This document shows positions 1 through 64,000 of a DNA stretch of 64,000 nt, piece after piece. Numbering within the stretch: position 1 is the first letter of the stretch; every line of letters begins with the position of its first letter. The notes below the pieces were generated by a model. It worked only from the letters and a program-made list of their open reading frames with translations. It did not search any database and was not told the origin of the DNA. Location of the stretch: NCBI GenBank assembly GCA_021791675.1, contig JAJYWE010000004.1, positions 28,054 to 92,053 of the forward strand. Direction: 5' to 3'. The translations under genes were made by a program, and so were the position numbers. The DNA comes from Actinomycetes bacterium (lineage in GTDB: Bacteria; Actinomycetota; Acidimicrobiia; Acidimicrobiales; JAKAOS01).

Positions 1-789
1 CTGTGGGTGGGCCATCGCCCCGTTGGGCGGTGCGGCGGTGGGCGGTGCGGCGGTGGGTGTCGGTGCCGGGCCGTCGGTGGGGAGGACGAGCGTCCAGCCC
101 GGCCAGATGTCGTTGGGGTCGGTGAGCGCTGCGCCGTCGGGTTGGGGGCGGCCGTCGTTGAGGGCGTAGATCTCCCGCCAGCGCAGCGGGTCGCCGAGTT
201 TGGTGGCGGCGATCCCCCACAGGGTGTCGCCCCGGCGCACGACGTAGAGACGCCCGTTGCTGGTCGTCGCGGCCGATGCCGTGGTCAGCGCAGCGGGGAC
301 ACCGTTGACTGAGGGCGAGGATGTCTGCGCGGCCGGTGGACCAGCGGTCGCCGTGGCGCTGACCGGCGGGTGGGCGGCGCTGAGCAGGACCGCGGATAGC
401 GGCGCCGACGGGCCGGGCGGCCCGGGTCGCAGGCTGAACGAGACCGCGGTGAGGGCAACGGCGGCGACGAGGTGGCCGGCGAAGGGCTGCAGCGCTCCGG
501 CGACTGGTAGGCGCGGGGAGGCGTGGCCACGGACCGCCGCGGCCGCCTCGATGGCCACCGCGGCAGCGAGGATCGCCCAACCGACCCACACCACGCACGC
601 CAGCGCCTTGAGCAGCACGGTGTCGGAGATGGGCGAGGTGAGATCGGCTTGCAGCTGCGCCCAGCCGGGCATGGCATGCGGGAGCGGCCAGCCGATCCCG
701 GCGACGAGGCCGGCGGGGACCCCGACGACGAGGACGGCAAGCACGACGAGGGCGCCGGCGCCGGCGGCGAGGCGGCGGAGGCGGGTCAC
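1..789 (-). CDS. LysM-domain membrane protein, partial (continues past window start)
   Basis: Own minus-strand translation from GTG at 789 (GTGA overlap with the upstream stop at 786-788): VTRLRRLAAGAGALVVLAVLVVG, further hydrophobic segments, then YVVRRGDTLWGIAATKLGDPLRWREIYALN (LysM motif). The frame is open to position 1, so it is absent from the ORF track. Confidence 0.7.
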   Translation of the reverse strand, partial: MTRLRRLAAGAGALVVLAVLVVGVPAGLVAGIGWPLPHAMPGWAQLQADLTSPISDTVLLKALACVVWVGWAILAAAVAIEAAAAVRGHASPRLPVAGALQPFAGHLVAAVALTAVSFSLRPGPPGPSAPLSAVLLSAAHPPVSATATAGPPAAQTSSPSVNGVPAALTTASAATTSNGRLYVVRRGDTLWGIAATKLGDPLRWREIYALNDGRPQPDGAALTDPNDIWPGWTLVLPTDGPAPTPTAAPPTAAPPNGAMAHPQ

Positions 790-1247
790 GGCCCTGCGAC
801 CAGAACGCCGCGCTCCAGTCGGGCTACCCCGGTTCCGGTCACGGTCAGCTGGTTGATCCCGACCAGGTCGAGCAGCTGCATGCGCTGGGTCACCTGCACG
901 GTGACGGTCACCTGGTTGCCGGCGACGCTGACCTGGCCGCTGCTCCCGGCGGCGGCCAGGTAGGCATCGGCGGCGGCTATTGCGGCGGCGGGGTCGACGA
1001 CGACGGTGCCGGTGGCTCGGTAGGTGGTGGTGTCGAGGGCTTGAGCGCCGGCGCGGGCCGCGGCTTGGGCTTCGTCGATGGCTTGGACCTGGGCGGCGAG
1101 GGTGAGGCCGCCGTCGAGGACCAAGCCGGCGAAGGCGAACAGGGCGGCCAGGAAGATGACCACGAACGCGGTGACCTGCCCGGCCTCGTCGTCGCCGCGT
1201 CGCACCCGATTTTCGGGCTCGCGCTCGGAGCAGGGGGAGGGTCTCAC
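786..1247 (-). CDS. TadE/TadG-like pilus assembly protein
   Basis: Track ORF 786..1370 trimmed to GTG at 1247 (GTGA overlap with the stop at 1244). N-terminus DDEAGQVTAFVVIFLAALFAFAGLVLDGG is the TadE/G-type pseudopilin-like helix. Confidence 0.7.
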   Translation of the reverse strand: MRPSPCSEREPENRVRRGDDEAGQVTAFVVIFLAALFAFAGLVLDGGLTLAAQVQAIDEAQAAARAGAQALDTTTYRATGTVVVDPAAAIAAADAYLAAAGSSGQVSVAGNQVTVTVQVTQRMQLLDLVGINQLTVTGTGVARLERGVLVAGP

Positions 1248-1693
1248 TGGGCGGCCCGGTAGACGTCGAGGGGTTCGACGAAGCGGCTGGTGATGGTCTG
1301 GGTTCCCGGTAGGGCCAGCAGGGACAGTCCGGCGAGGCTGGCGGTGCACGAGACGCGCACGGCGACCCACCCGCCGGGGGCGAACGCGGCGGTGTCGGTG
1401 CTCACCGACAGCGGGGCACAGCTCAGGTGGTGGCCGGCGAGGGTGGCGGTGGCGAGTGAGCGTGCGAGGGCGGCGGCGGTGGTCGGGTCGCGGGCCATCG
1501 AGGCGGCCCGGGCTGCTTGGGCGGCGGCGGAGTCGACCTCCAGGCGGGCGCTGGCGAGCCGGCCGAGAGCGACCACGAAGACAAGAACCAAGATGAGCAG
1601 CGGGGTGAGCAGGACCAGCTCGACGGTCGCCCCGCCCCGCTCGTCGGCACGCCAGGGCCAGGCGCGTCGATGACGCTCGTCGGAGGATGTCAT
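1244..1693 (-). CDS. TadE-like protein
   Basis: ERGGATVELVLLTPLLILVLVFVVALGR N-terminal TadE motif; ATGA overlap with the upstream stop at 1690. Confidence 0.75.
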   Translation of the reverse strand: MTSSDERHRRAWPWRADERGGATVELVLLTPLLILVLVFVVALGRLASARLEVDSAAAQAARAASMARDPTTAAALARSLATATLAGHHLSCAPLSVSTDTAAFAPGGWVAVRVSCTASLAGLSLLALPGTQTITSRFVEPLDVYRAAQ

Positions 1694-2187
1694 GGCGTCT
1701 GGCTGGCAGTTCGGAACGCTTCGACGGGGCCGGCCACCGTGGCGTGCACCCCGAGATGCCAGAACGGGATCACCGCTTCGACCTGCGCGGTCACATTCGC
1801 CTGGGCGACCGTGGCGTTGCGGGTGACGGCTACTTGGGGGTGGACGAGCAGGCCGTGGCCGAGCTGGGTGAGCACGCTGGCCGCCTCTGCCTGGCCGGAC
1901 GCCACGCTTCCGCCTTGCAGGCGGGCTGCGGTCATGGCCTGGGTGGCGACGGCTTGGGCGACATGGGCGGCGTGCAGGTAGAGGGCGAACTGGATCACTA
2001 GGACTATGAGCAGCAACAGCAGCGGGGCGGCGATGACCAGCTCGGCGGTCGCCGCCCCCCGCTCGCTCTCACGCCGCCCATGGCGGGCGGTCGTCCCCCG
2101 GTCCCGGGAGTGCCGGCGATCGATGCGCACAGCGGCGTCACAGGGCGGCACGGCGTCACAGGGCGGCACGGTGTCAAAGGGCGGCAC
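1690..2187 (-). CDS. TadE-like protein
   Basis: ERGAATAELVIAAPLLLLLIVLVIQFALYLHA TadE motif. The GTG start lies inside an 18-bp tandem repeat. Confidence 0.7.
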   Translation of the reverse strand: MPPFDTVPPCDAVPPCDAAVRIDRRHSRDRGTTARHGRRESERGAATAELVIAAPLLLLLIVLVIQFALYLHAAHVAQAVATQAMTAARLQGGSVASGQAEAASVLTQLGHGLLVHPQVAVTRNATVAQANVTAQVEAVIPFWHLGVHATVAGPVEAFRTASQTP

Positions 2188-2191
2188 GGTG

Positions 2192-2389
2192 TCAGAGGGT
2201 GATGGAGTGGGCCTTGGCGATGATCAGGGTGACGAGGTAGCCGACGGCTGCCAGGGCGGCGGCGGCGAGCAGCGCGGTGACCAGGATGGTCTCGGTGGTG
2301 TAACCGGCCTCGTCGTGGCGGGCCTCGGCGAGACGGCCACGGATCACGCCGAGCAGGTGGCGGATCACGGCGAATGCTGCGGTGGGCAT
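2192..2389 (-). CDS. Flp-type small pilin-like membrane protein (resembles DUF4244 of actinobacterial Tad loci)
   Basis: Track ORF 2192..2467 trimmed to the internal ATG. The 65-aa product has DEAGYTTETILVTALLAAAALAAVGYLV and sits between tadC and the tadE-like genes, as in the M. tuberculosis Rv3654c-Rv3660c locus. Confidence 0.55.
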   Translation of the reverse strand: MPTAAFAVIRHLLGVIRGRLAEARHDEAGYTTETILVTALLAAAALAAVGYLVTLIIAKAHSITL

Positions 2390-2426
2390 GGTGTTCCTCC
2401 CTTGTGGGTCATAGGGTTTTTGTGGG

Positions 2427-3323
2427 TCACAGGGTTCCGAAGACGTGGGCGAGGGCCGGGAAGGCAAGGAAGACCAAGAAGCCGGCGAAGAGCAGCACCA
2501 CCGGCAGGCTCATGGCCTCGGTGGCGGCCTGGGCTTCGCCTTCGGCGTCGGTGAGGGCGTGGGCGCGCAGGCTGGCGGCTTTGGCGGCGAGGGACTCGCG
2601 GACCTTGGCGCCTTCGCTGCCGGCGAGGGACACCGACGCGGCCAGCTCGGAAAGCTCGGTGATGCCGAGCTCGTCGCCGAGACGGCCGAGCGGCCCCCAG
2701 GGGGCAACCCGGCCCAGGCGGGCGGCGTCGAGGGCTCGTCGGAGGGCGGCGAAGGACTCCCCGGCGCCGACCGCGGCAGCGTCGGACAGGGCGGAGTCGA
2801 CCCCGCCGCCCGCGGCGAGGGCGATGACGACCAGGTCCAAGAAGGCGGACAGGGCGTGGCGGAAGTCGGCTCGGCGGCGGGTGGCCTGGGAGTGCAGGGC
2901 GAGGTCGGGGGCGAAGAACCCGCCGACGGCGAGCAGAATGGCCGCCCAGGCGGGGACCGCCCAGCCAACCTGCGCGCCGTCGAGGGCGAGCAGCCCGGCG
3001 GTGGCGGGCCCGAGGACCAGGCCGATCACCGCCAGCGCCGTCTTCTCGGCCAGGTGGGCTTGGGGGTCGCGGCCGATCACCGCCAGGTCGGCGCGCACAC
3101 CCCCAGGCAGGAGGCGCCGGCCGCCGAGCGGGGCGGCGAGGGGTCGGCCGAGGCGGACCAGCGCGCTGTCGGTGCCGGTGGGGACGACCAGAGGCTGCGG
3201 CGGGGCGACCCGGCGGAGCGCGGCGAGCGAGTCGGCCAGGGACGGCCGGGGCGGGCGCAGCCCGGTGGCCACCGCCAGCAGCCCGGCTCCGAAGCCGGCC
3301 CCCCAGACCAGGGCCACGATCAC
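2427..3323 (-). CDS. tadC: TadC-like (type II secretion system F family) membrane protein
   Basis: Track ORF 2427..3407 trimmed to GTG at 3323 (GTGA overlap with the tadB stop). Polytopic membrane protein with a GspF-like C-terminus: EAMSLPVVLLFAGFLVFLAFPAL. Confidence 0.75.
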   Translation of the reverse strand: MIVALVWGAGFGAGLLAVATGLRPPRPSLADSLAALRRVAPPQPLVVPTGTDSALVRLGRPLAAPLGGRRLLPGGVRADLAVIGRDPQAHLAEKTALAVIGLVLGPATAGLLALDGAQVGWAVPAWAAILLAVGGFFAPDLALHSQATRRRADFRHALSAFLDLVVIALAAGGGVDSALSDAAAVGAGESFAALRRALDAARLGRVAPWGPLGRLGDELGITELSELAASVSLAGSEGAKVRESLAAKAASLRAHALTDAEGEAQAATEAMSLPVVLLFAGFLVFLAFPALAHVFGTL

Positions 3324-4189
3324 GGCGCGTCCCCTGCGCCAGGCGAGTCGACAGGGACGGCAAGCAGCCTTGCGGTCGGTTCGGGCCTGGCCATGCGGGC
3401 CAGCCACCCGAACGCTGCGGTGAAGATGGCGCCGACGCCGGCGAGGACCAGCTGGCCGAGCGCCGAGTCATACGGGGCGAGGTAGCCGCTGTCGAGTAGG
3501 GCGAGCCCGGCGGCCATGGCCAGGGTGGCGCCGATCACGACCCGGACGCTGGTGCGGGTGCGGGCCCGGCCGGCTTGGACCCGGAGGCGCATCCCGGCAT
3601 GCTCCCTGGCCGCGGCAGCCAGCGAGCCGAGCAGCTCGCCGAGGCGCCGCGCCCGGTGCTCCACGGCGAGGAGCAGAGCGGCGACGACCAGATCGGCGGT
3701 GGGGTCGGCCAGCTCGTCGGCGAAGGCCCGTAAGGCGGGGGCCAGACGGTCGTGCTCGGCCCGGGCGGCCAGGTGGGCGACCTCGGCGCGGATCGCAAGC
3801 GGGGCGACCGGGGCGGTGGCGGAGATCGCCTGCTCCAGTCCGGCCGCGCCGGCGAGGGTGTCGCGCAGCATCTCGGTCCAGGTGGCGACCGCCTCGATGC
3901 GCGCCGTCGAGGCCGCCTCGGCACCCCGGCCGGCCCACAGCGCCGGGGTGGCCCAGCCGGCCAGGCCGCCCAGGATGGCGCCGACGGGCCAGCGGGTCAC
4001 CGCCCCGACGACCACAGCCGCGCTCAGCGCACCGGCGAGGCGCGCACCGAGGTGCTCCACCCGCGGCCGCCAACGCCTCGGGGCGGCCACGGTGGCCGCT
4101 GTGTCGGCGTCTGCGCCGCGCAGGCCGGCCGCCACGACCATCAGGCCGAGGCCGACTCCGGCGCCGAGCACGGCGGCGAGGGCGGTCAC
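3320..4189 (-). CDS. tadB: TadB-like membrane protein
   Basis: Track ORF 3320..4573 trimmed to GTG at 4189 (GTGA overlap with the tadA stop at 4186). The upstream part of the ORF is Arg/Pro junk overlapping tadA. Confidence 0.75.
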   Translation of the reverse strand: MTALAAVLGAGVGLGLMVVAAGLRGADADTAATVAAPRRWRPRVEHLGARLAGALSAAVVVGAVTRWPVGAILGGLAGWATPALWAGRGAEAASTARIEAVATWTEMLRDTLAGAAGLEQAISATAPVAPLAIRAEVAHLAARAEHDRLAPALRAFADELADPTADLVVAALLLAVEHRARRLGELLGSLAAAAREHAGMRLRVQAGRARTRTSVRVVIGATLAMAAGLALLDSGYLAPYDSALGQLVLAGVGAIFTAAFGWLARMARPEPTARLLAVPVDSPGAGDAP

Positions 4190-5505
4190 CGATCCCACCA
4201 CCCGCCGGGGCGTTCCAGCAGGCCCGGGTCGAACCCGGCGGCGACGAGCGCCTCGGTGGTCTCCGCCCGCAGCGGGGCGCCGGGGACCGCCCGGTTGTCG
4301 GGGCCGGGGCGGAACACCTCGTTGGAGACGACCATCGGCCCCTCGGCGTCGACGACCTCTCGCACCGAGGTCACCACCCGGCGCCCGGTCGCATCCGCGC
4401 CCAGGTGGACGACGAGGTCGACGGCGGTGGCGACCAGCAGGGCGGTGGCCTCCATGGACAGGTGCTCGGGGGCCTGGATGGCGTACGCGGCGAGCTTGGG
4501 AAACGCCGCCCCCGACGAGGAGGCGTGCAAGGTGGCCATCGACCCGTCGTTGCCCTGGCTCATGGCGTTGCACATCGGCACCACCTCGGCGCCGCGGATC
4601 TCGCCGACGAGCACCCGGTCAGGCGACATGCGCAGCGCCCAGCGGACCAGCTCGGCCTGGGTGATCTCCCCCTCGCCCTCCACGTTCGGCTCCCGGGCCT
4701 CCAAGGCGACCACGTCGGGGTGGGCGTCGACATCGGCGTCCAAGGCGAGCTCGAGGGAGTCCTCGATGGTCACCAGCCGCTCTGCCGGCGCTATCTCGGC
4801 GCACAGGGCGCGAAGCGTGGTGGTCTTGCCCGACCCGGTGCCCCCGACGACCAGGATGTTCTTGCGGGCTCGTACCGCGGCGCCGAGCATCTCGCGCAGT
4901 ACCAGGTCGAGGGTGCCGAGGCCGACCAGGTCGTCGCAGGTGAGCTTGGCGAACCGGTGCCGGCGGATCGACACCGCGGGGCGGCCGGTGACGGCCATCA
5001 CCGCGAACAGCCGGGACCCGTCCGGCAGTTGCAGGGACAGCCGCGGGCAGCCCAGGTCGAAGCGCCGCTCCCCCAACCCGGCGCGGGCGGCGAGGGTGCG
5101 GACCAGGTCGACCAGCTCGGTGTCGGACTCCGCCACCGCGCCGACGCGCTCGCGCTGGCCGTCCGCGTAGCGGACGAAGACCCGGTCCGCGCCGTTGACG
5201 TTGATGTTCTCGATCGAGTCGTCGTCCAGCAGCGGCTGGAGGCCGGCCAGGGCGAACACCGCGTCCATCGCCGCCTTGGCCACCGCCTGCTCCTGTGCCG
5301 GGGAGAGGACCTGGTCGCCTCGGGCGAGGGCGTCGGTGGCGGCCCGGTCGAGCACCTCTGCGATCAGCGCCCGACCGTACGCACGCTGGTCCTCGTCGCC
5401 GAGGCGCGGCCTTCCGGCGTCCTCATCGGCGCGGGCTCTGACGGTGATCGCCTCGGTCACCTCGGCCCGGCAGCGGGCCACCAGCGCCCGCTCGGCCGGT
5501 GTCAT
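4186..5505 (-). CDS. tadA: TadA/CpaF-family secretion ATPase
   Basis: Walker A VVGGTGSGKTTTLRAL, Walker B-like ERLVTIEDSLEL and LVGEIRG motifs, typical of VirB11/CpaF ATPases. Confidence 0.9.
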   Translation of the reverse strand: MTPAERALVARCRAEVTEAITVRARADEDAGRPRLGDEDQRAYGRALIAEVLDRAATDALARGDQVLSPAQEQAVAKAAMDAVFALAGLQPLLDDDSIENINVNGADRVFVRYADGQRERVGAVAESDTELVDLVRTLAARAGLGERRFDLGCPRLSLQLPDGSRLFAVMAVTGRPAVSIRRHRFAKLTCDDLVGLGTLDLVLREMLGAAVRARKNILVVGGTGSGKTTTLRALCAEIAPAERLVTIEDSLELALDADVDAHPDVVALEAREPNVEGEGEITQAELVRWALRMSPDRVLVGEIRGAEVVPMCNAMSQGNDGSMATLHASSSGAAFPKLAAYAIQAPEHLSMEATALLVATAVDLVVHLGADATGRRVVTSVREVVDAEGPMVVSNEVFRPGPDNRAVPGAPLRAETTEALVAAGFDPGLLERPGGWWDR

Positions 5506-6332
5506 CGCCTACCTGCCCGGGCCGGCGCCGAAGCAGCCTCGGTGGCGTGTCTCCTGGTGGCATCAGCGTCGCCGGCATCCTCGCCCGGCCAGCTCGACGG
5601 CTCTCCCGTGCTCGGCGGGGCACCAGCGCTGAGCCGGGCGCAGATCGCTTCGGCGAGGCTGCGCGCTCCGCGCAGCAACGCCAGACGCCCGAGCGCCCGG
5701 GGGTTGGCTGCCCCGCCGGCGAGGAGGGCGGCGCCGCCGGGGTCGTCGGCCAGCACGCCGAGCACCTCGACCTCCAACGCCTCGGCGACCTCGGCGCGCG
5801 GGTAGGCCCCGGCGCCGACCAGCACCACGCCGAGCTGGGCGGCTGCTGGGCGCAGGGCCTCGACCCGGGCGGCGAGGTGGTGCAACTCGGCGAGCACCGG
5901 ACGGGCGCACACGACCAGCAGCTCGCAGCTGGCAACCAGGCCCAGGGTGGCCGAGCGCGGGTCGAGGCGGCCGGCGTCGACGAGCACGTCACCGTCGACG
6001 TCGCAGAGCACGGCGCCGGTGGGTCCGAGCATGCCGAGCGCAGCCTGGGTCTGCTCAGCCGACGCCGGGGCGACCAGCACGGCCAGCCCGCCGGGCAGGT
6101 GCTGGACGTGGCGGGCGGCGAGGGCGCGGGTGGGCTGGTTGCGGGCGGCGGCGGCCAGGGTGAGCAGGCTCGGCTCGGCGGCCAGCCCGTAGCGGGCGGC
6201 GAGGTCCCCGCCGGCCGGGTCGGCCTCCACCAAGGTCACCTGGCGGCCCGCCGGCCACGCCGCGCCGAGCGCCACCGCGGTGGTGGTCACCCCCGGCGAG
6301 GCCTTCACCGAGGCCAGCGCCACCGCGCTCAC
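5502..6332 (-). CDS. ParA/MinD-like protein with degenerate P-loop (Ssd/TadZ-like)
   Basis: Track ORF 5502..6992 trimmed to GTG at 6332 (GTGA overlap with the stop at 6329; ATGA overlap with the tadA start). ASVKASPGVTTTAVALG replaces KGGxGKT, as in Ssd-type proteins of actinobacterial Tad loci. Confidence 0.65.
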   Translation of the reverse strand: MSAVALASVKASPGVTTTAVALGAAWPAGRQVTLVEADPAGGDLAARYGLAAEPSLLTLAAAARNQPTRALAARHVQHLPGGLAVLVAPASAEQTQAALGMLGPTGAVLCDVDGDVLVDAGRLDPRSATLGLVASCELLVVCARPVLAELHHLAARVEALRPAAAQLGVVLVGAGAYPRAEVAEALEVEVLGVLADDPGGAALLAGGAANPRALGRLALLRGARSLAEAICARLSAGAPPSTGEPSSWPGEDAGDADATRRHATEAASAPARAGRR

Positions 6333-7108
6333 GACCCTGCCCCCGACGACCCTGCCCCCGACGACACTGCCCCTGACGACGCTGTCCCCGACATGGGGAC
6401 GACGACCAGGCTGGCCTGGCCGCCGCCCGCGGCGTCGGCCAGGGCGGGGGCGTCGGCGAGGCGCACCTGGAGGCTGACCACGGTGTCGGTGCCCCCGTTG
6501 GCCCCAGGCGCCTGCACGCCGACCACCACCGCCGGGGTCGGCCCGAGCGGAACGATCCCACCCGTCGAGCCGGTCCCGGCACCCGAACCGGCACCTGTGG
6601 CGGTGGCGGGCGCGGTGACGACCAGGACGTGGTCGCCGGCGGCAACATCGGGCGGGAAGCCACCCGGTTTGAGCGCCACCGCCACCTCGGCCTGCCCGGC
6701 CGGCAGAGCCACCGGCGGCCCGAGATCCGCTGGGCTGAGCAGGCTGCCGGCGACAAGCGGCACCGCTGCGGCGCGCCCGACCACGCTGGCCTTCTCGCCT
6801 GCGGGCAGCGTCGCGACCCCCGGCGCGGAGACCTGGACCACGCCCAGGTCGGCGACGGTGATCACCCCGCCGGCGGGCAACGAGGAGCGCAGCTCGAGCA
6901 CCCCGGCGCGCCCACCGACTTGTATCGAGGTGGCGGCGAAACCCAAGGCGCAGCCGACCACCACCACGATCCCGATCCCCACCCGGGGCCACTGGCGGCG
7001 CCGTCTCGCCCCTCCCAGGCGCAACGCCCCATCCGGCCCTCCCGTAGTGGTGGCGGCCGGCGCCTCCTTGGTGCCGTTGGTGGAGGTGGGTGGCGAAAAG
7101 GTGGGCAA
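6329..7108 (-). CDS. CpaB/RcpC-like SAF-domain pilus assembly protein
   Basis: N-terminal RRRRQWPRVGIGIVVVVGCALGF anchor, then a SAF-like segment LPAGGVITVADLGVVQV. TTG at 7108 is preceded by AAAGGAG; the track start at 7258 is an alternative. Confidence 0.6.
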   Translation of the reverse strand: MPTFSPPTSTNGTKEAPAATTTGGPDGALRLGGARRRRQWPRVGIGIVVVVGCALGFAATSIQVGGRAGVLELRSSLPAGGVITVADLGVVQVSAPGVATLPAGEKASVVGRAAAVPLVAGSLLSPADLGPPVALPAGQAEVAVALKPGGFPPDVAAGDHVLVVTAPATATGAGSGAGTGSTGGIVPLGPTPAVVVGVQAPGANGGTDTVVSLQVRLADAPALADAAGGGQASLVVVPMSGTASSGAVSSGAGSSGAGS

Positions 7109-7145
7109 CGCTGGGGCTCCTTTCGATGCACTCGGCCGGATCGGC

Positions 7146-8093
7146 TCAGCCGGCCTGGCCGGGGGTGGTGTTGATCGCCTGCGCCTCGGCCACCGCCACC
7201 GACACCGCCGCCGGCGGCCCCGCGATGCGCCCGAGGCTTCCGCCCCCCGGCGCGCCATGCGCGGACCAGGTGACCTGCCAGTACACAGTGGCGCTGACCG
7301 GGAAGGTCCCCCCGGGCGCCCCGGCCGAGCTTCGGGTCCAGGTGTAGGAGCACGAGGTGCGCTGGGCGGCTGCGGGCGTGCCCGGCTGGTAGGCGGTGCC
7401 CGCCCCGGTACAGGTCACCTGGTGGCCGGCCAGGTCCCAGACCACCTCGGTCGGCGCCGCCCTCACCGTCGCCGACACCGGGCCGGCGCTCGCGCTGGCC
7501 GAGCGGGGCTGCCAGCCGGTCACCCACAGCCAGCTCGCCAGGCCGACCAGCTGGTCGGCGCTGGTCGGGGGGGCCATGTGGATCGACAGCGCCCCCAGCC
7601 CGAGATGCGACACGGCCTGGCGGGCCAACACCACCGGGTTCACCGCCGGCGCGGCCGGGGCGGCGGGCTTTCCGGCAGCCGGCGTCGGCACCCAGATCGG
7701 CGGCATCGGGTTGATCACCCCCGGCCCGGCGCAGATCGGGAACACCCACTGGCCGCCGCCGGGGCCGCCCGGGCCGAGCAAGCTCAACGTGACCGGCGGA
7801 GCCAGCTGGTAGCGGCAGCCGTAGGGGGCGTTCGGGTTCACCGGGCCACCACCGCTGCCACCACCTCCGCTGGTGTGGTCCATCACCGTGGCGGCCTGCC
7901 CGGCCAGCGGGGAGGAGGGCGGCAGCCACGCCTGGTAGCCGGCGCTGACGGTCACACCACCCGAACCGGTGGTAGCCGAGGTGGTGGTGTTCTGTCCCTC
8001 GGTCCCCGACGCCCAGGCAGGACCGGCCCATCCGAGGATGCAAAGGGCTGCGGCGAGCAGAGCAAGGACCGCTTTCAGTATCCCGGTGGGCAT
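7146..8093 (-). CDS. secreted hypothetical protein
   Basis: Signal peptide MPTGILKAVLALLAAALCILGWAGPAWA; Gly/Pro-rich region, then a Trp/Thr-rich beta-type C-terminal half. No family recognised. Confidence 0.55.
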   Translation of the reverse strand: MPTGILKAVLALLAAALCILGWAGPAWASGTEGQNTTTSATTGSGGVTVSAGYQAWLPPSSPLAGQAATVMDHTSGGGGSGGGPVNPNAPYGCRYQLAPPVTLSLLGPGGPGGGQWVFPICAGPGVINPMPPIWVPTPAAGKPAAPAAPAVNPVVLARQAVSHLGLGALSIHMAPPTSADQLVGLASWLWVTGWQPRSASASAGPVSATVRAAPTEVVWDLAGHQVTCTGAGTAYQPGTPAAAQRTSCSYTWTRSSAGAPGGTFPVSATVYWQVTWSAHGAPGGGSLGRIAGPPAAVSVAVAEAQAINTTPGQAG

Positions 8094-8773
8094 GATCCCT
8101 CCGTCACGTGCTGCTGGGCGACCTTCCAGATCCCCGGCGATACCTGTGCAAGCGTCGAGCGGATCCCGACGTGCTCCGGTGGGGTGACCGGGGGGACGGG
8201 CTTACCGGTCTTGGCGTAGATCAGCTCCGAGGCGTCATAGGCGCAGTCCAACACGACGGCCTGGTTGCCGTTGATGGAGGCGACGTGGGGGTGCAGGGTG
8301 ACCGGGCCGCGCCCCACGATGCCCTGTGCTTGGTCGGCGAGGAGGAAGCGGCGCACCGACTGCAGCTGCGCGCCGGTCATGGTCGCCGCCAGCGCGGGCA
8401 GGGCGGCATCTGCGGTGTGCTCGGCGGTCTCGAACGCGGCCTGTTCCGCCCGGTAGGCGGCGAGCACGCCCGCGGCCTGGGCGCTGATGGTGGTGGCGGG
8501 CGTCGCCGTCGTCGCCGCCGTCGTCGTCGAGGGCGCCGTAGACGGCGACGTGGCGGTGCTCGGGTGGCTGCCGCCGCCGCAGCCGGCTAGCGCGACGGCG
8601 AGCGCCCCGACGCCCGCTACCGTCACGGCCGTTCTTGTGGGTGTCGCCCCGCCACAAGCCGGCCCGCTCCGACCTGGGGCCGGCCGACACCGCCTGCGCT
8701 CGCCGGGGCGCTCCGCCCGCTTGACTGCGGTCCGGGCCTTGTCGATCAACACGGTGAACACAGCGTGAGCCAT
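8075..8773 (-). CDS. putative lipoprotein
   Basis: Lipobox ALAVALAGCGGGS followed by a Thr/Ala/Ser-rich linker and a globular C-terminus. Start uncertain (ATG 8773 or 8815). Confidence 0.5.
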   Translation of the reverse strand: MAHAVFTVLIDKARTAVKRAERPGERRRCRPAPGRSGPACGGATPTRTAVTVAGVGALAVALAGCGGGSHPSTATSPSTAPSTTTAATTATPATTISAQAAGVLAAYRAEQAAFETAEHTADAALPALAATMTGAQLQSVRRFLLADQAQGIVGRGPVTLHPHVASINGNQAVVLDCAYDASELIYAKTGKPVPPVTPPEHVGIRSTLAQVSPGIWKVAQQHVTEGSCPPGY

Positions 8774-8902
8774 GCGCCCAGGCTTGCCAACCACCCAGGT
8801 TGCAGCAAGGGGCAACCGCAGTAGCGCTCAGGTGCGACTCAGATCACACAACCCTCCCAGCCCTCGTCCCTCTGCAGCGCTCGGCGCCAGAACCGTTGGT
8901 GG

Positions 8903-9652
8903 TCAGCTGCCGTCCCATCCCTCGGCCCGCAGCGCCTCGGGGTCGACCAGCACGACCCCATGGCGGGTCTGTTCGACCAGGCCGTCGGTGTGCAGCTTTG
9001 CCAGGACCTTCCCGATCGTCTGGCGGACCGAGCCGACGGCGTCGGCCAGCTGCTGGTGGGTGACGGGGGCGAGCAGTTCCCCCGCGTGGCCTCCGGCCTC
9101 GACGTGGTCGGCCTGTTGCTCGGCGGCGAGGTCGAGCAGGTGGCGGGCGACTCGGCTGCGGAGGTCGCCGAAGGTGGCGCCGCGCACCTCGACGATCACC
9201 CGGTAGAGCCGGTCGAGCAGCTGACGGGCCAACGCCAGGGCCAGGGTCGGCTGGGAGGCGGCCACGTCGCGCATCGACGACAGCCCGAAGCGCCACAGAC
9301 GCGTGTCGGTGAACGCCTGGGCCGACACCTGGCTCGGCCCGTCGATGATCCCGGCAACGCCGATCAGCTCTCCGGAGCGTGCGTAGGCGAGGTTGACCTC
9401 CCGGCCCTCGGGGGTGGTGATGAACAGCCGCACCATCCCCGAGACCACCAAAGCCGGTCTCGGCTGGTCGCCGGCGCGGTAGAGGACCCGCCCGGCGGGC
9501 ACCTCGGCGCGCACTGCGTCCAACCTCAGGCGAGCCATCACCGCAGCGGGCAGCGTCGCCAGCTCGCTTGCTTGGAGTGCCGCGTCGAGCGCCAGGTCGA
9601 ACTCGTCGTCGGCGCCAAGCCCGTCCGTGCCGGCGGTGCTCACCGCTGACAA
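8903..9652 (-). CDS. Crp/Fnr-family transcriptional regulator
   Basis: cNMP-binding-like N-terminal domain (GRVLYRAGDQPRPALVVSGMVRLF) and C-terminal HTH (THQQLADAVGSVRQTIGKVLAKL). Confidence 0.85.
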   Translation of the reverse strand: MSAVSTAGTDGLGADDEFDLALDAALQASELATLPAAVMARLRLDAVRAEVPAGRVLYRAGDQPRPALVVSGMVRLFITTPEGREVNLAYARSGELIGVAGIIDGPSQVSAQAFTDTRLWRFGLSSMRDVAASQPTLALALARQLLDRLYRVIVEVRGATFGDLRSRVARHLLDLAAEQQADHVEAGGHAGELLAPVTHQQLADAVGSVRQTIGKVLAKLHTDGLVEQTRHGVVLVDPEALRAEGWDGS

Positions 9653-9908
9653 GCCCCCAGGCGCGACCGGTGGTCGCAGCTGGCGGCGGCCCGGCTGTTA
9701 GCCGGGGTCTGGGGTGCGCCCATCGGCAAGTCGGCTGGTCGAGGGCAAGCCACCTTCACGTCCTTCGGGTCAGGGGCGACTGTGGAGAGGCTTCGCCTCT
9801 ATCGGTATCGGCGGCTCGGGCGGCGACTTGACCCAGCGGCGTGGCCCCTCGCGCACCCCACGTCCGGTCGGGCAGGTCCGCCGGCCAGCCGGGGAGCCGG
9901 AGGTCTGC

Positions 9909-10883
9909 TCAGCCGTGCATGGCGGCGTCGAGGTAGGCGAGCATGGCCGCCCCCGCACCGGAGGCTCCGGGCGGGTAGAAGCCGATCTCGAGGTGCGGGC
10001 CGGTGGAGATCCCCACGATCCCGGCGCCGACCTCGCTGATCGCCTCGCCGGCGGCGACATGGGCGCCGACGCCGACCAGGTCGGGCCCGGCGTGGCCGTA
10101 GTAGACGGCCCGCCCGGCGAGAGGCCCGGCGGTGACGGCTAGGACCGGGGTGTTCGGCCCGAAGCCGGCGACGCCCTCGGCGACGATCACCCCCGGGCCG
10201 ATCGCGTACAGGGGGGTACCTGCGGGGGCGGCGTAGTCGACGCCCTGGTCGACGCTGGGGTGCACCAGGTAGCGGGCCGGCAGGGGCAGCGGCGCCGCCA
10301 CAGGTCCGGCCGACGGGGCCGCCTGGGCGTAGCTGGCAGCGAGGGCCATCACCTTGCGGACATACCAGCCGGCATGGTTGTAGCCCCACACCGCCCGGGG
10401 TATGTCCGCGCCTCCCCGGGCGCCGTTGGCGCAGAGGTCCCGCGCCGCGGCGTAGATGGCGTCGGCCGGGTCGTACGGGTTGGGCGGGTTGGCCCCACCG
10501 GGGGGGACAGGCTCGTCATATTGGGCGAAGGTCGAGGGCATGAACTGCATCGGCCCGAGCGCCCCGGCGACCGACGGCCCCTCGTTCCGGCCGTTACCGG
10601 ACTCGACGGTGCCGATCGCGGCGAGCACCGACCACGGCAGCCCGGGGCAGGTGGTGGCGGCTTGTTGGTAGAGGGCGAGGTAGCTGGCGGGGATCGCCGC
10701 GACCGCAGAGGCGCTGGGCGGCGGCGAGGCGCTGGGCGCCGGCGAGGTGCCACCGCCGATCCCGCCCCCACCGGTCAGGGCGCCGAGGGCGGCGGCGGAG
10801 GCGCCGGCGAGCAGCCCGACGACAAGGACCAAGCCGGCCACGGCGGCCGCGGCGAGGGTGGCGACACCAGGCCGTTCGGTCAC
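9909..10883 (-). CDS. VirB1-like cell-wall hydrolase (lytic transglycosylase + M23 peptidase domains)
   Basis: Track ORF 9909..11312 trimmed to GTG at 10883 (GTGA overlap). AIGTVESGNG...GPMQFMPSTF is an SLT motif; C-terminal DYAAPAGTPLYAIGPG...HLEIGF is M23-like. Confidence 0.8.
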   Translation of the reverse strand: MTERPGVATLAAAAVAGLVLVVGLLAGASAAALGALTGGGGIGGGTSPAPSASPPPSASAVAAIPASYLALYQQAATTCPGLPWSVLAAIGTVESGNGRNEGPSVAGALGPMQFMPSTFAQYDEPVPPGGANPPNPYDPADAIYAAARDLCANGARGGADIPRAVWGYNHAGWYVRKVMALAASYAQAAPSAGPVAAPLPLPARYLVHPSVDQGVDYAAPAGTPLYAIGPGVIVAEGVAGFGPNTPVLAVTAGPLAGRAVYYGHAGPDLVGVGAHVAAGEAISEVGAGIVGISTGPHLEIGFYPPGASGAGAAMLAYLDAAMHG

Positions 10884-11776
10884 GGCCGCCCATCGGAGGG
10901 CAGTCCCGGCCCTGGCAAGAACCCAGGCGGCCGGTCGCGGGGAATGGCGAGCTGGGCGAGGCGCAGCCGCGGCCCTCGGCTCTCCGCGGGCAGCCACACC
11001 GGGCCCGCCGGCGATGCGGCGCCGGTGGGGGCGGCGGTGGCGACGGGCACCGGCGGCCGGCCGAGCGCTCGGCGCAGGCTCGTCTCTCGTGCCGGGGTGG
11101 GCGCCCAGATCAGCATCGGGGTGGCGATCCTGGTGGCCGCGGCGAGCTCGGCGTAGCCGGCGAGCTTGGCCTCGACCCGGGTGGTGGTCTCGGTCCCCCG
11201 GTCGTACTCCAAGAAGAAGTCGACCTCGCTGTCGCCTTCGGCCCAGCGGCCGTAGCCGTCGGGGCGGACCACGCCACCCCATTGGGCGGCGCAGCGCCGC
11301 TCCGCCCACCACTCGACCAGCGCCGCGCCGGGGATGCGCCGGGCGGCGCCCGCCAGGGCGGCGAAGAAGCCGTTCACCCCGACGAGATGCGCCAGGAGGG
11401 GGCTGTGCGCCAGGGCGAGGGCCCGCTCGCGGCGGAAGCCGAGCTCGGAGGGTTCGACGCCGCGGGCGGCGGCGACGACCGCGGCGCCCATCTCATCGAG
11501 CACGTAGTGGAACGGTGCCGACCCGGCCGGGCGCTGCGGGCGGAAGCGGTCGAGCACTCGCAGCCGGTGCAGGATCACCAGGCGATGGCGTGCAGCTCCC
11601 TCGGAGTCGAAGCCGAGCTGGGCTATCTGGGCGGTGGTGAGCACCTGGTGGTCGAACAGCAGAGCGGCTATCCGCCGGTCCCTGTCGGTCAACCGTGAGG
11701 AGAGCATCCCGAGCAGATCGGCCGATGCCCGCACCCGAGGCGCAGACCCGGCCAACAGCGAAGCGGAAGAAGTCAC
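10880..11776 (-). CDS. replication-relaxation family protein (putative relaxase-type function)
   Basis: LTDRDRRIAALLFDHQVLTTAQIAQLGF...HRLVILHRLRVLDRFRP...DFFLEYDRGTE matches the actinobacterial replication-relaxation family as I recall it. Confidence 0.7.
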   Translation of the reverse strand: MTSSASLLAGSAPRVRASADLLGMLSSRLTDRDRRIAALLFDHQVLTTAQIAQLGFDSEGAARHRLVILHRLRVLDRFRPQRPAGSAPFHYVLDEMGAAVVAAARGVEPSELGFRRERALALAHSPLLAHLVGVNGFFAALAGAARRIPGAALVEWWAERRCAAQWGGVVRPDGYGRWAEGDSEVDFFLEYDRGTETTTRVEAKLAGYAELAAATRIATPMLIWAPTPARETSLRRALGRPPVPVATAAPTGAASPAGPVWLPAESRGPRLRLAQLAIPRDRPPGFLPGPGLPSDGRP

Positions 11777-14376
11777 CTATCCCCCCTGGAGTCGGGGGAG
11801 GCACCGGTAGGGCCTCCGGCGCCGCCACCGGCGTGTTCACGGCCCCCTGGCCCTACCGCTCTCAGGCGGTAGGGGGACTGGTAAGCCGACTGGGAGGGGG
11901 ACTGGCAGGCCGACCGGCGCCGGGTGTCTTCCCGGTCGGGGCGGCGGCGGGGATCGCCGTGACCCGTGCGCCGACCGACGACCTCGGCGCGCCGTTGCTC
12001 GGCGCTGCGCCCGTAGGCGGCCCGGGCGCCACGGCGGGCCTCCTCGGCCCGGCCGGGGACCGGCGGTGGGGCCGGGCGGGTGCGCAGCGTGAAGGCGGGG
12101 GTCTCCGCGCCGGCGACGACGAGGCGGGCCGCGGCGACATAGGCGCCGAGATGCGCGAGGTCGTGCTCGGACAGCTCGGGGGCGGTGTGGCGGGCGAGGA
12201 CGTGGGCGTCCTCGGGGGAACAGGAGAAGAACACCTTGTTGCGGGCATTCGCCGAGACCGCCTCGCGCAGGTCGCGGGGCAGCTGGGCGAGGTGCTGGTG
12301 GGCGAGGGTGAGGCAGAGGTGGTAGCCGCGGGCCTCGGCGAGCATCTCGTCGTAGGAGCGGGGCAGGGTCAAGAAGTTCTGTGCCTCGTCGATGTAGAGC
12401 GCGGCGTCGACGCGGGTGGCCCGCCCGGAGCGGGCGCGGGCGGTGGCGGCCTGCCACACCTTGGCGACCACGAAGCTGCCGATGAGCCGGGCGGCGTCGT
12501 CGCCGAGGATGCCTTTGGGCACCCGGACCAGGCACACCCCGCCGTCGAGGACGGCGCCCATGTCGAAGCTGGAGGCGGCAACCCCGACGAGGTTTCGGGC
12601 GAAGTCGCGCAGCAGGAACGCCCGGAGCTTGTTCATGACCGGGCCGATCACCTGGGAGCGGCTGGCCTCGCTCATCGCCTCGTACCAGCTCCAGAACCCG
12701 CCGAGGCCGACCGGGTCGGCGATGCCCGCGAGGTAGGGGCGGCGGAACGCCTCGTCGGAGAGCAGCCGGGGCACGTCGGCGAGGGTGGGAGCCGGGCCGC
12801 CCCGGGCGTGGTGGTTGACCAGGGTGAGGCAGGCGGCGCGCAGCACGTCGTCGGTTCTCGGCCCCCAGAACCGCTCGAAGATGGAGCGGAAGATGCCGAC
12901 CAGGTTGTCCACGGCGAGGTCGCGTTCGGGGCCGTCGAGCACGTTGAGCGAGGGTGGGGCTGCGGTCTCGTCGGGGTCGATGAGCACCGGGGTCACGTGC
13001 GTCGGCAGCCGGTCGAGCAGGTCGACCACGAGGTCGCCTTTGGGGTCGATGACCACCACCCCGCGCCGGGCGTCGATGTCGCCGAGGACCAGGTTGGTGA
13101 GAAGCGTCGATTTGCCCGACCCGGTGGCTCCGAGGAGGTGGAGGTGGTAGCGGGCGTCGGCCGGGGCGAGGGCGACCGGGCGGGCTGGTCCGGCCTCGGC
13201 GTCGCCGAGCACCTTCCCCGCGGCTGGGATGGCCGGGGGCGGGGCGACCGAGCGGGCTCCGGCGCGGGCCAGGCCCGGGACGACGACATCGGAGGGCAGG
13301 TGGGCGATAGCGGCGAGCTCGGGCACCGAGTACAGGTCCCCGTGACCCAGCTTGCGCGCCGCGAGCACCCGGGCGGGGTGGCGCAGGCGGTGGCGGGCGA
13401 GGCGGTTGCGGCCGCTGAACAGCGCGAACGCCGAGGCCAAGGCGTGGGCCCGGCCGCGCAGGCGAGGGCGTGCGGACCGGCGCGGGTCGGTGGTGGCGAC
13501 CGCGTAGCGGACCGCCACCTCCCACGACGGCGAGGCGGCCTTTTCGAGGATGGCTCGGATGTCGCCGGTGACGGCCGGGTCGGCGGACCGCGGCGCCGGG
13601 GTGGCCGGGCCGGGGGTGACCAGATCGAGGGCTCGGGCGAGGCGGCTGACCGGCCGCCCGGAGCGCAGCGCCGCGGCGGCGCGGTGCGCCCGGGACAGGC
13701 GCCGTCCGGTGACCGGCCGGGCCAGGACCTGCACAGCTGCGGCCTCCCCTGTTGCGAGGTCGGCGGCCGCGGCGAGCAGCGCTCGCAGCGGGTCGGCGGG
13801 ATGCTCGCTGCGAAGCGGGAACCACTCGGCGTGAGCGAGGCGCAGGCTCCCGCCTGTGGCCTGGGCGCCGAGGGGAATCGGCGGACCCGGCTCGACGACG
13901 GCGGTGCGCGCTGCGGGCCAGGCGGCCTCGAGGGCCCGTTCGACCAGGCCGGGCGGCACCGCCCCGGGCACCCAGATGCCAACCTGCAAGCCGGCGGCCG
14001 ACCAGCACAGCTCGAAGGCCAGGTGCGGCTGTCCGTCGAGCAGGCGCCGCCAGGCAGGGCGGAGGAGGGCGACGAGGTTCGACCAGAACGCCTCCGCGCC
14101 GCCCGCGTCGACCTCAGGCGGGCAGGCCACCACGACCAGGCGGGCGCCGACGGCCTGGAGCCGGGCGTGGCGGTAGGCGAGGGCCAGCCGGGCGGCGACG
14201 GCAACGACTGCCAGGGCGGCGACGACCGGCCCGACGTGGGCGGCGGTGGTGGTGACCCAGTGGGTGAGGTGGGCCAGCACGGCGTGGGTGGTGGCGCCGG
14301 GGCGGAGCAGGAACCGGGCGAGCGGGCCGAGGCCAGGTGGGGGCGGGACGAGCGGCGGGCTGGCGGCAGGAGTCAT
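11773..14376 (-). CDS. VirD4/TraD-like type IV coupling protein
   Basis: N-terminal TM segments; Walker A LLGATGSGKSTLLTNL, Walker B ALYIDEAQNF, and a TraM-recognition-like C-terminus. Confidence 0.85.
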   Translation of the reverse strand: MTPAASPPLVPPPPGLGPLARFLLRPGATTHAVLAHLTHWVTTTAAHVGPVVAALAVVAVAARLALAYRHARLQAVGARLVVVACPPEVDAGGAEAFWSNLVALLRPAWRRLLDGQPHLAFELCWSAAGLQVGIWVPGAVPPGLVERALEAAWPAARTAVVEPGPPIPLGAQATGGSLRLAHAEWFPLRSEHPADPLRALLAAAADLATGEAAAVQVLARPVTGRRLSRAHRAAAALRSGRPVSRLARALDLVTPGPATPAPRSADPAVTGDIRAILEKAASPSWEVAVRYAVATTDPRRSARPRLRGRAHALASAFALFSGRNRLARHRLRHPARVLAARKLGHGDLYSVPELAAIAHLPSDVVVPGLARAGARSVAPPPAIPAAGKVLGDAEAGPARPVALAPADARYHLHLLGATGSGKSTLLTNLVLGDIDARRGVVVIDPKGDLVVDLLDRLPTHVTPVLIDPDETAAPPSLNVLDGPERDLAVDNLVGIFRSIFERFWGPRTDDVLRAACLTLVNHHARGGPAPTLADVPRLLSDEAFRRPYLAGIADPVGLGGFWSWYEAMSEASRSQVIGPVMNKLRAFLLRDFARNLVGVAASSFDMGAVLDGGVCLVRVPKGILGDDAARLIGSFVVAKVWQAATARARSGRATRVDAALYIDEAQNFLTLPRSYDEMLAEARGYHLCLTLAHQHLAQLPRDLREAVSANARNKVFFSCSPEDAHVLARHTAPELSEHDLAHLGAYVAAARLVVAGAETPAFTLRTRPAPPPVPGRAEEARRGARAAYGRSAEQRRAEVVGRRTGHGDPRRRPDREDTRRRSACQSPSQSAYQSPYRLRAVGPGGREHAGGGAGGPTGASPDSRGDR

Positions 14377-14434
14377 CGATCTCCTCCTTGGAGCGAGGTG
14401 GGCGTAGGAATGCGCTGGCCGACTGAACGGCGGC

Positions 14435-16195
14435 TCAGCCGACGGGGTCAGCCAGCTCGGCCGGGTCGCTGGTGACCGCCTGATGCTCGGCGGGGCTGGC
14501 GAGGGCCGCGAAAGTGGTGCGCTCGGCGCCTGAGGCGAGGATCCCGCTTCCGACGGGGGCGGCGAGCAGGAACGCCCGCTCCCCGGCGGAGAGGGCGAAC
14601 GCGTCGCCGACGGCGTCGATGGCCTGGGGGGCTTGGCGGAGCAGGATCTGGGTGGCGGCGTTGGCCACCACCGCCTGGCCGAGGTCGCTGCCGAGCAGAT
14701 CGGCGGCGTCTTGGGTGACCACGGTGAGCCCGCACCAGTGCTTGCGGGCCGATTTGGCCAGGCGGTGCAGGAACGCGGCGCCGGCCGGGTCGGCCATGAT
14801 CAGCCACGCCTCGTCGACGATCACCAGGCGGCGCCTCCGCGCCGCCTGGTTGGTCACGGCACGCCAGATGTTGTCGACGGCGAGCAGGGTGCCAGCGGCT
14901 TTGAGCTCGTCGGGCAGGGCGGCGAGGGAGAACACCATCAGGTGCCCGGCGGCGGCGGTGGTGGTCGGCCCGTCGAAGAGGCCCTTGTGGCTTCCCGTGA
15001 CGAAAGGGGCCAGCCGGGCGGCGAGCGCCCGGGCGGCCGGGTCGTCCTCGTCGTCGGCAAGCGCCCCGGCGACGTGGACGAGGGTCGGGGCGGGGCGGGC
15101 GAAGGTGCGCGGGTCGGAGCTGATCCCGGCGCCGTGGTAAGCGGCGAGCACCCCACGGTCGAGCGCGGCGCGCGCCGCGGGGTCGAGCGCCTCGCCGAGC
15201 AATACCGGGATGAGGGTGTGGGCGAACAGCGCCCGGCGCACCAGCGCCTCGGCGCCATCCGCGGGGTCGAGGTCGAAGGGGTTGACCCGGACCCCCGCCG
15301 CTCCCAACCGAAGGTGGGTGCCGCCGACCGTGTGGGCGAGGCGGGCGTACTCGTCCTCGGGGTCGATCACCGCCACCTCGATGCCTGCATACAGGCTGCG
15401 CAGCGCTTCGAGCTTGGCGAGGTAGGACTTGCCCGCCCCCGAGCGGGCCAGGATCACCGAGTTGTAGTTCGGTTGGGCGAAGCGGTCCCAGCACACCAGA
15501 GCGCCGCCCCGCCCGGCTCGCCCGTAGAGCACGCCGGTCCCGGTGCCGGCACCGGGTAGGTCGGCGGTGGCGAAGGGGAACGCCGCGGCGAGCGCTGCGG
15601 TGTCGAGGCTGCGAGCCAGCCCGAGGTTGTCGAGCCCGACGGGCAGGGTGGAAACCCAGCCCTGCAGCTGACGCCAGGTGACGGGCTGGGCGTCGAGAAG
15701 CAGCGAGGCGCACAGGGCCCGCACCCGGGAAACCTCGGCGCCGAGCGCTGCTTCGCTCCCGGCGTGCACGGCCAGGTAGAGCCCGACGCGGAACAGCCGG
15801 CCCTCCCCCCGGGCCAGGCGGGCGGCGAGATCCGCGGCGTCTTCGGCGGCGACGTCGACGTCGGGGTCGGCGAGGCGCTCCTTGCTGGCGGTCATCCGCC
15901 GGGCCGACTCCAGCCGAGCCCGCTGGCGGCGCAGCCGATCGGCGGCCACCACAGCGGGGACGGGGTCGATGTGCAGTGCCACGTCGAGACGCCCGGGGTG
16001 GGTGAGCAGCGGGTCGAGCCAGCCGGCGGCGACCTCGCGGGGGTAGCCGGTGACCGCCAGCGTGGCCGCGTAGCCGTCGCCGAGTCGCAGCCGGCGGGCC
16101 CCGACCTCCACCGCGTCGGGGCCGACCAGGCCGCCCGGCGACGCGTCGGCGCTGACCCCGGCTTTGCGCAACAGACGGACGACGGCTTTGGTCAT
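14435..16195 (-). CDS. VirB4-like conjugation ATPase (C-terminal ATPase part)
   Basis: Track ORF 14435..16783 trimmed to ATG at 16195 (ATGA overlap). Walker A ILARSGAGKSYLAK, Walker B RLVIVDEAW. Confidence 0.85.
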   Translation of the reverse strand: MTKAVVRLLRKAGVSADASPGGLVGPDAVEVGARRLRLGDGYAATLAVTGYPREVAAGWLDPLLTHPGRLDVALHIDPVPAVVAADRLRRQRARLESARRMTASKERLADPDVDVAAEDAADLAARLARGEGRLFRVGLYLAVHAGSEAALGAEVSRVRALCASLLLDAQPVTWRQLQGWVSTLPVGLDNLGLARSLDTAALAAAFPFATADLPGAGTGTGVLYGRAGRGGALVCWDRFAQPNYNSVILARSGAGKSYLAKLEALRSLYAGIEVAVIDPEDEYARLAHTVGGTHLRLGAAGVRVNPFDLDPADGAEALVRRALFAHTLIPVLLGEALDPAARAALDRGVLAAYHGAGISSDPRTFARPAPTLVHVAGALADDEDDPAARALAARLAPFVTGSHKGLFDGPTTTAAAGHLMVFSLAALPDELKAAGTLLAVDNIWRAVTNQAARRRRLVIVDEAWLIMADPAGAAFLHRLAKSARKHWCGLTVVTQDAADLLGSDLGQAVVANAATQILLRQAPQAIDAVGDAFALSAGERAFLLAAPVGSGILASGAERTTFAALASPAEHQAVTSDPAELADPVG

Positions 16196-17115
16196 GCCAT
16201 CCTCCCGGTGATGGTCTGGCCCGGCGCGCACAGCCCGGACGGTCGGGTCTCGCCGTTGGGGTCGGCGGCGCGTGCCAGCACGTCCGCCGCCTCGGCGGGG
16301 TCGAGGACGGTGACGGTCACCCCCGCACCGGTGAGTGCGACGGCGCCCTCGGCTGCTCGGCGGGCGAGGCGTTCGGCGGCGCCGGCCGGGACCGGGTCGC
16401 GGAAGACCACCAGCACCTGACGGGACAGGGCCCCCTCGGCGGCGAGGCCGGCGAGGAAGCTGGCGTGCTCGCGCGCCGCGGTCTCCAGCGCCGGGTGAGG
16501 CAGCCCGCCGGCAGCGTCCTCCAAGGCGGCGACGTCGGCGGTGAGGTCGACCGGCTCGGCGCGCACCACGATCTGGGTGGGACCGCTCAGGCTGTTGAGC
16601 CACCGGGCGAACGCCCCGACCAGGGCGATCTGCTCGGCGGGGGTGCGCAGCGCGAAGGTGACCGCCGAGGCCCGGCAGACCAGCGCCGCGCCGTCTTCGC
16701 CGAGGTCGACCAGTCCGCGAGCATCCACCGCAGGCAAACCGAGCGGCGCCGGCACCGGGACCGGGGTGCGCGCTCGGGCCCACGCTGGCGGCGGCGGGAC
16801 CGGCCCCGCCGCGGGTACCAGCCGGTGCGGGGTGGCGGCGTGGCGCAGGGCGGTGAGCACCCAGCGGTCGGCGGGTAGACCGTCTCGGCGGCCCAGGGCC
16901 AGCGCCCCGGCGGCCAGGGCCCCCGGCACCGCCAGGGCGGCGAAGATCGCCGGCGGCAGCACCCGCCGGGTGGCGACATAGCCCGCCCAGATCGCCAGCG
17001 CGGCGACGGCCAAGATGGCGAGCTGGTGGGCGGTCAGCCCGGCCAGGACGGTGTCGGGCCGGTCGACGTCCGCGGGTATCCGAACTCGGGTCTCGGAGCT
17101 CGGGTCGGTGCTCAC
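16192..17115 (-). CDS. PrgI/VirB3-like membrane protein fused to a VirB4 N-terminal-like domain
   Basis: Trimmed to GTG at 17115 (GTGA overlap). RIPADVDRPDTVLAGLTAHQLAILAVAAL plus two TM segments, then a segment like the VirB4 N-terminus: FALRTPAEQIALVGAFARWLNSL. Confidence 0.6.
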   Translation of the reverse strand: MSTDPSSETRVRIPADVDRPDTVLAGLTAHQLAILAVAALAIWAGYVATRRVLPPAIFAALAVPGALAAGALALGRRDGLPADRWVLTALRHAATPHRLVPAAGPVPPPPAWARARTPVPVPAPLGLPAVDARGLVDLGEDGAALVCRASAVTFALRTPAEQIALVGAFARWLNSLSGPTQIVVRAEPVDLTADVAALEDAAGGLPHPALETAAREHASFLAGLAAEGALSRQVLVVFRDPVPAGAAERLARRAAEGAVALTGAGVTVTVLDPAEAADVLARAADPNGETRPSGLCAPGQTITGRMA

Positions 17116-18296
17116 AGTGCGACCATCCCGGCGCGGACCGCCTTGTAGACCACGGCGGTCTTGACCGTGTGGGCGAGCGAGGACCCTCGGTGCCCGGTGC
17201 CGGCGAAGGCGAGGCGCATCCCCCAGGCGGCGATGCGCACCAGCACCCACAGCAGCGTGGCGGCCAGGACCACGTCGACCAGCCCCCCGGTGGTCGACAG
17301 GCCGAGGGCGGCGTGCCCGCCGGTGGCGAGGAACACCCGCAGCGTAGAGACGAGCACCAGGGACTGGGCGACCTGCACCCCCAAGGCCGCGGCCAGGCCC
17401 CTCCACCACAGCCGGGCCAGGCCCTCGGTCTGGGGCAGGGCGTGGCAGGCGAGCAGGATCGGTGCGGCGACCACCAGCAGGATCACCAGCGCCACCCGGA
17501 TGACGTAGACCGCCAGGAGGACCACGGCGAGGATCGCGGTGACCAGGCCGAGCAGCACCAGGAACATCCCCCCGTTGCCGAGCGGGCTGAGCACCAGCTT
17601 GGACAGCACCCCCGCCGCGTCGGTCGGGTTGACCCCACCACCGACGAACGCGCCAGAGAACGCGTCGGCGAGGTGGATCGCCACCCCGGCGACCGCCAGG
17701 CTGGCATTGACGGCGATCACCCCGACCACCAGACGGGGGACGATCTCCTTGAACCCATACCGGGTCTGGAGGGTCTCGTGGCTCATCACCACTGCCCCGC
17801 CCACCAAAGCCAGGAGCACGAAGAACCCATCCGCGATCCCGAGGGTCACCCGCCACAGCTGAGCCACCCGGCCGATCCCGGTCACCGCCGGGGTGGCCAG
17901 CACCGTGCGGCCGAGCAGCGAGAGCACCGGGTTGAGCGCCGAGGTGACCAGGCCGCGGAACCAGCCGTCGATCGCGGCGGTGATGTGGCAGGAGACGCCG
18001 AAGAACCCGCACCCGCCGCTGCCGCCGCTGGCGGTGGTACCGGTCGAGGAGACCGGAGCAGTCGGGGTAGTGACCGGGCCGAGCGACGGGCCGAGAAGGA
18101 TCCCAGGGGGGGCGGTGCTGGGCGGCGCGGTGGTCGCGCCCGCAGCCGGTGCGGGCACGCCCGCCGCCGGATGGGGCGACGGCGTGGTGGCGGCGGCTGG
18201 TGCGGCGAACAGCGCGCTCAAGGCGAGGCCGGCGGCCACGACGAGCACGGCGACCCCGGCGCGGGCCGGGAGGTGATGATGGCGGGGCGGGGTCAT
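17112..18296 (-). CDS. VirB6/TrbL-like polytopic membrane protein
   Basis: Trimmed to ATG at 18296. Signal-like N-terminus followed by at least 6 hydrophobic helices, positioned between the VirB2-like and VirB3/4-like genes. Confidence 0.65.
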   Translation of the reverse strand: MTPPRHHHLPARAGVAVLVVAAGLALSALFAAPAAATTPSPHPAAGVPAPAAGATTAPPSTAPPGILLGPSLGPVTTPTAPVSSTGTTASGGSGGCGFFGVSCHITAAIDGWFRGLVTSALNPVLSLLGRTVLATPAVTGIGRVAQLWRVTLGIADGFFVLLALVGGAVVMSHETLQTRYGFKEIVPRLVVGVIAVNASLAVAGVAIHLADAFSGAFVGGGVNPTDAAGVLSKLVLSPLGNGGMFLVLLGLVTAILAVVLLAVYVIRVALVILLVVAAPILLACHALPQTEGLARLWWRGLAAALGVQVAQSLVLVSTLRVFLATGGHAALGLSTTGGLVDVVLAATLLWVLVRIAAWGMRLAFAGTGHRGSSLAHTVKTAVVYKAVRAGMVAL

Positions 18297-18706
18297 CAGC
18301 CGACCACCGAGGTGAGGATCGACACCAGCAGCGGCGCCAGCGCGGCAAGGGCGTAGCCGATCGCCGCGGACTTCAGCGCCGTCTTGGCCCGCTCCACCTG
18401 CACCGGGTCGCCGCCGGCAGTGAGGTAGCGCAGCCCGCCGATGGTCAAGAACAGCGTGGCGACCGCGGCGAGCAGGCCGACCAGCCAGTTTCGCAGCGCG
18501 TCGATCACCCCGGTCAGGCTCGGTGGACCGGCGACAGCGAGGAAGCCGTGGCCGGTGGCCGCCGCGGCCGGGGCGGCCAAGACCAAGACCGCCAAGCCGG
18601 CCGCGCCCACGCTGGCGGCCAGCACGCTGAGGGCCCGTCGTATCAGCTTCTTTCGGGTCGGTGTCTTTCGAGTCGGTGTGTTTCGGGTCTCGGCTGGTGG
18701 GGTCAT
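18296..18706 (-). CDS. VirB2/TrbC-like conjugative pilin
   Basis: Trimmed to ATG at 18706. 136 aa: basic N-terminus, signal peptide AAPAAAATG, two hydrophobic helices (LVGLLAAVATLFLTIGG, AIGYALAALAPLLVSIL). Confidence 0.6.
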   Translation of the reverse strand: MTPPAETRNTPTRKTPTRKKLIRRALSVLAASVGAAGLAVLVLAAPAAAATGHGFLAVAGPPSLTGVIDALRNWLVGLLAAVATLFLTIGGLRYLTAGGDPVQVERAKTALKSAAIGYALAALAPLLVSILTSVVG

Positions 18707-19644
18707 GGGTTGCACCTCTGCTCGGCGGAAGGGACGGCAGGCCCGGTGCCGGGGACGGGGGCCGGCCGGCGACGGGCGACACCTCCTCGGGTGGCTCGCT
18801 TCGATAGGTGCGTCGGCGCAAACGACGACCCGCCGGCCGGGTCCCCGTCCCCGGTGGACCCGCACTCCTCCAATCCGCGTTTTGGCGCCAAACGCGACAC
18901 CTCCATTTCGAGATTTCTTTGCGCCAGCCAGGAGCGGACCCGGGTCTCGGCTCGCTGGCGCCGCCGGCGCAGGGTGTGGGCGTCGGTCCCGAGCTGAGCG
19001 GCGAGGGCGGGCAGGTAGATCCCGCCGAGGCGGGTGGCGCTGATCAGCTCGGCGTGGAACGCGCCGATAACCCCGGCGGCCACCGCCTCGGCGAGGACCA
19101 GGTCCGGGTGCCCCCACGGGCGGGGCGGGGCGGCGGAGAACACCGAGTGGCCCCGGCGGGCGGCGGCGGCCGCCTCGCGCCTGCAGGCGGCGCGCCCGCC
19201 GCGGTAGGCGGCCCAGCACAACCGACCTGGCAGGTGCCCGGCGGCGGTGTCGAGGTGGGCGAGGGCGTCGAGGAAGCCGGTGAGGATCTCGGCGTCGGCC
19301 TCTACGGTGTCGACGCCCGGGTAGTCGGCGACCAGCCGGGCGGCCACCCGTCGAAGCCCGGGCAGCGCCACCCCCGCCGCGCCGACCGTCCACGACGGCC
19401 CGGCGGAGCGGGACCGGCCGACCAGCTCGCCCCAGGCGGCCTCCCGGGCCGGGTAGCCGGTGGAGGGGTGCAGCAGGATCGACTTCAGCTCCCCGAGGGG
19501 GATCGTCCGGCGGGGCAGGCCGTGACCCAGAGCGGCCCCGTCGAGGAACAGGGGATCGGGGCCGTCGACCAGCATGGCGAACGCGGCGTCGAGGACCTCC
19601 AGCGGGCCGGGCTGCTCTGGCTCGCGGTGACGGTTGTGTGACAT
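18703..19644 (-). CDS. putative regulator with sigma-70 region-4-like HTH
   Basis: ATG at 19644. LPALAAQLGTDAHTLRRRRQRAETRVRSWL is HTH-like. The last 80 or so codons are low-quality and contain a 35-bp regulatory element. Confidence 0.5.
   Translation of the reverse strand: MSHNRHREPEQPGPLEVLDAAFAMLVDGPDPLFLDGAALGHGLPRRTIPLGELKSILLHPSTGYPAREAAWGELVGRSRSAGPSWTVGAAGVALPGLRRVAARLVADYPGVDTVEADAEILTGFLDALAHLDTAAGHLPGRLCWAAYRGGRAACRREAAAAARRGHSVFSAAPPRPWGHPDLVLAEAVAAGVIGAFHAELISATRLGGIYLPALAAQLGTDAHTLRRRRQRAETRVRSWLAQRNLEMEVSRLAPKRGLEECGSTGDGDPAGGSSFAPTHLSKRATRGGVARRRPAPVPGTGPAVPSAEQRCNP
18867..18901 (-). promoter_or_regulatory. 35-bp palindrome-containing element, copy 1 (upstream of the VirB2-like operon)
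   Basis: The reverse complement GGTGTCGCGTTTGGCGCCAAAACGCGGATTGGAGG matches 21267-21301 at 32/35. Core palindrome CGCGTTT-N6-AAACGCG. Confidence 0.6.
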
Positions 19645-19693
19645 GGGCAGCTCCTCATCTGCGTTGGGGAGCCGCCATCGCGCCAGACGCCGC

Positions 19694-19853
19694 GAACAGA
19701 CCATGAACACTCTCCCCGCCCGCCGTGCGTGTTCAAGATGTGTTCGCGGCCGCAGGGAGGCCTGCCGGTCGTGTTCGCGATCTGTTCACGGCGCCAGCGG
19801 GGCGCCTACCAGGTGTTCATACCGGCGCTGACGTGCGTGTTCACGATCTGTTC
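19694..19853. repeat. array of TGTTC/GAACA pentamers (7 direct, 2 inverted)
   Basis: TGTTC at 19730, 19741, 19772, 19783, 19814, 19838 and 19849; GAACA at 19694 and 19705. Three pairs are spaced 11 bp apart. Lies in the 514-bp gap upstream of the 19644 gene. Confidence 0.7.
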
Positions 19854-20158
19854 ATCGGTGTTGACGTTGCTGTCGGCCACGTCGCGAATATCCGGTGGGC
19901 GGCGGGCCACGACGACGTGGGGAGCGCCGACGGCGCCGTCTTCTTCGAGCAGGAGCCGAGTCCCTTTCCGGTGGTCGTTGCGCGTCGCCTCCGGCGCACC
20001 CCATCGCCGACTGGAGCAACCTGCCGGTGTCCGCGGGGCCGTCGAAGAGCTCCGCCGAGGCCGCCGGGCAGCTCGGCGTAGGCAGGCGGGACGACCTCCA
20101 CCCGCCCCGGGCGAGGGTCAGGCGAGGTTGAAGGCCGACCCGACGGGTCTGCTCGGAG

Positions 20159-20593
20159 TCAGCTGTTGAGGTAGTCGCTGATCACCAGGCTGGTCAGCAC
20201 CGCAGCGCCCCGTCGCCGCGGCGATGCCGCCAACGGGAGGACCCGCACGCCCGCCGTCGCCAGGCGCTTCTCGATCCATGCCCGCTGGTTTGGGTCTCGG
20301 CAGAGGCGGTCGAGGTCGTCGACGACCACGATCTCGAACCAGCCGGCTGCGGCGTCGGCGAGCAGGCGGCCCAGGCCCGGCCGGTCGAGCCGGCCGGAGC
20401 CGACATCGGCGTAGCCGGCGACCAGGTGCCAGCCGGGCCGGGCGGCCACCACCGAGGCGAGGTGGGACTGGCGGCGCTCCAGGTTGGACGGGCGGTGCCG
20501 GTCCACGGCGACCACCCGGGTGTAGGCGGCGACCCCGACCGCCGGCCGCGGGTAGACGGCCTCCCCTTGCCCGCGCCCTGGGTTACCTGTCAC
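20159..20593 (-). CDS. stand-alone serine-recombinase catalytic-domain homologue lacking the nucleophile serine
   Basis: GTG at 20593 (GTGA overlap). VAAYTRVVAVD aligns with the YxRVST motif (the LSR at 23761 has VATYTRISTDE); DRPGLGRLLADAAAGWFEIVVVDDLDRLCR is classic resolvase. Confidence 0.65.
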   Translation of the reverse strand: MTGNPGRGQGEAVYPRPAVGVAAYTRVVAVDRHRPSNLERRQSHLASVVAARPGWHLVAGYADVGSGRLDRPGLGRLLADAAAGWFEIVVVDDLDRLCRDPNQRAWIEKRLATAGVRVLPLAASPRRRGAAVLTSLVISDYLNS

Positions 20594-21165
20594 CGTGGCT
20601 CGCCGGTCTGGGCGTGGCGGTAGCGGCGCGGCCCGGCCGTTGTCTGCACGGCGAGCCCGTCTTCGACCATGCGGGCGAGAGCGTTGCCGATCGCCCCGGC
20701 ACTGCGACCCAGCAGGGACCCAAGGCGGCTGGGAGTGAACTCCACCTCGGGCTCCGCGGCGAGGTGTGCGGCGACCAGCGCCCGTAGCTGCCCTCGCCCG
20801 AGGTGCCCCTCGACGCCCCGATCCCCGTCGGGGAGAACTGCGCTCCGGTCCGTTCGAGCGAGCTGTAGCTGATCTGCGGTGGTGAGCGCCGGTTGTGGCA
20901 GGGACCAGCGGTCGGCCAGCCGCCGGCCCCGTTCCCGCCCGCCGGGGCTGCGCGCCACCCGGTGGTCTGCGCCGAGGGCGGCGAGCGCCTTGGTCACCGT
21001 CGAGCGGCCCAGGCCTGTCGCCACCGCCACCTCCTCGGCGGTGGTGCCGGGACTGCCAGCGAGAGCGGCGAGCACCGCCTCGCTGGTAGCGGTGCCGCCC
21101 CCAGGGCGCCCATCCCGGGCGGCGCTGCTCGGGGAACGCTGCGGTGCTGCGGTGGTCACGGTCAT
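20590..21165 (-). CDS. double winged-helix (MarR-like) DNA-binding protein
   Basis: Two wHTH-like units: TTAEEVAVATGLGRSTVTKALAAL and SRLGSLLGRSAGAIGNALARMVEDGL. Confidence 0.6.
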   Translation of the reverse strand: MTVTTAAPQRSPSSAARDGRPGGGTATSEAVLAALAGSPGTTAEEVAVATGLGRSTVTKALAALGADHRVARSPGGRERGRRLADRWSLPQPALTTADQLQLARTDRSAVLPDGDRGVEGHLGRGQLRALVAAHLAAEPEVEFTPSRLGSLLGRSAGAIGNALARMVEDGLAVQTTAGPRRYRHAQTGEPR

Positions 21166-21266
21166 GGTTGTCCTCCCTCGGACGGTGGCTTCTTTCCTTC
21201 CGAGGACCTACCTCCACTGCGGCGGGCACCTCAAGGCCTGCCGCCGAAGAAGTTTCCCGAAGTCGT

Positions 21267-21301
21267 GGTGTCGCGTTTGGGCCGAAAACGCGGATTGGAG
21301 G
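21267..21301 (+). promoter_or_regulatory. 35-bp palindrome-containing element, copy 2 (35 nt upstream of methyltransferase 1)
   Basis: GGTGTCGCGTTTGGGCCGAAAACGCGGATTGGAGG. Same orientation relative to its downstream gene as copy 1. Confidence 0.6.
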
Positions 21302-21335
21302 GTGTCGGCGCAACCGATGGCCCAGGGCCCAGCCC

Positions 21336-22313
21336 ATGCCAATCTCCCCGTCTTCTCCGTCTCCTGTTCCCCCTCCGACCTCGACCGAGGACGAGGCGGT
21401 CCCGCTCACCGTGTGGCCGGTCGCCCAGGTCTCCGCGCAGCACCAGCGCGCCGGGCGCTACCTGCCCAGCTGCGCCGCCCATCCCGGCAAGATGATCCCC
21501 GCCCTCGCCCGGCGCATCATCGAGGCCTACTCGGCGCCCGGAGACCTGGTCCTCGACCCGATGGCAGGGGTCGGCACAACCCTCATCGAGGCCGCCGCGC
21601 TCGGCCGGCGCTGCGTCGGTGTCGAGCTCGAGGACCGCTGGGTGACCCTCGCCCGTGCCAACCTCGACCACGTCCTGCCCTCGCCAGCCCGATCGCTGGC
21701 CGAGGTGCGCCAGGGTGACGCCCGGTCCCTTCCGGGCCTGCTCGGCGACCTCGCCGGCCGGGTCGACCTGATCATCACCTCCCCGCCGTATGCCTGTGAC
21801 GCGGGGGTGATCGACAAGGGCGCATGGCTCGCGGGGGCGAGGCTGTGTGACCGGGAGAGCCTGAACTACTCGACCAGCCGCAACAATCTCGGCCACGCCC
21901 GAGGCGAGGCCTACCTCGCCGAGATGGCCCAGGTGTACGCCGGGTGCTGCACGGTGTTGCGCCCCGGCGGGCTGATGGTCACGGTGACCAAGAACATGCG
22001 CCGCAGCGGCCGCCTCGTCGACCTGGCAGGGATCACCGTGAGTCTCGCCCATGACGCCGGGTTCGCCTACCTCCAGCACGTGATCGCCCTGCTCGGCGCG
22101 GTCCGCGACAGCGAGCTGGTCGCACACCCGAGTTTCTGGCAGCTGCGCCAGACTCGCCTCGCCAGGGCGAACGGCCACCCGGTGCACCTCACCGTGCACG
22201 AGGACGTCCTGGTCTTCCAGACGCCGGCATGTCCCTCGACTTCAGCGCAACCTCACGATCAGCGTGCCGTCGCCGAGGCCGGGCCGGCCGAGGGAGGAGC
22301 GATCCGTGGCTGA
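21336..22313 (+). CDS. SAM-dependent amino-methyltransferase (SPPY motif), paralogue 1
   Basis: Motif I VLDPMAGVGTT and motif IV ITSPPY. The track start at 21144 overlaps the divergent gene, so it is trimmed to ATG at 21336. Confidence 0.8.
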   Translation: MPISPSSPSPVPPPTSTEDEAVPLTVWPVAQVSAQHQRAGRYLPSCAAHPGKMIPALARRIIEAYSAPGDLVLDPMAGVGTTLIEAAALGRRCVGVELEDRWVTLARANLDHVLPSPARSLAEVRQGDARSLPGLLGDLAGRVDLIITSPPYACDAGVIDKGAWLAGARLCDRESLNYSTSRNNLGHARGEAYLAEMAQVYAGCCTVLRPGGLMVTVTKNMRRSGRLVDLAGITVSLAHDAGFAYLQHVIALLGAVRDSELVAHPSFWQLRQTRLARANGHPVHLTVHEDVLVFQTPACPSTSAQPHDQRAVAEAGPAEGGAIRG

Positions 22314-23238
22314 GCCCACCCGCCGCTGCGAGCTGCCGCTGTCGGTGTGGCCGACCGCCCAGCAGACCTCCCGGACCCAGCGGACCGGGCGTTACCTGCC
22401 CGAGTCGACCGCCCATCCGGCCCGGATGCTGCCCGCCACCGCCCGGCGGGCCATCGAGGCCTACACCGCCCCCGGCGAAGTTGTGCTCGACCCGATGTGC
22501 GGGATCGGCACCACCCTGGTCGAAGCCATCCACCTCGGCCGCCAAGCGGTCGGCGTGGAGTACGAGCCCCGCTGGGCCGACCTGGCCAGAGCGAACCTGA
22601 TCGACGCAGAGACCGGCGGCGCCGCGGGCGACTGGCAGGTTCACACCGGCGACGCCCGTAGCCTCCACCACCTGATCGACACGGCGCTCGCCGGCCGGGT
22701 GGCGTTGGTGCTCACCTCCCCGCCCTACGGGTCCTCCCTGCACGGGCAGGTCCGGGCTCGCCCAGGCCAGGGGGTGGCCAAGGCGGACTGCGCTTACTCG
22801 GCCGACCGGGCCAACCTCGCCCACGTCGGCACCGACAAGCTCCTCGCCGGCTTCACCGACATCCTCGCCGCCTGCGTGCCCTTGCTGCGCCCCGGCGGGA
22901 TCGTGGCGGTCACCGCCCGCCCCTGGCGCAGCCGCGGCGCGCTGGTCGACCTGCCCTCCGCCGTGTTCGCCGCCGGTGAGGCCGCCGGACTGCTCCCCTA
23001 CGAACGCCTCGTCGCGCTGCTGGTCGGGCTGCGCGGCGACACCCTGGTGCCCCGGGCGAGCTTCTTCGCTCTCGACCAGGTCCGCAAAGCCCGCCGGCGG
23101 GGCTGCCCACTGCGGGTGATCGCCCACGAGGACGTCCTCGTGCTGCGCAAACCGTCAAAGCACATGGGTTCAGGGGGATCGAAGGAGCTTCGACGCGAGC
23201 CTGGATGCAGGGCGAGCACGTCGGTGGTGGCACCGTGA
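22264..23238 (+). CDS. SAM-dependent amino-methyltransferase (SPPY motif), paralogue 2
   Basis: VLDPMCGIGTT and LTSPPY; co-linear similarity to paralogue 1 throughout. An alternative GTG start at 22306 overlaps the upstream stop. Confidence 0.8.
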   Translation: MPSPRPGRPREERSVAEPTRRCELPLSVWPTAQQTSRTQRTGRYLPESTAHPARMLPATARRAIEAYTAPGEVVLDPMCGIGTTLVEAIHLGRQAVGVEYEPRWADLARANLIDAETGGAAGDWQVHTGDARSLHHLIDTALAGRVALVLTSPPYGSSLHGQVRARPGQGVAKADCAYSADRANLAHVGTDKLLAGFTDILAACVPLLRPGGIVAVTARPWRSRGALVDLPSAVFAAGEAAGLLPYERLVALLVGLRGDTLVPRASFFALDQVRKARRRGCPLRVIAHEDVLVLRKPSKHMGSGGSKELRREPGCRASTSVVAP

Positions 23239-23474
23239 CCGCTGCCGAGGGCGGGATCACCGGCGAAGCGGACCCGAGGGAAGGGACCGTCGCCGGCGCC
23301 GACCACGCCTGCCAGCGGCCGGGGAACCACCGGCACGGTCGGCACCGCGCTGCGCCCGGGATCACTCTGGCGCCGGTCGAGGCGGCCCCCCTCGACGCCG
23401 AGCACGAACGCCTGGCGTTGGTCTACCTGGCCGAGTTGCTCGCACCGCTGTTCGGCTCCGACGGCTCGGCCTGA
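23235..23474 (+). CDS. small hypothetical ORF coupled to methyltransferase 2
   Basis: GTG at 23235 forms a GTGA overlap with the stop at 23236-23238. Only the C-terminal LDAEHERLALVYLAELLAPLF looks protein-like. Confidence 0.3.
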   Translation: MTAAEGGITGEADPREGTVAGADHACQRPGNHRHGRHRAAPGITLAPVEAAPLDAEHERLALVYLAELLAPLFGSDGSA

Positions 23475-23524
23475 ACGAGGGCCGACTGCACGCTCAGCCC
23501 AGAGCCGGCACGGTGATGTCTCGA

Positions 23525-23560
23525 AACGGGGCGAGTGGGCCTTGATCCGCCCGCCCCGTT
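23525..23560 (+). terminator. GC-rich hairpin downstream of the methyltransferase cluster
   Basis: AACGGGGCG (23525-23533) pairs with CGCCCCGTT (23552-23560). No U-tract. Confidence 0.35.
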
Positions 23561-23608
23561 GAGGTCTCCTCGGGTCAGCCATAACCAACAGAGCAGAGGA
23601 GAAACGAC

Positions 23609-23764
23609 ATGCGGCTCGCCACTGACACCCAGGTCGCCATACCCGACCGGTACCGATCGGTCGGAGTGGGCCGCCAAGGCCACCTCGTCGCCCGGCCAGC
23701 GCCGCCCGTCCCCGGCCCCGGTGGGGAGGAGCCGGCCGGCGCGGTCAGCGGGGTGGGGCGGTGA
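23609..23764 (+). CDS. 51-aa ORF translationally coupled to the serine recombinase
   Basis: GAGGAG lies 7 nt upstream of ATG at 23609; the stop forms a GTGA overlap with the recombinase GTG at 23761. Below the ORF-track size cutoff; own translation MRLATDTQVAIPDRYRSVGVGRQGHLV... Confidence 0.35.
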   Translation: MRLATDTQVAIPDRYRSVGVGRQGHLVARPAPPVPGPGGEEPAGAVSGVGR

Positions 23765-25644
23765 GAGTCGCCACCTACACCCGGATCTCCACCGACGAGG
23801 CCCACCAGCCCTACTCCCTCGAAGCCCAGGCCACCCGGCTCGGCTCCTACATCGCCAGCCAGGACGACTGGAGCTTGGTCCGCCAGTTCTCCGACCAGGC
23901 CTCCGGGGCGAGCACCGAGCGCCCCGAGCTCACCCGGGCACTCACCGAGGCCCGAGCCGGACGCTTCGACCTGCTCCTCGTCTACCGGGTGGACCGCTTC
24001 GCCCGCTCGGTGCGCGGCCTGGCCACCCTCCTCGAGCAACTGGACTCTGCTGGGGTGGCGTTCCGCTCGGCCACCGAACCCTTCGACACCGCCACTCCCG
24101 CCGGGCGGATGATGGTCCAGATGCTCGGGGTGTTCGCCGAGTTCGAACGCTCGACGATCATCGACCGGGTCATCGCCGGCATGGAACGCAAAGCCGCCCG
24201 AGGCGAATGGTGCGGAGGGTCCCGCCCCTACGGCTACGCCATCGACCCGGCCAGCGGCCACCTCGTCCCCGTGGAGACCGAGGAGCCTGTCGTCAAGGCC
24301 ATCTTCGACCGCTACACCCGCGGCCGGGCGGGCTTGAAGACCGTCGCCAACTGGCTCAACACCCGAGGCCATCGCACCAAGAGCGGCAGGCCCTGGAACC
24401 ACATGGCCGTGCTCACCGTGCTGAGAAACCGGGCCTACCTGGGTGAGGTGTACTTCCGGGACGCCTACCACCCCGCCCCACACCGCCCGCTGGTCGATCC
24501 CGACACCTTCGATCTCGCGCAGCGTATCCTCGCCACCCGGGGCGAGGACTACTCGCATCGGGCCGCCAACGCCAGCGACTACCTGCTCGCCGGGCTGCTC
24601 ACCTGCGCCAGCTGCGGCAAGCGTTTCGTCGGCACCGCCGCGCATGGCAACCGCTACCGGTACCGCTACTACACCTGCTTCTCCCGCCAGCGCTACGGCA
24701 CCGACACCTGCAACGCCGAACGCCTCCCCGCCGACGCCCTCGACACCGCAGTCCTCAACGCCCTCCTCGACACCTACACCCGAACCGACCTGTTCGAAAC
24801 AGCATTGGCCGCCGGGGCCGAACGCGCCGGGGCGGTACGGGCCCAACACCAAGCCGAGCTCGCCGTCGTCGACGCCGAGGCCGCCCGGACCGAGGAGGCC
24901 ATCGAGCGCTACCTGCTCGCCTTCGAAGCCGGCACCCTGCCCGAAGCCCAATGCGGGCAGCGCATCCGGACCCTCGGCGCCAAAGCTGCCGAGCTGCGCA
25001 CCCGGCGGGCCGAGCTGGTCGATCTGATCGCCGCCGCCAAGGAACCCGAGGCGCAGCGGGCCACCCTCGACGCCATCCGCGACCACCTCGCCGAGACGAT
25101 CCGAAGTGGCGAGGCCGCCACCAAGAAGGGTCTCCTGCAGAACCTCGTCCACGACATCCGCGTCGAAGGCCGCCACAACATCAAGCCGTACTTCCGCCTA
25201 CCCATCGGGCCCACGACGGTGACGAACCCTGACCCCTCCACGCAGGGCCAAAAGGTTCGTACACCGTCAGGACCGGTGCCCCCGGCAGGACTCGAACCTG
25301 CGACCCGCTGCTTAGAAGGCGTCATGCGGGGCATCCACGGACGTCCAGGACCATATTTGGCCTGCCCAAACAGATCTGGAGCGAGCCCCACGACACCCCC
25401 TCTTCGCCCCCGGTGGCTACCGCTGTGGCTACCACCAACTCGACTACCTTCTCGGCTCAAGTCGTCGACCCCCTCGAGGCGGCTCGGTGCCAGTTCTCCC
25501 ACTCGTCGAGCCACCGTCGCTCCGCGGAGCGGCACGCCGCGACCCCGCTCGCCAACCCAGGGGGCCATCCTTCTGCGTAGCCCTGAGGGTCCTGCTCTCG
25601 CCAGCGCTGATAGTTGGCATTGTGGGCCGCTGTTCGTCTCCTGA
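23761..25644 (+). CDS. large serine recombinase (functional 3' end uncertain: the frame reads through the att/tRNA fragment)
   Basis: VATYTRISTDE nucleophile motif, a recombinase domain, a zinc ribbon CASCGKRF...YYTCFSRQRYGTDTC and a coiled coil. No stop occurs before 25642-25644. Confidence 0.9.
   Translation: MRVATYTRISTDEAHQPYSLEAQATRLGSYIASQDDWSLVRQFSDQASGASTERPELTRALTEARAGRFDLLLVYRVDRFARSVRGLATLLEQLDSAGVAFRSATEPFDTATPAGRMMVQMLGVFAEFERSTIIDRVIAGMERKAARGEWCGGSRPYGYAIDPASGHLVPVETEEPVVKAIFDRYTRGRAGLKTVANWLNTRGHRTKSGRPWNHMAVLTVLRNRAYLGEVYFRDAYHPAPHRPLVDPDTFDLAQRILATRGEDYSHRAANASDYLLAGLLTCASCGKRFVGTAAHGNRYRYRYYTCFSRQRYGTDTCNAERLPADALDTAVLNALLDTYTRTDLFETALAAGAERAGAVRAQHQAELAVVDAEAARTEEAIERYLLAFEAGTLPEAQCGQRIRTLGAKAAELRTRRAELVDLIAAAKEPEAQRATLDAIRDHLAETIRSGEAATKKGLLQNLVHDIRVEGRHNIKPYFRLPIGPTTVTNPDPSTQGQKVRTPSGPVPPAGLEPATRCLEGVMRGIHGRPGPYLACPNRSGASPTTPPLRPRWLPLWLPPTRLPSRLKSSTPSRRLGASSPTRRATVAPRSGTPRPRSPTQGAILLRSPEGPALASADSWHCGPLFVS
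25278..25320 (-). repeat. distal att repeat: 43-bp copy of the tRNA-Arg 3' half
   Basis: Identical to 53231-53273. Lacks the 5' half of the tRNA, so it is not a functional tRNA. Confidence 0.9.
25413..25433 (+). promoter_or_regulatory. putative integrase arm-type sites, distal end
   Basis: GTGGCTACC at 25413 and 25425 (12-bp spacing); related CGACTACC at 25441. Confidence 0.45.
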
Positions 25645-26044
25645 GCTCCTTCCAGGCGACGCAGGCCTGGTCCGCCGCGGTCGCGACGCCCGCCACCATT
25701 GTGCGAACGCTGTCCTCGATGGCCCGATGCCGGGTCTCGGGCTCACTTCGGCACCAACCGACCTCATAGCTGAGCATCCGAAGCTGTTCGGAGGCTTCGT
25801 ACAGCCGGTGGTAGTAACGAGTGCTCGCGTCCGCGCGAGCGATGTGGGCGACTCGGGAGATCTCCAGGATCGCTCGGTTCCGAGCAGTCACGACGGTTCG
25901 CGTGAGGATTGCGTTCGGCCACACGAGCTGTCGGTTCGGGCCGTCTTCCTGGTCCCTGATCCACGTCACCGACGCGAAGGAGGCCTCCACGAACGCAGAA
26001 AGCGCGTCGAGCGACTGTCGGTCGAGTTCGAGGGAGTGGGCCAT
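25457..26044 (-). CDS. hypothetical protein (cargo, lower-GC segment)
   Basis: 195-aa ORF with balanced, helix-rich composition (many E/R/W/Y). No family recognised. Confidence 0.55.
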   Translation of the reverse strand: MAHSLELDRQSLDALSAFVEASFASVTWIRDQEDGPNRQLVWPNAILTRTVVTARNRAILEISRVAHIARADASTRYYHRLYEASEQLRMLSYEVGWCRSEPETRHRAIEDSVRTMVAGVATAADQACVAWKELRRRTAAHNANYQRWREQDPQGYAEGWPPGLASGVAACRSAERRWLDEWENWHRAASRGSTT

Positions 26045-26087
26045 GTTCGTGTTCGATCAGACAACAGGGGACTGGAGACACCCCACC

Positions 26088-26780
26088 TCAGGAGACATGC
26101 ATTCGCAGATCCCGAGAGGACCGAGCATCGCTAACCGAGAAGAGGATTACATCTACAGTCGTTTCAGCGGTATTCGACCCCTGCACACCCACTCCATTCA
26201 TCTCGGAGCTACCAAAGGCCCGAAGGGTCCATGTCCCAGCAGCTTCTTCCGGCAAGCCGGTATACGTTCGATTGCAGGAGTTCGAGGTGTCGATGAGATC
26301 CCTGCATGGGGATAGGTTGACTTCATAAAGCGTGCCATGAGGATCGATCAGATCAAGGGTCAGTGTGACTGTTGCGGGTGAAGACTGTTTTCCGACCCAC
26401 GCGTTCGAGGTTATCGCAGCGTTGATCACGTCGATTCCACCCACGAGCCCAAACCTCACATATGCATTGCTGTAGCCTCCTCCTCCGCCACAGCACTCGA
26501 TCTGAGGATGAACAGCAGGCTGCGGGAGAGTGGCGGCACTCGCAAGAGTTGGCTGGGCGAGCAGCAGGATGGCCGACGTCATAAGTGACGTCGCAACCAC
26601 TAGAGACGTTCTTACCAACGCATGCCCTATGGTCTGTAGAGATGCCGGAATGCGCCCGCTCGGCATATGCGCTTGGTGGTTGATTGTACGAACTCCGACC
26701 CCCACGACACTCCTCCTTCTTCCTCTTGGGCGTGTGGTAACAATGGCGCCCATATATGGGCAGCCCCAAAACCAGCTCAA
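26088..26780 (-). CDS. secreted hypothetical protein (cargo, lower-GC segment)
   Basis: Hydrophobic signal LVVATSLMTSAILLLAQPTLASA, Cys-containing beta-rich body. Start ambiguous (26780, or ATG at 26666). Confidence 0.5.
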   Translation of the reverse strand: MSWFWGCPYMGAIVTTRPRGRRRSVVGVGVRTINHQAHMPSGRIPASLQTIGHALVRTSLVVATSLMTSAILLLAQPTLASAATLPQPAVHPQIECCGGGGGYSNAYVRFGLVGGIDVINAAITSNAWVGKQSSPATVTLTLDLIDPHGTLYEVNLSPCRDLIDTSNSCNRTYTGLPEEAAGTWTLRAFGSSEMNGVGVQGSNTAETTVDVILFSVSDARSSRDLRMHVS

Positions 26781-26972
26781 CAGCTCAGTGCAATACTGTT
26801 CCGAAGGTAGCGCTCGTCGGCCGGCAGGTCAAACAAAAAGCGCCCGGGCATGACCAAGCTCGATCAACGCCCTTACCGCAGGGCGGAGTCAAAGTAGCTA
26901 AGGAACTGCTCTGACCTGGACTGACGCGTCGGCACTGGCGCGAGACCCCTCCCGGGTGCTACAAGCTGGGGG

Positions 26973-28544
26973 GTGAGCGACAGACCAGAGCACGACTTCG
27001 GTTCCCTCGTCGTCCGGTTGGTCGCGCCGTCCGAGGTCGCGCGCTTCAACGAGCTGCTCGACCAGCACCACTACCTCGGGCACAACCTCGTAGGTCGCGT
27101 CCTTCGCTACGTCGCCTGCGAGGACGACGAGTGGGTTGCGCTGCTCGGCTTCGGCTCGCCGGCGCTCAGTCTCCGCCCCCGGGAGGACTTCATCGGCTGG
27201 AGCGAGCAGACCAAGAGCCGCCGCCTGCGCTTTGTCTTGAACAACCAGAGATTCTGCGTCCTCGACGACCGGAGGCGGAAGAACCTCGCCTCTGCGGTGC
27301 TCAGCCGCACCTTGAAACGCGTGAGCGAGGACGCACAGGCTGCCTACGGCGATCCGGTGCTCCTGGTCGAGACCTTCACCGATCCCACTCGCCACCGAGG
27401 CACCTGCTACAAGGCCGCCAACTTCGTGCTCGTCGGACAGACCTCTGGCTACGGGCGCAAGGGTGGTTCGTGGGTCCGCCACGACGTCGTGAAGTACGCC
27501 TGGCTCTACCCGCTCGAAAAGCGCGCCCGGGCGATGCTCGCGGCTCCCTTCGACCATCCGCTGCTCCAGTCAGTGATGAAAAGGAGGAAGGACGTGGCTG
27601 ACCTCAACACCGTGGTCATCGACGGCGAGGGTGGGTTGTACACGCGGCTCTCTGCGCTACCTGATCACCGAAAGCCGAAGGGCGTGCGCCACAAGCTCGC
27701 GGCGGTGCTCCTCGTCTGCGCTGCGGCCATCCTCTGCGATTGCAAGGGCCCGGCCGAGATCGCCGAGTGGGCAGGGGACCTCGATGACGATGCACGAGTG
27801 AGACTCCACTGCCGGCGACAGCCGATGACCGGACACCTGGTCGTGCCGAGTGAGTCGACGATCCAGCGCACACTTCGCCGCGTCGACAAAGAGGCGTTCG
27901 ACCGGATCATCAACGAGACGGTCCACCAGGCCCTCACCAAGCGCGCCGCCGATGCGTTGGCGCACAGCCAAGAGGTGACCGAAGACGAGGCGGAGCCAGG
28001 GGCGGCCGGTGACCACGACACCGGCCACGACGCGCTGATCGCCCCGGTCGACCTCGACGAGGCCGACGAGGACGAGGCCGACAACGACGGCGAGGCCGAC
28101 GTGGCCGCACCTCGCTGCCTCGCGGTCGATGGCAAGAGCCTGCGCGGCGCGATCCGAGACGACGGACGCCTCCTGCACCTGCTCTCGGTGCTCACCCAGA
28201 AGGAGCGGGTGGTGATCGGCCAGGAGGAGGTGGACCACAAGACGAACGAGATCAACCACTTCGCGCCGCTGCTCGCCCCGCTCGACATCAAAGGGAACCT
28301 GGTCACCGCCGACTCGTTGCACACCCAGCGCAAGCACGCCCACTTTCTCGTGGACAAGAAGAAGGCCGACTTCCTGTTCTACGCCGACCTGAACCAGCCG
28401 AAGCTCTACGAGGCAATCGCCGGGCTGGAAGAGGAGGACTGGTCGGAGCCCTACACCGAGACCGACAAGGGACACGGCCGGATCGAGACCCGCACGATCT
28501 GGACCTCGACCAAGATCGGCAAGAGCATCACCTTCCCTCACGTC
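26973..28544 (+). pseudogene. ISAs1-family transposase with N-terminal DUF4338-like domain, 5' part (interrupted)
   Basis: LLVETFTDPTRHRGTCYKAANFVLVGQTSGYGRKG is DUF4338-like; CLAVDGKSLRGA is the ISAs1 DDE region. The frame breaks after ...ITFPHV at the IS3 insertion. Confidence 0.75.
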
Positions 28545-28574
28545 TGGGCTTCCCCCCGCAGGCCGGACACCGAT

Positions 28575-29738
28575 CTATGCAGCTTCTTGGTGTTGCAATG
28601 ACTCCTCGTACTCCCTGGGGGACATGTAGTTCAAAGAGCTGTGAAGTCTTTCGGTATTATACCAGCAGATCCACTCAAAGATGGCGAGACGGGCTTGTTC
28701 TCGTGTGGTAAAGTGTTCGTCGTCCACGAGCTCTCGTTTCAACGATGACCAGAGGCTCTCAGCCATGGCATTGTCGTAGGATTCGCCGACGGTCCCCATG
28801 GACTGTGTGATCCCCATCCGTTTGCAGCACTCCCGGAAGAGGCTCGACGTGTACTGGGAGCCGTGGTCGGAGTGGAAGATGGTGCCGGGGAAGCGTTTCT
28901 TGTTCCGGGTGGCTGCTGCGGCGGCGAGGGCGTCCTCGCACAGCTCTGCCCGCATGTGGTCGGCGATCGACCAGCCGATCAGCCCACGGGTGCAACAGTC
29001 GAGGACGGAGGCGACGAAGACCCACCCCTCGTCCGTCGGGACGTAGGTGATGTCGCCCAGCCAGAGCGCATCGGGCCGCTCTGCAGTGAAGTTCCGGCCC
29101 ACCAGGTCCGGTGCTGATGTGGCGTCGGGGTCGCGCCGGGTGGTGCAGAACTTGCGCCGTCCGCTCTTGCCGGCGATCCCGAGCTCGCTCATGAGCCGGG
29201 CCACGCGCTTCTCGTTCAGCTTCCACCCGGCCCTGCGCAGCTCGGCGGTGATCCTCGGGGCCCCGTAACGGCGCCGAGCGTGACGCCAGGCGTCGACGAT
29301 GGCATTCGCCACGACGGCCTCGTCGATCAGCCCCTCGGAGGGTGTCCTCCCCCGGGAGCGCCACGAGTAGTAGGCGGAGGAGGAGACCCTGGTCACGCTG
29401 CAGAGCAACCGGACCGGGAAGTTCGCGGTCTCGGACTCGATGAAGCGGTAGATCCGCTCACGTTCTCCGCCCGGGGACTCGAAGCCAGCCAGGCGACGAG
29501 CGATCTCGGCCTCTGCCTCAAGGGTGCTCACCCGCCGGAGCAGCGCCTCGATCCGGCGTCCCTCGCCGCCACGAGCTCCTTCGCTCATCTCGACTCTCCC
29601 TTCACCCAGTAGCGCGTGAAGCGCTTCAGGATCTCGATCTCGTCCTCGAGCTCGCGGATCCGCTTGCGCAACCGGGCCTCCTCCTTCGCGGCCTCTTGCT
29701 CTCCAGAAGAAGCCTCTTGCTTCGCGGCCCGGATCCAC
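28575..29738 (-). CDS. IS3-family transposase OrfB frame (expressed via -1 frameshift from OrfA)
   Basis: rve/DDE region: [16 protein letters not shown]...[11 protein letters not shown]...DNAMAESLW. The frame is -1 relative to orfA and has no independent start. Confidence 0.8.
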
Positions 29739-29872
29739 GTCCCGAGGGAGGTGTCCGAGACCCCCAACTCGCGCGCCACATCCTTCAGTGGCCGGCCGGA
29801 GCTCCGGTAGAGCGCCACGGCATCTCGCTTGAACTCGTCCGTGTAGCGGCGGGTCGTCGGTCCCTTCCCCAT
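29585..29872 (-). CDS. IS3-family transposase OrfA
   Basis: [43 protein letters not shown], then a leucine-zipper-like tail. Confidence 0.85.
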
Positions 29873-29935
29873 TTCCCTATCCTCCTCCAGCTGTGCTGGT
29901 TCGGGGTGTCCGGGCTATGGGGGGAGGTTCACGTC

Positions 29936-30280
29936 ACCCAGCTGGTGCGCATCATGCGCGAGGTAGACGACGCTCGGACCAGGACCGCACGGCACACCGA
30001 GACCGTCTACGGGGTGACGAGCACCAACGCGGGAAGGCGGGTGCTGCTGGCGGCCAGCAGGGGCCAGTGGCAGATCGAGAACGGCCTGCACTGGGTGCGG
30101 GACGCGACGATGGGAGAGGACGCCTCCAAGGTGCGTTCGGGCTCCGCTCCCCGGGTGCTCGCCACCCTCCGCAACCTGGCGATCGGAATCCTCCGCCTGG
30201 CCGGTGTCGGAAACATCGCCAAGGGCCTGCGTCACCTCTCGCGTCGACCTGCAATCGCGCTCAGCTTGCTCGGGTTGTAG
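29936..30280 (+). pseudogene. ISAs1-family transposase, 3' part
   Basis: [44 protein letters not shown] is the ISAs1 C-terminal signature. It joins in frame to 28544 once the IS3 and one CGTC copy are removed. Confidence 0.75.
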
Positions 30281-30564
30281 CTTCACCGCGGTCAACGACG
30301 CAACGACCGGCACGCGGCGCTTCGTCGCGCGCCTTGGGGCTGACCGCTCCGTTCCATCACCCGTCGGCGGCGTGTCGATCTCTCCGGGATGCGCTCGATG
30401 TGGGGCCTGCGAGATCCCTGGCTCGGCCGCACCACGGCGCGCTATCTACATCCGTGTACTTTGACTGATTCCCTGGCCCTTACCGCCGCTCACCTAGGTG
30501 GAATGCATGATAATACCCCTTCTAACGCACACTGACGTGCATGATAACATGATAGGCTGCCTGC

Positions 30565-31554
30565 ATGAGCGTCACTCCTGTCGACACCACTCGTCCCACC
30601 CTTGCCGTGCCTCTCTTGGCCGCCGACCGCACCGCAGTCGAGGCCGCCTTGGCGGCGGCGCGGAGCCCGGCGACCCGCCGAGCCTACGAGAGCCAGATGG
30701 GTGCATGGACGCGGTGGGCCGGTGAGCGGGGCTATCCGCTCGGCCCGCCGGCCGAGCCCGAGCACCTCGCCGGATGGCTGGTGTGGCTCGCGCAGCAAGG
30801 GCGCTCGGCGAGCAGCATCGGCCAGGCCGCAGCGGCTATCTCCGCCGCCCACGCAGACGCCGGCATCCCCGATCCGACACAGCACCAAGGCGTCCGGCTC
30901 ACCCTCGCCGGCATCCGGCGCCAGGTCGGCACCGCACCCCGCCGGCTGGCGCACCCGCTCACCACAGACGAGATCCGCAGGATCGTGGACGGGATCAACC
31001 GTGACAGCCTGCGTGGCAAGCGGGACAGCGCACTGGTCCTGATCGGCTACGCGGGCGCGCTGCGCCGGAGCGAGCTGGCCGGCCTGAGGACCAGCGACCT
31101 GTCCATCAGGCCCGCTGGCATCGTCGTCACCATCCGCAGGAGTAAGACCGACCAGGTCTCCGCCGGCCAGGTCGTCGGGATCGCCCGTGGGCGATCACCT
31201 GTTACCGATCCCGTCGCCGCCGTGCGCGACTGGATCGGTGCGGCTGGACTGGATGGCGACAGGTGGCTCTACCCGACCATTGCGTGGTCGGACGCGCGGC
31301 CGCTCTGCCGGCCGATCCGTGGCGAGGACGTGTGCCGCATCCTCGTGCGCCGCGCAGCGGCGGTCGGACTCGGCGACCTGCCGATAAGCGGTCACTCACT
31401 CCGGGCCGGGCACGCCACCACGGCCGCCCGGGCGGGAGTGCCCGCCGACCGTCTGGCCCGGACGACGCGGCACCGCAGCCTGTCCAGCCTCGCTCGTTAC
31501 GTCCGACCGGCCGAGGCGCTGGCCGACACCAGCTCGGCCGATCTCGGCCTGTGA
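30565..31554 (+). CDS. tyrosine site-specific recombinase (second one in element B)
   Basis: SAM-like N-terminal domain; catalytic region ...LRRSELAGL...GHSLRAGHATTAA...RHRSLSSLARY (R, HxxR, Y). Confidence 0.8.
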   Translation: MSVTPVDTTRPTLAVPLLAADRTAVEAALAAARSPATRRAYESQMGAWTRWAGERGYPLGPPAEPEHLAGWLVWLAQQGRSASSIGQAAAAISAAHADAGIPDPTQHQGVRLTLAGIRRQVGTAPRRLAHPLTTDEIRRIVDGINRDSLRGKRDSALVLIGYAGALRRSELAGLRTSDLSIRPAGIVVTIRRSKTDQVSAGQVVGIARGRSPVTDPVAAVRDWIGAAGLDGDRWLYPTIAWSDARPLCRPIRGEDVCRILVRRAAAVGLGDLPISGHSLRAGHATTAARAGVPADRLARTTRHRSLSSLARYVRPAEALADTSSADLGL

Positions 31555-32261
31555 GCGACGCCGAGCTCAGCGACGCCGAGAAGCGTCGGGATCGTGCGGT
31601 CGGACTCTGGGTGCCGTGCCTGATCAGCCCGCTCGTTCCTCTCGCGCAGCGCGTTCAGGCCGAGTCGGAGCTGGCGAATCTCGCTGGAGAATCACCGAGC
31701 TGGGCGGCGCTGCTGTGGGGCGGGTTGATCGCTGAGCTCGCCTGCACCCTGCCGGCGGCAGACCCGTGGCGGGACTGCTCCGCACGGGCCGGAGGGGCGA
31801 CCGTTGGCGGCTTCCCGCCCTCAGCCGACGGTGCGGTGCTCGCCGACGGACAGCCACTCGGACACTTTCGCGACTTCGCCGCAGCGGGACTCGAGCTCGA
31901 GCCGGTCCTCGACGACTGCGTCGAGGAGGACCTGGATCTGGCTCCGGTGGCCACGCCGCTCGATCAACAGGCAGCGGCGCTGATCGCCTTTGGTTTCGAC
32001 GGGTGGCGGGCGGGCGTCGCGGCCGCCGGGCATTTCGCCGGCCTCCACGGCGGCGCTCGGTTCGCCCGCTCGGGCATTGACGCGTTCCGCTGGGTGGCGT
32101 TCCGGAGGCAGGTGTGGAAACGGGGGCTGCCCGACCCGTATCCGCCGTCCAGCGTGCTCATGTGGAACGCCCGCTCCGGAAGGGCTGATTTCGGGAGCGC
32201 AGCCGACGACGCTATGGTCACCGAGGACATCCTCGCCCACCGGTTGGTGCGCCGTGATTGA
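31551..32261 (+). CDS. hypothetical protein coupled to the recombinase
   Basis: GTG at 31551 forms a GTGA overlap with the recombinase stop. 236 aa; no family recognised. Confidence 0.45.
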   Translation: MSDAELSDAEKRRDRAVGLWVPCLISPLVPLAQRVQAESELANLAGESPSWAALLWGGLIAELACTLPAADPWRDCSARAGGATVGGFPPSADGAVLADGQPLGHFRDFAAAGLELEPVLDDCVEEDLDLAPVATPLDQQAAALIAFGFDGWRAGVAAAGHFAGLHGGARFARSGIDAFRWVAFRRQVWKRGLPDPYPPSSVLMWNARSGRADFGSAADDAMVTEDILAHRLVRRD

Positions 32262-32272
32262 GCGGCCGGCGA

Positions 32273-32557
32273 TCAGGCGCCGGAGCCGTTGATCCCCGAC
32301 GAGATCTGACTCGAGACGCCGCCGATCTGGCTTGCGATCGAGTGGAGGTCAGCGACGGCGGCAGACGCGGCCCAGATCGCGACGACGACGAGCACGAGGA
32401 CGAGGATCCGTAACATGACGCGAGTCGTCACGTCGGCGAGGTCCACCCATGCGCGAGCGCGCGCCGGATCGAGGCCGTCGAGCCGGGCGACCAACGCGGC
32501 CTGCCAGGACCGCCGCGTGGGCGATCCTGGCAGGCGTGATACGGGCGGTGCCATCAT
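32273..32557 (-). CDS. small membrane protein
   Basis: ATGA overlap with the upstream stop; single TM segment MLRILVLVLVVVAIWAASAAV. Confidence 0.45.
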   Translation of the reverse strand: MMAPPVSRLPGSPTRRSWQAALVARLDGLDPARARAWVDLADVTTRVMLRILVLVLVVVAIWAASAAVADLHSIASQIGGVSSQISSGINGSGA

Positions 32558-32913
32558 GCCGCCGCCGCCTGGCGGAGCCGGATCTGCTGTGCCGCTGCGT
32601 CGCCGTCGTGCACACATCCGGGTGCGCACCCGGCGCCGTAGGTGATCCAGGCGACACGCCACCCCGCCGCTTCGACGCGGCTCACCGCGCGTCGCGGTGA
32701 GCCGAAGTCGCCAGCGGCGCGAGTTGCGAGCCCTCCCGCGGAGGGCCAGATGCCGGCGAGGTCGGGCGACCTGCCGGCGGGGGACGCGCCGAGCAAGTCG
32801 GCGATGTCGTCCCACGGCACGCGGAGCGCGTCGTCCTCGCTGGCGGCGATGAGCTGGAGTCGGTCGCCATCGTGGGACAGGGCAGCGATGAGCTGGGGCT
32901 TGCTGGTGGTCAC
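32554..32913 (-). CDS. hypothetical protein
   Basis: GTG preceded by AAGGAGGAG. The 11-mer CCGCCCTCATA lies 46 nt upstream. Confidence 0.5.
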   Translation of the reverse strand: MTTSKPQLIAALSHDGDRLQLIAASEDDALRVPWDDIADLLGASPAGRSPDLAGIWPSAGGLATRAAGDFGSPRRAVSRVEAAGWRVAWITYGAGCAPGCVHDGDAAAQQIRLRQAAAA

Positions 32914-33009
32914 GTCTCCTCCTTATTGTTGGGCCGGAGGGGCAGTCCCCCCGTGTGTATATGAGGGCGGGGGTGCGCACCTCCGACCACGTGACCATGT
33001 TAGCAGTAA

Positions 33010-33939
33010 TCAACTACTAACCCGTCCGTCCGGCACCCGGACCGCCCCGCGCCCCGCGGTGAGCTCGACGGAGACGCAGTGCTCGCCGCGGAACGTCTCG
33101 GTGACGGAAAGCGGTGCGCCCGCAGCGGCGAGTCGTAGCGCTGCGAGCTGCGGGCCGTGCGCGTCCAGCCAGGCGAGGGCGTCGAGTTGGAGTGCGAGCG
33201 GTTCGGGGGACTCCGCGACGCTCGGCGGCGCACCGCGGAGCGTGAGGGTGCCCATCTGCCAGGTGTCGAGGATTGTCTGCGCACCGGGCGGGACCGGCGC
33301 TGCGCCGGCCGGGGCCCGCGACGGCGACGGTGGCACGCTGGCGGTGTCAACGAGGCGGGCCACGATGAGCAGGCGGTCGGGGGTGAACCAGAGCGCGTTG
33401 GGCGGCCAGCAAGAGTCGAGCACCAGTTCGTGCGAGCCAACCTGCGGGATCGTCTGGCCGGGCTTCGCTACCAGGGAGCGGACGACGGCGAAGGTGGACC
33501 GCTCGCACCCGGCGGTGTAGGAGAGGGTCTGGCCCGGGCGGAGCGAGGCGTTCCGGGCGAAGTAGCCGACGTCGTGTGCCAGTAGCACGCTGGTGCCTGC
33601 CTGGCCGGGCCAGGGAGTGCCGGCGTCGTGACCCACCGCGACGGCGAGCGTCGCGCTGGACGTGCCCTGGACCACCGGCGCGGAGACGCCGCCCGGCAGG
33701 CCGGAGAGCACGCCCCCCGTGGCGGACGACGGCTCGCAGCGAACCGTCTCCACGGTCACGGGGGCGCGGCCGGGCCGCCTCTCGACCTGGCGGCTCTCGA
33801 CCTGGCGCGGGGCGCGTGACGCGGCGAGGGATGCGCCGACGACGGCCTGGTGGTGGGTCCAGAGGGCCGGGTAGGCGATCAGCACGCCGCTCGCAGCAAG
33901 GAGCGTGACGCCGGTGGCGAGTGCGACGGTGCGCAGCAT
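33010..33939 (-). CDS. sortase-family transpeptidase
   Basis: ATG at 33939 preceded by GAGGAGG; N-terminal TM; His region GTSVLLAHDVGYF; Cys region HELVLDSCWP; downstream Arg in RLLIVARLV. Confidence 0.7.
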   Translation of the reverse strand: MLRTVALATGVTLLAASGVLIAYPALWTHHQAVVGASLAASRAPRQVESRQVERRPGRAPVTVETVRCEPSSATGGVLSGLPGGVSAPVVQGTSSATLAVAVGHDAGTPWPGQAGTSVLLAHDVGYFARNASLRPGQTLSYTAGCERSTFAVVRSLVAKPGQTIPQVGSHELVLDSCWPPNALWFTPDRLLIVARLVDTASVPPSPSRAPAGAAPVPPGAQTILDTWQMGTLTLRGAPPSVAESPEPLALQLDALAWLDAHGPQLAALRLAAAGAPLSVTETFRGEHCVSVELTAGRGAVRVPDGRVSS

Positions 33940-33958
33940 GGGCGACCTCCTCGCCTGA

Positions 33959-36900
33959 TCAGGCAAGGTCCTCTGGGCGGGAAGCCACTCGCGCCCAGAG
34001 GACCTTGCCACCTCTCCGCGGGGGCACCACGCCCGCGGAGGGGGAGCTTGGGACGGATCTGCCCGCCCGCCGCCGCGGGGCGACGAGGGCGAGGCCGGCG
34101 AGGCCGAGACCTGCGGCGAGCAGGTAGTAGGTCACCCCGCCGGACCACGGCTCACCGGTGTGGGCCGGGGGGACCTTGGCCGGGGCCGGGGGGACCACCG
34201 GGGCCGGGGGCTTGGCTGGGGCCGGGGGGATCACCGGGGCCGGGGGCTTGGCCGGGGGGGAGGTGACGACGATGGACCAGGTGCCCTGGCCGGTGTAGGG
34301 GTCGCCGTAGTCCGGCGAGGTCGACTCGATCCCCTGCGGGGTCGCGATGAGGTGGCCGGAGGTGGCGGACGACCCTGCCACGAGACCAGGCGAGGTGACC
34401 TGCCCGGCCGAGTTGGTCACACCGTTCGCGGTGCTCGCCCCACCGGCGAACGTGACGCCGCTCGGGGCTGCGAACCGGACTTCCACGCCCGGTGCCGGCG
34501 AGCCGTCCGGCAGCGTGGCGGTGGCCGTCACGCCGGCGTGGCTGCCGCCCGTGGACATGTCCACGGTGCCGGAGCCGGCGAGGGTGACGGTGGGCCGCGC
34601 AGGTGCGCTTACGGCGGTGAGCACGTAACTACCGGCCCCCGACTCGGCCGCTGGCAGCCACGGCGACCACCCGGCATACCCCGCCGGCGTCGCGGTCGCG
34701 ACCAGGCCCGATAAGGCATAGTCGGCCACCAGCGGGGGGCTGGTCGCAACCCCCACCGAGTTGGTCACACCGTTCGCGGTGCTCGCCCCACCCACGAACG
34801 TGACGCCGGCCGGGGCCCGGAAGTCCACGGTGACACCGGACGCCGGGACGCCGGGGTCCGTCGCCACGGCAACCAGTCCACGGAACTGCTGGCCGACCCG
34901 GACAGTCTGGCTGCCGCTCCCCGTGAGCACGACGTGCGGCACCGTGCCGGCGACGAGCAGCTGTTGGGTGGCCGTGGTGGCCGGCTGGGCAGACAGCGCG
35001 AGCGACGAGCTCGACGTGCGCGCTGTGGCCGCCCAGGTGTGCCAGCCGGGCGCGAGCCCAGTGGCTTGGCAGGTCGCCACCGCGGGGACGGGACCGCCGC
35101 CCGTGGGGGGGTTGGACGTCGACACTGCCACCTGCACGTCCTGGCAGCCGTCGACGGGCAACCCGTCGACGCTGAAACCGACCGCCACCGGCAGGGCGGC
35201 GGGGCCGAACGCGTCGCCCATGCCCGGCCATGTCGGTCGGACCGACACGTCCGCGGTGAGCGTCGCGGTCGCCCCGGTCGGCGCCGTAATCGTGGTCCCC
35301 GCCGCGATCAGGTGGGGCAGGCTCTGCGCCGTGCGCGACACGACCGGATGCACCGCCGCGGGCGTGCCGGGACCAGACCAAAGGGCGTCGTAGGCGGTGA
35401 CACCGCCGACCGAGACGTCGTAGCCGAGCTCGGCGATGCTCGCGGCGTCGCTGACCGATACAGGACCGCGCTGGCACGCCGGACCCGACCACCACGATCC
35501 ATAGGGCACGCACACGATCTGGGGGCTGGCAAGTGGCGCGAGCAGCGCCCCCCAGCCGGTCGCTGACGACGACGGCCCCACCCCCCAGGCGGTCGGGGCG
35601 GGAGCGAGCCCGTCGACGATCACCTGGTAGCCGGGGGCGGCAGTAGACGGTGCGTCGATGGGCCTGAGGTGCGGGACGTACTGGTCCATCCCGCCGACCA
35701 TCACGCCCCAGGTCTCGAGGGCCTGGTGGCCCGGCAGGATCACGCTGGCCGCCCCTGCCAGCCACTCGCCGGCAGTAGGTGGGGCGATCTCTGGCGTGGT
35801 GCCAGAGATCGAGGAATCGCCGTGCCACGTGTTTGCCGTCGCGACAGCGACGGCGGACGGCACGGTGACGGCGAGCGGTGTGCCGGTGAAAAACGTCTCG
35901 CCCGCCACGGGCAGGGTCCCCGTGGCCGGCGTGGCGCCGGTGACGCGCCAGGTGGTCGGCCCGGCCGCCCTGACCACCGGCGGTACCCAGGTGGTCAGGC
36001 CGTTGACGGTGGTGGTGGGCGCCGCCGACCAAGAGACTGTCTCCGCGGCGTACGAGACCTCGAGCAGCCCACCCCACAGCGACATGGTCTGGGGCGGGAG
36101 GGTGGCGAGCTCAGTGAGCGCACCGGACGGGCTGGCGGTCACCGTCGCCGTCGGGTGCGCCGACGCCGAGAGCGTCTGGGCGTCGGAGTACCCTGCGCTG
36201 CCGAGCGCGTCTGCGACCGTCGGTGCTCCTGCGGCGGTCGGCCCGAGGATCGGCCCGAGGTCCGACGTCGATCCGGTCGGTGGGGTGGCGACGTAGACGG
36301 TGTGGGGAGCGTCGACCTGCTGTGCCATCTGGCGCTGGCCCGAGGCGGACCACGTTGCGGTCTCGCTGCCGTAGCCGCCGTAGCCGCTTGTAAAGCCGGC
36401 GGCGTCGGACCCCGGCCCCCAGAGCGCGGCGCCCCCCGATCCGGTGATCGGGCTGGCGCCGGATCCAACCTCCGGGAGCTGCGGGCGGATGCCGGTGCCG
36501 GCGGCGCCGTCGAACGCGGTCCCCGGCGGCAAGGCAGATGCCCAGATCGCGGGGACCTGTGTGTAAGAGGTCCCCGCGACCAGCTCAGCGGGGACCTCGG
36601 TCCCATCTCCCCCGCCCGGTATGACGCCGGCTGCTGCTGGCTGGAGGAAGACCGACGACGCCTGTGCGGGATCCAAGGACATCGTGGCCGTCGCTGCCGT
36701 CGGGTAGCCGGTCGGGGCCGAGCTCGGCCGGAGGATGGCGATCTGCCCCGGCGGACCGCTGCCACCGCCGTTGAGCGGCACGATCCGGGCATAGGTGTCA
36801 CTGCCGATCGCTAGGCCCGAGACGGTGTAGGTGGTAGCGGTGCCCGGCAGCGTCGTCACGACCGACCACGGCCCGGTCGGGACCGGAGAGGTCTCGACCC

Positions 36901-38227
36901 GCACGGTGGTCGCAGACGCGTCGGCAGACCAGGTGAGTGTGCTGGTCCCGCGACCGCCGGTGGACTGGCGGACCGCCAGCCCCGCGACGGCGGGCGGCGG
37001 ACTGGCGGTCGGTGTGGCGGTCGCACTGCTCGACGGTCCGGCCCCGACCGCGTCGACCGCGGTGACGGTCACGCCGACGGCCCGGCCGGGCGACAGGGCG
37101 GTGATCGTGTGTCGCAGCCCGGTGATCGTGGCAGTGCCGGTGGCACTGCCCTGCGTCCAGGTGATCCGGTAGCCAGTCGGCGCGGGCCCGCCTCCTGGTG
37201 TCCACGCCAGCGCGACCGACGTCGTGCCGGCGGCCACGGTGAGCCCCGCGACTGCGGCGGGCGGCGCAGTCGCCGCCGCGAGCTGCCAGACGGTCGTGCT
37301 GCTGCCGTACGACACGGACAGGATCTGGCCCGTGGCGGGGTCGGCGACGAGGGCCGTGGCGCTCCCGCTCGGCACCAAAGGCGCTGTGCCCGGGAGTGGG
37401 GTGAGCGCGCCGGTCCGCGTATCGACGGTGCCGAGGCCCGTGGTGGAGCTCGTCGCAGTCTCGGTGGTATAGCTCGCGACGAGCCCGACGCCCGGCACGG
37501 TCATCGCTCCGGTGAGGAGGGTGCCGGCAGGCGCGATGACCGGGAGTGAGGTCCATGCCGATCCGGTCCACGTGTCGATCTCGGTGGGATCGGACAGGGG
37601 GATCACCCCGAGCTGCCCGGTCGGGAGGGCGATGTACCCGTCCTGCGGCCAGCTCGGTTGCCCGCCGACCGTCGGGAGTGGGATGTGCAGCGTTGACCAG
37701 GTCGCGGGCGCCGTCGGGGACTGGCCAACGAGCGCGGAGCTTGAGGCCAGGGTCGCGGCCGAGTTGGGCGCGACGACCTGGCCGAGGGCCGGGACCCAGA
37801 CGGCCTGATTGGGGCTGTAGCCGGTATGCGGGACGTCTTGGACGCCGGGCAACGTGACCCAGGTGTTTTGGGGACCGAGCACCGCCTCCTCGGTCGCGCT
37901 CCCCCCGAGCACAGAACCGATCGCCAGGAGCCCTACGCCGGGCTCGTACGCGAGCTGGATCGGGCTCGCCAGCTCCGGGCCGGCGCTGGCCGGGATCGCC
38001 ATCGCCCACCTGGCGCCGGACCACTCGTACGTGGCGTAGCCAGCGAGCACCACGACAGTCCCGATGGCCGGGTCGTAGACCGCAGAGACGTTGGATCCGC
38101 TCGACCACGGGTTAGGCGTCGTCGTGACGACGCCGGGCGAGGCCGCTCGGGTGGCCGCTTGTGCTGGCGGGATGGCGACGGCGATGGCCAGCCCGGCAGC
38201 GGCGATGGCGGTGAGCAGTCGTCTCAT
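33959..38227 (-). CDS. 1422-aa surface protein with sortase-type C-terminal signal
   Basis: Signal peptide MRRLLTAIAAAGLAIAVAIPPAQA; FN3-like units (LAWTPGGGPAPTGYRITW); two Ig-like repeats (GVTF.GGASTANGVTNS.G); Pro-rich stalk; PAHTG + TM + RRR. Confidence 0.8.
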   Translation of the reverse strand: MRRLLTAIAAAGLAIAVAIPPAQAATRAASPGVVTTTPNPWSSGSNVSAVYDPAIGTVVVLAGYATYEWSGARWAMAIPASAGPELASPIQLAYEPGVGLLAIGSVLGGSATEEAVLGPQNTWVTLPGVQDVPHTGYSPNQAVWVPALGQVVAPNSAATLASSSALVGQSPTAPATWSTLHIPLPTVGGQPSWPQDGYIALPTGQLGVIPLSDPTEIDTWTGSAWTSLPVIAPAGTLLTGAMTVPGVGLVASYTTETATSSTTGLGTVDTRTGALTPLPGTAPLVPSGSATALVADPATGQILSVSYGSSTTVWQLAAATAPPAAVAGLTVAAGTTSVALAWTPGGGPAPTGYRITWTQGSATGTATITGLRHTITALSPGRAVGVTVTAVDAVGAGPSSSATATPTASPPPAVAGLAVRQSTGGRGTSTLTWSADASATTVRVETSPVPTGPWSVVTTLPGTATTYTVSGLAIGSDTYARIVPLNGGGSGPPGQIAILRPSSAPTGYPTAATATMSLDPAQASSVFLQPAAAGVIPGGGDGTEVPAELVAGTSYTQVPAIWASALPPGTAFDGAAGTGIRPQLPEVGSGASPITGSGGAALWGPGSDAAGFTSGYGGYGSETATWSASGQRQMAQQVDAPHTVYVATPPTGSTSDLGPILGPTAAGAPTVADALGSAGYSDAQTLSASAHPTATVTASPSGALTELATLPPQTMSLWGGLLEVSYAAETVSWSAAPTTTVNGLTTWVPPVVRAAGPTTWRVTGATPATGTLPVAGETFFTGTPLAVTVPSAVAVATANTWHGDSSISGTTPEIAPPTAGEWLAGAASVILPGHQALETWGVMVGGMDQYVPHLRPIDAPSTAAPGYQVIVDGLAPAPTAWGVGPSSSATGWGALLAPLASPQIVCVPYGSWWSGPACQRGPVSVSDAASIAELGYDVSVGGVTAYDALWSGPGTPAAVHPVVSRTAQSLPHLIAAGTTITAPTGATATLTADVSVRPTWPGMGDAFGPAALPVAVGFSVDGLPVDGCQDVQVAVSTSNPPTGGGPVPAVATCQATGLAPGWHTWAATARTSSSSLALSAQPATTATQQLLVAGTVPHVVLTGSGSQTVRVGQQFRGLVAVATDPGVPASGVTVDFRAPAGVTFVGGASTANGVTNSVGVATSPPLVADYALSGLVATATPAGYAGWSPWLPAAESGAGSYVLTAVSAPARPTVTLAGSGTVDMSTGGSHAGVTATATLPDGSPAPGVEVRFAAPSGVTFAGGASTANGVTNSAGQVTSPGLVAGSSATSGHLIATPQGIESTSPDYGDPYTGQGTWSIVVTSPPAKPPAPVIPPAPAKPPAPVVPPAPAKVPPAHTGEPWSGGVTYYLLAAGLGLAGLALVAPRRRAGRSVPSSPSAGVVPPRRGGKVLWARVASRPEDLA
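34150..34262 (-). repeat. coding tandem repeat (Pro-rich stalk PPAPAKPPAPV)
   Basis: Reiterated ggggccgggggcttggc / ggggggaccacc units visible in the sequence. Encodes PPAKPPAPVIPPAPAKPPAPVVPPAPAKVPP. Confidence 0.7.
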
Positions 38228-38231
38228 GATC

Positions 38232-39977
38232 TCAGTCCTCCCACGTGTCGGGTGGTGGCGGTGGTGGCGTCGGTGGTGGCGTCAGGTCGGTGGTGGGGCA
38301 GGCTCCCCGCGGCACCCCGATCGCGTCGAGGCGGTCGGGGAGCGTCGATGGCGGCGCCCAGGCGACGCGGAGGCCGCAGACTTGGCCGCCCTCGGATGCG
38401 ACGACGCCGAGCCCTCGGCTGCGGCCATCATCCAGGAGTGCCAGCTCGGCCTGGGCCTGGCTCGGCTGGTCGCCGTCAAAGACCATCTCGAGTGCGATGC
38501 GAGACGGCAGCTGTCCCGGCGGACAGAGCTGCACCCTGGACGTGAGGTTGGAGCGCAGCTCACCATCGAGATATCGCGCATCAGGCCGCTGGGCGGCCAG
38601 GACCAGGTGGATCCCGACATAACGCGCCTCGCGGGCGAGCTTGCCGACGACGAGAGCGATGCCCGCCCGCTGGGCGTTGGCCGCCTCGAGCTCCTCGCGG
38701 CGCGGGTCGTCACGGGCGAGGGCCGGTGGGACGCGGGCCTCGATCACCGTCGAGACGTACTCGTCGATGATCACGAGCGTCGGAGCGACCCGCTCGCGCC
38801 GGCGCACATCCGCCGGCAGGTCTGACCACTTGCCGGCCTCGTAGGCCCTCAGCACACTCTTGCGTCGCTGGGCCTCGGCGTATATGTCGTCGAGGAGGGC
38901 GGCTGCCGGAGCTATGTCATCGGCCCACCCCGCCGCCGCGTAAGGGCGGAGCCGGATAAAATCGACCCCCCCCTTGATCCCATCCACGATCGCAAGACGG
39001 TGGCCACGCGCGAGTGCCTGGGCGGCGAGGGCGAGCAGCGCCACCGTCTTACCCGAGCCGGTGGCGCCCACGGCGAGGACGTGCGGGCCCGCGGTGAGGT
39101 CGAGCGCGACGGGCTCGCCGCTGGCGTCTCGCCCGAGCGGTAGCGATGCCCAGTCGCTGCTCATCGTGTCCGGCAGCTCCGCGAGTAGATCGACGGTCTC
39201 CGGCAGCCGAGCGGGCGGTCGGTAGACGGCGAGCCACCTGCCCGCCAGTGCGTCGTCCAACACGTCCCACCGCTCGTGGCCGCCGGGGAGCAGCGACGCG
39301 ACGAGTGCCCGGATCAGCTCGTCGCGCTTGACGCTAGGTGGTGTCCACGCCGGGCAACCCACGTCGATCGCTGCTACCGGCGCGCCCGGGTCGGGCGCCC
39401 AGGTCACCGCGACCTCTACCTCCCAGGGCGCCAGTCGCATCGCCGCAGCGATCCGATCGCGCAGCGTGGCTGTCCAAGGCCATATGCGCGCTGCCGACGC
39501 GCTGCCCGCGGGCACGTCCGCCCGGACGAGTCGCAGCCCTTGCATCAGCAGATGGGCGTCGAGCTCCTGTAGGTCCCGGTCGGACGTCCGGGCGGCGAGT
39601 GTGAGTGTACGACCGTCCCAGTGCGGTGCGGGGGTGGCCGAGCAGACGGCCTCCCGCGTCGCGTCCAGCCAGGCCACGGGGTGCATCTGGGCGCCGGTGT
39701 GCGAGGCGAGACGGGCGACGAGGCGAGCGGTGTCCTCTGGATCGCCGCGGAATCCCGGGGGCACGCGCACGCGCAGCGATGCCGGCGGCTCGGGGGCGGG
39801 CGGCGTGGCGTGATCTCGCCACGCGTCGAGCGCCTCGAACGCCTGCTCTTGCCCGCCGGTGAGGTGCTCCAGCTCGTCGATTGCCGCCGTGGCAGTCTGG
39901 TCGTCGTGCGCGTTGAGCGCGGCGTGGAGGCGAGCGCAGGCCGCCCAGATCACGGTCTCGGGCCGGGTGCGCATCAC
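38232..39977 (-). CDS. FtsK/SpoIIIE-family DNA translocase (TraB-like)
   Basis: Walker A AVGATGSGKTVAL, Walker B TLVIIDEY, and the LVLAAQRPD motif. No N-terminal TM. Confidence 0.85.
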   Translation of the reverse strand: MMRTRPETVIWAACARLHAALNAHDDQTATAAIDELEHLTGGQEQAFEALDAWRDHATPPAPEPPASLRVRVPPGFRGDPEDTARLVARLASHTGAQMHPVAWLDATREAVCSATPAPHWDGRTLTLAARTSDRDLQELDAHLLMQGLRLVRADVPAGSASAARIWPWTATLRDRIAAAMRLAPWEVEVAVTWAPDPGAPVAAIDVGCPAWTPPSVKRDELIRALVASLLPGGHERWDVLDDALAGRWLAVYRPPARLPETVDLLAELPDTMSSDWASLPLGRDASGEPVALDLTAGPHVLAVGATGSGKTVALLALAAQALARGHRLAIVDGIKGGVDFIRLRPYAAAGWADDIAPAAALLDDIYAEAQRRKSVLRAYEAGKWSDLPADVRRRERVAPTLVIIDEYVSTVIEARVPPALARDDPRREELEAANAQRAGIALVVGKLAREARYVGIHLVLAAQRPDARYLDGELRSNLTSRVQLCPPGQLPSRIALEMVFDGDQPSQAQAELALLDDGRSRGLGVVASEGGQVCGLRVAWAPPSTLPDRLDAIGVPRGACPTTDLTPPPTPPPPPPDTWED

Positions 39978-40831
39978 AGCTCCTCCTCCGACAGGTCGAT
40001 TGTTTCCTCCTGTGCCGGCGAGCCGCCGCCGGCGGCCTCCTCGGCCGCCAGGCCGCCCAAGGACTCGGACGACTCTCGCCGGGCGGCCTCCGCGACGCTC
40101 ACGGGCTCGAGCCGGAGCGTGCCCCGCCCGGAGGGGACGAGCTGGTACTCGGGCATGTGGGCAGCGACACGCGCGGCGAGATCATCCCACTCGGCTGCGA
40201 CAGCAGTCCTCGGCAGCGGTGGACCGATCACGATCGAGTCGCCGTCGACCCCCCACGGCACGGCGCCGCCCTCCAGATCGGCCTGGCTGCACCCGAGGAC
40301 GACCGAGAGCGTCACGTCGAGCCCGGCCCGGCGCTGGCGCTGCGCTGCGAGGACGCGCACGCCAGAGATGCCCGCTCCCATGCCCGCTCCGACCACCGCG
40401 CCGTAGATCAGTCCTGCTGGGGTGAGCCCGACGACGACCCCCACGACGGCGAGCCCGACGACGAGGCCGGCGGCGGGCCAGCGCGGATCCAGCCGGGCCG
40501 CACGGATCCGATCCCGCAGCGGCATCGGTCCACCGGCGAGGAGGCGATCCGTGAGCTCGTGGCCGGAGGTGGCTCCGAGCAGGATCCCGAGCGGTACGGC
40601 GTCGATCCAGCTCCGGCTGATCGCGAGGTAGCCCGTGACCAGGGCTAGGCCCCCGGCCACGGGCGCGATGATGCCGGCGGCGCGCCGGAGGAGGCCGACG
40701 TGCACTCCGAGCGCCTCGCCGCCGGCGCCGGCGGGGACGGTCACGCCCACGATCCCGGCACGTCCAGCCCCGCGGCGCACACGACTGGCCGCCACGAGGA
40801 CCAGTGTCACGACCACAAGACCTGCCGTCAT
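39974..40831 (-). CDS. polytopic membrane protein coupled to the translocase
   Basis: ATGA overlaps at both ends; at least 5 hydrophobic segments; acidic C-terminal tail. Confidence 0.55.
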   Translation of the reverse strand: MTAGLVVVTLVLVAASRVRRGAGRAGIVGVTVPAGAGGEALGVHVGLLRRAAGIIAPVAGGLALVTGYLAISRSWIDAVPLGILLGATSGHELTDRLLAGGPMPLRDRIRAARLDPRWPAAGLVVGLAVVGVVVGLTPAGLIYGAVVGAGMGAGISGVRVLAAQRQRRAGLDVTLSVVLGCSQADLEGGAVPWGVDGDSIVIGPPLPRTAVAAEWDDLAARVAAHMPEYQLVPSGRGTLRLEPVSVAEAARRESSESLGGLAAEEAAGGGSPAQEETIDLSEEEL

Positions 40832-41634
40832 GCCGTCAGCTCCAGCTCCAGGCCGAAGCGCTCGACGAAGACCGTGCGTGCCTTGTCGAGTCGGCGGGAG
40901 CAAGTGGTCGCTGGCAAGCCGAGCCGGCGAGAGAGCTCGCCGACCCCCACCGGCTCGCCGTCGGGGTACCAGGAGATCCACTCGGCGGCAACGCGCCAGA
41001 CGTCGTCGGAAATGTCCCGACACTCGGAGAGGCACCGGGCGATCACCGCTGCGGCCTCGTGCGGGTACAGCTCAGGTTGGTCGTCGACGTAGGCGGCGTA
41101 CTCGGCGGCGACTCGCTTGCGATCCAGCCGAGCTGGATCGCACGGGGCGATCGTGTGGGGGGCGAGGTCGTCGGTGCTAGCGAGCGCCCCCTGGCGCGCT
41201 GCGTCGGTCCTGGAGGCACTACGAGCAGTGTTATGGGCAGCGACGAGCTCGTTGTCGGTTGGCTCGCGACCGAGGCGGGCGGTGAGTTGTGCACGGGTCC
41301 GGGACATGCCGCGCTGGCGGCGCATCGAACCCGTGTATCCGCCGAACCCGGTAGCCGCCCCGGACTCGAGCTCGTCGCGGAGCAGCGAGTGTGCGCGCAC
41401 GTACACCGCGGACGGCCAGGTCGGGCTGCCGGGGTGCCGGCCGTCCTCGAGAGCCCTGAGGGTGGCCAGGCGGACGAGCTGGCGGGCGTCGTCGAGGGAG
41501 ACGCGCTGGCGGGCTCGGCGGACGAGGATGGACGCGATCCGCTCGAGCACGACTGCTTGCGCGGTGAGCACGTCGGTGAGCGGGTCCGGGATGCGCGGTG
41601 CCATGCCTTTAACCATGCGGAGACTGGTGCTCAT
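40828..41634 (-). CDS. sigma-70-family-like protein
   Basis: Region-2-like VRLATLRALEDGR...YVRAHSLLRDEL, region-3-like TRAQLTARLGREPTDNELVAAH, region-4 HTH VGELSRRLGLPATTCSRRLDKART. Confidence 0.6.
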   Translation of the reverse strand: MSTSLRMVKGMAPRIPDPLTDVLTAQAVVLERIASILVRRARQRVSLDDARQLVRLATLRALEDGRHPGSPTWPSAVYVRAHSLLRDELESGAATGFGGYTGSMRRQRGMSRTRAQLTARLGREPTDNELVAAHNTARSASRTDAARQGALASTDDLAPHTIAPCDPARLDRKRVAAEYAAYVDDQPELYPHEAAAVIARCLSECRDISDDVWRVAAEWISWYPDGEPVGVGELSRRLGLPATTCSRRLDKARTVFVERFGLELELTA

Positions 41635-41999
41635 CGCTCGCTCTCCTGTCGTACGGAGGTCCCGATCTCGCTGCTCGGCCAGGTGCTATAGGCGCGCAGC
41701 GCGACTCTCGTCGCCGGGAGCATCCCAGCGCCGAGTGCGCAGCCAGGCAACGGCTCGACCGGCAGATCGTCGACCTCAGCGTCGGTGATCCCGGCCTCTA
41801 CCAGAGCGAGCCGGAGGCTGTCGGGCCTCCAGCCGGGCTCGACGAGCAGGATCGCCTCGACCTCCCACGGCGAGTAGGCGGTGAGCAGCACCTCCGGGCG
41901 CCCGCTCAGCTCCTGGTCGATCTCCTCGACCTCAGCCTCCCAGCTCCGGACCGCTATCACACGGATCCGTTTCGGAATCCGATCTTGGTGCCTGGCCAT
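41631..41999 (-). CDS. hypothetical protein (first gene of the sigma/translocase/adhesin operon)
   Basis: ATG at 41999 preceded by AGGAGA and by the 11-mer CCGCCCTCATA; ATGA overlap downstream. Confidence 0.5.
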   Translation of the reverse strand: MARHQDRIPKRIRVIAVRSWEAEVEEIDQELSGRPEVLLTAYSPWEVEAILLVEPGWRPDSLRLALVEAGITDAEVDDLPVEPLPGCALGAGMLPATRVALRAYSTWPSSEIGTSVRQESER

Positions 42000-42053
42000 C
42001 GTGTCTCCTATGAGGGCGGGCGATCTGCCCGCCAACCGGTTTTTTGGAGATTT

Positions 42054-42098
42054 CTTGCACAGACGGCCTCGCCCGATTGGCGAGGCCGTCTGTGCAAG
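42054..42098 (-). terminator. perfect 20-bp-stem hairpin starting 1 nt after the pilin-like gene stop
   Basis: CTTGCACAGACGGCCTCGCC-cgatt-GGCGAGGCCGTCTGTGCAAG. No U-tract on the minus-strand transcript. Confidence 0.6.
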
Positions 42099-42099
42099 A

Positions 42100-42702
42100 T
42101 CAGCTGGCTGCCGCAAAGCTGCTGGTCGACCAGCCTGATGTTGGGGTGGTGGATGCCGAGCAACCGCCGGCCGCAACGTTCGTTGCGCTGGCGAAGAAGG
42201 TCCCGGGGTGGGGCAAGAAACCGGACGAAACGTTGCCCAAACCGTTGATCTGCTGGACCAGCGAGCTGCTTGGCGACTCGACGTCGAGCGCCAGGTAGCA
42301 CGTCTTCGTCGCCGGCACATAGCTGGCCATCTTGAGGCTCAACCCGTTGGTCCCGGGGGCAAAGCTGATTGCCTTCGGCCCGCTGGACGGTCCAGAGTCC
42401 GTCCAGCTCAAAGCGGGCTCCGCGCCCTTGAGCGCCGTAACGCCGCTCGTTCCCACCAAGCCGCCATAGGGGCTGGCGGCCCCTGCGTCCTGCGTGTAGA
42501 TGGTCTTCGCTGCGACCACCGCCGTCGAGAGGTTGTGCTGGGCTGCGGCGTTTTGAGTCCCGCTGATCGCTCCGAGGAACGTCGGGACGGCGAAGAACGC
42601 GATGATCAGGCCGGCGAGGAGAAGACCGGCGAGAACGGTGAGCAGGCTCGTGCCGTCCTCGTCAAGATCGATGATCCTCGGCTCCCCAGTGATGGTTGGC
42701 AT
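42100..42702 (-). CDS. type IV pilin-like / pseudopilin-like protein
   Basis: ATG at 42702 preceded by GGAAAGGA. DEDG-TSLLTVLAGLLLAGLIIAFFAVPTFLGAISGTQNAAAQHNLSTAVVAAKTIY resembles a prepilin N-terminal helix but lacks Glu5. Confidence 0.45.
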   Translation of the reverse strand: MPTITGEPRIIDLDEDGTSLLTVLAGLLLAGLIIAFFAVPTFLGAISGTQNAAAQHNLSTAVVAAKTIYTQDAGAASPYGGLVGTSGVTALKGAEPALSWTDSGPSSGPKAISFAPGTNGLSLKMASYVPATKTCYLALDVESPSSSLVQQINGLGNVSSGFLPHPGTFFASATNVAAGGCSASTTPTSGWSTSSFAAAS

Positions 42703-42797
42703 GTCGGTGGTCCTTTCCTGTTCGCCGTCCCCGACGGGGCCGGTCATATAGAGATCGGAACGGGCCAGTGCGACACACTGTCGCACCGCCTGAGCTG

Positions 42798-45700
42798 CTA
42801 GAACTCCCGGCGATCAAGCTGCTCGGGCTCGACCTCGATGTCATCGAGGTCGAACGCCGAGGCAGGAAACACCCAGCACCGCCGCGCATCGCGGACGCCC
42901 AGGGCTGCCGGGGCCCGACCCGTTGGCGTCGTGCCGGGCACCACGAGCGCCGCCAGGCTCCGCGCAACCTGCCGATCCGCAAGACCTCGCATACCAGCAG
43001 TTTCCCGAGCGGCTCTCACGCCCGTCGGGGTCAACAGGACGTGCCGCCCGTCCCGCGAGAGCCACCCGAGGTGCCGCCCGCACGCGTCCCAGCGGTACGT
43101 GGTGCCGCTCGGCCCGTCGGACTCGCTGAGCCGCCAGCCGAGGCGGAGCGGCCTGCTCTCCCGAGCAGACTGCTCCTCACCGGCGAGTGGGCAGCGCCCA
43201 TCGGCGCCGAGGAGGTGTCCTTGCTTGCCGGCGAGCATGTCGCGGACCGCAGCCAACACCCGGCGGCCCGGATCAGCGTCTTGGTGAGCCGCCGCCTGGG
43301 ATCTCGCAAGCGCAGCGCACAGCTCGCGCACTCGAGCGGACGGCGGCAGCACGTCCTCGCCGACCCCCATCTCTGCCAGGCACCGGCGCAAGGCGCCGAT
43401 GCCAGCGGAGATTGCGGCCACGGTCTCTCCCGAGCGACCGTGGCCAAGAGCTGCGTACGCAGGGCGCCACAGGCCGTCTCCGATGGCACTGATGGCGTCC
43501 AGGCCGCCACCCGCGTCGGCCTGGGCCGCCAGCCAGGCCAGGTAGTGCCCGATGAGCGACCGGGCCAGGCCCGGCACGGCCCAACGCGCTCTCCAAGCGT
43601 CGATTGGCGGGTTATCGCTCGCGAGCCGCAGATCGCCAGGGCCGATCTCGATCAAGACCGTGCGCTGTAGGACAGCGGCGTCCGACGGCGTGATCTCGCC
43701 CGTCCAGACCACCGTGGTGCGGGGCTCTCGCCCCGAGCGGAGCCCGCCCCGCCGAGTCCCCTTGGCCCCCGTCGTACCGCCGTAGGCGGCCTGTAGGAGC
43801 CCACTGAGGACCTCCGTGGTGGTCTCGTTGGCACGACCGTCGTGGTCGGTCAGTCGGTAGTCGTCCGCATAGACCACGCCGTCGCGGTGCCAGCCCGCGA
43901 GGACGAGCGCGCCGATTGTCGAGCTCGACTGGATCGATAGCGTGGCGACGCCCTTTTGGACCGCGACGGCGGCGGTCCAGGCCGCGGTCGCGGCCAGGAG
44001 GAGCGACTTGCCCGAGTCCGGCTCGCCGATGAGGCCGATCGAGGGACGGGTGGCGAGCCGGAGCGGCGCCGCAAAGACGGCCCCGAGGAGAGCGAGACCA
44101 ACCTCCGGCCGGTCCGGAGCGATCCCGAGCCAGGCGGGGATCGCCAGGACTGCCTCGTCGAGCGGGGCCAAGGCGGGGGGCATCCCGGTTGCCGCTGCGA
44201 CGCCCGCAAGGGCGTCGTCGTCCGAGCCCACGGGCGGAGCCACCGCGGTGTCGTGGTCGACACCGCGTGCGTTGATCGATCCTCCGGGCGCCGCCCAGGT
44301 GGCGTGGTCGTCCTGCCATAGCCAGCCATTGAGCGCAGCGCGGGTCGTTACCGCCTGCTCTGCGTGCCCGAGGACGCGGAGCATATTGCCGACCCGCTGA
44401 GCATCCTGAGGCATAACGGGCAGCGCAACGCCAGCATTGAGCGCATCGACGACCCTGGCAGGAGACACACTGTCGGCCGCAGACAGGCCGTCGCGCCAAT
44501 ACCTACGACCGTCCCGACGGATCAGCTCGACCGCGTACTCGTCGATGCCGATCTGCGGTCGGCCCTGCTCGTCCACGCCGGCGGTCGTGCGGTGCTCCGG
44601 CCGCCACGCGATCCAGTCGGCCACAAGGTCGTCGGTCGGGATCGACTTGCCGTCGAGCCCGCGGGACCACGACCGGTGCCACAGGCCGTGCCGAGCCGAG
44701 CCGACCACGGCGATGCAGTCGCCGGGGAGCGCGATAGCAGTGCCGTCCGGGGCGCCGAGTGCCTCACCGAGAGCCGCGTCGGCGACGGGACTCTCCGCCT
44801 CGGCCAGGACGATCGGCGGGAGCCGATCCGGGACAGCGAGGACTGCTCGCAGATCTGCCGGCGAGCAGTCGGCGTGGTCGGCGAGCAGGCGGACGAGTGT
44901 GTCCTCGTCCGGGGCGAAACGTGCGACCTGGGCGGCGAGCCGGTAGTCGCCGCCGCAATAGGCGGCGGCGACGAAGGCAAACGAGTCGAGTGAGCTGCTG
45001 GGCTCGAGACCTAGGCGCTCGCAGGCGCTCGCCGAAAAAACGGTGAGCCGCTCGATGCCATCAGGATCCTCGTACGTCGCGGCTTGTACGGCTGAGCCGT
45101 GCGGCTCGGCCGGCTCGGCCCAGTGGCTCTGGCCGTCGGCTCCACCCACGCGCTCCCAGCCCAGGACACGCTCGAGGAGTACCGATACGGGGACGGCGGC
45201 GGCAAGCCGGTCTCCGGGCCGGTCGTTGTCCGCGTGGGCGACTCGGCGCTCTGGGAGGCGGCGAGTGGCCTGTCGAGCCGGTCGGGGCTGGAGCGGCGGC
45301 AGCCAAGCATCGAGCTCGTCGAGCGAGATGCGGCCGCCGGGGGCAGCGACGATCTCGACGGGCAGCGAATCGCATCCGGGCTTTCGCCGCGTGGTGCCCG
45401 CGACACGCAGCACCCGCGCGGGATCGGCAAGCACCCCCGCATCCAGATGGCGGCCGGCCACCTGGAAGGCGGCCACCCAGGCGGCCTTCCAGCGCTGCGC
45501 GAGCTGGCGTGGATCGTCGCTCGCGAGTGGCTCCGCGAGCGGCAGCCAGATGTGGCATCCGCCGCCGGTCTCGACGCGCATCCGCGGCCGGTCGCCGAGC
45601 AGGGCGGCGATGAGCTCGTCGGCCTCCTCCCGTGTCGGGAGGTTTTGAGCTGCATGGCCGGGGGCGGCCACGTCGACATCGGCAACGAGCGCGGGGTAGC

Positions 45701-45980
45701 CGAGAGCGCTCTGCTTACGTCCACGCCCGGGAGCGTCGCGCTCGCTCCCGGGCGTGGGGCAGATGCCGACGTAGACGTTCTCACCGCCGAGGTGCGCCAC
45801 CTCGGCGGTGAAGCGCTCAACGTCCGCCAGGGGCACGCGGTGGCCGCGTGCCGAGAACCCGGTGGCCGCGGAGCACAGAGCGATAAGCGCGTCGGCTGGA
45901 TAGGCCGACGCGAGCGGTGCCCAGATGTGGGCGTGGTGGTCGGCAGCGGTGCGCAGGTCGAGTGCAGTGCGGGTGGCCAT
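42798..45980 (-). CDS. primase-polymerase fused to P-loop helicase-type domain (replication initiator)
   Basis: Trimmed to ATG at 45980. Prim-pol motifs VYVGICP, LVADVDV and GGGCHIWLPL; Walker A GLIGEPDSGKSLLL in the centre. Confidence 0.75.
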   Translation of the reverse strand: MATRTALDLRTAADHHAHIWAPLASAYPADALIALCSAATGFSARGHRVPLADVERFTAEVAHLGGENVYVGICPTPGSERDAPGRGRKQSALGYPALVADVDVAAPGHAAQNLPTREEADELIAALLGDRPRMRVETGGGCHIWLPLAEPLASDDPRQLAQRWKAAWVAAFQVAGRHLDAGVLADPARVLRVAGTTRRKPGCDSLPVEIVAAPGGRISLDELDAWLPPLQPRPARQATRRLPERRVAHADNDRPGDRLAAAVPVSVLLERVLGWERVGGADGQSHWAEPAEPHGSAVQAATYEDPDGIERLTVFSASACERLGLEPSSSLDSFAFVAAAYCGGDYRLAAQVARFAPDEDTLVRLLADHADCSPADLRAVLAVPDRLPPIVLAEAESPVADAALGEALGAPDGTAIALPGDCIAVVGSARHGLWHRSWSRGLDGKSIPTDDLVADWIAWRPEHRTTAGVDEQGRPQIGIDEYAVELIRRDGRRYWRDGLSAADSVSPARVVDALNAGVALPVMPQDAQRVGNMLRVLGHAEQAVTTRAALNGWLWQDDHATWAAPGGSINARGVDHDTAVAPPVGSDDDALAGVAAATGMPPALAPLDEAVLAIPAWLGIAPDRPEVGLALLGAVFAAPLRLATRPSIGLIGEPDSGKSLLLAATAAWTAAVAVQKGVATLSIQSSSTIGALVLAGWHRDGVVYADDYRLTDHDGRANETTTEVLSGLLQAAYGGTTGAKGTRRGGLRSGREPRTTVVWTGEITPSDAAVLQRTVLIEIGPGDLRLASDNPPIDAWRARWAVPGLARSLIGHYLAWLAAQADAGGGLDAISAIGDGLWRPAYAALGHGRSGETVAAISAGIGALRRCLAEMGVGEDVLPPSARVRELCAALARSQAAAHQDADPGRRVLAAVRDMLAGKQGHLLGADGRCPLAGEEQSARESRPLRLGWRLSESDGPSGTTYRWDACGRHLGWLSRDGRHVLLTPTGVRAARETAGMRGLADRQVARSLAALVVPGTTPTGRAPAALGVRDARRCWVFPASAFDLDDIEVEPEQLDRREF

Positions 45981-46053
45981 GTGCACTATGAGGGCGGCGA
46001 GACGGCGCCTCACCCACCACGCGGCGAAAAAACACCCTACCTGACCTGCTGCC

Positions 46054-46530
46054 CCACGCAAAACCGCAGGTCAGACTATACGTTTTTTGGGTTTGGGACG
46101 GTTTGGACGAGTTGGGGCAAGACCCGTCCCAAGGTTTTTTGCCCTCTGAGCTGGGCGTCTATAAGGATAAATGTGTGTTGGGACAAGATCTCCTGTAGTA
46201 GAGAGGTCGCGTATAGAGACTCTCTCTCGATCACGATCCGCGATCCGCGATCTCCCCTATATACCCCCCCCTCTACCCCCAGAATCCGTCCCAACGTCCA
46301 AAACCCCCAAAACGTATAGTCTGACCTGCGGTTTTTGCGTGGACGGCCCTTGTCCCAACTCGTCCAAAAAGCGTCCCAGGAGCTCCCGATGCAGCAGTTT
46401 TTTGGCGGATCAACCAGGCTGTCCCAAAACCCCAAAACGTATAGTCTGACCTGCGGTTTTGCGTGGGACGGCCCTTGTCCCAACTCGTCCCAAAACGCCC
46501 AGATCCGTCCCAAAAGCTCCTGGTGCCCAG
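46054..46530. repeat. ori/clt-like region: GTCCCAA iterons, 33-bp repeat in three copies, AT-rich GATC-rich core
   Basis: AAAACGTATAGTCTGACCTGCGGTTTT(T)GCGTGG at 46309-46342 and 46434-46466, inverted at 46054-46088. At least 11 GTCCCAA/TTGGGAC copies. AT-rich core at 46158-46280. Confidence 0.7.
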
Positions 46531-46537
46531 TTTTGAG

Positions 46538-46785
46538 CGACCCCCTGTTTTTTTGCTGAGACAGCTGAGACAGGCAAAAAGGGCACTTGACCTGGGGTGC
46601 AGTGCCCGAGGGGTGTCACACCCGGCACGGAGAGCCGGGGCACCTCAACCGCCCCGCGCGTTTTCCGACGCGACCCCCCTGTTTTTTGCTGAGACAGCTG
46701 AGACAGGCAAAAAGGGCACTTGACCTGGGGTGCAGTGCCCGAGGGGTGTCACACCCGGCACGGAGAGCCGGGGCACCTCAACCGC
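46538..46785 (+). repeat. two near-identical 115-bp direct repeats (46538-46652, 46671-46785)
   Basis: The copies differ only in C/T homopolymer lengths. Each contains GCTGAGACA x2 and the palindromes GGGCACT..AGTGCCC, GGGTGT-C-ACACCC and CCGGC..GCCGG. Confidence 0.85.
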
Positions 46786-47166
46786 TCAGGCCCGCCCGAA
46801 TAGCCGCACCGCGAGCGTCTGCCGGGCGACCCCGAGGAGCGACGCGATGGCGAGTAGCCGCCCGGAGCGGCCCGGCGCTCCGGGCGGACCGACAACCTCG
46901 CGCGCCCGCGCCTCCGCTGCCCGGCTGAGGCGATCTGCGGCCGCCAGCGCGACCGCCGCTTGGACGAGCTCGTCGTCCAAGGCAGCGGGGGTGTTGTGCT
47001 CACCGCCTCGGTGTCGGGCGCCCGCCGCCGCGGCGGTGAGCGCCTCGGGCGGCACGACGGACGCAGCACTGTGGGCGGCGTCCGTGAGAGCGCGTTCGGC
47101 AGCGTCAGCCGCCTGGGCGACGGCGGGCTCGATCACGGGGTGTGGCGGTCGTCGGGATGGTGGCAC
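46786..47166 (-). CDS. putative HTH regulator
   Basis: C-terminal RLLAIASLLGVARQTLAVRLFG is HTH-like. Divergent from the small-protein genes across an operator-rich gap. Confidence 0.4.
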   Translation of the reverse strand: MPPSRRPPHPVIEPAVAQAADAAERALTDAAHSAASVVPPEALTAAAAGARHRGGEHNTPAALDDELVQAAVALAAADRLSRAAEARAREVVGPPGAPGRSGRLLAIASLLGVARQTLAVRLFGRA

Positions 47167-47173
47167 GGTTCAA

Positions 47174-47258
47174 TAGTAGCAGATGCCTACTACCGGGTGC
47201 AGGGCGTTGGTAGTTCTCTGCTACTATGGCGTTGACACCGTAGTAGTAGAGTGCTACT
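47174..47258. promoter_or_regulatory. TAGTAG/CTACTA inverted-repeat operator array
   Basis: TAGTAGCAGATGCCTACTA (47174-47192), GGTAGTTCTCTGCTACTA (47209-47226), GTAGTAGTAGAGTGCTACT (47240-47258). Confidence 0.55.
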
Positions 47259-47279
47259 CGTACAGAAGGAGGCCACGAG

Positions 47280-47606
47280 ATGAAGACGTTGGTTGCAATC
47301 CTGCTCGCCAGCGCTGGCTCGGGATGGGCGGCGTTCCAGCTCCTGCACGGCCAACTCGAGGCAGCCGTCGCGCATGCGGCGCTCGTCTCCGACGCTCGCA
47401 ACGCAGCGCTGTCGCTCGCCGGCGCTCAGCTCTCGACCGCCGCGGCGGCGTCGGCGCTGGCGGCCAGGGCCATGCCGTCGGCGGCCGGTCGCGTGGACTT
47501 CAGCGCTGCGCCTGACACCAACGCGGTGGTCCCCTGGGCGATCACCGCGTGCGAGGTCGGCACCCGCGTGTGCGCCACCTGGTCGCCCGCAGCAGCCAAC
47601 AGTTGA
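47280..47606 (+). CDS. small secreted/membrane protein, paralogue 1
   Basis: AGAAGGAGG RBS, N-terminal hydrophobic segment, conserved C-terminal WAITACEVGTRVCATWSP. Confidence 0.6.
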   Translation: MKTLVAILLASAGSGWAAFQLLHGQLEAAVAHAALVSDARNAALSLAGAQLSTAAAASALAARAMPSAAGRVDFSAAPDTNAVVPWAITACEVGTRVCATWSPAAANS

Positions 47607-47669
47607 TCCGTCCGCTTTGGAGGGGCGGGCGAGGTGCCGCCCTCATAGGTAGTAGAAGGAGGCCACAAC

Positions 47670-48002
47670 ATGAAGTACCTGATCTGGATCCTCGGGATCA
47701 CGATGGCGCTGGTCTGGATCTCGCTCTGGCTCGTACGGGCGGCGCTCGGGTCGCAGACCTTGGCGACGCCCGCTCTCGTCACCGACGCGCAGCAGGTGAG
47801 CTACGCGGTCGCCGGCGCGCAGGCGCAGACCGCGACCGCCGCGACCGCCCTCGCCAACGCCGCGGAGCCGGGGCTGCGCGGGATCATCTCCTTCCGGGCA
47901 TCGCCCGATGCGGGCGGCGTGGCGGCGTGGGCGATCACCGCGTGCGAGGTCGCTCATCCCACCGTGTGCGCCACCTACTCGCCCACCGAGGCGATCGGCT
48001 GA
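47670..48002 (+). CDS. small secreted/membrane protein, paralogue 2
   Basis: Same RBS context (GTAGTAGAAGGAGGCCACAAC-ATG); C-terminal WAITACEVAHPTVCATYSP. 11-mer CCGCCCTCATA at 47637-47647. Confidence 0.6.
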   Translation: MKYLIWILGITMALVWISLWLVRAALGSQTLATPALVTDAQQVSYAVAGAQAQTATAATALANAAEPGLRGIISFRASPDAGGVAAWAITACEVAHPTVCATYSPTEAIG

Positions 48003-48525
48003 AGTCCCCACCGACCCTGGTACCTGCACATCACCCCCAACCCCCTGCACCCAGCTCCGCTGTGACGACGGGGCGTCTCGTTCCACTGCGCCCACTGCGA
48101 GACCGGTTCGGTGCCGGTTGCCGCCCTGTCTGGCACCGCTGATCGCCGGGGCTCGGCTGTGGTGTGCACGCTGTGACGGAGGTGCGTGATAAGCTCTCGC
48201 GCGGAGCTACCGCGTGAGCGCGAGAGCTTGTCCAGCACCCCTCGCCCGCGCTGCCGGCCCCGCACCGAGAGCATCACGGGATCCGAGCGCTGCCCGGTCC
48301 GAGGGGCGTCAGACCTCACCGATCCGTTGCCAACGCTGTGTCGCGCTGCGGGCTCGTGCCGCCTCGTGGCGACCCCGCTGCGGTCGCTGCGTGACAGGTC
48401 GGGCTGTTGGTCCCCTCGGGGATGTACGGGTTTGCGGGGTGGGCCTGCGCCTCGCTGACACCCGGCCGTCGCTCCGAGCAGACGGCTCAAAGCACTGGTT
48501 GCGGGCGGGGTGCGGGTTGGCCGCG

Positions 48526-49461
48526 CTACCGCGGCGCTGTGGCGAGCGCGGCGAGGCGCTCGCGGACGGAGGGCGGCGTCGCCGGATCGAGCACGACGGC
48601 GGCGCGCATCGCGATGTCAACGATCTCGCCCGGCTGGGCGAGCGGCCCTGCAAGATCACTCGCCGCGGCGAGCAGCGCCGACAGCGAGCGCCGGGTGTCC
48701 GCGAGTGCGAGCGCAGCGGCACCAGCGCGCCAACGCTGGCGGTCCTCAAGGCCGGCCGCCAGCACCGACCACGCAGCGCGCTGGTGTTGGCGGGCGTTGC
48801 CGCCGGGCGACCATGACCGCGGCCTCCGGCCGCGCAGCTCCGGTGGCCAGTCCCCGCGGTGATCTGCGTCCGCGGGAGCCGAGAGCCATGCGTCCGGCCA
48901 GGCCCCGGCGACCGCACCGAGCGTGATGGCGGCATCCACTGCGTGCCCGGCGACGCGCGCGCTCACGGCACCGCGTTGCGCGCCCGGCAGCCGCACCGGG
49001 CTCGGCCCGACCAAGCTCTCGACGGCGACTAGGGAGGGGCAGCGCTCGCTGTGGCGGTCGAGCAGCGCCGTGATCTCGGCGACGACCCGCCGAGCATAGA
49101 GAGGGGCACCTGCGTGCCAGCCGACTCGCTCGGCGGGTCGTCGATCGATTGTCACTCCGTCGGCGACGGCGAGCGACGGCACTCCGTCGCTCGACCAGGC
49201 GAGGCGAGCGAGGACGACGCCGGTGTGGCTCGCTCCGGGGTCGACGCCGACGGCGGCGGCGGCGCGGTCCGGACCGGCCTTGCGCCTCGCCTCGCTCTCG
49301 GCCGAGGCGAGCAGCGCGGTCGCTGCGTCGCGCATCCGCTCCGACGCGCCGGGCGTCGACAGGACCAGGCGCGCGTAGTCGGCCAGCGCCCCCGTCGGGG
49401 GCGCTGGGAGGCCGGCGGCCCCGGCCTCCCCCTCGAAGACACTGCGCGCAAACCCGGTCAC
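48526..49461 (-). CDS. RuvC-like (RNase H fold) protein, putative
   Basis: GTG at 49461 with the 11-mer 4 nt upstream. VGVDPGASHTGVVLARL and LVAVESLVG resemble RuvC Asp/Glu motifs. Confidence 0.45.
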   Translation of the reverse strand: MTGFARSVFEGEAGAAGLPAPPTGALADYARLVLSTPGASERMRDAATALLASAESEARRKAGPDRAAAAVGVDPGASHTGVVLARLAWSSDGVPSLAVADGVTIDRRPAERVGWHAGAPLYARRVVAEITALLDRHSERCPSLVAVESLVGPSPVRLPGAQRGAVSARVAGHAVDAAITLGAVAGAWPDAWLSAPADADHRGDWPPELRGRRPRSWSPGGNARQHQRAAWSVLAAGLEDRQRWRAGAAALALADTRRSLSALLAAASDLAGPLAQPGEIVDIAMRAAVVLDPATPPSVRERLAALATAPR

Positions 49462-49491
49462 ACCGTCTATGAGGGCGGCGGCAGTCGCCCC

Positions 49492-49817
49492 TCAACCACT
49501 GGCTCCCCAGAGCGCCGTCCCGACGCGGGCCGCTGCGTCGGAACGCACCTCGCCAACAAGGTGCTGGTAACGCCGCGTGGCGGTGGGCGAGGTGTGCCCG
49601 AGGAGGAGTCCCGCCGTCGTAGTCGTCACCCCCAAGGCGAGCAGCAGCGTGGCCGCCGTGTGCCGAGCGTCGTGCAGGCGCCGCGGCTCGACCCCGGCCT
49701 CCAAAAGCAGCGCCTGCCAGCGCTGCCAGTCCCACCGCGCGCCGGCGGGGCCCCCCAAGGGACCCGGAAAGACCAGGTCCCAACCCGTGCGGGACGGGTC
49801 CCACCGGGACCCGAGCG
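49492..49817 (-). pseudogene. int: tyrosine integrase of element B, 3' (catalytic) fragment
   Basis: LHDARHTAATLLLALGV...LLGHTSPTATRRYQH carries the HxxR, H and Y motifs. It joins in frame to 51898 when the IS and one CTAG copy are removed. Confidence 0.85.
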
Positions 49818-51897
49818 CTAGGTGGGCGGTGTCTTTCGCGAGCCCGGAGACTCGCGATCCAAAGCCCCGCGTGAGAGAATGACAGGCATGGAGTTCTCCT
49901 GGTCGAAGGCCCTTCGGTGAGCCTCGGGGTGGCGAGCCGCCAGGGCAGCCTGCTCGACGACATCGAGGCGTTCTGCGATCGGACGCTGCCCGTGAACTCG
50001 ATCTACTCGCTGTTGCATCGCGAACGCGATCGGCTCTTCCCCGACGAGCTGTTCGCGGATCTCTTCTCCGATCGGGGCCGGCGCAGTGTGCCGCCGTCGG
50101 TGGTGGCGACGGTGATGGTGCTCCAGCGCCTGGAGGGACTCTCCGATCGTGAGGCGGTCGAGCGCTACGCCTTCGACACCCGCTGGCGCTACGCCGCGGG
50201 GGTGGGTGGCTACGACGGCGACGGGTGGACGAGCTTCGCGCACACGGTGCTGGTCGACTTCCGCGCCCGGCTCGCGGCCTCCGACGATCCCCGGCGGATC
50301 TTCGCGGTGACGCTGGACGCGGCGAGCGAAGCGGGCCTCGTCGGCGCGAAGAGGGTGTTGGACTCGACGCCGCTCTACGACGCGGTGGCGACCATGGACA
50401 CCGTCACCCTGATCCGCTCGGCGATCCGCTCGGTGCTGAAGGCCGCCGAGGGCTCCTTGGAGGCGGAGCTGTCTTCGCTGATCCGAAGCGGGGACGACGA
50501 CGCGAGCGCGGCGAAGCCCCGGATCGACTGGGACGACGAGAAAGCCCGCGAGGCACTGATCGACGCGGTCGCGAAGGACGGCCGTGCCATCCTGACCCAC
50601 TTCGACGGAGCGCACCTCGAGGGGCCACTCGCCGAGGCGGTCGAGCTGTTGGCCACGGTCTTGGGCCAGGACGTCGACGTCGGCGACGACGGGGTGTTCC
50701 GCATCGCGAGGCGGGTGGCGCCTGACCGGGTGATCTCGACGGTCGATCCCGAGACCCGCCACGGCCACAAGACGCAAGCGAAGGGCTTCGACGGCTACAA
50801 GGGCCACGCGGCCATCGATCCCGACAGCGAGCTCATCACCGCGACCACCGTCACGGCCGGCAACGTCGGCGATGCTGCGGCGGCAGCCGAGCTGATCGAG
50901 GATCTCACCGGCACCGACGAGGCGGACAGCGACACCGGCACCGCTTCGGACAACCCCGAGGCGCCGAGCACGGGACAGCTGGACGGGGAGCCCGCCCAGG
51001 CCCGACCGAACCGCCAGGGCGGTGGCGGTGGCCGGCGCCGGGCGAAGTCGGCCAAGAACGCTGCGGCAGCCCGGACCGCTCGGGCAGCAGCGCGCGAGGC
51101 ACGCCGCCGAGCACGAGCGAAGCGTCGCAGGGACGCATCGTCCCGGCTCGGCGACGATGCCCCGAAGGTCTACGGTGACGGCGCGTACGGCTCGGGGGAG
51201 TTCCTCGACCACCTCGCCCGAGCGGGCATCGAGCACCGCTGCAAGACCCAGCGGCCGGTCAACGCCACCGGGCTCTTCGCGAAGGACCGCTTCGCGATCG
51301 ACCTCGCCGCCGAGACGGTCACCTGCCCCGCCGGCGAGGTGGCCCCCATCCGCCGCAACCGCAGAGGCGACGGCGTCGCCCGCTTCGCCTCCGCGTGTCG
51401 CAGCTGTCCCCTGCGAGAAGAGTGCACCACATCTCCCGGCGGGCGGAGCATCACCGTGGGACGCTACGAGGCCCACCTCGCCGAAGCCCGAGCGAAGGCC
51501 GCGGATCCCGCATGGCTCGAGGACTACCGAGCCACCCGCCCGAAGGTCGAGCGCAAGCTCGCACACCTCATGCGACGCCACCACGGCGGACGGCGTGCCC
51601 GGGTGCGCGGCAGCGCCAAGGTCGGTGCCGACTTCAACCTCCTCGCTGCCGCGGTGAACCTCGCCCGACTCGCCGTGCTCGAGCTCACCTCCACTCCGAA
51701 GGGATGGGCGGCGGCGATGGACTGAGAGACCCGAGGGATGGAGCAGGGAAGGAGCCCACGTCCATGGGGCTCCGTCCTCGCAGCCCTCGACGCCACTTGT
51801 CACCAGAGCCCACCCCCTCCCAGCATCGAAGCCACCAGGAGCTGCCATGACCGTGACACCGTGTTCACCAGCCAGCCGTTTCACACCGCCCACCTAG
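49818..51897 (+). mobile_element. IS1182-family insertion sequence (coordinates include both flanking CTAG copies)
   Basis: Perfect 15-bp inverted termini CTAGGTGGGCGGTGT (49818-49832) and ACACCGCCCACCTAG (51883-51897), with CTAG at both junctions. Confidence 0.85.
49917..51725 (+). CDS. IS1182-family DDE transposase
   Basis: N-terminal LLDDIEAFCDRTLPVNSIYSLL...VMVLQRLEGLSDREAVERYAFDTRWRYA and the DDE region STVDPETRHGHKT..GYKGHAAID. Confidence 0.85.
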   Translation: MSLGVASRQGSLLDDIEAFCDRTLPVNSIYSLLHRERDRLFPDELFADLFSDRGRRSVPPSVVATVMVLQRLEGLSDREAVERYAFDTRWRYAAGVGGYDGDGWTSFAHTVLVDFRARLAASDDPRRIFAVTLDAASEAGLVGAKRVLDSTPLYDAVATMDTVTLIRSAIRSVLKAAEGSLEAELSSLIRSGDDDASAAKPRIDWDDEKAREALIDAVAKDGRAILTHFDGAHLEGPLAEAVELLATVLGQDVDVGDDGVFRIARRVAPDRVISTVDPETRHGHKTQAKGFDGYKGHAAIDPDSELITATTVTAGNVGDAAAAAELIEDLTGTDEADSDTGTASDNPEAPSTGQLDGEPAQARPNRQGGGGGRRRAKSAKNAAAARTARAAAREARRRARAKRRRDASSRLGDDAPKVYGDGAYGSGEFLDHLARAGIEHRCKTQRPVNATGLFAKDRFAIDLAAETVTCPAGEVAPIRRNRRGDGVARFASACRSCPLREECTTSPGGRSITVGRYEAHLAEARAKAADPAWLEDYRATRPKVERKLAHLMRRHHGGRRARVRGSAKVGADFNLLAAAVNLARLAVLELTSTPKGWAAAMD

Positions 51898-52809
51898 GCG
51901 GGCCGCTGCCTGCTCGGCCCGGTGCTGGGCGAGCTCCACCACGAGCGGACCGGGTAACCCGAGCAGGCGGTGCCCGGCTGCGGATTTCGGCTCGGCAAGG
52001 TCTGGGCCGCCGCCCCATCGGGCGGGGCAGTGGCTGGCTCCGGGGCCAGGCGCCCTGCAGCTCGGCGTCCCGAGCGCCGCCCCCGCACAGCCGTGCCTCC
52101 ATGGGCGCCACTGCAACTGACATCGCACGGCCACGGTCTCACGGTCGAGGTCGAGGTCTTGCCAACGCAACCCAAGCGCCTCCCCCTGGCGGAGCCCGAG
52201 TGCCAAGGCGACCGACCAGCGAGCGCCTTGCGGACCACGGCGGGCCGCAGCAAGCACACGGCGGGCCTCGTCGACGGTGAGCGGCTGGGGCTCTCGCGGT
52301 GGCGGCGTGCGTGGCAGGCGTGCCCGCGCGACAGCGTGCGGTGCCGGGAGCAGGCCGTCGCGCACGGCCGCCGAGAGAGCGGCAGAGAGCGTCCGACGGA
52401 TGTGCGTGATGCTCGCTCCGCCGAGGCCATCCGCCAGTAGGCGTCCGTATAACTGCTCGACGTCGCTGGGACTGAGGCGGTCCAGGCGTCCGCCCGACGC
52501 CCCGAGACGCCGGGCGTCCAAACGGTAGCCGCGCATCGTCGTTGGGCGGACGCGCTGCTCCTGCCCGGCAATCCAGTGCTCCAACCACTCGGCGACGGTC
52601 GGCATCCGGCCGTCCCGGCGGCAGCCCGCGTCGCGCGACTGCTCAATCTCCCGGACCTTGGCCGCAACAGCCGAGCGCGTGCGCCCCCGGACGTGCTTCC
52701 GACGGCGCCGCCCGTCGGGACCGACACCGAGGGAGATCCACCCCTCCCAGCCTCCATCCACCGAGCGGTGGATGGAGGACCGCCCATCGGCCCCTTTCGC
52801 GGAGCTCAT
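51898..52809 (-). pseudogene. int: tyrosine integrase of element B, 5' fragment
   Basis: ATG at 52809 (1-nt overlap with the xis stop). Arm-binding-like and SAM-like N-terminal domains, then the Arg region ALALGLRQGEALGLRW. Truncated by the IS. Confidence 0.85.
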
Positions 52810-53099
52810 CAGGCAGCGCCGTCGGTGAGCTCCGCGACCAAGGCATCGACTGCTGCCCGCGGGACCAAACGCCGGCGCCCCGGTCGCGTCGAGGCGAGGC
52901 AGCCAGCCGCAATGAGCTCCCACACGCGGCTCCGGCTGACGCGCAGCTCCGCCGCAGCCTCCTCGACGGTGAGCAGGGTGTGGGCGGCTACCGGCGGTGC
53001 CTCGCCGGCAGCCTCCAGCGCAGCTTGGGCAGCCTCCAGCGCCGCCTGGGCGGCGGCGACGGCCCGGCGGGCGGACTCGACAGCATTCGGAGAAACCAT
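52809..53099 (-). CDS. xis: excisionase-family DNA-binding protein
   Basis: LLTVEEAAAELRVSRSRVWELIAAGCLASTRPGRRRLV is the MerR-type excisionase HTH. ATG at 53099. Confidence 0.75.
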   Translation of the reverse strand: MVSPNAVESARRAVAAAQAALEAAQAALEAAGEAPPVAAHTLLTVEEAAAELRVSRSRVWELIAAGCLASTRPGRRRLVPRAAVDALVAELTDGAA

Positions 53100-53148
53100 G
53101 TCACCCCTGTGCCGCGCGGTGCTGCTCGACAGTCTACGGGGCGGGGCG

Positions 53149-53168
53149 GTGGCTACCACGTGGCTGCC
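53149..53168 (+). promoter_or_regulatory. putative integrase arm-type sites, tRNA-proximal end
   Basis: GTGGCTACC at 53149 and GTGGCTGCC at 53160. Same motif and orientation as at 25413/25425. Confidence 0.45.
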
Positions 53169-53229
53169 AACGACGGAGCTTCGGACCGTCTCAGGAGCAC
53201 CACACCGGCACTGACCTGCCCTTGGTGAG

Positions 53230-53303
53230 CGCCCCCGGCAGGACTCGAACCTGCGACCCGCTGCTTAGAAGGCAGCCGCTCTGTCCAGCTGAGCTACAGG
53301 GGC
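53230..53303 (-). tRNA. tRNA-Arg (anticodon UCU)
   Basis: Hand-folded cloverleaf: acceptor GCCCCTG/CGGGGGC, D arm GCTC/GAGC, anticodon arm GCTGC-CTTCTAA-GCAGC, T arm GCAGG-TTCGAGT-CCTGC. No encoded CCA. Confidence 0.9.
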
Positions 53304-53592
53304 GGGCTCCGTCACGCTACTGCCGCCCGTCCGGTTTTCCAGGGCACCCCCTCTGGCGCTTCGGCCGGCGTACAGAGGGACCAGCGGGAGGGAAGGGGTC
53401 GCCGGGCACGCCGGGGGGCGACGGTCGGCGGCGCTCCCCCAGCGGGCACACCCTCCCGCCGGCACACCCCGCGCCGGCGTCTCCGCCGCTGCAGAGGCGC
53501 TCGGGCAGGCATCTTGCCTCCCGGCACCCGTCCCGGGTAACGAACGCGGAGCCCGCCGCCGGCACGCCTTGCTAGCCTGAGTGCTCGCACAT

Positions 53593-53667
53593 GGTGGCCG
53601 TAGCTCAGTCGGTTAGAGCGCCAGGTTGTGGCCCTGGAGGTCGGGGGTTCAAGTCCCCTCGGTCACC
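53593..53667 (+). tRNA. tRNA-His (anticodon GUG) with encoded G-1
   Basis: Acceptor GTGGCCG/CGGTCAC, anticodon loop TTGTGGC, T loop TTCAAGT, extra 5' G. Confidence 0.9.
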
Positions 53668-53715
53668 CCGACTCCGCGGAGCCGGCGCGCGCTGCGCTGG
53701 GTAGGCTCCCCGCTG

Positions 53716-53787
53716 GCGCCTCTAGCTCAACGGCAGAGCAACGGACTCTTAATCCGCAGGTTCTGGGTTCGAATCCCAGGGGGCGCA
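53716..53787 (+). tRNA. tRNA-Lys (anticodon CUU)
   Basis: Acceptor GCGCCTC/GGGGCGC, anticodon loop CTCTTAA, T arm CTGGG-TTCGAAT-CCCAG. Confidence 0.9.
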
Positions 53788-54231
53788 CCGAGGCTTCGAC
53801 CGGGCCGGTCGTTCGCTGCAGCTCGTTCCACGCTTCGGGCCCCGTCGGTGAAGCGCGCGGAGCGCACACGTGACGCTGTCCCCCAGACCAGAGCACCCCA
53901 ACGAGATCCCGATGGTGCCGGGGGCGTCGGACCGGAATGAGGAGGAACAGGCTCGGTCGGCGCGCTGGCCCGTAACCCGGCGGGAGAGTGCCCTCCGACG
54001 CGGCGCCGCTCGAGGTAAGGCACCGGGTCGAGCAACAGGAGCCAGGGCCGCCGCCGGGTCGGCCTCGAAGCGCCAGCTCGGCCATACGGTCGGGCCAGAG
54101 GCTCGGGAACGGGCAAGCGGAGCCCGCCCCACCGCCGGGGCCGCCCTCCGGTGACGCAGAGCCGGACCAGAGACGCGAGGCTGGGCCTGTCGGGCAAGAG
54201 CTGGTGAGGACGAGAGAGGAGACGGTCACCG

Positions 54232-55452
54232 GTGGACCACCAAGAGACGCTCGCACCGACCGCCGGCCCGGCTGCTGCCACGGCCACAGCCAGCCAGTTG
54301 CGATTCGAACCGCCCGGTCGCGTCGTCATGATCGGCGCCGGACAGCTCGCCCGCATGAGCCACCAGGCAGCGGTCGACTACGGGCTCGACTTCCACGTGC
54401 TGGCCGGGGCTCCCGACGAGCCGGCGGCAGCCGCTGGCGCACCCTTCACGCTCGGTGACCACGCCTCCTTCGACGATCTCCTCCGTGCGGCTAGCCAAGG
54501 GGATGTCGTCACCTTCGACCACGAGCTGGTCCCCCAGGACCTCCTCCGTCGCCTGGAGGCGGCGGGGCACAGCGTGCGCCCCGGTGCGGACGCACTCGCC
54601 TTCGCCCAGGACAAGCTGCACAGCCGCCACCAGCTCGCAGCGCTCGCATCCCCCCGGGTGCCCCTTCCCGCCTTCACGGCCGTCCGCCGGCTTGCCGATG
54701 TCGACGCCTTTGCCGCGGACCACGGTTGGCCGCTCGTGCTCAAGGCACGCGGCGGCGGCTACGACGGCCGGGGTGTCCACCTGCTGACATCTCGACGCGC
54801 CGCAGAGGCGATCCTCGGCGACCCCGAGGGGAGCGCCGAGCCCTCGTGGGTCCTGGAGGAGCACCTCGACCTCGCGGCCGAGCTCGCCGTGGTCGTCGCC
54901 CGGCGTCCCTCGGGCGAGACTGCGACCTACCCCCCGATCGAGACGCGCCAGGAGAACGGGATGTGCCACGAGCTCGTGATGCCGGCGCGGCTGCCCGAGG
55001 CCGTTGCGAGCGAAGCGGTCCGCCTCGCGGAGTCGATCGCCGTCCACATCGGCGCAACCGGCCTGTGCGCCGTCGAGCTCTTCTGGACCACCGACGGCCG
55101 GCTGCTCCTCAACGAGCTCGCGCTCCGGCCGCACAACTCGGGCCACGCCACCATCGAGGGCTGCGCCACCTCCCAGTTCCACCAGCACCTACGGGCCGTG
55201 CTGGACTGGCCGCTCGGCTCGACGGCGCTCGTCCGTCCCGCCGCCATGGTCAACGTCGTCGGCGGCGCCGGCCCGTCGGAGCTCGCCAGCAGGCTGCCCC
55301 GAGCGCTCGCCGTGCCCGGCGCCCACGTCCACCTCTACGGAAAGGCCCCCCGGCCCGGGAGGAAGCTCGGGCACGTCACGGCACTCGGCTCGGACGCCGA
55401 CGAGGCACTCGACACTGCAAGGGCAGCTGCATCCCTGCTCAGCGCCCCCTGA
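54232..55452 (+). CDS. purK: N5-carboxyaminoimidazole ribonucleotide synthase
   Basis: [13 protein letters not shown]-terminus, ATP-grasp body, C-terminal [11 protein letters not shown]. Start codon uncertain. Confidence 0.85.
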
Positions 55453-55639
55453 CGCGACCGCCGGCCACCCTCGACTCTCGCCGTCCTCCAGGCGCGCGCC
55501 CCCTATCCCCCACCTGCCACCCCGACCCGCCATCCAGCCTCGCTCCCCCACGCCGACCAGCCACCGCCACCTCGGCGCCCGGCCGAACGGCAGCGGTGCC
55601 ACCCTGCCCCACCAGCCCACCACGGCTAACATCCGGCGG

Positions 55640-56188
55640 GTGCATCCCTCCCGACGCCTGCCCGCCGGGCCGCCCCGAGTCGGTGTCGTGATGGGGAGCG
55701 ACTCCGATCTCCAGGTCATGCATGCGGCAGCGGAGACACTCGACGAGCTCGGCATCCGACACGAGGTCCGCGTGGTCTCGGCCCACCGGACGCCGGACGA
55801 CATGCTGGCCTACGGCCGGAGCGCCCGGGATCGCGGCCTCGAGGTGATCGTCGCCGGCGCTGGCGGTGCCGCCCACCTGCCGGGGATGCTCGCAGCCACC
55901 ACCACCCTCCCGGTGATCGGCGTCCCGATCCCACTTCGCTACCTGGACGGGCTCGACTCCCTGCTCTCGATCGTGCAGATGCCGAACGGGGTGCCCGTCG
56001 CCACCGTCGCGATCGGTGGCGCCCGCAACGCCGCCCTCCTCGCAGCCCGCATCCTCGCGCTCGGAGACCCCGCACTCGCAGCCGCCCTCACCGAGCTCTC
56101 CGGCACGATGGCGGCCACCTCACGAGCCAAGAACGAGCACCTCACCGTGCCGACGCCCGGCGCCAGCAAGACCGGCGAGCCCGGCTGA
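55640..56188 (+). CDS. purE: N5-CAIR mutase
   Basis: [14 protein letters not shown]...[10 protein letters not shown]...[13 protein letters not shown]...PVIGVP signature. Embedded in track ORF 55004..56188; GTG at 55640 or ATG at 55691. Confidence 0.85.
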
Positions 56189-56312
56189 CCGCCTGCCTGT
56201 CGGCCCCTACCAGCACCTTGGTCAGTCGATCCGCAGCTGGCGAGCGGACCTGTCCCGGCTGCCCGCCTCCGCTCCGCTTGCCGACCCTGTCCCGGCTGCC
56301 CCCCCTACCTGG

Positions 56313-58142
56313 TCAGTCGTAACTGGCCTCGACGGCCCACTGCCCTCGCTCCAGCACCAGCAGGTGCGCGCTCCCGTCCTCCAAGAGCACCTGGAGCCGG
56401 GCGACCCGACGACGCCCCGTTGCGTCCCACCACCGCTCGTCGACCGGCCAGGGACCCGCCCACCAGGTGATCGCTGCTGACTGGCCTGCCCCGAGCTTCC
56501 CGGTGTCAGACCGGCCTGCCCCGAGCTTCCCGGTGTCAGACCGGCCTGCCCCGAGCTTCCCGGTGTCGGACCGCTCCGGCTGGATCCCGCCCACCTCAGG
56601 CTGCCCCGCCCCCGCCCCCGCTCCCGGCGGGGGACCCCCCCGTCGGAGGGTCGCAGGCTGCCCGCAGAGCTGTCCCCGGCCATCCACACCCACCGCTACG
56701 CCCTGGCTCCCGAGGAGCTCGACCGGGAGTGGGGTCGGGTGGACGAGCGCCGGCGAGGGAGGAGGGAGCTCGCCCGGCCAGGGCCGATTGGGGGGTTGCG
56801 CCGGCTCGCGCGGCTCCCCCCAGGGCACCAGGCGAACCTGTTCGGCAGGCCCCCTCCCGCCCGAGCGCACGGCCGTGCAGACCGCCTCCGGTCCGAGCAT
56901 CCCCTGGACCCGAGCCAGTGCTCGCTCGGCACGGCGATCCGCCTCGGCGTCGCCTCCCCAGAGCCCGGGCTGGCGTCCTCCCGACCGCTCGAGCTCTTCT
57001 GCCGCGAGGCGGAGGAGGACGAGGCCCGCCGTCGGCGAGGCGGGGCCCGATCCTGTGAGCCAGCTCTCCAGCTGCCAGCGCACCCGCTCCACCAGTGGCT
57101 CCACCGAGAACGGACGATCGTGCCGCCAGCGCCGGACACATCGCTCGGCGTTGTCGGTCTCGACCTCGACCCGCACCCCCCGACAGGCGAGCCCGTGCTC
57201 GGACAGGCGACCGTACAGCTCGACGGCGAGCGAGCGCGCCACGAACGCCGCCCGGTCGACCTGGTCCACGGGAGGGTCCAGCTCGGTCCACACCTCCAGA
57301 TCCGGCGGGATCGCCGCTGGAGCCAGGCCAGCTCGATCCTCACCACGAGCGAGGCGCCGGGCAGTCTCCCCGTCAGGGCCGAACCGTTCCCGTACCGCAC
57401 GCTCGTCCAGTGCCGCCAGCTGGCCGAGCGTACGGATGCCGAGACGCTCGAGGACGTCGCAGAGCTCCGGGCGCTCGAGCGAGCGAACCGGGAGTGGGGC
57501 GAGGAAGCGAGCGGCTGCGCCCGGTGGGACGACCAGACTCCCCGGCCCGCCGTCCCCCGCCAGCTCGGCGTTCGCCACCGGCCCACCAACCCTCACCGAG
57601 CCGGCACCGCCCTTCACCGAGCCGGCACCGCCCTTCACCGAGCTACCAGCATCCCTCGCTGACTTGCCGTCCCCCGCCAGCGTGGCCGCCAGCCGAGCGG
57701 CGAACGGCCCTTCGGCCACGCCGATCCGCCACCAGGGTGGCTCCTCGATCCAACCCTGCCGTCGTCCGACGGCCCGGAGGATCTCACCGACCCGAACGAC
57801 CAGCGCATGGTCCCCGCCGAAGTACCGGGACGGGCCTCTCGTGGCGAAGGCGGCGAGGCCGGGGTGGCTCACCTCGACCTCGGGGCAGATCTCCCCGAGC
57901 GCAGCGACCACCCGCTCGAAGGCAGCCAGCTCCATGGTCAGGTTGCGGCGGAGCAGCTGCGCGCCCGGACTGCGGCGTTGGGCCTCGCGCCGGCGCTGGC
58001 CCTCCGTCACCCCGTCCGCTCGCGCCGCAGCCGAGGCCGCGACGACCCGGTTCCCCACCAGCACGATGGCCGGGACTGCGGGGGCGACGCCAGCAACGGT
58101 CACCGCCCAGTCGGGACACCAGACGGTGAGGGTCCGCACCAC
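56313..58142 (-). CDS. imuB: Y-family polymerase-like protein (ImuB-like)
   Basis: VRTLTVWCPDWAVT N-terminus and overall ImuB-like architecture. A Cheo-type LexA box lies 15 nt upstream. Confidence 0.75.
   Translation of the reverse strand: MVRTLTVWCPDWAVTVAGVAPAVPAIVLVGNRVVAASAAARADGVTEGQRRREAQRRSPGAQLLRRNLTMELAAFERVVAALGEICPEVEVSHPGLAAFATRGPSRYFGGDHALVVRVGEILRAVGRRQGWIEEPPWWRIGVAEGPFAARLAATLAGDGKSARDAGSSVKGGAGSVKGGAGSVRVGGPVANAELAGDGGPGSLVVPPGAAARFLAPLPVRSLERPELCDVLERLGIRTLGQLAALDERAVRERFGPDGETARRLARGEDRAGLAPAAIPPDLEVWTELDPPVDQVDRAAFVARSLAVELYGRLSEHGLACRGVRVEVETDNAERCVRRWRHDRPFSVEPLVERVRWQLESWLTGSGPASPTAGLVLLRLAAEELERSGGRQPGLWGGDAEADRRAERALARVQGMLGPEAVCTAVRSGGRGPAEQVRLVPWGEPREPAQPPNRPWPGELPPPSPALVHPTPLPVELLGSQGVAVGVDGRGQLCGQPATLRRGGPPPGAGAGAGQPEVGGIQPERSDTGKLGAGRSDTGKLGAGRSDTGKLGAGQSAAITWWAGPWPVDERWWDATGRRRVARLQVLLEDGSAHLLVLERGQWAVEASYD
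56483..56572 (-). repeat. 30-bp x3 in-frame tandem repeat inside the imuB-like gene
   Basis: GGCCTGCCCCGAGCTTCCCGGTGTCAGACC x3 (one mismatch); encodes the repeated SDTGKLGAGR. Confidence 0.85.
57594..57642 (-). repeat. 21-bp x2.3 in-frame tandem repeat inside the imuB-like gene
   Basis: CACCGAGCCGGCACCGCCCTT repeated; encodes SVKGGAG units. Confidence 0.8.
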
Positions 58143-58156
58143 AGCCCCATGCTATG

Positions 58157-58171
58157 CGAACACCTGTTCGA
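58157..58171 (-). promoter_or_regulatory. LexA (SOS/Cheo) box
   Basis: CGAACACCTGTTCGA fits the Gram-positive/actinobacterial consensus CGAAC-N4-GTTCG. It lies immediately upstream of the imuB-like start. Confidence 0.7.
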
Positions 58172-58233
58172 CTGCATTCGGCCAGACGCTCGTTTGGTTC
58201 CACCCGAAACGTCGGGCGAGCTGCACTCCAGGC

Positions 58234-58600
58234 TCAGATGGGTTGCGATCGAGAGGTCGCGAGCGCTGCCACGAACGCCCGCACCCAGTCGGGCTCAGTG
58301 CGCGCGTAGTCGCGGAGGGCCCAGCCCATGGCCTTGCGGATGAAGAAGCCCCCGCCGGAGCCGGCGGGTGCGTCCTGGCTGACGCCCTCGTCACGGCCCG
58401 AACCGAGGGGACCGGGACACCGAGGTACGGCATGTCCGACTTCATGTAGTCCTGCATCCTCGGCGCGCGGACCGGTTCCGCGGCGCGCTGCAGGCCTGCC
58501 CGGACGGCCTCGACCAACCGGGCGCTTTCCTCCGCGGAAGCTGCTGACGATGGAGATGACGACCGCCGCACCTGCCGACTCCTCACGACCCAGCAATCGA
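58234..58600 (-). pseudogene. remnant of a DNA alkylation repair (AlkD-like HEAT) gene
   Basis: N-terminal-like RAPRMQDYMKSDMPYLGVPVPSVRAV in one frame and C-terminal-like FFIRKAMGWALRDYARTEPDWVRAFV in another. The central region is missing. Confidence 0.45.
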
Positions 58601-58683
58601 CGCGACGACTACGAGCAGGTGCTCTCCGACCACTCCCTGCTGCACTCACCCTCGGAGGGCAGCCGTGGTGATCACCGGAGTGC

Positions 58684-58900
58684 TCATCTCGCTCGCAGGC
58701 CCAGGCCGATCCCGAAACCGAAGAGAACGGCAGCCGTGATGCCGTCGATCAGGCGTCGGGCCGAGCGGCGGTCGACCCAGTGACGAAGGGACCGGGCGCC
58801 GAAGATGACCCCGCTGAACCAGACGATGCTCTCGCCGTCGTGGACGAGTGCGAGGAGGAGCCCGACCGCAAGGTGCGGCGCGTGGACGGGGATGAACTGG
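58684..58900 (-). pseudogene. LysE-family translocator, 3' fragment
   Basis: FIPVHAPHLAVGLLLALVHDGESIVWF...IDGITAAVLFGFGIGLGL. It joins in frame to 63445 after removal of the transposon and one ACTGG copy. Confidence 0.8.
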
Positions 58901-59152
58901 TGTTGAGCGCCAGCCTGTTTGAAGATGGCGACGGCGCCCGGGGTGAGCACGGGGGTTGCGCACGACCGAACGACCGAAGTGGGTTGGGGCGAGAGGCGCA
59001 AGGCGCGTTGAAGGACCGGGTGGCGGTGCCGCCCGGTTCGGGGGTCGACTGGGGGGGTCGGTGACGGGCTGTGCGGCGTCGGCCTCGAGTCCGAGCGCCG
59101 CGCGTCGGTCCGTGAGGGACGGGCCTGCGGGCCGCCCTTCGCCCCGCCTCGT

Positions 59153-60481
59153 TCAGCTGGGGGCGAGAGGCGGTGCTGCGGTCCAGGTCCGCGCCGGGCG
59201 TCCACCGGTGGCGGTGTCGACGTGGAGGTGGGCTCGGCCGCCGGAGGCGAGCTCGGCGAGCGCGCGGTCGATGTCGGCGCCGGGGGCGTTGCGTCCGAGG
59301 GTGTCTCGGATCTGGGTCCGGGTGAGGCCTCGGGCTCCGGCGGCGGTGAGGGCGTCGGCGATGCGATCTGCGATGGGTCCGGCGTTCGCCCGCTCACCGG
59401 CCCAGGTGGCTGAGCGCGCTGCGTAGGCCCACAGGGCGAGCCCGGCGCGCAGGTGGGTCGTCGCGATCGTGCGGGCGCCGTCGGTGAGGGCGTAGAGCAG
59501 CGCCAGGCGCACGCTGTGGGCTTCGCCTCTGGCGACGAGTGCACCGCCAGGTCCGGGGGAGGCGGCCGAGAGGGTCGGGTAGATGTCCCACCATGTCTTT
59601 CGTGCGGCGGGGCTGAATCGCAGGCGTCCGGCACTTCTCGCGGTGGCGAGGTTGATCGCGAGCCGCTCGGGCAGGCCGGTGCCGGCAAGGGGGTTGGGGT
59701 GGCCGCCTTCGGGCAGGAGTCGAGCCCGTCGGCACGCGATGAGCAAGAACCGGTTCAACAGCCCGTTCGCGGTCTCGAGGCCGGCGACGTGGTGGGCGAG
59801 CTCGGCTGCGGTGATGTGGCCGATGACCGCGAGGTGGGCCGCTCGGGCCCGGGCGGGGGCGGTGCGGGTGAGCAGGGCGAGAGGTCGCCCGTCCCAGGCG
59901 GAGCGCAGCACCGGCGAGAGGGTGTTGACGTCTCTGGCGGTCATCTTGAGCACCGACGCGAACTCGGCCTCGACGACGAGCAGGCGGGGATCGGGAGCGC
60001 CGGGGTCTGTGCCGTCGGGATCGCGGAGTGCCCATACGAGCCCCTCGCCTGAGCTCAGCCCCGTCGAGGTCCGGGTGACAAAGCCGGGGTCGGCGCCGTC
60101 CATGAGCCGGGCGACGTGGTCCCACGAGGACCCTTTGCGCGCCTTCGCGGACTCGCCGACGAGCAGCAGGTACTCGTTCGGGTGATGCAGCGTCGCTTCG
60201 ACGGCGAAGTGGGCGCCGCGGCCGATCGTGGCACCGGCGGCGACGAGGGTCTGGGCCAAGATGGCGACGGGGTCGGCCTCGGTGTGAGGAGCGAGAGCGG
60301 CGACGATGTCGCCCATCAGACCGCTGTAGGCATCGGGCCCGGGAGCCTCGGGCCATCCCGGCGGTGGTGGCTCCACCGCCAGGGAGGCGGGGAGCTCGAC
60401 CCCCCGCGCTGGCTTCGGTGGTCGGGGATCGCCCTCGGGGGCGAACAGGCCGGCCTGGTCCTGCCTCGCAGCGCTCAGCAC
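59153..60481 (-). CDS. transposon third gene; resembles the DUF3987/YfjI family as I recall it
   Basis: Track ORF 59153..61357 trimmed to GTG at 60481. HHPNEYLLLVGESAKARKGSSWDHV and LLVVEAEFASVLK motifs. Confidence 0.5.
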   Translation of the reverse strand: MLSAARQDQAGLFAPEGDPRPPKPARGVELPASLAVEPPPPGWPEAPGPDAYSGLMGDIVAALAPHTEADPVAILAQTLVAAGATIGRGAHFAVEATLHHPNEYLLLVGESAKARKGSSWDHVARLMDGADPGFVTRTSTGLSSGEGLVWALRDPDGTDPGAPDPRLLVVEAEFASVLKMTARDVNTLSPVLRSAWDGRPLALLTRTAPARARAAHLAVIGHITAAELAHHVAGLETANGLLNRFLLIACRRARLLPEGGHPNPLAGTGLPERLAINLATARSAGRLRFSPAARKTWWDIYPTLSAASPGPGGALVARGEAHSVRLALLYALTDGARTIATTHLRAGLALWAYAARSATWAGERANAGPIADRIADALTAAGARGLTRTQIRDTLGRNAPGADIDRALAELASGGRAHLHVDTATGGRPARTWTAAPPLAPS

Positions 60482-61296
60482 TCGGTCACCTCCGCGACCG
60501 CCGCCCGCACGGCGGACTCGTCGACGATGGCCTTGTGCTCGGCCCACGCGGCGATGAGCGCCTGGACGGCCAGGTTGTTCACCATCCGGGGAAGTCCCCG
60601 GCTCACCTGGTGGGCCAACGCGATCGCGTCGTCGGAGAACAAGGTGTCGGCGCGCCCGGCGAGGGCCAGGTGATGGGCGACATAAGCCCCGGTTTCGCTC
60701 GCCTCGAGGCCCGACATGGCGTAGCGCAGCCCCACGCGCTGATCGAGCGCGGCGAAAGCCCCGAGTCGCAGACGCCGTCGCAGGGCCGGCTGACCCAACA
60801 GGATGAGCGCGAAGGGAGCGACCGAGTCCATGTGGGCGTTCGACAGGCAGCGCAGCCCTTCGAGGGTCTCCGCGTCGAGCAGGTGTGCCTCGTCGATCAC
60901 GACCGTGACCTTCTTCCCCCGCTCCTCGGACTCCGCGGCCAAGAGGTCCTGGGTCTGGGGGATCAGCGACGCGGAGTGGAACCTGGGGGTGGCGCCGAGA
61001 GCGGCGGTGATCGCCGCGTACATGCCCCGCAGGCCAACTCCGGGGGTGCCGAGGTAGATGGTGGTGTGGCGTGACCCGTCCAAGGCAGCGAGCGCGGCCC
61101 GCGCCGCGACGGTCTTGCCCGATCCGCACTCGCCGGTGACCACGCCGATGGCGGACTCCGCGACGCACCAACCGATGCGGGCCGTGGCCTCTGCGTGGCA
61201 GCGATAGCCGTGCAGCATGCCCGGCGCCAGGTCCTTGCCGAAGGGCATGCGGGTTCCGAAGCCATAGTGGGCTCGCAGCCCGTCGATCCCGCTCAC
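60475..61296 (-). CDS. TniB/ExeA-like AAA+ ATPase
   Basis: GTG at 61296 (GTGA overlap). Walker A VTGECGSGKTVAA, Walker B VTVVIDEAHLL. Confidence 0.8.
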   Translation of the reverse strand: MSGIDGLRAHYGFGTRMPFGKDLAPGMLHGYRCHAEATARIGWCVAESAIGVVTGECGSGKTVAARAALAALDGSRHTTIYLGTPGVGLRGMYAAITAALGATPRFHSASLIPQTQDLLAAESEERGKKVTVVIDEAHLLDAETLEGLRCLSNAHMDSVAPFALILLGQPALRRRLRLGAFAALDQRVGLRYAMSGLEASETGAYVAHHLALAGRADTLFSDDAIALAHQVSRGLPRMVNNLAVQALIAAWAEHKAIVDESAVRAAVAEVTEC

Positions 61297-62621
61297 GAGC
61301 TGACCTCCTCGGTGTCGTCGCCGCGGGTGAGGTCGGCGAAGTGGACGCGTCTGGCACCGGTCTCGGCCGCCCTGCGGGCAGCGACGAGGCTCAGGTAGTC
61401 GATCCCGGTCGGCACCGCCACCGGGGGAGCTTCTGCGCGGGCCTTCGGGTGGGTGTGGCGGGAGATGCGCACCGGGACCGCGGCGCCCATCGACCGGTTC
61501 TCGAAGCGGACCTCGATGCTGGTGAGGTCGAACGGGTTGAAGACGAGATCGACGCGCCGGCCGACGAGCGCGGCGTCGACCTCGAAGCAGTTCCCGTGCA
61601 GCGACACGGTCGCGGTCTTGGTCACCGTGCGCGTCTCTGCCCACAGGAACGCCTCGTGGAGCTGGTCGCGCGACGGCAGCGCCGGGGGGCCGCCGGCCTC
61701 GAAGCGTTCCAGGGGGCTCTGGCCGGTCTCCGAGTGCACCCGGCGGTGATAGACCACCTCCACCCAGGCGCTGAAGAGGCTGTTCAACTCGGCCAGGCTG
61801 GCAACACCACGGGCCTCGACCTCGACGACGAACTGCGACCGCACGGTCCGGAAGAACCTCTCGATCTTGCCCTTCGTGGTGGCCGCTCGGGGCCGGGCGT
61901 GGATCAAGCGAACGCCGAGCACCGCGCACGCCCGGAGGAACGGCGCGGACACGAACGCGCTGCCGTTGTCGACAAGCACCGCCTTCGGCACGCCCCGGGC
62001 GGCGAGGCCAGGACGCAACGCCGACTCCAGACGGACCGTGTCCTCCGCGACCGTCCACAGGTAACCGGCCAGCAACCTCGAGTGATCGTCGATGAACGCC
62101 AGCAGATAGGACTTGCGGCCGGCGACGACCGGGCCGTGCATGGCATCGCCGGTCCAGAGATCGTTGCGGGCGGCCGCCTCGAAGCGCCCGTAGACCTTGG
62201 CAGGGGCGCCATCGGGGCGGGTGTTCAACCCGAGTCGGGCGAAGTGGCGCTGGATCGTCCGCTTCGAGCAGCCCCCCCGGCCGGACTCGGCCAGGATCTG
62301 GGCCACCAGGACCGCACTGCGCGCCGGTGCCTCGGTCTTCAGCGCCACCGCCAGATCGAGCACCTCGCCCGGCACACGGCGCACGCCCCTTCGAGGGGCC
62401 GGGACCAACGCGTCGAAGCCGCCCCGCCGATAGGCCCGGACCCAGCGATCCAGCGTGGAGCGCCCCACCCGGACCGTCTCGCCGCCCGGCCTGGCGTGGT
62501 CCATGGCTGCGAGCTCGCGCACCAGCGCACCCCGCTCCGCGGCGGACAGCCCCGGGTCCGCGGCCTCACGTATCAGCGAGTAGCGGAACAACCCGACGTC
62601 TCTTCGATGGCCATCTTCCAC
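61293..62621 (-). CDS. Mu/TniA-type DDE transposase (rve core)
   Basis: HTH region STLDRWVRAYRRGGFDAL; DDE core LWTGDAMHGP...VLVDNGSAF...KGKIERFF. Likely GTG at 62621 after AGGAGGAG; the track start is 62651. Confidence 0.8.
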   Translation of the reverse strand: MEDGHRRDVGLFRYSLIREAADPGLSAAERGALVRELAAMDHARPGGETVRVGRSTLDRWVRAYRRGGFDALVPAPRRGVRRVPGEVLDLAVALKTEAPARSAVLVAQILAESGRGGCSKRTIQRHFARLGLNTRPDGAPAKVYGRFEAAARNDLWTGDAMHGPVVAGRKSYLLAFIDDHSRLLAGYLWTVAEDTVRLESALRPGLAARGVPKAVLVDNGSAFVSAPFLRACAVLGVRLIHARPRAATTKGKIERFFRTVRSQFVVEVEARGVASLAELNSLFSAWVEVVYHRRVHSETGQSPLERFEAGGPPALPSRDQLHEAFLWAETRTVTKTATVSLHGNCFEVDAALVGRRVDLVFNPFDLTSIEVRFENRSMGAAVPVRISRHTHPKARAEAPPVAVPTGIDYLSLVAARRAAETGARRVHFADLTRGDDTEEVSS

Positions 62622-62663
62622 AGCTCCTCCTGTCCGAACGGTGAGGAGCACAGCCTCTCCGGC

Positions 62664-63251
62664 TCAGCGGAGCGCCGGCAGAGGGCATCTCGTGTTGGCA
62701 AGCAGCACCCCGCCCGAAGCGAAGCTCGCCCAGCACCACGCCGGGCGCGGACCGTGCGCCAACACTGCGGCCCGAGCCGCCACCCCGATCGCCTCCACCG
62801 CGTCGACGAAGGCGCCCTGGCCCGGGCCGGCCGGAGCCAACGACACATCGAGAGCGAACGCCCAGCGCCAGAAGTGCTCCCGAATCGCGCTCGCCCGCTC
62901 GGAGAAGCGGCGCAGCCACCGCCGGACCCTCCACGCCGGCACCCCGAGACGGACAGCGATCGAGCGGTGCCCCGCCCCGGCCGCCTTGGCCTCGATCGCC
63001 TCGCCGATCACCGCCGCCTCGTCGCGACGGCGGAGGAAGCCCTCGTCTGGCAGCAGCACGTGGGTTCTCGCGCATCCCCGGCACCTCCCCCGGCGGGGCC
63101 GGAGCCTGTCCTCCTCTCCATCTCGCCGCCGGATCACCCGGACTCGGGCATGGCTCCACGGGCGGAGCACCCCGTCGCAGTCCGGGCAGGCCAGCAGCCC
63201 TCCGAGCAGGTCCGTCTCGACGGCCGCGTGATCGGTCCCTACGATGAGCAT
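62664..63251 (-). CDS. zinc-ribbon plus HTH protein (transposon first gene)
   Basis: ATG at 63251 after GGAGG. CPDCDG...CRGCARTH zinc ribbon; GHRSIAVRLGVPAWRVRRWLRRF HTH. Confidence 0.55.
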   Translation of the reverse strand: MLIVGTDHAAVETDLLGGLLACPDCDGVLRPWSHARVRVIRRRDGEEDRLRPRRGRCRGCARTHVLLPDEGFLRRRDEAAVIGEAIEAKAAGAGHRSIAVRLGVPAWRVRRWLRRFSERASAIREHFWRWAFALDVSLAPAGPGQGAFVDAVEAIGVAARAAVLAHGPRPAWCWASFASGGVLLANTRCPLPALR

Positions 63252-63444
63252 CGGTGCCTCCGGCATCGTCAGCAGGGACCCTCCCGACGTTCCGGCAAGA
63301 ATCAGCGGGAGGGTCCTTGCGCGTCCAAGAACACCCCCAGCCTCGCGCCCCAACTACTCGCCGTCCGCTCCCGCCACCAACGCCGTCCTCACCGTCAGCG
63401 GCGCAGCGACACCCGGCCATCCCCATTCCGGTTGGCGCTCAACA

Positions 63445-63877
63445 ACTGGGGCAGGACTGCAACATAGAACGCACCGATCTTGGGGTTGAGGAGATTCGTG
63501 AGCAACCCGCGGCGCCACGACCGCCAAAGGGTCGGAGCAGCCGGTTTGCACGCGACGGTCCGAGCGGTACCGAGAGCGCTGCCACCCCGGGCAGCCGCGA
63601 CCGCCAGTTTGAGACCGAGCCAGATCATGTAGCCCGCCCCGGCAAGCCGGAGGGCCGTGTAGGCGCTCGCGGAGGCGATCAGGAGACTCGACACGCCGAC
63701 GGCCGCACCCGCTCCCCAGACCAGGAGGCCGGCGTCGACACCCAAGGCGGTGGCGAAGGCGTACTTCTTCCCGTGAACGACCGCCGCCCGCAGGACCTGT
63801 GCAGTGTCCAGACCGGGGACAATCGTCAGGAGCCCCGCTACCAGAGCGAAGGACAGCACGGCCGTTGTCAGCGACAT
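63445..63877 (-). pseudogene. LysE-family translocator, 5' fragment
   Basis: MSLTTAVLSFALVAGLLTIVPGLD...LLNPKIGAFYVAVLPQ, then the transposon end. Confidence 0.8.
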
Positions 63878-64000
63878 CCTGGCCCTGCGGCGTCGGTCAC
63901 GCGGGGGGATCGGCACACGGCCGTCAGACGAGCGCTGCACACGGTCCGCGGACGAGCCCTGCGCACGACCAGGGGGCGGCCGGTCACACACGTTCCCCCA

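Follow-up and report, generated by a model that had tools for sequence, protein, structure and literature searches.

A probable AICE-like element, disrupted by insertion sequences, stands in tandem with a T4SS-type element at a tRNA-Arg gene of an uncultured actinobacterium

Within the window, by which is meant the whole 64,000-nucleotide stretch of DNA analysed here, the interval 25278–53273 is a real, plasmid-like mobile element (element B) integrated in a tRNA-Arg gene. It is quite probably a conjugative element of the AICE kind lying in tandem with a second element (element A), and the copy in the window, which carries three insertion sequences (ISs), is a defective form of an element of 22.3 kb. 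The gene order of B is xis, tyrosine integrase, Rep with iterons, FtsK/SpoIIIE ATPase, sortase with a surface protein of 1422 aa, and lastly a second tyrosine recombinase; most of its ORFs have no recognisable family.

Positions 25278–25320 are identical to 53231–53273 over 43 bp without a mismatch, and the 43-mer has just these two matches in the window even when three mismatches are allowed (expected number 0, from 100 shuffles). The integration target is a tRNA-Arg(UCU) gene on the minus strand (53230–53303), which ARAGORN and Rfam place, as tRNA-Arg(TCT), at 53229/53230–53303 and which scores 68.4 bits against Rfam RF00005. Read on the tRNA strand, the repeat starts 2 nt before the end of the anticodon stem's 5' arm and runs through the anticodon loop up to the last acceptor-stem base, where it ends because the discriminator base differs, being G in the tRNA and A in the distal copy. 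The sequence itself places B in the anticodon-loop sublocation class of tRNA-gene integration (Williams 2002, as cited in PMC3218068). A repeat search defines attL as the distal partial copy of the tRNA 3' part (25278–25320) and attR as the copy within the functional tRNA gene (53231–53273). The initial annotation had proposed that a 43-bp tRNA-Arg(UCU) repeat bounds a 28-kb AICE-like interval, and the identical, non-random copies of the anticodon-loop-to-acceptor 3' part confirm this.

Comparison with other contigs shows B to be a discrete, variable integrated unit. Three contigs with 100% identical PurK (L002, L003 and L005) carry a different int/xis element (C) at the same tRNA, with homology from 53229, and Int-B and Int-C are 45% identical. 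Outside the distal core of B lies element A (L119–122), a divergent serine-recombinase element (L123), or G-CCA followed by unrelated DNA (L125), and these outer flanks diverge exactly at the outer edge of the 43-mer. Among contigs whose PurK is identical, some thus have B on the tRNA side and others a different element. No contig of the species shows the tRNA-Arg gene without any element, no attP circular junction was found among the contigs examined, and the read-through recombinase predicted for a B-empty site is absent from the protein collection. B was seen in only one species population; the window has a GC content of 73%, and the PurK sequences most similar to its own, at 55% identity or less, come from Actinomycetota.

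Both xis and int had been assigned to the tRNA-proximal end, and while xis is intact (96 aa; 52809–53099, minus strand; Pfam HTH_17, E=1.5e-11), int is split by a 2,072-bp IS. The N-terminal integrase fragment (51894–52809, minus strand; gene-called as a 314-aa product) is separated from the C-terminal fragment with the catalytic RHxxR...Y (49492–49821, minus strand; Pfam Phage_integrase profile positions 111–168) by an IS1182/IS5-like IS (49822–51893, plus strand; Pfam DUF772, DDE_Tnp_1 and DDE_Tnp_1_6). Its junctions were placed against contig L004, in which int is uninterrupted and encodes 413 aa. The IS has inverted repeats GTGGGCGGTG and a CTAG target duplication, and it entered int near codon 305, ahead of the catalytic residues; cutting it out in silico gives a 413-aa Int that is identical to that of L004 and scores 55.7 bits against PF00589. 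The truncated 314-aa product is found on 15 contigs and intact Int on 6–7.

A further 3,596 bp, towards the distal end of B, is an ISAs1-family IS (26880–30475, plus strand; Pfam DruA, DDE_Tnp_1_assoc and DDE_Tnp_1) with an 11-bp target duplication (GCCCTTACCGC) and a transposase whose N-terminal domain is DruA-like. Nested in this transposase gene is an IS3-family IS (28545–29931, minus strand; Pfam rve, HTH_21 and HTH_Tnp_1), comprising orfA (29585–29872), orfB (28575–29588) and inverted TG..CA ends. The ISAs1/IS3 composite is missing from B in L107 and L109, which display the empty site, and conspecific metagenome contigs hold IS-free versions of B of 22,270 bp. Given the split int and the ISAs1-like/IS3 composite, the copy in the window is probably locked in place. 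The three ISs (IS1182-like, ISAs1-like and IS3) and the break in int are absent from the initial annotation.

Rep (1060 aa; 42798–45980, minus strand) is supported as an AEP primase/helicase by PHROGs, motifs and a structure model, with a predicted N-terminal AEP primase-polymerase domain and a P-loop helicase domain. It matches PHROG 2478 (E=8e-15) and also PHROG 1139, and has the invariant motifs DxD, GGGxH and D..R..R..GT..K together with a Walker A. When searched with Foldseek, its model, which is of mediocre quality (mean pLDDT 58), matched the SCCmec Cch helicase (E=9e-8) and the AEP domains of S-2L PrimPol and RepB' (probability 0.99–1.0). Rep has no Pfam match, Prim-Pol included, no PDB sequence match and no plasmid homologue, and its family has only four members among 5.8 billion proteins.

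Adjacent to rep is a candidate origin of replication (45981–46785), which besides nine GTCCCAA iterons contains three perfect 25-mers (AACGTATAGTCTGACCTGCGGTTTT) and a tandem repeat of 133 bp whose copy number varies; GTCCCAA occurs 11 times in the window, nine of them within 420 bp beside Rep. Clusters of TGTCCCA/CTGTCCA iterons also adjoin Rep homologues in L092, where the homologue lies within a TrwC/T4CP element, and in L113, where a related element at tRNA-Ser has Rep (34% identity), the FtsK protein (47%), a surface protein, xis and int, with no T4SS gene (VirB4, T4CP or relaxase) within 10 kb. Since two further elements, one of them T4SS-type, have such iterons next to their Rep homologues, the iterons track Rep and not Tra. 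This Rep–iteron replicon of a rare family could be tested as a vector origin.

The FtsK/SpoIIIE-type ATPase (Tra, 580 aa; 38232–39974, minus strand) is a candidate DNA translocase that may transfer double-stranded DNA. It scores 55.9 bits against PF01580 (gathering score 24), matches PHROG 1358 (E=9e-27) and, among PDB sequences, matches EccC, TcpA and FtsK with E about 1e-12 each. Against NCBIfam TraB (NF041214) it reaches 32.7 bits, the cut-off being 800, and its best NCBIfam matches include FtsK and T7SS EccC with scores similar to that of TraB. Identity to plasmid FtsK-like proteins is 24–30%, with Clostridium plasmids among the tblastn matches, and FtsK homologues occur in Georgenia and Frigoribacterium. 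Neither relaxase nor VirB4 was found in any B ORF with Pfam, NCBIfam or PHROGs, or in the precomputed Pfam matches for the same B genes on other contigs, and none of the B genes was recognisable as Spd, Pif/Nudix or Kor-type. The combination of Int, Xis, Rep and an FtsK/SpoIIIE protein without relaxase or VirB4 marks B as FtsK-type and AICE-like.

Alongside Tra, B encodes a sortase (309 aa; 33010–33939, minus strand; gene call in L105; Pfam Sortase, E=3e-10) and the 1422-aa surface protein (33959–38227, minus strand), which has Pfam fn3 domains and whose translation ends in a PAHTG motif, a hydrophobic segment and an RRR tail, resembling the signal of a sortase substrate. The second tyrosine recombinase (329 aa, 30565–31554; Phage_integrase, 50 bits) is present in all B variants and, with a coupled 236-aa ORF (31551–32261), forms a plus-strand pair (30565–32261) that is a candidate multimer-resolution system. 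The remaining ORFs are known from gene calls. Four between Tra and Rep (39974–42786, minus strand), namely a 285-aa membrane protein, a 268-aa protein with weak HTH matches, a 122-aa protein and a 228-aa protein with an N-terminal transmembrane segment, have no significant family match in Pfam, NCBIfam or PHROGs. The same searches gave no match for four ORFs at 46786–49461, of 116 aa (minus strand), 108 and 110 aa (paralogous and secreted, plus strand) and 311 aa (minus strand). Two ORFs of 195 aa (25457–26044) and 205 aa (26088–26705) at the distal end (25457–26705, minus strand; called in L105, L107 and L119) have no Pfam match.

Element A is T4SS-type, and its large serine recombinase also uses a tRNA-Arg 3' end. 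Its genes comprise those of a T4SS-type ICE: a VirB4-like ATPase (P-loop_TraG/AAA_10), a coupling protein (TraG-D_C/TrwB), a relaxase-type protein (Replic_Relax, 169 bits) and, as integrase, the recombinase; contig L011 adds PrgI, TrbL_3 and T4SS_pilin. The recombinase (23761–25644, plus strand; Pfam Resolvase, Recombinase and Zn_ribbon_recom) had been described as abutting the distal repeat from the outside. It does lie at the repeat, but its ORF, starting at 23761, crosses the repeat antisense through the distal tRNA fragment and stops at 25644; homologues match only to about residue 515, some 81–83% of the ORF. In the window, L100, L101 and L104 alike, the tRNA 3' end borders directly on a conserved element end with the sequence AAAAGGTTCGTACACCGTCAGGAyCGGT, and relatives of A abut an intact tRNA-Arg(UCU) in L104 and tRNA-Arg(CCG) in L101 and L102. 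Since cassettes with homologous recombinases lie directly against intact tRNA-Arg genes at other loci, A is likewise a tRNA-Arg-end element, and A and B are stacked. No further tRNA-like core was found in positions 1–25277, and the left end of A lies outside the window.

Gene content and variable flanks bear out the proposal that two different conjugative elements, one T4SS-type and one FtsK-type, are stacked at one tRNA-Arg gene; the tyrosine-integrase route that had been cited as standard holds for B but not for A, which has a serine recombinase. In one uncultured actinobacterial population, the tRNA-Arg gene is a landing pad common to at least three unrelated elements, its users being the tyrosine-integrase, FtsK-type B, a second tyrosine-integrase island (C), and A and A' as serine-recombinase elements. 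Such a pile-up of mobile elements is of an ordinary kind. Accretion at tRNA-Arg is already documented, and the locus is a non-Streptomyces example of the known dynamics of accretion and decay, the decay of B by IS insertion being seen while intact alleles still circulate.

In the intact 22.3-kb form, Xis and the tyrosine integrase would recombine the two 43-bp att cores, releasing a circle and restoring the tRNA-Arg/element-A junction. The circle would replicate from the iteron origin with its own AEP-primase/helicase Rep, and the single FtsK/SpoIIIE-type ATPase would pump it as double-stranded DNA into a recipient, while the sortase-anchored giant surface protein may hold mating cells together. 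B would then re-integrate at the anticodon-loop-to-3'-end segment of tRNA-Arg(UCU), its own copy of the segment regenerating the tRNA. We infer these steps, and likewise any order in which A and B arrived.

A different account of the same genes, which we regard as unlikely, is that B is an integrative mobilisable element needing a T4SS such as that of A, in which the FtsK-like ATPase would act as coupling protein in the manner of TcpA, and the sortase-anchored protein would be a mating adhesin in the Gram-positive style. A sortase and a surface adhesin are typical of Gram-positive T4SS conjugation, and B has both. Its FtsK protein is no less good a match to TcpA of Clostridium perfringens than to FtsK or EccC, Clostridium plasmids appear among its tblastn matches, B adjoins the T4SS element A, and a Rep homologue sits in the TrwC/T4CP element of L092. 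However, B has no relaxase and no recognisable oriT, it also adjoins sequence other than A (L125), and in L113 the same Rep and FtsK core has neither VirB4 nor T4CP nor relaxase within 10 kb of it.

It is also rather improbable that B does not conjugate and is an integrated replicon or genomic island, excised by Int and Xis and replicated by Rep, with an FtsK-like protein devoted to segregation or to EccC-like secretion. The similar NCBIfam scores for FtsK, T7SS EccC and TraB, the lack of Spd or Pif genes in B and its confinement to one species population would fit such a role. Against this, the triad of Int, Rep and FtsK between att repeats is the operational AICE signature (PMC3218068), and the Rep and FtsK homologues are found together once more in L113, where host and tRNA are both different; this speaks for horizontal spread of the module pair. 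Cis-mobilisation of tandem arrays is known (PMC9513070), and the left end of A, hence any third repeat, lies beyond the window, so that A and B could be imagined as one composite element moving as a unit, with the 43-bp copy at 25278 an internal relic. This is highly improbable given the three different outer neighbours at the distal core of B, the A-type recombinase cassettes that abut intact tRNA-Arg genes without B, and the differing recombinase families of A and B.

An AICE-like conjugative element is the preferred reading of B, and membership was assessed by the operational definition of Ghinet et al. 2011 (PMC3218068). Of the recombinases that the definition accepts at one end (PF00589 or PF07508), B has a PF00589 one, with flanking att direct repeats in a tRNA 3' end and with int split in the window, as well as an FtsK/SpoIIIE-domain Tra (PF01580), and no relaxase/VirB4 T4SS lies inside it. 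In respect of RepSA, RepAM (PF12307) and Prim-Pol (PF09250), Rep has no Pfam match, its AEP assignment coming from PHROG 2478, motifs and Foldseek (pLDDT 58). A Streptomyces-type TraB system (NF041214 plus clt/TRS 8-mer repeats) was not found, and the sole repeat cluster tracks Rep, not FtsK. It is possible, though doubtful, that B founds an undescribed FtsK-type family of non-Streptomyces actinobacteria. Such a family would be marked by an AEP-primase/helicase Rep, TGTCCCA-type iterons, cell-surface adhesins (sortase-anchored in B) and a tRNA-Arg hot spot common with a large, widespread serine-recombinase family that targets tRNA 3' ends and whose reading frame crosses the att site, so that its C-terminal tail differs between the integrated and excised states.

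The AICEs taken for comparison were pSAM2, SLP1, pMEA300 and the in-silico set of Ghinet et al. 2011 (PMC3218068; te Poele et al. 2008, PMC2440964). Like B, they integrate into a tRNA gene in its 3' part and restore the tRNA by way of a direct repeat, have int and xis at the tRNA-proximal end and a replication protein of their own, and use a single FtsK/SpoIIIE-domain protein instead of a T4SS and relaxase; B, at about 22 kb without ISs, is of comparable size. B differs in that its FtsK protein does not qualify as a TraB equivalog (32.7 bits versus 800), its Rep, a fusion of AEP and helicase, belongs to a very rare family and lacks a Pfam Prim-Pol match, no Spd, Pif or Kor genes are recognised, and a sortase, the 1422-aa surface protein and a second tyrosine recombinase are present; its host is a high-GC actinobacterial lineage and the window copy is IS-disrupted. 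In predicted fold, Rep resembles SCCmec Cch, RSF1010 RepB' and phage or viral PrimPol-helicase fusions (Cch helicase plus AEP primase domains), but it has no detectable sequence similarity to any solved structure, and the domain fusion with TGTCCCA-type iterons is specific to the small Rep family of B.

In Streptomyces, AICEs, defective ones included, are known to form accretion arrays at tRNA-Arg, both at Sav3708/Sav3728 (PMC3218068) and in a natural population (PMC9513070). There, as at this locus, unrelated elements are stacked or alternate in one tRNA-Arg gene and decayed copies occur within the population; integrases at one site are 39–88% identical, compared with 45% for Int-B and Int-C here. 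Unlike those arrays, one partner here (A) is T4SS-type with a large serine recombinase and not a second tyrosine-integrase AICE. Serine-recombinase integration into tRNA genes is reported to be rare, examples being Mycobacterium AICEs at tRNA-Leu and phage phiRSM1 at tRNA-Ser (PMC3218068, PMC3429521). Within this class the family of A is a large and potentially useful group of large serine recombinases directed at tRNA genes, and their attachment sites can be read from the natural sequences. As in those elements, the recombinase of A lies at the element end against the regenerated tRNA 3' end, whereas the A family targets tRNA-Arg (UCU or CCG), its recombinase ORF enters the tRNA antisense, and its cargo, T4SS-type in the window, is quite different in the close relatives L100 and L104.

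The initial annotation had delimited element B, the ∼28 kb AICE-like unit at 25278–53273, by an identical 43 bp tRNA-Arg repeat, and this was borne out both by sequence matching and by placement of the tRNA with ARAGORN and Rfam. Positions 25278–25320 and 53231–53273 are identical over the full 43 bp, and a tRNA-Arg(TCT) gene lies on the minus strand at 53229/53230–53303. In the direction of the tRNA, the repeat extends from two bases ahead of the anticodon loop to the last base of the acceptor stem; it goes no further because the discriminator base is a G in the functional tRNA and an A in the distal copy. The attachment site is of the classical anticodon-loop type (Williams 2002, cited in PMC3218068). 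That the repeat arose by chance or is dispersed was rejected, since these are the only two copies in the window at ≤ 3 mismatches, with none expected from 100 shuffles; no third att-like core was found in the part of element A (the T4SS-type element adjoining the distal repeat) within the window at the same threshold.

B is a discrete, variable unit. Contigs encoding a PurK protein (tRNA-side flank) 100% identical to that of the window carry either B (L001, L004 and L093) or, at the same tRNA-Arg, a different element, C (L002, L003 and L005). Element C brings a separate xis and a helicase and AAA_5 cargo, and its integrase shares 45% identity with that of B. As captured (L002:1–7242, L005:1–8317), it comprises a 406 aa integrase, a 112 aa HTH_17 excisionase, a 365 aa ORF and a cargo that looks defence-like (a 699 aa DEAD/Helicase_C_2 protein, AAA_5 and repeat-rich proteins). 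The tRNA-end copy of C encodes CCA, whereas that of B does not; C is known from its tRNA-side portion, its distal end lying beyond the captured contigs. At the other end of B, three outer neighbours of the distal 43-mer diverge precisely at the outer edge of the repeat: the recombinase end of A (window and L119–L122), the end of a divergent serine-recombinase element (L123), and G-CCA followed by unrelated sequence (L125).

Among the contigs of this species neither a bare tRNA-Arg, representing the empty site, nor a circular junction of B was found. An exact look-up in the protein collection did not find the read-through form of the recombinase expected at a B-empty site; this negative is weak, as one SNP or an alternative start call is enough to mask a match. 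A scan of the genome collection with PurK for empty-site relatives yielded none that was usable (best match among those listed, 54% identical), and a metagenome scan with the intact 73 nt tRNA-Arg gene returned three contigs, all from other organisms.

The left edge of the neighbouring tRNA-His gene is a second variable boundary. Three contigs, L006 (right flank 99.99% identical), L007 and L008, have no tRNA-Arg to the left of tRNA-His; their homology to the window ends at the 5′ end of tRNA-His (window region 53304–53620), and a low-GC SurE gene (L006:1–1480) or a glyoxalase gene (L007:1–1625) is found there instead. In these contigs the D-loop of tRNA-His has a T where the window has a C, and this SNP follows the left context without exception. 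Further to the right, an ImuB-like gene (56313–58142) contains an in-frame 30 bp tandem repeat at 56449–56598 that encodes GKLGAGRSDT-like units. The protein is 592, 599, 602 or 609 aa long among otherwise near-identical contigs, and the 10-residue steps between some of these lengths fit a change in repeat copy number. A Mu/Tn7-like transposon encoding an rve/Mu-transposase, an AAA_22 ATPase and a DUF6431 protein occupies 58901–63443 within a LysE-family gene, with TGT...ACA ends and a 5 bp target duplication (ACTGG); it is missing from L004 and L007–L010, in which LysE is intact at 214 aa.

The genes of B were called with a GC3-based script and checked against the gene calls of identical metagenome contigs and by domain scans. 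Just inside the tRNA-proximal end, where xis and int had been placed, xis is indeed intact (52809–53099, HTH_17), but int is broken by an insertion sequence into two pieces (51894–52809 and 49492–49821). Four ORFs without assigned function separate int from an ∼800 bp AT-richer non-coding region (45981–46785), which is followed by the 1060 aa Rep protein (42798–45980), four small or membrane ORFs, and a 580 aa FtsK/SpoIIIE ATPase (38232–39974). Beyond these lie an fn3 surface protein of 1422 aa (33959–38227), which ends in PAHTG, a hydrophobic stretch and RRR, a sortase (33010–33939), two small ORFs, a second tyrosine recombinase with a coupled 236 aa ORF (30565–32261), an IS composite and, adjoining the distal repeat, two ORFs without assigned function. 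No B ORF matched a relaxase, VirB4 or any other T4SS component in domain scans. Two neighbouring paralogous small secreted proteins of 108 and 110 aa, encoded at 47280–48002, have a common C-terminal motif, WAITACEV...VCAT(W/Y)SP, and no family match.

While the overall picture of B drawn in the initial annotation was supported, three insertion sequences had been missed. A 2072 bp IS1182/IS5-like element at 49822–51893, with inverted repeats GTGGGCGGTG and target duplication CTAG, is inserted at approximately codon 305 of int, upstream of the catalytic RHxxR...Y region. Int is whole (413 aa) in L004, and excision of the IS in silico restores a protein identical to it. Exact-protein look-ups gave a set of near-identical contigs drawn from many metagenome samples. 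Within the protein collection, 15 contigs have the truncated 314 aa Int product and 6–7 the intact protein. The second insertion is a 3596 bp ISAs1-family element (26880–30475) with an 11 bp target duplication, absent from L107 and L109, and the third is an IS3-family element nested inside it in the window (28545–29931). Without the insertion sequences B measures 22 270 bp, and the low GC content at 25–30 kb coincides with its IS-rich end. The ISAs1-family transposase (26973–28601 plus 29906–30280) is an unusual fusion, in that its N-terminal domain matches Druantia DruA (PF14236) at 80 bits and is also faintly Mom-like.

Rep gave no match in Pfam, NCBIfam, PDB sequences (even with a four-sequence profile) or, by tblastn, 72 556 plasmids, and only three relatives were found among 5.8 billion proteins. 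PHROGs profiles identified its N-terminus as a DNA polymerase/primase (E = 8e-15) and residues 632–779 as a primase-associated domain, and all four Rep sequences keep the DxD, GGGxH, D..R..R..GT..K and Walker A motifs. The AlphaFold model of Rep is of moderate quality (pLDDT 58); its structural matches are the SCCmec Cch helicase (E = 9e-8) and the AEP domains of S-2L PrimPol and RepB′. Adjoining rep, nine of the 11 GTCCCAA heptamers in the window fall within 420 bp, in a region that also holds three perfect 25-mers and a 133 bp tandem repeat. The copy number of the latter (46537–46785) varies: the window and L093 have two copies, whereas L001, L004 and L094 have one fewer. Homologues of Rep are likewise flanked by 12-copy clusters of a similar heptamer, CTGTCCA in L113 and TGTCCCA in L092. 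The L092 element is of the TrwC/T4CP type, and no FtsK gene lies within 10 kb of its Rep. The repeats thus accompany Rep, and a candidate origin of replication is a better reading of the GTCCCAA cluster than a TraB clt, which was rejected.

The FtsK_SpoIIIE domain of the 580 aa protein is solid in Pfam; the protein is equally distant from FtsK, EccC and TcpA, and scores far below the TraB equivalog cut-off. Relatives at 40–50% identity occur in Georgenia, Frigoribacterium and metagenomes. One such relative is encoded in L113 by an element that also carries the Rep homologue (34%), a Big_9/cadherin-like surface protein, a resolvase, and xis plus int against a tRNA-Ser, with no T4SS genes within 10 kb. 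That B may be a self-transmissible FtsK-type element rather than an island borrowing the T4SS of A is argued chiefly from this repeated association of Rep, FtsK, adhesin and int/xis, which occurs in different hosts and against different tRNAs. As a self-transmissible element, B would be excised by Int and Xis through recombination at the 43 bp cores and replicated by Rep from the iterons; FtsK would drive dsDNA transfer, possibly aided by the sortase-anchored adhesin, and re-integration would regenerate the tRNA. In the window copy excision is predicted to be blocked because an IS lies in int.

The gene content of A and B supports the earlier proposal that two different conjugative elements, one T4SS-type and one FtsK-type, are stacked at this tRNA-Arg. 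To the left of 25278, A encodes VirB4-like ATPase, coupling, Replic_Relax, PrgI, TrbL and T4SS-pilin proteins, Tad-type genes, two N6/N4 methyltransferases, a small resolvase and a large serine recombinase; its left end lies outside the window. The integration route proposed initially, by tyrosine integrase, holds for B, but A uses the serine recombinase instead. The recombinase gene had been described as abutting the distal repeat from the outside; its ORF (23761–25644, plus strand) in fact has no stop ahead of the repeat and passes through it to end at 25644. Homologues align to approximately residue 515 only, with tails differing greatly in length, because a conserved element end, AAAAGGTTCGTACACCGTCAGGAyCGGT, directly adjoins the tRNA acceptor end GCCCCCGGCAGG in the window, L104 and L101/L102; A itself is therefore a tRNA-Arg-end element. 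In L104 (recombinase 94% identical) a tRNA-Arg(UCU) is intact at the junction, and in L101/L102 (78% identical) argS and lysA come after an intact tRNA-Arg(CCG). The L104 state, A against an intact tRNA, is analogous to the site before B was inserted. A and B could have arrived in either order, the simplest being A followed by B.

The large serine recombinase has roughly 1700 homologues. In 92 of 123 of them (P0005–P0127), a C-terminal tail with G[LIFV]EP follows the conserved KVR..GS.PPAG; this tail is the antisense translation of the tRNA acceptor/T-arm. The tails form several recurrent classes, which suggests different tRNAs. Throughout the family the 3′ end of the recombinase gene appears to run into a tRNA gene, so that the protein tail would depend on integration state, and a recurrent non-tRNA tail, PPAGAGPVLRR.VRL, may represent the unintegrated form. 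L100, L104 and L101 have in common with window positions 20150–25300 a conserved cassette of small resolvase, MarR-like regulator, two N6/N4 DNA methyltransferases, two small ORFs and large serine recombinase. Outside this cassette the elements are wholly different: T4SS genes in the window, ECF sigma, ABC transporter and defence-like genes in L100, acetyltransferases in L104 and further tyrosine recombinases in L101. At L100:11490–11560 all that is left of the tRNA beside the recombinase-end sequence is GCCCCCGGCAGGG, and CCACGCAGATGGGAAAC comes next; this 17-mer is also found after the distal core of B in L125:1897–1960, on the opposite strand relative to the tRNA piece. The L100 junction could be an inversion or a secondary-site event.

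Ghinet et al. (PMC3218068) define an AICE operationally by an Int, a Rep and a Tra with an FtsK domain, all lying between att repeats. B qualifies on these terms, with Rep recognised by remote homology only; strictly speaking, it does not belong with the Streptomyces TraB-type systems. In Streptomyces, elements whose integrases are 39–88% identical have been described as occupying tRNA-Arg in tandem or alternately, and defective AICEs have been described as well (PMC3218068, PMC9513070). T4SS ICEs are reported to be scarce in actinobacteria, and serine-recombinase integration into tRNA genes to be rare (PMC3429521, PMC3218068). Stacking at tRNA-Arg and defective elements are therefore already known, and the pairing of A with B is a less common version of that phenomenon.

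What the first reader, a model, noticed from the sequence alone, without database searches (positions are those of the whole stretch)
32960..49478. Conserved 11-mer CCGCCCTCATA at the head of five transcription units of element B, which also encodes a sigma-like protein
Seen: TATGAGGGCGG occurs on the + strand at 32960-32970, 42009-42019, 45987-45997 and 49468-49478. Its complement occurs at 47637-47647. I noticed it nowhere else in the window. In every case it reads CCGCCCTCATA in the direction of the adjacent gene and lies upstream of a first-in-operon start codon:
- 6 nt before the primase-polymerase ATG at 45980.
- 8 nt before ATG at 41999.
- 4 nt before GTG at 49461.
- 22 nt before ATG at 47670.
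- 46 nt before GTG at 32913.
Inference: this is an element-specific promoter or operator. The very short distances imply leaderless or near-leaderless mRNAs. The motif does not fit the actinobacterial TANNNT -10 box, so the element's own sigma-like protein (40828-41634) is a candidate reader.
Basis: partly seen in the sequence, partly recalled or inferred. Interest (0 to 1): 0.7.

Follow-up and report, generated by a model that had tools for sequence, protein, structure and literature searches.

The report
Mobile-element promoter with its own sigma
The repeated 11-letter word is most likely the core of a private promoter that switches on the genes of an integrated conjugative element, probably read by the element's own, previously unrecognised sigma factor, and closely related promoters are used wholesale by giant plasmids of soil actinobacteria.

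Summary
CCGCCCTCATA occurs five times (0.03 expected). All five copies are intergenic, point at the next gene, and lie inside a ~28-kb island bounded by a perfect 43-nt repeat in tRNA-Arg.

It is the 3' half of a two-part signal. A TGGTYGR block sits 12-13 nt upstream, beating all 300 random controls. The 11-mer ends exactly 6 nt before the start codons of two genes that lack a ribosome-binding site. It ends 9, 22 and 46 nt before three others; the last two have AAGGAGG.

ORF 40828-41634 is a divergent sigma-70-family protein by profile match and predicted fold.

Four Micrococcaceae megaplasmids encode the same sigma family and carry the near-identical CCGCACACATA, also behind a GG(T/G)GAG block. 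One plasmid has 82 copies in 231 kb (0.8 expected), 39 of them exactly 6 nt before ATG/GTG.

Best reading: an element-specific extended -10/-35 promoter class, often giving leaderless mRNAs, read by RNA polymerase carrying the element's sigma. The promoter part is well supported. The sigma-to-motif link rests only on co-occurrence. I found no description of either in the searchable literature.

The parts
32960..32970 (-). Site 1: 11-mer CCGCCCTCATA (proposed extended -10, positions about -17 to -7). It lies 46 nt before GTG 32913 of ORF119; the leader carries AAGGAGG.
32983..32989 (-). Site 1 upstream block TGGTCGG (proposed -35-like element)
42009..42019 (-). Site 2: 11-mer, 9 nt before ATG 41999 of ORF122. 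It heads the run ORF122, sigma-like gene, ORF285, FtsK-like gene, fn3 protein, sortase. A G+C-rich hairpin (about 42055-42080) lies between ORF228 and this site.
42032..42038 (-). Site 2 upstream block CGGTTGG, preceded by an A6 tract
45987..45997 (-). Site 3: 11-mer, exactly 6 nt before ATG 45980 of the prim-pol-like gene. No Shine-Dalgarno sequence, so a leaderless configuration.
46010..46016 (-). Site 3 upstream block TGGGTGA. It contains GGTGAG, the same hexamer as in the megaplasmid promoters.
47637..47647 (+). Site 4: 11-mer, 22 nt before ATG 47670 of ORF110. The leader has TAGTAG and AAGGAGG. The site lies 30 nt after the stop of the paralogous ORF108.
47618..47624 (+). Site 4 upstream block TGGAGGG
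49468..49478 (-). Site 5: 11-mer, exactly 6 nt before GTG 49461 of ORF311. No Shine-Dalgarno sequence. It lies 13 nt after the stop of the integrase C-terminal fragment.
49492..49498 (-). Site 5 upstream block TGGTTGA (13-nt spacer); it overlaps the stop codon of the integrase fragment
40828..41634 (-). Divergent sigma-70-family protein (268 aa, three-domain layout sigma2-sigma3-sigma4); the proposed reader of the promoters
41631..41999 (-). ORF122, first gene behind site 2, overlapping the start of the sigma gene. Function unknown; no detectable homology to the small genes upstream of sigma in relatives.
42798..45980 (-). Prim-pol-like replication protein (1060 aa), driven from site 3
38232..39977 (-). 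FtsK/SpoIIIE-domain DNA translocase (TraB-like), in the run behind site 2
33959..38227 (-). 1422-aa secreted fn3 protein with a PAHTG sorting signal, in the run behind site 2
33010..34011 (-). Sortase
48526..49461 (-). ORF311, driven from site 5 (leaderless configuration)
47670..48002 (+). ORF110, a small membrane or secreted protein driven from site 4; paralogue of ORF108 (44% identity)
32554..32913 (-). ORF119, driven from site 1
25278..25320 (+). attL: perfect 43-nt direct repeat of the 3' part of tRNA-Arg
53231..53273 (+). attR, inside tRNA-Arg(tct) 53229-53303(-)
49492..52809 (-). Tyrosine integrase split by an IS: N-terminal part 51865-52809, C-terminal fragment 49492-49758, transposase 49917-51725(+). 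The xis-like HTH_17 gene lies at 52809-53099.

Best explanation
CCGCCCTCATA is the extended -10-type core (about -17 to -7) of a bipartite promoter, TGGTYGR - N12-13 - CCGCCCTCATA, private to an integrated conjugative (AICE-like) element.

RNA polymerase starts about 7 nt after the last A. Two genes, the prim-pol gene and ORF311, are therefore transcribed as leaderless mRNAs that begin at their start codon. Three others get short or Shine-Dalgarno-bearing leaders.

The promoters are most likely read by host core RNA polymerase carrying the element's own divergent sigma-70-family protein (40828-41634). That gene sits behind one of these promoters, which would give positive feedback: an all-or-none switch for replication and transfer genes.

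What is shown: the motif, its bipartite form, its orientation, its spacing to start codons, the sigma fold, and conservation of the promoter class in other elements that encode this sigma family.

What is inferred: the transcription start position, that this sigma (rather than another factor) reads the motif, and the feedback logic.
For: **The motif in the window**
- 5 exact copies against 0.03 expected, all inside the element and all co-oriented with the downstream gene.
- The upstream 7-mer block carries 9.45 bits, against 7.24 +/- 0.54 (maximum 9.01) in 300 random controls.
- Gaps to the start codon are 6, 6, 9, 22 and 46 nt. The 6-nt genes lack a Shine-Dalgarno sequence and the 22- and 46-nt genes have AAGGAGG.
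- There is no sigma-70-consensus promoter in 32000-50000.
- An unbiased hexamer-at-fixed-offset test returns CTCATA as the top hexamer in the window and CACATA in plasmid locus L022.

**The sigma-like protein**
- The family profile matches FliA structures at E = 1.3e-5 over regions 2-3, plus a weak region 4 match.
- 12 of 60 relatives hit Pfam Sigma70_r3.
- The AlphaFold2 model has pLDDT 87.6 and its top 50 PDB fold matches are all sigma factors, aligned over about 250 columns.

**Comparison with other elements**
- Four Micrococcaceae megaplasmids encode a member of the same family. For the A. caoxuetaonis plasmid gene, hhalign gives E = 7.5e-43 over 267 columns.
- They carry CCG[CT]ACACAT[AG], identical to the window's 11-mer at 9 of 11 positions, behind a GG(T/G)GAG block.
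- One plasmid has 82 copies in 230.6 kb against 0.8 expected, and 39 of them have ATG/GTG exactly 6 nt downstream.
- Pooled with the window, 17 of 36 sites have a start codon at +6 against 1.0 expected, P = 2.6e-17.
- A short contig with a 38%-identical sigma shows GGGGAGG-N10-CCGCTCTCGTA-6 nt-GTG.
- In the window's element this protein is the only sigma-family gene detected.
Against: - There is no transcription start or binding data.
- The sigma gene itself lies behind a motif copy, so something else must prime its expression.
- The megaplasmids encode two further ordinary sigma factors that could equally read their CACATA promoters.
- Several loci with family members show no comparable repeated motif: L001 (55% identity, 15 kb), L008, L023 and L031. 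These fragments are short or contain few promoters.
- The sigmas of the window and the plasmids are only about 25% identical, yet the motifs are nearly the same. That would also fit a conserved host factor.
- Copies of the element in public data are 99.3-100% identical, so there is no phylogenetic footprint.
- Four of the five sites follow a co-directional gene, so read-through transcription cannot be excluded.
- Small ORFs without Pfam hits (ORF116, ORF122) could be undetected DNA-binding proteins.
Confidence: 0.6

Rival explanations
1. It is a promoter of the same kind, but read by a host alternative sigma factor, or in the plasmids by one of their ordinary sigma factors. The divergent sigma-like protein would then do something else.
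For: - The sigma-like gene sits behind one of the motif copies, so another factor must start the circuit.
- The motif core is almost unchanged (9 of 11 positions) between elements whose sigma-like proteins share only about 25% identity.
- The megaplasmids carry two more sigma genes.
- Some loci with family members lack the motif.
Against: - There is no copy in the roughly 36 kb of chromosome flanking the island.
- The hosts are very different actinobacteria, about 73% G+C against about 65%, and what they share is the mobile-element sigma family.
- The window's element has no other sigma-family gene.
- The motif resembles no actinobacterial sigma consensus I know of (from memory: HrdB TANNNT, SigB-type GGGTAY, WhiG GCCGATAA, ECF AAC...CGT).
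Confidence: 0.22
2. It is an operator. A repressor or activator encoded by the element binds the 11-mer, which overlaps promoters of another type, and coordinates the five units.
For: - Eleven contiguous invariant bases is tighter than most sigma -10 elements.
- At some sites the 11-mer is the 3' arm of an imperfect inverted repeat, e.g. GGCGGGC-N5-GCCCGCC at site 2, where the fold z-score is -2.35.
- Small ORFs without domain hits could be DNA-binding proteins.
Against: - The motif is asymmetric and always oriented with the gene.
- Hairpin or palindrome potential is not significant at four of the five sites.
- The 6-nt spacing to start codons without a Shine-Dalgarno sequence leaves no room for a separate -10 element downstream, and no sigma-70-type promoter is found nearby.
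- In the megaplasmid the motif precedes dozens of unrelated genes at 82 sites, which is the behaviour of a general promoter and not of an operator.
- A separate candidate operator word (TAGTAG) exists.
Confidence: 0.1
3. It is an RNA-level signal in the 5' untranslated region, either a translation-initiation element or a processing site. This would be analogous to the start-associated sequences of Cluster K mycobacteriophages.
For: - It lies immediately upstream of start codons, 6-9 nt away at three genes, where a ribosome-binding site would sit.
- Four of the five sites follow a co-directional gene and so could lie within polycistronic RNA.
Against: - The sequence is not complementary to the anti-Shine-Dalgarno; it resembles CCUCC itself.
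- Sites 1 and 4 lie 46 and 22 nt from the start and have their own AAGGAGG.
- A conserved block at a fixed distance upstream (in the plasmids) is a DNA-level, promoter-type feature.
Confidence: 0.05

Closest known systems
Sigma factors encoded by phages and plasmids with cognate non-canonical promoters (from memory: Bacillus phage SPO1 gp28 and gp33/34, T4 gp55 with TATAAATA late promoters, Bacillus subtilis plasmid pBS32 SigN)
   Same: A mobile element brings its own sigma-70-family subunit. A set of nearly invariant promoters unlike the host consensus heads its own genes. The sigma gene sits inside the regulon.
   Different: - The protein belongs to a divergent family that Pfam and NCBIfam do not recognise as sigma and that is absent from the phage collection.
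- The carrier is an integrated conjugative element or megaplasmid of Actinobacteria.
- Many target genes are in a leaderless configuration.
- No experiment links this sigma to these promoters.
Sigma-28 (FliA/WhiG) class promoters, TAAA-N15-GCCGATAA (consensus from memory)
   Same: FliA is the best sequence match among solved structures. The three-domain layout is the same. Both have a long -10 element with a G+C-rich 5' half and an ATA-containing 3' half.
   Different: The -10 and -35 sequences differ (CCGCCCTCATA and TGGTYGR against GCCGATAA and TAAA). Identity to FliA is only about 15-17%. There are no flagellar or developmental targets.
Tn916 Orf7/Orf8 autoactivation of Porf7 (PMC5812530)
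   Same: Regulators encoded by a conjugative element activate their own promoter, and transcription runs on into the mobility genes. The feedback logic is the same as a motif copy in front of the sigma operon here.
   Different: Tn916 has one promoter with read-through, not a dispersed family of identical promoters. The proteins are unrelated, the host is a Firmicute, and Tn916 uses type IV secretion conjugation.
Actinomycete integrative and conjugative elements such as pSAM2 and SLP1 (from memory: regulated by GntR-type KorSA, Pra, ImpA/ImpC)
   Same: tRNA-gene integration with an att repeat, xis-int, a prim-pol-type replication gene and an FtsK/SpoIIIE translocase.
   Different: No GntR-type regulator or NUDIX gene was found by Pfam. 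Control appears to rest on a sigma-like protein with dedicated promoters. The element also carries a sortase with a giant fn3 surface protein. To my knowledge neither feature is described for such elements.
Start-associated sequences of Cluster K mycobacteriophages (from memory)
   Same: An asymmetric 11-13-nt word repeated immediately upstream of the start codons of many genes in an actinobacterial mobile element.
   Different: Those sequences contain the ribosome-binding site and are thought to act in translation. Here the word lacks Shine-Dalgarno complementarity, has a partner block at -35 distance, and precedes start codons by exactly 6 nt as a -10 element of leaderless genes would.

Membership tests
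Sigma-70 family (for ORF 40828-41634) | Sequence similarity to sigma regions 2, 3 and 4 | tested here: met
   The single sequence hits no Pfam or NCBIfam sigma model. A 60-member family profile matches FliA structures at E = 1.3e-5 over regions 2-3.0, plus a weak region 4 stretch. 12 of 60 members hit Sigma70_r3. An ordinary plasmid sigma aligns to the profile at hhalign E = 1.6e-6.
Sigma-70 family (for ORF 40828-41634) | Three helical domains (sigma2, sigma3, sigma4) in order, with a flexible 3.2 linker | tested here: met
   The AlphaFold2 model has pLDDT 87.6, with a low-confidence stretch at about residues 160-190 between helical domains. In Foldseek against the PDB the top 50 matches are all sigma factors, with 240-300 aligned columns. 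TM-scores are only about 0.3 because the domain arrangement differs from that in the holoenzyme.
Sigma-70 family (for ORF 40828-41634) | Binds core RNA polymerase and directs promoter-specific initiation | not testable with these tools
   Needs pull-down and in vitro transcription.
Bacterial promoter of the -35/-10 type (for the 11-mer) | Two conserved blocks at about 17-nt hexamer spacing, oriented with the gene | tested here: met
   TGGTYGR lies 12-13 nt upstream of the 11-mer; the block beats all 300 controls. 5 of 5 sites are co-oriented. The plasmid relatives have the same layout.
Bacterial promoter of the -35/-10 type (for the 11-mer) | Fixed distance from the -10 element to the transcription start | tested here: inconclusive
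   There is no transcript data. As a proxy, start codons without a Shine-Dalgarno sequence lie exactly 6 nt downstream at 17 of 36 pooled sites, P = 2.6e-17. That is the geometry of leaderless genes.
Housekeeping (HrdB/SigA-type) actinobacterial promoter | TANNNT -10 hexamer with or without a TTGACN -35 | tested here: not met
   CTCATA and TCATAG do not fit TANNNT. There are no consensus hits in 32000-50000.
Operator of a dimeric helix-turn-helix regulator | Dyad symmetry or tandem repeats of the site | tested here: not met
   The 11-mer is asymmetric and single at each site. Hairpin potential is not significant at 4 of 5 sites.
Actinomycete integrative and conjugative element (for the island) | Site-specific recombinase plus att repeats at a tRNA gene | tested here: met
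   A perfect 43-nt repeat lies at 25278-25320 and 53231-53273, the latter inside tRNA-Arg. There is a tyrosine integrase, split by an IS, and an HTH_17 xis-like gene.
Actinomycete integrative and conjugative element (for the island) | FtsK/SpoIIIE-type translocase for double-stranded DNA transfer, and a replication gene | tested here: met
   PF01580 at E = 2.1e-15. PHROG 'DNA polymerase/primase' at 7.5e-15 for the 1060-aa protein. No VirB4-type AAA_10 ATPase was found in the element. Whether the translocase works like TraB was not tested.

The most novel reading that the evidence does not exclude
A self-contained transcription module is shared by actinobacterial conjugative elements ranging from a ~20-kb integrated element to 370-570-kb megaplasmids. 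It has two parts. One is a previously unrecognised, highly divergent sigma-70 family, currently annotated 'hypothetical' or 'HTH domain-containing'. The other is its cognate promoter class, GG(T/G)GAG - N12-14 - CCGCnCnCATA, placed so that many genes are transcribed as leaderless mRNAs. In the megaplasmids this would be the main promoter of the whole replicon, a phage-like take-over strategy in a plasmid.
Probability: 0.45. Interest if true: 0.75.

Novelty: new variant of a known kind. Interest (0 to 1): 0.66.

Why it matters
Regulation of conjugative elements in Actinobacteria is known mainly through repressors. A dedicated sigma factor with a dispersed set of near-identical promoters would be a different control logic: an autocatalytic switch, insulated from host promoters.

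It would assign a function to a protein family of at least 214 clusters that is now unannotated. It would also explain how several-hundred-kb megaplasmids express hundreds of genes.

The promoter is compact, strongly conserved and tied to leaderless translation. That makes it directly testable, and potentially useful as an orthogonal expression system for high-G+C bacteria.

Tried and rejected
- **Hairpin, terminator or palindrome reading of the sites.** DNA folding z-scores are near zero at four of five sites.
- **Known RNA families.** Only three tRNAs are found in the window.
- **Degenerate copies of the 11-mer.** Counts are no higher than chance. The 1-mismatch copy at 25758 and the exact copy in L011 both lie inside coding sequence.
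- **Phylogenetic footprinting.** All other copies of the element are 99.3-100% identical. The only variable stretch is the IS junction, 51570-51897.
- **Relatives found through the prim-pol protein.** L009/L010 (45%), L011 (32%) and L012 (30%) show no motif at gene heads. L009 has a Shine-Dalgarno leader before its prim-pol gene.
- **Relatives found through the sigma protein.**
  - The genome-contig scan gave a single locus, L008, because the degenerate patterns saturated.
  - The viral-contig scan gave nothing, and the phage collection has no match.
  - L001, L008, L023, L027, L031 and L032 show no convincing analogous motif.
- **ORF122 as a conserved partner or anti-sigma.** BLAST finds no homology to the small genes upstream of sigma in relatives.
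- **Literature.** Searches for the literal motif, for pACHL01, and for sigma factors in actinobacterial conjugative elements or megaplasmids found nothing relevant.
Full report
**1. The observation.** CCGCCCTCATA occurs exactly five times in the 64-kb window: 32960-32970(-), 42009-42019(-), 45987-45997(-), 47637-47647(+) and 49468-49478(-). A dinucleotide-preserving expectation is 0.03, and no shuffle reaches five. With up to two mismatches the count is 26 against 20 expected, so the signal is carried by five invariant copies. The only 1-mismatch copy (25758) lies inside an ORF.

Read in the motif's own direction, every copy points at the next gene. I re-measured the gaps from the last A to the start codon:

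|---|---|---|---|---|
| 3 | ATG 45980 | prim-pol-like | 6 | 6 |
| 5 | GTG 49461 | ORF311 | 6 | 4 |
| 2 | ATG 41999 | ORF122 | 9 | 8 |
| 4 | ATG 47670 | ORF110 | 22 | 22 |
| 1 | GTG 32913 | ORF119 | 46 | 46 |

Independent public gene calls on identical contigs use the same start codons.

**2. The setting.** The copies lie in an island bounded by a perfect 43-nt direct repeat, 25278-25320 and 53231-53273. The right-hand copy is the 3' part of tRNA-Arg(tct).

The right two-thirds of the island (about 32.5-53.3 kb) has the gene set of an actinomycete integrative and conjugative element:
- a xis-like HTH_17 gene;
- a tyrosine integrase, here split by an IS;
- a prim-pol-like replication protein (PHROG 'DNA polymerase/primase', 7.5e-15);
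- an FtsK/SpoIIIE translocase;
- a sortase with a 1422-aa secreted fn3 protein that ends in a PAHTG sorting signal.

The left third (25.3-32.5 kb) is IS debris plus a second recombinase.

Four of the five motif copies sit in short gaps behind a co-directional gene. Only site 3 faces a long intergenic region. 'Head of a transcription unit' is therefore an inference, not a given.

**3. The motif is bipartite.** Anchored on the 11-mer, a second block ends 12 nt upstream (13 at site 5): TGGTCGG, CGGTTGG, TGGGTGA, TGGAGGG and TGGTTGA. Its information content is 9.45 bits. Sets of five random sequences from the window, searched the same way, give 7.24 +/- 0.54 with a maximum of 9.01, so 0 of 300 reach it.

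If the last A of the 11-mer is at -7, the 11-mer spans -17 to -7 and the block spans about -36 to -30. That is the geometry of an extended -10 plus a -35 element.

The two genes at 6 nt have no Shine-Dalgarno sequence. The genes at 22 and 46 nt have AAGGAGG at the normal distance. This is what a start about 7 nt after the motif predicts: leaderless mRNAs for the first pair and leadered mRNAs for the second.

The alternatives tested in the window did not hold:
- No sigma-70-consensus promoter is found anywhere in 32000-50000.
- Hairpin potential around the sites is not significant, except weakly at site 2.
- No Rfam family matches.

**4. The 'sigma-like' protein.** The 268-aa product of 40828-41634 hits no sigma model in Pfam or NCBIfam and no solved structure by sequence. 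It has only two word-indexed homologues.

An exhaustive HMMER search found 214 relatives, mostly 260-300 aa long. Evidence from these relatives:
- A profile of 60 of them matches sigma-28 (FliA) structures at E = 1.3e-5 across regions 2 to 3.0, with a second weak stretch on region 4.
- 12 of the 60 reach Pfam Sigma70_r3.
- An AlphaFold2 model built on that alignment is confident (pLDDT 87.6) and shows three helical domains joined by a low-confidence linker.
- Its 50 best PDB fold matches are all sigma factors (SigA, sigma-28, sigma-S, SigB), aligned over about 250 columns.

This is a very divergent three-domain member of the sigma-70 family.

Two further points are inference only:
- The nearly invariant residues include an RRxR at the start of the first sigma3 helix. 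In ordinary sigmas that is where the extended -10 is read.
- A conserved QGALAS-DDL stretch lies in the region 3.2 linker.

**5. The decisive comparison.** tblastn finds family members on five large actinobacterial plasmids, annotated 'HTH domain-containing protein' or 'hypothetical'. The phage collection has none.

Around the gene on Pseudarthrobacter plasmid pACHL01, several genes carry CCGCACACATA or CCGTACACATG exactly 6 nt before their annotated start codons. The same holds in pPA-B-2242, pYJN5-1 and an Arthrobacter caoxuetaonis plasmid, at 6-10 copies per 21-30 kb.

| Position | 1 | 2 | 3 | 4 | 5 | 6 | 7 | 8 | 9 | 10 | 11 |
|---|---|---|---|---|---|---|---|---|---|---|---|
| Plasmids | C | C | G | C | A | C | A | C | A | T | A |
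| Window | C | C | G | C | C | C | T | C | A | T | A |

The two words are identical at 9 of 11 positions. The upstream block is GG(T/G)GAG(AGA) about 14 nt before the 11-mer, and GGTGAG also occurs at the window's site 3.

Pooling the window with four plasmid loci, 17 of 36 copies have ATG or GTG exactly 6 nt downstream, against 1.0 expected (P = 2.6e-17).

I sampled 230.6 kb of the A. caoxuetaonis plasmid:
- It holds 82 copies against 0.8 expected.
- 39 of them have a start codon at +6.
- In L025, where I compared strands with the annotation, 26 of 28 copies are on the + strand like most genes there, and both - strand copies precede - strand genes.
- Density is 25-28 per 50 kb in some segments and 4 per 50 kb in a segment rich in toxin-antitoxin and restriction genes.

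An unbiased test of hexamers at a fixed offset from start codons returns CACATA for that plasmid and CTCATA for the window.

A short metagenomic contig with a 38%-identical sigma shows a third variant, GGGGAGG-N10-CCGCTCTCGTA-6 nt-GTG.

The plasmid's family member aligns to the family profile at E = 7.5e-43 over 267 columns.

**6. Interpretation.** That the 11-mer is a promoter core is well supported. The arguments are:
- the two blocks at promoter spacing;
- the strict orientation;
- the exact 6-nt distance to Shine-Dalgarno-less start codons, repeated dozens of times in independent replicons;
- its use in front of unrelated genes.

That the divergent sigma reads it is the most economical reading for the window, because it is the only sigma-family gene detected in the element. 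What the window's element shares with the megaplasmids is this family plus this promoter class.

The link is still only co-occurrence, and there are real caveats:
- The megaplasmids encode two further ordinary sigma factors, a canonical one with regions 1.2-4 and a group-3-like one.
- Several fragments with family members show no similar motif: L001, L008, L023 and L031.
- The sigmas of the window and the plasmids share only about 25% identity while the motif barely changes.
- The sigma gene itself lies behind site 2. That implies positive feedback and a need for a primer: read-through, basal host transcription, or another regulator.

I put the full statement (promoter plus this sigma) at about 0.6, and the promoter part alone at about 0.85.

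**7. Rivals.**

| Rival | Weight | Main evidence for | Main evidence against |
|---|---|---|---|
| A host or other sigma reads the same promoters | 0.22 | See the caveats in section 6 | No copy in the ~36 kb of chromosomal flanks |
| Operator for a regulator | 0.10 | Eleven invariant bases; partial dyad at site 2 | Asymmetry; the 6-nt rule; genome-wide use in the plasmid |
| RNA-level translation or processing signal, like the start-associated sequences of Cluster K mycobacteriophages (from memory) | 0.05 | Position just before start codons | Variable distance at leadered genes that have their own Shine-Dalgarno sequence; the fixed upstream block |

**8. Comparison with what is known.** It works like phage and plasmid sigma/promoter pairs (SPO1 gp28, T4 gp55, pBS32 SigN; all from memory). 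Its feedback logic resembles Tn916 Orf7/Orf8 acting on Porf7 (PMC5812530).

By structure the protein is a sigma-70-family member whose nearest solved relative is FliA, but its promoter is not the FliA consensus.

The island passes the tested criteria for an actinomycete integrative and conjugative element. It differs from the described ones in lacking a detectable GntR-type regulator and in carrying a sortase with a surface protein.

Full-text searches returned nothing relevant for the literal motifs, for pACHL01, or for sigma factors in such elements and megaplasmids. The library is incomplete, so this is absence of evidence only.

**9. Verdict.** The finding is real. The tools extend it: the motif belongs to a promoter class shared with Micrococcaceae megaplasmids, where it is the dominant promoter, and it is associated with an unannotated divergent sigma family.

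I rate it a new variant of a known kind, interest 0.66. The key missing evidence is transcript 5' ends and a genetic or biochemical test of the sigma.

Noticed in passing
window 47137-47279, also 47650 and 33014: Five TAGTAG/CTACTA words cluster within 75 nt of the divergent ORF116/ORF108 intergenic region, together with a TTGACA hexamer at 47233. The same word lies right after the 11-mer at site 4 and upstream of site 1. This is a candidate operator of a repressor and a candidate host-type 'starter' promoter for the circuit.
   Followed up: partly
window 46047-46785: Two 75-nt and two 116-nt direct repeats lie next to the prim-pol promoter, plus an inverted copy of AGTCTGACCTGCGGTTTT. L001 has the related GTCACTGACCTGCGG upstream of its DUF3854 gene. 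These are probably replication-origin iterons.
   Followed up: partly
window 33010-38227: The 1422-aa fn3 protein has a signal peptide and a C-terminal PAHTG, membrane helix and RRR tail (a class E sortase-type sorting signal), next to a sortase gene. This is unusual cargo for a Streptomyces-type conjugative element. The A. caoxuetaonis megaplasmid also encodes a giant fn3 protein (L026 5052-9614).
   Followed up: partly
window 49492-52809: The integrase is interrupted by an IS (transposase 49917-51725). The same interruption is present in public metagenome copies, so the element is probably no longer able to excise.
   Followed up: partly
window 25320-32500: The left third of the tRNA-Arg island is lower in G+C (62-69%). 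It holds a DruA-like/transposase fusion, an IS3-type rve transposase and a second tyrosine recombinase (30565-31554). There is no internal att copy, so it is either cargo or the remnant of a second element.
   Followed up: partly
window 47280-48002: ORF108 and ORF110 are tandem paralogues (44% identity) with near-identical ribosome-binding regions. One has a TTGACA-type upstream region and the other has the 11-mer promoter.
   Followed up: partly
window 48526-49461: ORF311 contains GVDPGASHTG, reminiscent of the RuvC-like nuclease motif. No database hit was found.
   Followed up: no
L020 (pACHL01) about 8340-8368, 12895-12920 and 16735-16761: A second promoter-like class, GACACCCGTG-N8-9-AAC(C)GCATAG, lies 8-10 nt before the starts of the ATPase/sigma operon, the 1050-aa gene and the PD-(D/E)XK nuclease gene. 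It shares the CATAG ending with the main class.
   Followed up: no
L022, L025, L026, L029 and L030 (NZ_CP099467.1): This 375-kb 'non-mobilizable' plasmid encodes DnaE, NrdEFI, LigA, an RNA ligase, SSB, three sigma-family genes and a VirB4-like AAA_10 ATPase. Its long one-directional arrays of small genes each carry the CACATA promoter, which is a phage-like genome organisation.
   Followed up: partly
L023 (Curtobacterium pusillum pCPAA3) about 17400-30500: A large array of tRNA genes lies next to the sigma-like gene (T-loop words repeated 7-14 times). No CACATA-type motif was detected there.
   Followed up: no
L020 17864, L021 20437 and L022 20545: A motif copy is conserved at the same place inside the PD-(D/E)XK nuclease gene of three plasmids. 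It could be an internal promoter, or the gene start may be mis-annotated.
   Followed up: no

What the first reader, a model, noticed from the sequence alone, without database searches (positions are those of the whole stretch)
33010..42702. FtsK/TraB-type integrative element carries its own surface-display module: giant adhesin, sortase, pilin-like protein and sigma-like factor
Seen: one tightly packed minus-strand operon runs as follows.
- Hypothetical gene (41999), sigma-70-like, polytopic membrane protein and FtsK/SpoIIIE translocase, joined by ATGA overlaps.
- Then, after a 4-nt gap, a 1422-aa signal-peptide protein with FN3/Ig-like repeats, a Pro-rich stalk and a PAHTG + TM + RRR sorting signal.
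- Then, after a 19-nt gap, a sortase.
- A pilin-like gene with its own terminator lies immediately upstream (42100-42702).
Established: AICE-type elements of mycelial actinomycetes move double-stranded DNA with a single TraB translocase and are not known to need adhesins or pili. Sortase-anchored aggregation adhesins are a feature of Gram-positive T4SS plasmids such as pCF10 (PrgB).
Inference: this may be an undescribed hybrid. A TraB-type transfer system may have acquired a dedicated cell-cell contact apparatus and its own transcription factor, perhaps adapting FtsK-type conjugation to non-mycelial cells.
Basis: partly seen in the sequence, partly recalled or inferred. Interest (0 to 1): 0.8.

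Follow-up and report, generated by a model that had tools for sequence, protein, structure and literature searches.

The report
FtsK-pump mobile element with surface adhesin
A 28-kb mobile element sits in a tRNA gene of an uncultured high-GC actinobacterium and encodes, in one operon, a rare FtsK-like DNA pump, a giant cell-wall-anchored protein, its own sortase and a sigma-like factor; related elements repeat the pump-plus-surface-protein pattern, which suggests, but does not prove, a single-pump conjugation system that brings its own cell-contact gear.

Summary
Gene order, the 4-nt overlaps, the 4-nt and 19-nt gaps, the sortase (Pfam 1.8e-10), two FN3 domains, the PAHTG+TM+RRR tail and the hairpin after the pilin-like gene are all present.

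New context:
- The operon lies in a 28-kb element bounded by a perfect 43-bp repeat of the tRNA-Arg 3' end.
- The element is absent or replaced in sister strains.
- Its integrase is cut by an IS here but intact in another sample.

The translocase is not a TraB member. It belongs to a rare clade (about 22 to 35 clusters in billions of proteins) found in non-mycelial actinobacteria. By fold it is closest to the pCW3 coupling protein TcpA, then the FtsK motor. Its membrane partner is a separate gene here and a fused N-terminus in relatives.

No T4SS, relaxase or phage genes occur in the element or in 12 related loci. A wall-sorted protein lies next to the pump in 6 of 11 informative loci, but these proteins are mostly unrelated to each other. 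Only this element has a statistically supported sortase.

The sigma-like call is supported by fold. The pilin-like gene is a true PilA homologue that has lost F+1 and E+5.

Verdict: a new variant of AICE-like elements. The adhesin's role in transfer is plausible but unproven.

The parts
25278..25320 (.). attL: 43-bp perfect copy of the 3' part of tRNA-Arg(TCT); distal end of the element
   Evidence: repeat family D9; 2 matches, 0 expected
53229..53303 (-). tRNA-Arg(TCT); its 3' 43 nt (53231-53273) form attR, next to xis and int
52809..53099 (-). excisionase-like HTH_17 protein (96 aa)
   Evidence: (L022 gene 8578-8868, PF12728), mapped to the window
51894..52809 (-). tyrosine integrase, N-terminal part, cut by an IS. 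The C-terminal part lies at about 49492-49827. The allele in locus L025 is intact (413 aa, PF00589).
49828..51893 (+). IS (DDE transposase, DUF772/DDE_Tnp_1_6) inserted in int; absent from the same element in L025
46076..46800 (.). repeat-rich, lower-GC region upstream of rep. It holds 8 CGTCCMAA iterons, 75-nt and 116-nt direct repeats, and a 133-bp tandem duplication. Probable origin of replication and the only candidate cis site.
42798..45980 (-). Rep: primase-polymerase N-terminus plus P-loop primase/helicase C-terminus (1060 aa); conserved backbone gene of the family
   Evidence: phrog_2478 7.5e-15; phrog_1139 1.3e-6; homologues in 6 related loci; D5_N in the L010 homologue
42100..42702 (-). 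PilA-homologous pilin-like protein (200 aa). G-1 is kept, but F+1 is replaced by T and E+5 by T. It has its own RBS.
42050..42097 (-). 21-bp-stem hairpin (dG -46 kcal/mol) between the pilin-like gene and the operon; no U-tract
41631..41999 (-). first gene of the operon, 122 aa, no detectable relatives; RBS GGAG
40828..41634 (-). sigma-70-family-like protein (268 aa). Sequence evidence is sub-threshold; the fold search returns sigma factors only.
39974..40831 (-). polytopic membrane protein (about 4-5 TM segments plus a cytoplasmic domain). It is the split-off equivalent of the N-terminal TM domain of the longer pumps in relatives.
38232..39977 (-). FtsK/SpoIIIE-family ATPase (581 aa), single motor domain, clade-specific N-domain, no TM segment, no C-terminal wHTH
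33959..38227 (-). 1422-aa surface protein: signal peptide, 2 FN3 domains, Ig-like repeats, Pro-rich stalk, PAHTG + TM + RRR sorting signal
   Evidence: (D3, D20)
33010..33939 (-). divergent sortase (309 aa): N-terminal TM, His/Cys/Arg positions present, fits no curated class
30565..31554 (+). second tyrosine recombinase (XerC/D-like) in the lower-GC accessory arm of the element
26973..30280 (.). transposase-like gene (by inspection of the translations: an ISAs1-like gene interrupted by an IS3-like element); accessory arm
   Evidence: translations only, no profile test; GC dip

Best explanation
The region is the transfer and envelope operon of a 28-kb integrative element (window 25278-53273) inserted in tRNA-Arg(TCT).

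**Shown**
- The element has att repeats, xis and int, a primase-polymerase/helicase Rep next to an iteron-rich origin, and one FtsK-family ATPase.
- The membrane anchor of that ATPase is a separate upstream gene here and a fused N-terminal domain in relatives.
- No T4SS, relaxase or virion genes are present.
- It belongs to a rare family of about 18-20-kb elements found mainly in non-mycelial actinobacteria.

**Inferred mechanism**
1. After Int/Xis excision and Rep-driven replication, the membrane protein and the FtsK-like hexamer form a DNA pump. The pump moves the element into a neighbouring cell, as in AICE/TraB-type double-stranded transfer.
2. The co-transcribed 1422-aa protein is attached to peptidoglycan by the element's own sortase, through its atypical PAHTG signal. 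It holds donor and recipient cells together, playing the role that PrgB plays for pCF10 and CnaC/SrtD for pCW3. It could instead act in surface exclusion.
3. The sigma-like protein directs host RNA polymerase to the element's promoters.
4. The degenerate PilA-like protein, transcribed separately, is an accessory whose role is unknown.

The copy in this window is probably immobile, because an IS splits its integrase. An intact copy exists in another sample.
For: **Boundaries and mobility**
- 43-bp perfect repeat at tRNA-Arg.
- The same element occurs with an intact int and no IS in L025. A different element occupies the same tRNA in L023 and L026. In L027 and L028, homology starts only at tRNA-His.

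**Pump**
- Pfam FtsK_SpoIIIE 2e-15.
- Walker A and B residues are invariant across 22 clade members.
- The AF2 model has pLDDT 87. Its best PDB matches are the conjugative coupling protein TcpA (4.6e-20), then the FtsK motor (3.8e-17), then EccC (3e-14).
- Separate membrane proteins align to the N-termini of the 765-901-aa fused pumps.

**Backbone**
- Rep, the membrane protein and the pump recur in the related loci. A resolvase recurs in 6 of them, and int and xis in 3-4.
- No relative is found in IMG/VR, and PHROG shows no structural hits.

**Operon linkage**
- The gap between the pump and the adhesin gene is 4 nt here. The equivalent junction is 8 nt in L018, overlapping in L003 and 228 nt in L010.

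**Surface slot**
- A protein with a signal peptide plus a sorting-signal-like tail lies next to the pump in the window, L001, L003, L008 (LPATG), L010 (LPAQG) and L018 (LARTG). That is 6 of 11 informative loci.
- Three further loci carry other envelope proteins: SpaA-like, NlpC/P60, YkuD and signal peptidase I.

**Other support**
- Sortase: Pfam 41 bits, above the cut-off.
- Sigma fold: the top 50 PDB hits are all sigma factors. L012 has a bona fide ECF sigma directly upstream of its pump.
- Literature: AICE transfer needs one FtsK-like protein and no aggregation system in hyphae, and is thought ill-suited to cocci (PMC2440964, PMC3429521). SrtD is needed for efficient pCW3 transfer (PMC8225981).
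Against: - No experiment links any member of this clade to DNA transfer.
- The surface proteins next to the pump are mostly unrelated in sequence. Only L001/L010 and weakly L008/L010 match each other. The position could therefore be a cargo hot spot.
- Two loci (L021, L036) have no such protein.
- The sortase is validated only in this element.
- The sigma-like gene's only non-identical homologue is in an unrelated element.
- No pilin-like gene was found in the 11 relatives scanned.
- No clt-like repeat cluster and no DNA-recognition wHTH were found on the pump.
- Sequence profiles place the ATPase equally far from FtsK, EccC and TraB.
- The host is known only as an Actinomycetota MAG, so its growth form is unknown.
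Confidence: 0.5

Rival explanations
1. The element is an AICE-like mobile element, but the adhesin, sortase and pilin-like genes are cargo. They would be host-benefit or element-benefit traits, such as biofilm formation, attachment or masking of phage receptors, that happen to sit downstream of the pump. They would play no part in DNA transfer.
For: - Surface proteins at this position are mostly non-homologous between relatives.
- They are absent in L021 and L036.
- The sortase, the pilin-like gene and the sigma-like gene are each essentially unique to this element.
- The element's arm beyond the sortase is an accretion zone with IS copies and a second recombinase.
Against: - Tight coupling, a 4-nt gap or an overlap, between the pump and the surface-protein gene is seen in three loci whose pumps are only 41-50% identical.
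- The envelope theme recurs in 9 of 11 loci, including the peptidoglycan hydrolase NlpC/P60, which is typical of Gram-positive conjugation systems.
Confidence: 0.3
2. The element is an integrative mobilizable element. Its TcpA-like ATPase would be a coupling protein that hands the DNA to a T4SS supplied by a co-resident conjugative element, such as the T4SS-type element directly to the left of attL in this window.
For: - The best fold match of the ATPase is the T4SS coupling protein TcpA.
- tblastn hits C. perfringens Tcp plasmids but no Streptomyces TraB plasmid.
- A VirB4-like ATPase, a VirD4-like ATPase, a Replic_Relax protein and Tad genes lie at window 786-17482, directly next to the element.
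Against: - No relaxase or rolling-circle Rep is present in the element.
- No T4SS gene lies within 10 kb of the pump in any of the 12 related loci.
- The margin of TcpA over the FtsK motor is small.
- The neighbouring element has its own coupling protein.
Confidence: 0.12
3. The FtsK-like ATPase and its membrane partner are an EccC/EssC-like protein-export ATPase that secretes element-encoded envelope proteins, not a DNA pump.
For: - The NCBIfam EccCa score (41.7 bits) is as high as that for FtsK.
- EccC structures are found at E of about 1e-14.
- L021 has a T7SS_signal-domain protein nearby.
- Many secreted proteins surround the pump.
Against: - There is a single ATPase domain, against three in EccC/EssC.
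- The adhesin carries an ordinary Sec-type signal peptide.
- No WXG100, EccB, EccD or EccE partners were found.
- TcpA and FtsK rank above EccC by fold.
- The gene is always linked to Rep and often to Int, Xis and a resolvase.
Confidence: 0.04

Closest known systems
[quoted passage not shown]
   Same: - Integration in a tRNA gene by a tyrosine integrase plus Xis.
- Autonomous Rep (a Prim-Pol-type Rep occurs in some AICEs).
- A single FtsK/SpoIIIE-domain protein as the only transfer ATPase.
- No T4SS and no relaxase.
- Size in the 10-30 kb range (PMC2440964, PMC3218068).
   Different: - The pump is a separate, rare clade. It fails the NCBIfam TraB model and shows no similarity to Streptomyces plasmids at E<=1e-5.
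- It lacks a C-terminal wHTH and clt-type repeats.
- Its membrane anchor is a split-off gene.
- Relatives occur in non-mycelial genera (Frigoribacterium, Paeniglutamicibacter, Tessaracoccus).
- No Nudix/pif or GntR kor genes were recognised, and spd genes were not specifically sought.
- It carries a sortase-anchored giant surface protein, a sigma-like factor and a pilin homologue. None of these is described for AICEs.
Tcp conjugation locus of Clostridium perfringens pCW3 (TcpA coupling protein, SrtD sortase, CnaC adhesin)
   Same: - TcpA is the best structural match of the ATPase.
- pCW3 also combines an FtsK-like ATPase with a plasmid-encoded sortase that is needed for efficient transfer (PMC8225981, citing Revitt-Mills 2021).
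   Different: - pCW3 uses a full T4SS (VirB4-like, VirB6-like and VirB8-like proteins, hydrolases, a relaxase) and moves single-stranded DNA. None of these parts is present here.
- It comes from a different phylum, and sequence identity is about 29% over the motor only.
pCF10/pAD1-type Enterococcus conjugative plasmids with LPXTG aggregation substance (PrgB) and surface exclusion protein (PrgA)
   Same: The mobile element encodes its own sortase-substrate surface proteins, which promote mating contact or exclusion.
   Different: - Those plasmids use a T4SS and the host sortase A.
- There is no sequence relationship to the 1422-aa protein here.
- The comparison is a functional analogy drawn from general knowledge, not tested here.
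FtsK-like proteins of Micrococcales megaplasmids (Curtobacterium, Arthrobacter, Paenarthrobacter)
   Same: They share both the clade-specific N-domain and the motor (24-30% identity over 71-84% of the protein), and their hosts are non-mycelial.
   Different: - They are much more distant.
- In the one locus read (L035), the gene lies among Tad/T4P-like ATPase and T2SS-F genes, not next to a sortase or adhesin.
- Their function is uncharacterised.

Membership tests
AICE (operational definition of Ghinet et al. 2011, PMC3218068) | Site-specific recombinase (Tyr PF00589 or Ser PF07508) at the end of the element | tested here: met
   An HTH_17 xis and a tyrosine integrase lie next to tRNA-Arg. The window copy is split by an IS. 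The intact 413-aa allele in L025 carries PF00589.
AICE (operational definition of Ghinet et al. 2011, PMC3218068) | FtsK/SpoIIIE-domain (PF01580) transfer protein | tested here: met
   PF01580 E=2.1e-15, 57 bits against a cut-off of 24.
AICE (operational definition of Ghinet et al. 2011, PMC3218068) | Replication protein of RepSA, RepAM or Prim-Pol (PF09250) type | tested here: inconclusive
   No Pfam hit at E<0.01. PHROG 'DNA polymerase/primase' 7.5e-15 and 'DNA primase' 1.3e-6. The L010 homologue carries D5_N.
AICE (operational definition of Ghinet et al. 2011, PMC3218068) | Demonstrated conjugative transfer | not testable with these tools
   Needs mating experiments.
Streptomyces plasmid TraB (NCBIfam NF041214; pSVH1/pSG5 type) | Full-length match to the TraB equivalog model (cut-off 800 bits) | tested here: not met
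   32.7 bits, motor region only. Clade members L008, L010 and L012 score 25-39 bits. No Streptomyces plasmid is hit by tblastn at E<=1e-5.
Streptomyces plasmid TraB (NCBIfam NF041214; pSVH1/pSG5 type) | C-terminal wHTH that reads 8-bp clt repeats (feature list from general knowledge of the TraB literature) | tested here: not met
   After the motor only about 40 residues remain. They are Pro-rich and low-confidence. No clustered 8-mers exist apart from the ori iterons and the proline-codon repeats.
TcpA-type T4SS coupling protein (pCW3) | FtsK-like motor fold | tested here: met
   Foldseek best hits are 6o1w/6o1x/6o1z, E 4.6e-20 to 1.4e-17, TM-score (target-normalised) 0.66-0.68.
TcpA-type T4SS coupling protein (pCW3) | Encoded together with a T4SS (VirB4-like ATPase and others) and a relaxase | tested here: not met
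   None is present in the element or within 10 kb of the pump in 12 related loci. A T4SS does exist in the separate neighbouring element.
EccC/EssC type VII secretion ATPase | Two to three tandem FtsK-like ATPase domains plus T7SS partners | tested here: not met
   One ATPase domain. EccCa scores 41.7 bits against a cut-off of 509.
Sortase (PF04203) | Sortase domain above the Pfam gathering score, with catalytic His, Cys and Arg | tested here: met
   41.1 bits against 26.6. The motifs GH, SC(W)P and VAR are present. All five weak PDB sequence hits are sortases.
Sortase classes A-F (NCBIfam) | Score above a class-specific cut-off | tested here: not met
   Class D scores 36 bits against 165, and class E 27 against 160. 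The enzyme remains unclassified.
LPXTG-type cell wall sorting signal | LPXTG-like pentapeptide, then a hydrophobic segment, then a basic tail at the C-terminus | tested here: met
   ...KVPPAHTGEPW..., a TM segment at 1365-1383, then RRRAGR. The first motif position is P rather than L, so the motif is atypical and closest to the LAxTG type. Cleavage itself is not testable here.
Sigma-70 family | Regions 2 and 4 detectable (PF04542; PF04545 or PF08281) | tested here: inconclusive
   No r2 or r4 hit. Only r3 at E=0.029 and generic HTH hits appear. The AF2 model (pLDDT 64) gives sigma factors only as its top 50 PDB matches, best E=5.7e-4.
Type IV pilin (PF07963 N-terminal methylation/cleavage motif) | G|F(M)xxxE prepilin motif followed by a hydrophobic helix | tested here: not met
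   The protein aligns over its full length with 12 PilA proteins that carry PF07963. Gly-1 and the helix are conserved, but position +1 is T and position +5 is T. The protein itself has no Pfam hit. It is a homologue that has lost the defining motif.

The most novel reading that the evidence does not exclude
This is a previously undescribed family of single-ATPase (FtsK-type, T4SS-free) conjugative elements that works in unicellular actinobacteria. It would solve the cell-contact problem that hyphal AICEs do not face by encoding its own wall-anchored adhesin next to the pump. In this member the equipment is complete, with a private sortase for an atypical PAHTG signal, a private sigma factor and a pilin-derived protein.
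Probability: 0.3. Interest if true: 0.8.

Novelty: new variant of a known kind. Interest (0 to 1): 0.6.

Why it matters
FtsK-type double-stranded conjugation is regarded as an adaptation to hyphal growth. Reviews state that it needs no aggregation system and may be unable to spread among cocci (PMC2440964, PMC3429521).

A distinct pump clade sits in integrative elements of non-mycelial actinobacteria and repeatedly lies next to wall-anchored proteins. This gives a concrete, testable candidate for how the simplest known conjugation machine could work between separate cells.

It also flags a rare, unannotated protein family (pump N-domain, split membrane partner, divergent sortase) and shows a route by which mobile elements spread adhesins in environmental actinobacteria.

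Tried and rejected
1. **Prophage or satellite reading: rejected.** There are no PHROG structural hits and no relative of the pump in IMG/VR.
2. **TraB membership: rejected**.
3. **Sortase as a conserved family gene: not supported.** Motif-level candidates were L010 212 aa, L008 130 aa and L019 380 aa.
   - hhalign probability 0.2.
   - blastp not significant.
   - No Pfam hit for L019.
   - L010 gives Pfam Sortase at E=0.11 only.
   - A profile of the four sequences finds nothing in the PDB.
4. **Search for clt-like clustered 8-mers.** Only the ori iterons and proline-codon repeats were found.
5. **Third att copy that would delimit the left-hand element: none found**.
6. **Wider surveys had low yield.**
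   - The genome scan gave only 3 close loci.
   - The metagenome scan gave 1 close locus.
   - The look-up of the Frigoribacterium protein P0010 failed.
7. **Host taxonomy could not be resolved** beyond 'Actinomycetota bacterium'.
8. **Rfam found only the three tRNAs**.
9. **The sigma-70 consensus promoter scan found none** in 31.5-47.5 kb.

Full report
**Observation**

The window is high-GC DNA, about 73%.

Reading the junctions directly gives:
- ATGA overlaps between the 122-aa first gene and the sigma-like gene, and between the sigma-like gene and the membrane protein.
- A GTGA (or TGATG) overlap between the membrane protein and the FtsK-like gene.
- A 4-nt gap before the 1422-aa gene.
- A 19-nt gap, with a GAGGAGG ribosome-binding site, before the sortase.

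Pfam confirms FtsK_SpoIIIE (2.1e-15), Sortase (1.8e-10, above the gathering score) and fn3 (9.4e-13). A PDB sequence search resolves two tandem FN3 domains.

The large protein has a signal peptide, Ig-like and Pro-rich repeats (families D3 and D20) and the tail PPAHTG, TM, RRR.

The pilin-like gene (42100-42702, RBS GGAAAGGA) is followed by a perfect 21-bp-stem hairpin of -46 kcal/mol that lacks a U-tract.

**Element and its mobility**

A perfect 43-bp direct repeat (25278-25320 and 53231-53273) is the 3' part of tRNA-Arg(TCT). An HTH_17 excisionase and a tyrosine integrase abut the intact tRNA.

Contigs from other samples that carry the identical purK gene show four situations:
- L022 carries the same element.
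- L025 carries the same element without the 2.07-kb IS, which restores a 413-aa integrase.
- L023 and L026 carry a different integrase-bearing element at the same tRNA-Arg.
- In L027 and L028, homology to the window begins only at tRNA-His.

The 28-kb segment is therefore a strain-variable integrative element. The adhesin and sortase lie inside it. They are not seen in strains that lack it, within the limits of those contigs. The copy in this window is probably immobile.

Besides the operon, the element holds:
- A 1060-aa Rep with primase-polymerase and primase/helicase parts.
- An iteron-rich, lower-GC probable origin next to Rep.
- Two small paralogous secreted proteins.
- An accessory arm with nested IS copies and a second tyrosine recombinase.

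**The pump**

Among 5.8 billion proteins, only about 22 clusters match at E<=1e-37. The scores then fall to 1e-16, where chromosomal FtsK begins.

The first 270 residues recur in only 35 representative clusters out of 1.84 billion.

Named or titled relatives come from:
- Frigoribacterium.
- Paeniglutamicibacter.
- Tessaracoccus.
- An Actinomycetes MAG.

More distant relatives that share the N-domain sit on Micrococcales megaplasmids.

NCBIfam places the protein equally far from FtsK (43 bits), EccCa (42) and TraB (33, cut-off 800). Clade members behave the same way. tblastn against 72,556 plasmids finds C. perfringens Tcp plasmids but no Streptomyces plasmid at E<=1e-5.

A confident AF2 model (pLDDT 87) matches the pCW3 coupling protein TcpA best (4.6e-20). 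The FtsK motor follows (3.8e-17), then EccC (3e-14).

The protein has no TM segment and no C-terminal DNA-reading domain. In relatives of 765-901 aa, 3-5 TM segments form the N-terminus. In the shorter relatives, a polytopic membrane protein is encoded immediately upstream, and these separate proteins align with the N-termini of the fused ones. That split/fused relationship ties the membrane protein to the ATPase.

The label 'TraB-type' is therefore not supported. 'Membrane-anchored FtsK-family DNA translocase of a mobile element' is supported.

**Family anatomy**

I read twelve related loci.
- All-against-all BLAST shows Rep, the membrane protein and the pump recurring across them. A resolvase is found in six loci, and integrase and excisionase in three or four.
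- L008 and L010 show what look like complete elements of about 18-20 kb.
- None of the loci contains a VirB4-like ATPase or a recognisable relaxase.
- No relative is present in IMG/VR.
- By the operational definition of Ghinet et al. (PMC3218068), the window element meets the integrase and FtsK/SpoIIIE-domain criteria of an AICE; its replication protein only resembles the Prim-Pol type (PHROG hits, no Pfam PF09250 hit).

**The surface module**

Next to the pump, a protein with a signal peptide and a sorting-signal-like C-terminus occurs in six loci:

| Locus | Sorting-signal motif | Notes |
|---|---|---|
| Window | PAHTG | |
| L008 | LPATG | Big_9/Cadherin-like domains |
| L010 | LPAQG | |
| L018 | LARTG | |
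| L003 | LPEAG | SpaA domain; TM segment lies in another frame |
| L001 | unclear | TM segment plus RRR tail |

That is 6 of the 11 loci with enough downstream sequence.

Three more loci carry other envelope proteins:
- L012: two anchored paralogues.
- L019: a SpaA-like protein.
- L002: NlpC/P60, YkuD and a signal peptidase I above the Pfam cut-off.

L021 and L036 have none.

The gap between the pump and the surface gene is 4 nt in the window and 8 nt in L018. The two genes overlap in L003.

These proteins are mostly unrelated to one another. Proteins that look sortase-like by motif in L010, L008 and L019 fail every statistical test.

The conserved feature is therefore a slot for an envelope protein beside the pump, not a conserved adhesin-sortase pair. 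The validated private sortase, which fits no curated class, is specific to this element. It may exist because PAHTG is an atypical signal; that link is inference.

**Sigma-like and pilin-like genes**

Sigma-like protein:
- It has one non-identical homologue in the database (55% identity). That homologue lies in a different mobile element that carries DUF3854, SSB and NERD genes.
- Pfam gives only sub-threshold hints.
- The moderate AF2 model (pLDDT 64) retrieves sigma-70-family proteins exclusively.
- L012 has a true ECF sigma directly upstream of its pump.

Pilin-like protein:
- It aligns end to end with actinobacterial PilA proteins.
- It has lost Phe+1 and Glu+5.
- The 11 related loci whose proteins were scanned have no counterpart.

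**Mechanism**

The best-supported reading (confidence about 0.5) is an AICE-like element. Its split FtsK-family pump moves the element's DNA between cells. The co-transcribed, sortase-anchored giant protein would provide donor-recipient contact or exclusion, and an element-encoded sigma-like factor would drive expression. The analogy is with PrgB/PrgA of pCF10 and with SrtD of pCW3 (PMC8225981).

What is shown is the anatomy, the mobility of the element, the fold of the pump and the recurring envelope slot. What is inferred is DNA transfer itself and the role of the adhesin.

Rivals:
- The surface genes are cargo (0.3).
- The element is mobilised through a T4SS, with the ATPase acting as a TcpA-like coupling protein (0.12). 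A T4SS-type element lies immediately to the left.
- The ATPase is an EccC-like protein exporter (0.04).

**Comparison and novelty**

Reviews state that AICE transfer needs a single FtsK-like protein and no aggregation system because hyphae grow together (PMC2440964). They also state that the mechanism may not spread among cocci (PMC3429521).

Full-text searches found no paper that links AICEs with sortases. Only one general T4SS review holds all the related terms.

The element is best filed as a new variant of a known kind. It is AICE-like in logic. It differs in having a distinct pump clade, a split membrane anchor, hosts that appear non-mycelial, and a built-in envelope module.

Noticed in passing
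window 786-25270: Directly left of attL lies what looks like a second, T4SS-type conjugative element combined with a Tad-pilus locus. Its genes are:
- TadE-like genes (786-2187).
- T2SS-F/TadB-like gene (2427-3407).
- T2SS-E/CpaF-like ATPase (4186-5508).
- SAF-domain protein (6329-7258).
- Crp-type regulator (8903-9697).
- Replic_Relax protein (10880-11776).
- VirD4-like protein (11773-14799) and VirB4-like protein (14435-17482).
- MarR regulator and two DNA methylases.
- A large serine recombinase (23761 to about 25270), whose reading frame runs into the tRNA fragment.

The left boundary of this element is outside the window or was not found.
   Followed up: partly
window 58900-63444: A 4.5-kb segment encodes an rve/Mu-transpos_C transposase, an AAA_22 ATPase and two further proteins. 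It interrupts a LysE gene. It is absent from otherwise 99%-identical contigs L025 and L028, so it is a strain-variable transposon.
   Followed up: partly
window 49828-51893 and L025:4543-5784: An IS with a DUF772/DDE_Tnp_1_6 transposase splits the element's integrase. The alignment pieces overlap by about 10 bp at the junction, which may be a target-site duplication. L025 has the uninterrupted 413-aa integrase.
   Followed up: yes
window 46537-46785: A 133-bp tandem duplication (116 nt, 97% identical) in the probable origin region is present once only in L022 and L025.
   Followed up: partly
window 47280-47606 and 47670-48002 (+): Two paralogous small proteins (108 and 110 aa, 44% identical) have an N-terminal hydrophobic segment and a shared C-terminal 'WAITACEV...C' motif. 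They are preceded by TAGTAG/CTACTA repeats. No family match was found.
   Followed up: no
L023 and L026 (same tRNA-Arg site as window 53229): In sister strains a different integrative element occupies the same tRNA-Arg. It carries a 406-aa integrase, a 112-aa HTH_17 protein, a 365-aa protein, a DEAD/Helicase_C_2 helicase and an AAA_5 protein. The site is a hot spot for several elements.
   Followed up: partly
L035 (Curtobacterium sp. MCBD17_040 plasmid D40, 6202-35668): A distant relative of the pump, sharing its N-domain, sits on a 608-kb Micrococcales plasmid. It lies beside a T2SS-F family gene, and two 'T2SS/T4P/T4SS family' ATPases lie about 7-10 kb away, close to ParB, ParA and RepA genes. 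This may be a link between FtsK-like pumps and Tad/T4P-like machinery.
   Followed up: no
L002:5227-5853, L018:6210-6725, L018:5504-6145: Two related elements encode a signal peptidase I (Peptidase_S26; above the Pfam cut-off in L002, sub-threshold in L018). In L018 it lies beside a secreted protein whose signal peptide looked SipW/TasA-type to me (not tested against any profile). This would be a different private processing enzyme for a surface protein.
   Followed up: partly
L012:5050-6993, L019:2738-4312, L003:49-1353: Three related elements carry a family-A DNA polymerase homologue (DNA_pol_A in L012 and L019; the L003 protein groups with them by BLAST), either alongside or instead of the Rep type seen in the window. 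The replication module of the family is interchangeable.
   Followed up: no
L032:150-15040: The only non-identical homologue of the sigma-like protein lies in another mobile-element-like context. That context has a DUF3854 protein, an AAA_25/CbiA ATPase, SSB and a NERD protein, and no FtsK-like gene.
   Followed up: partly
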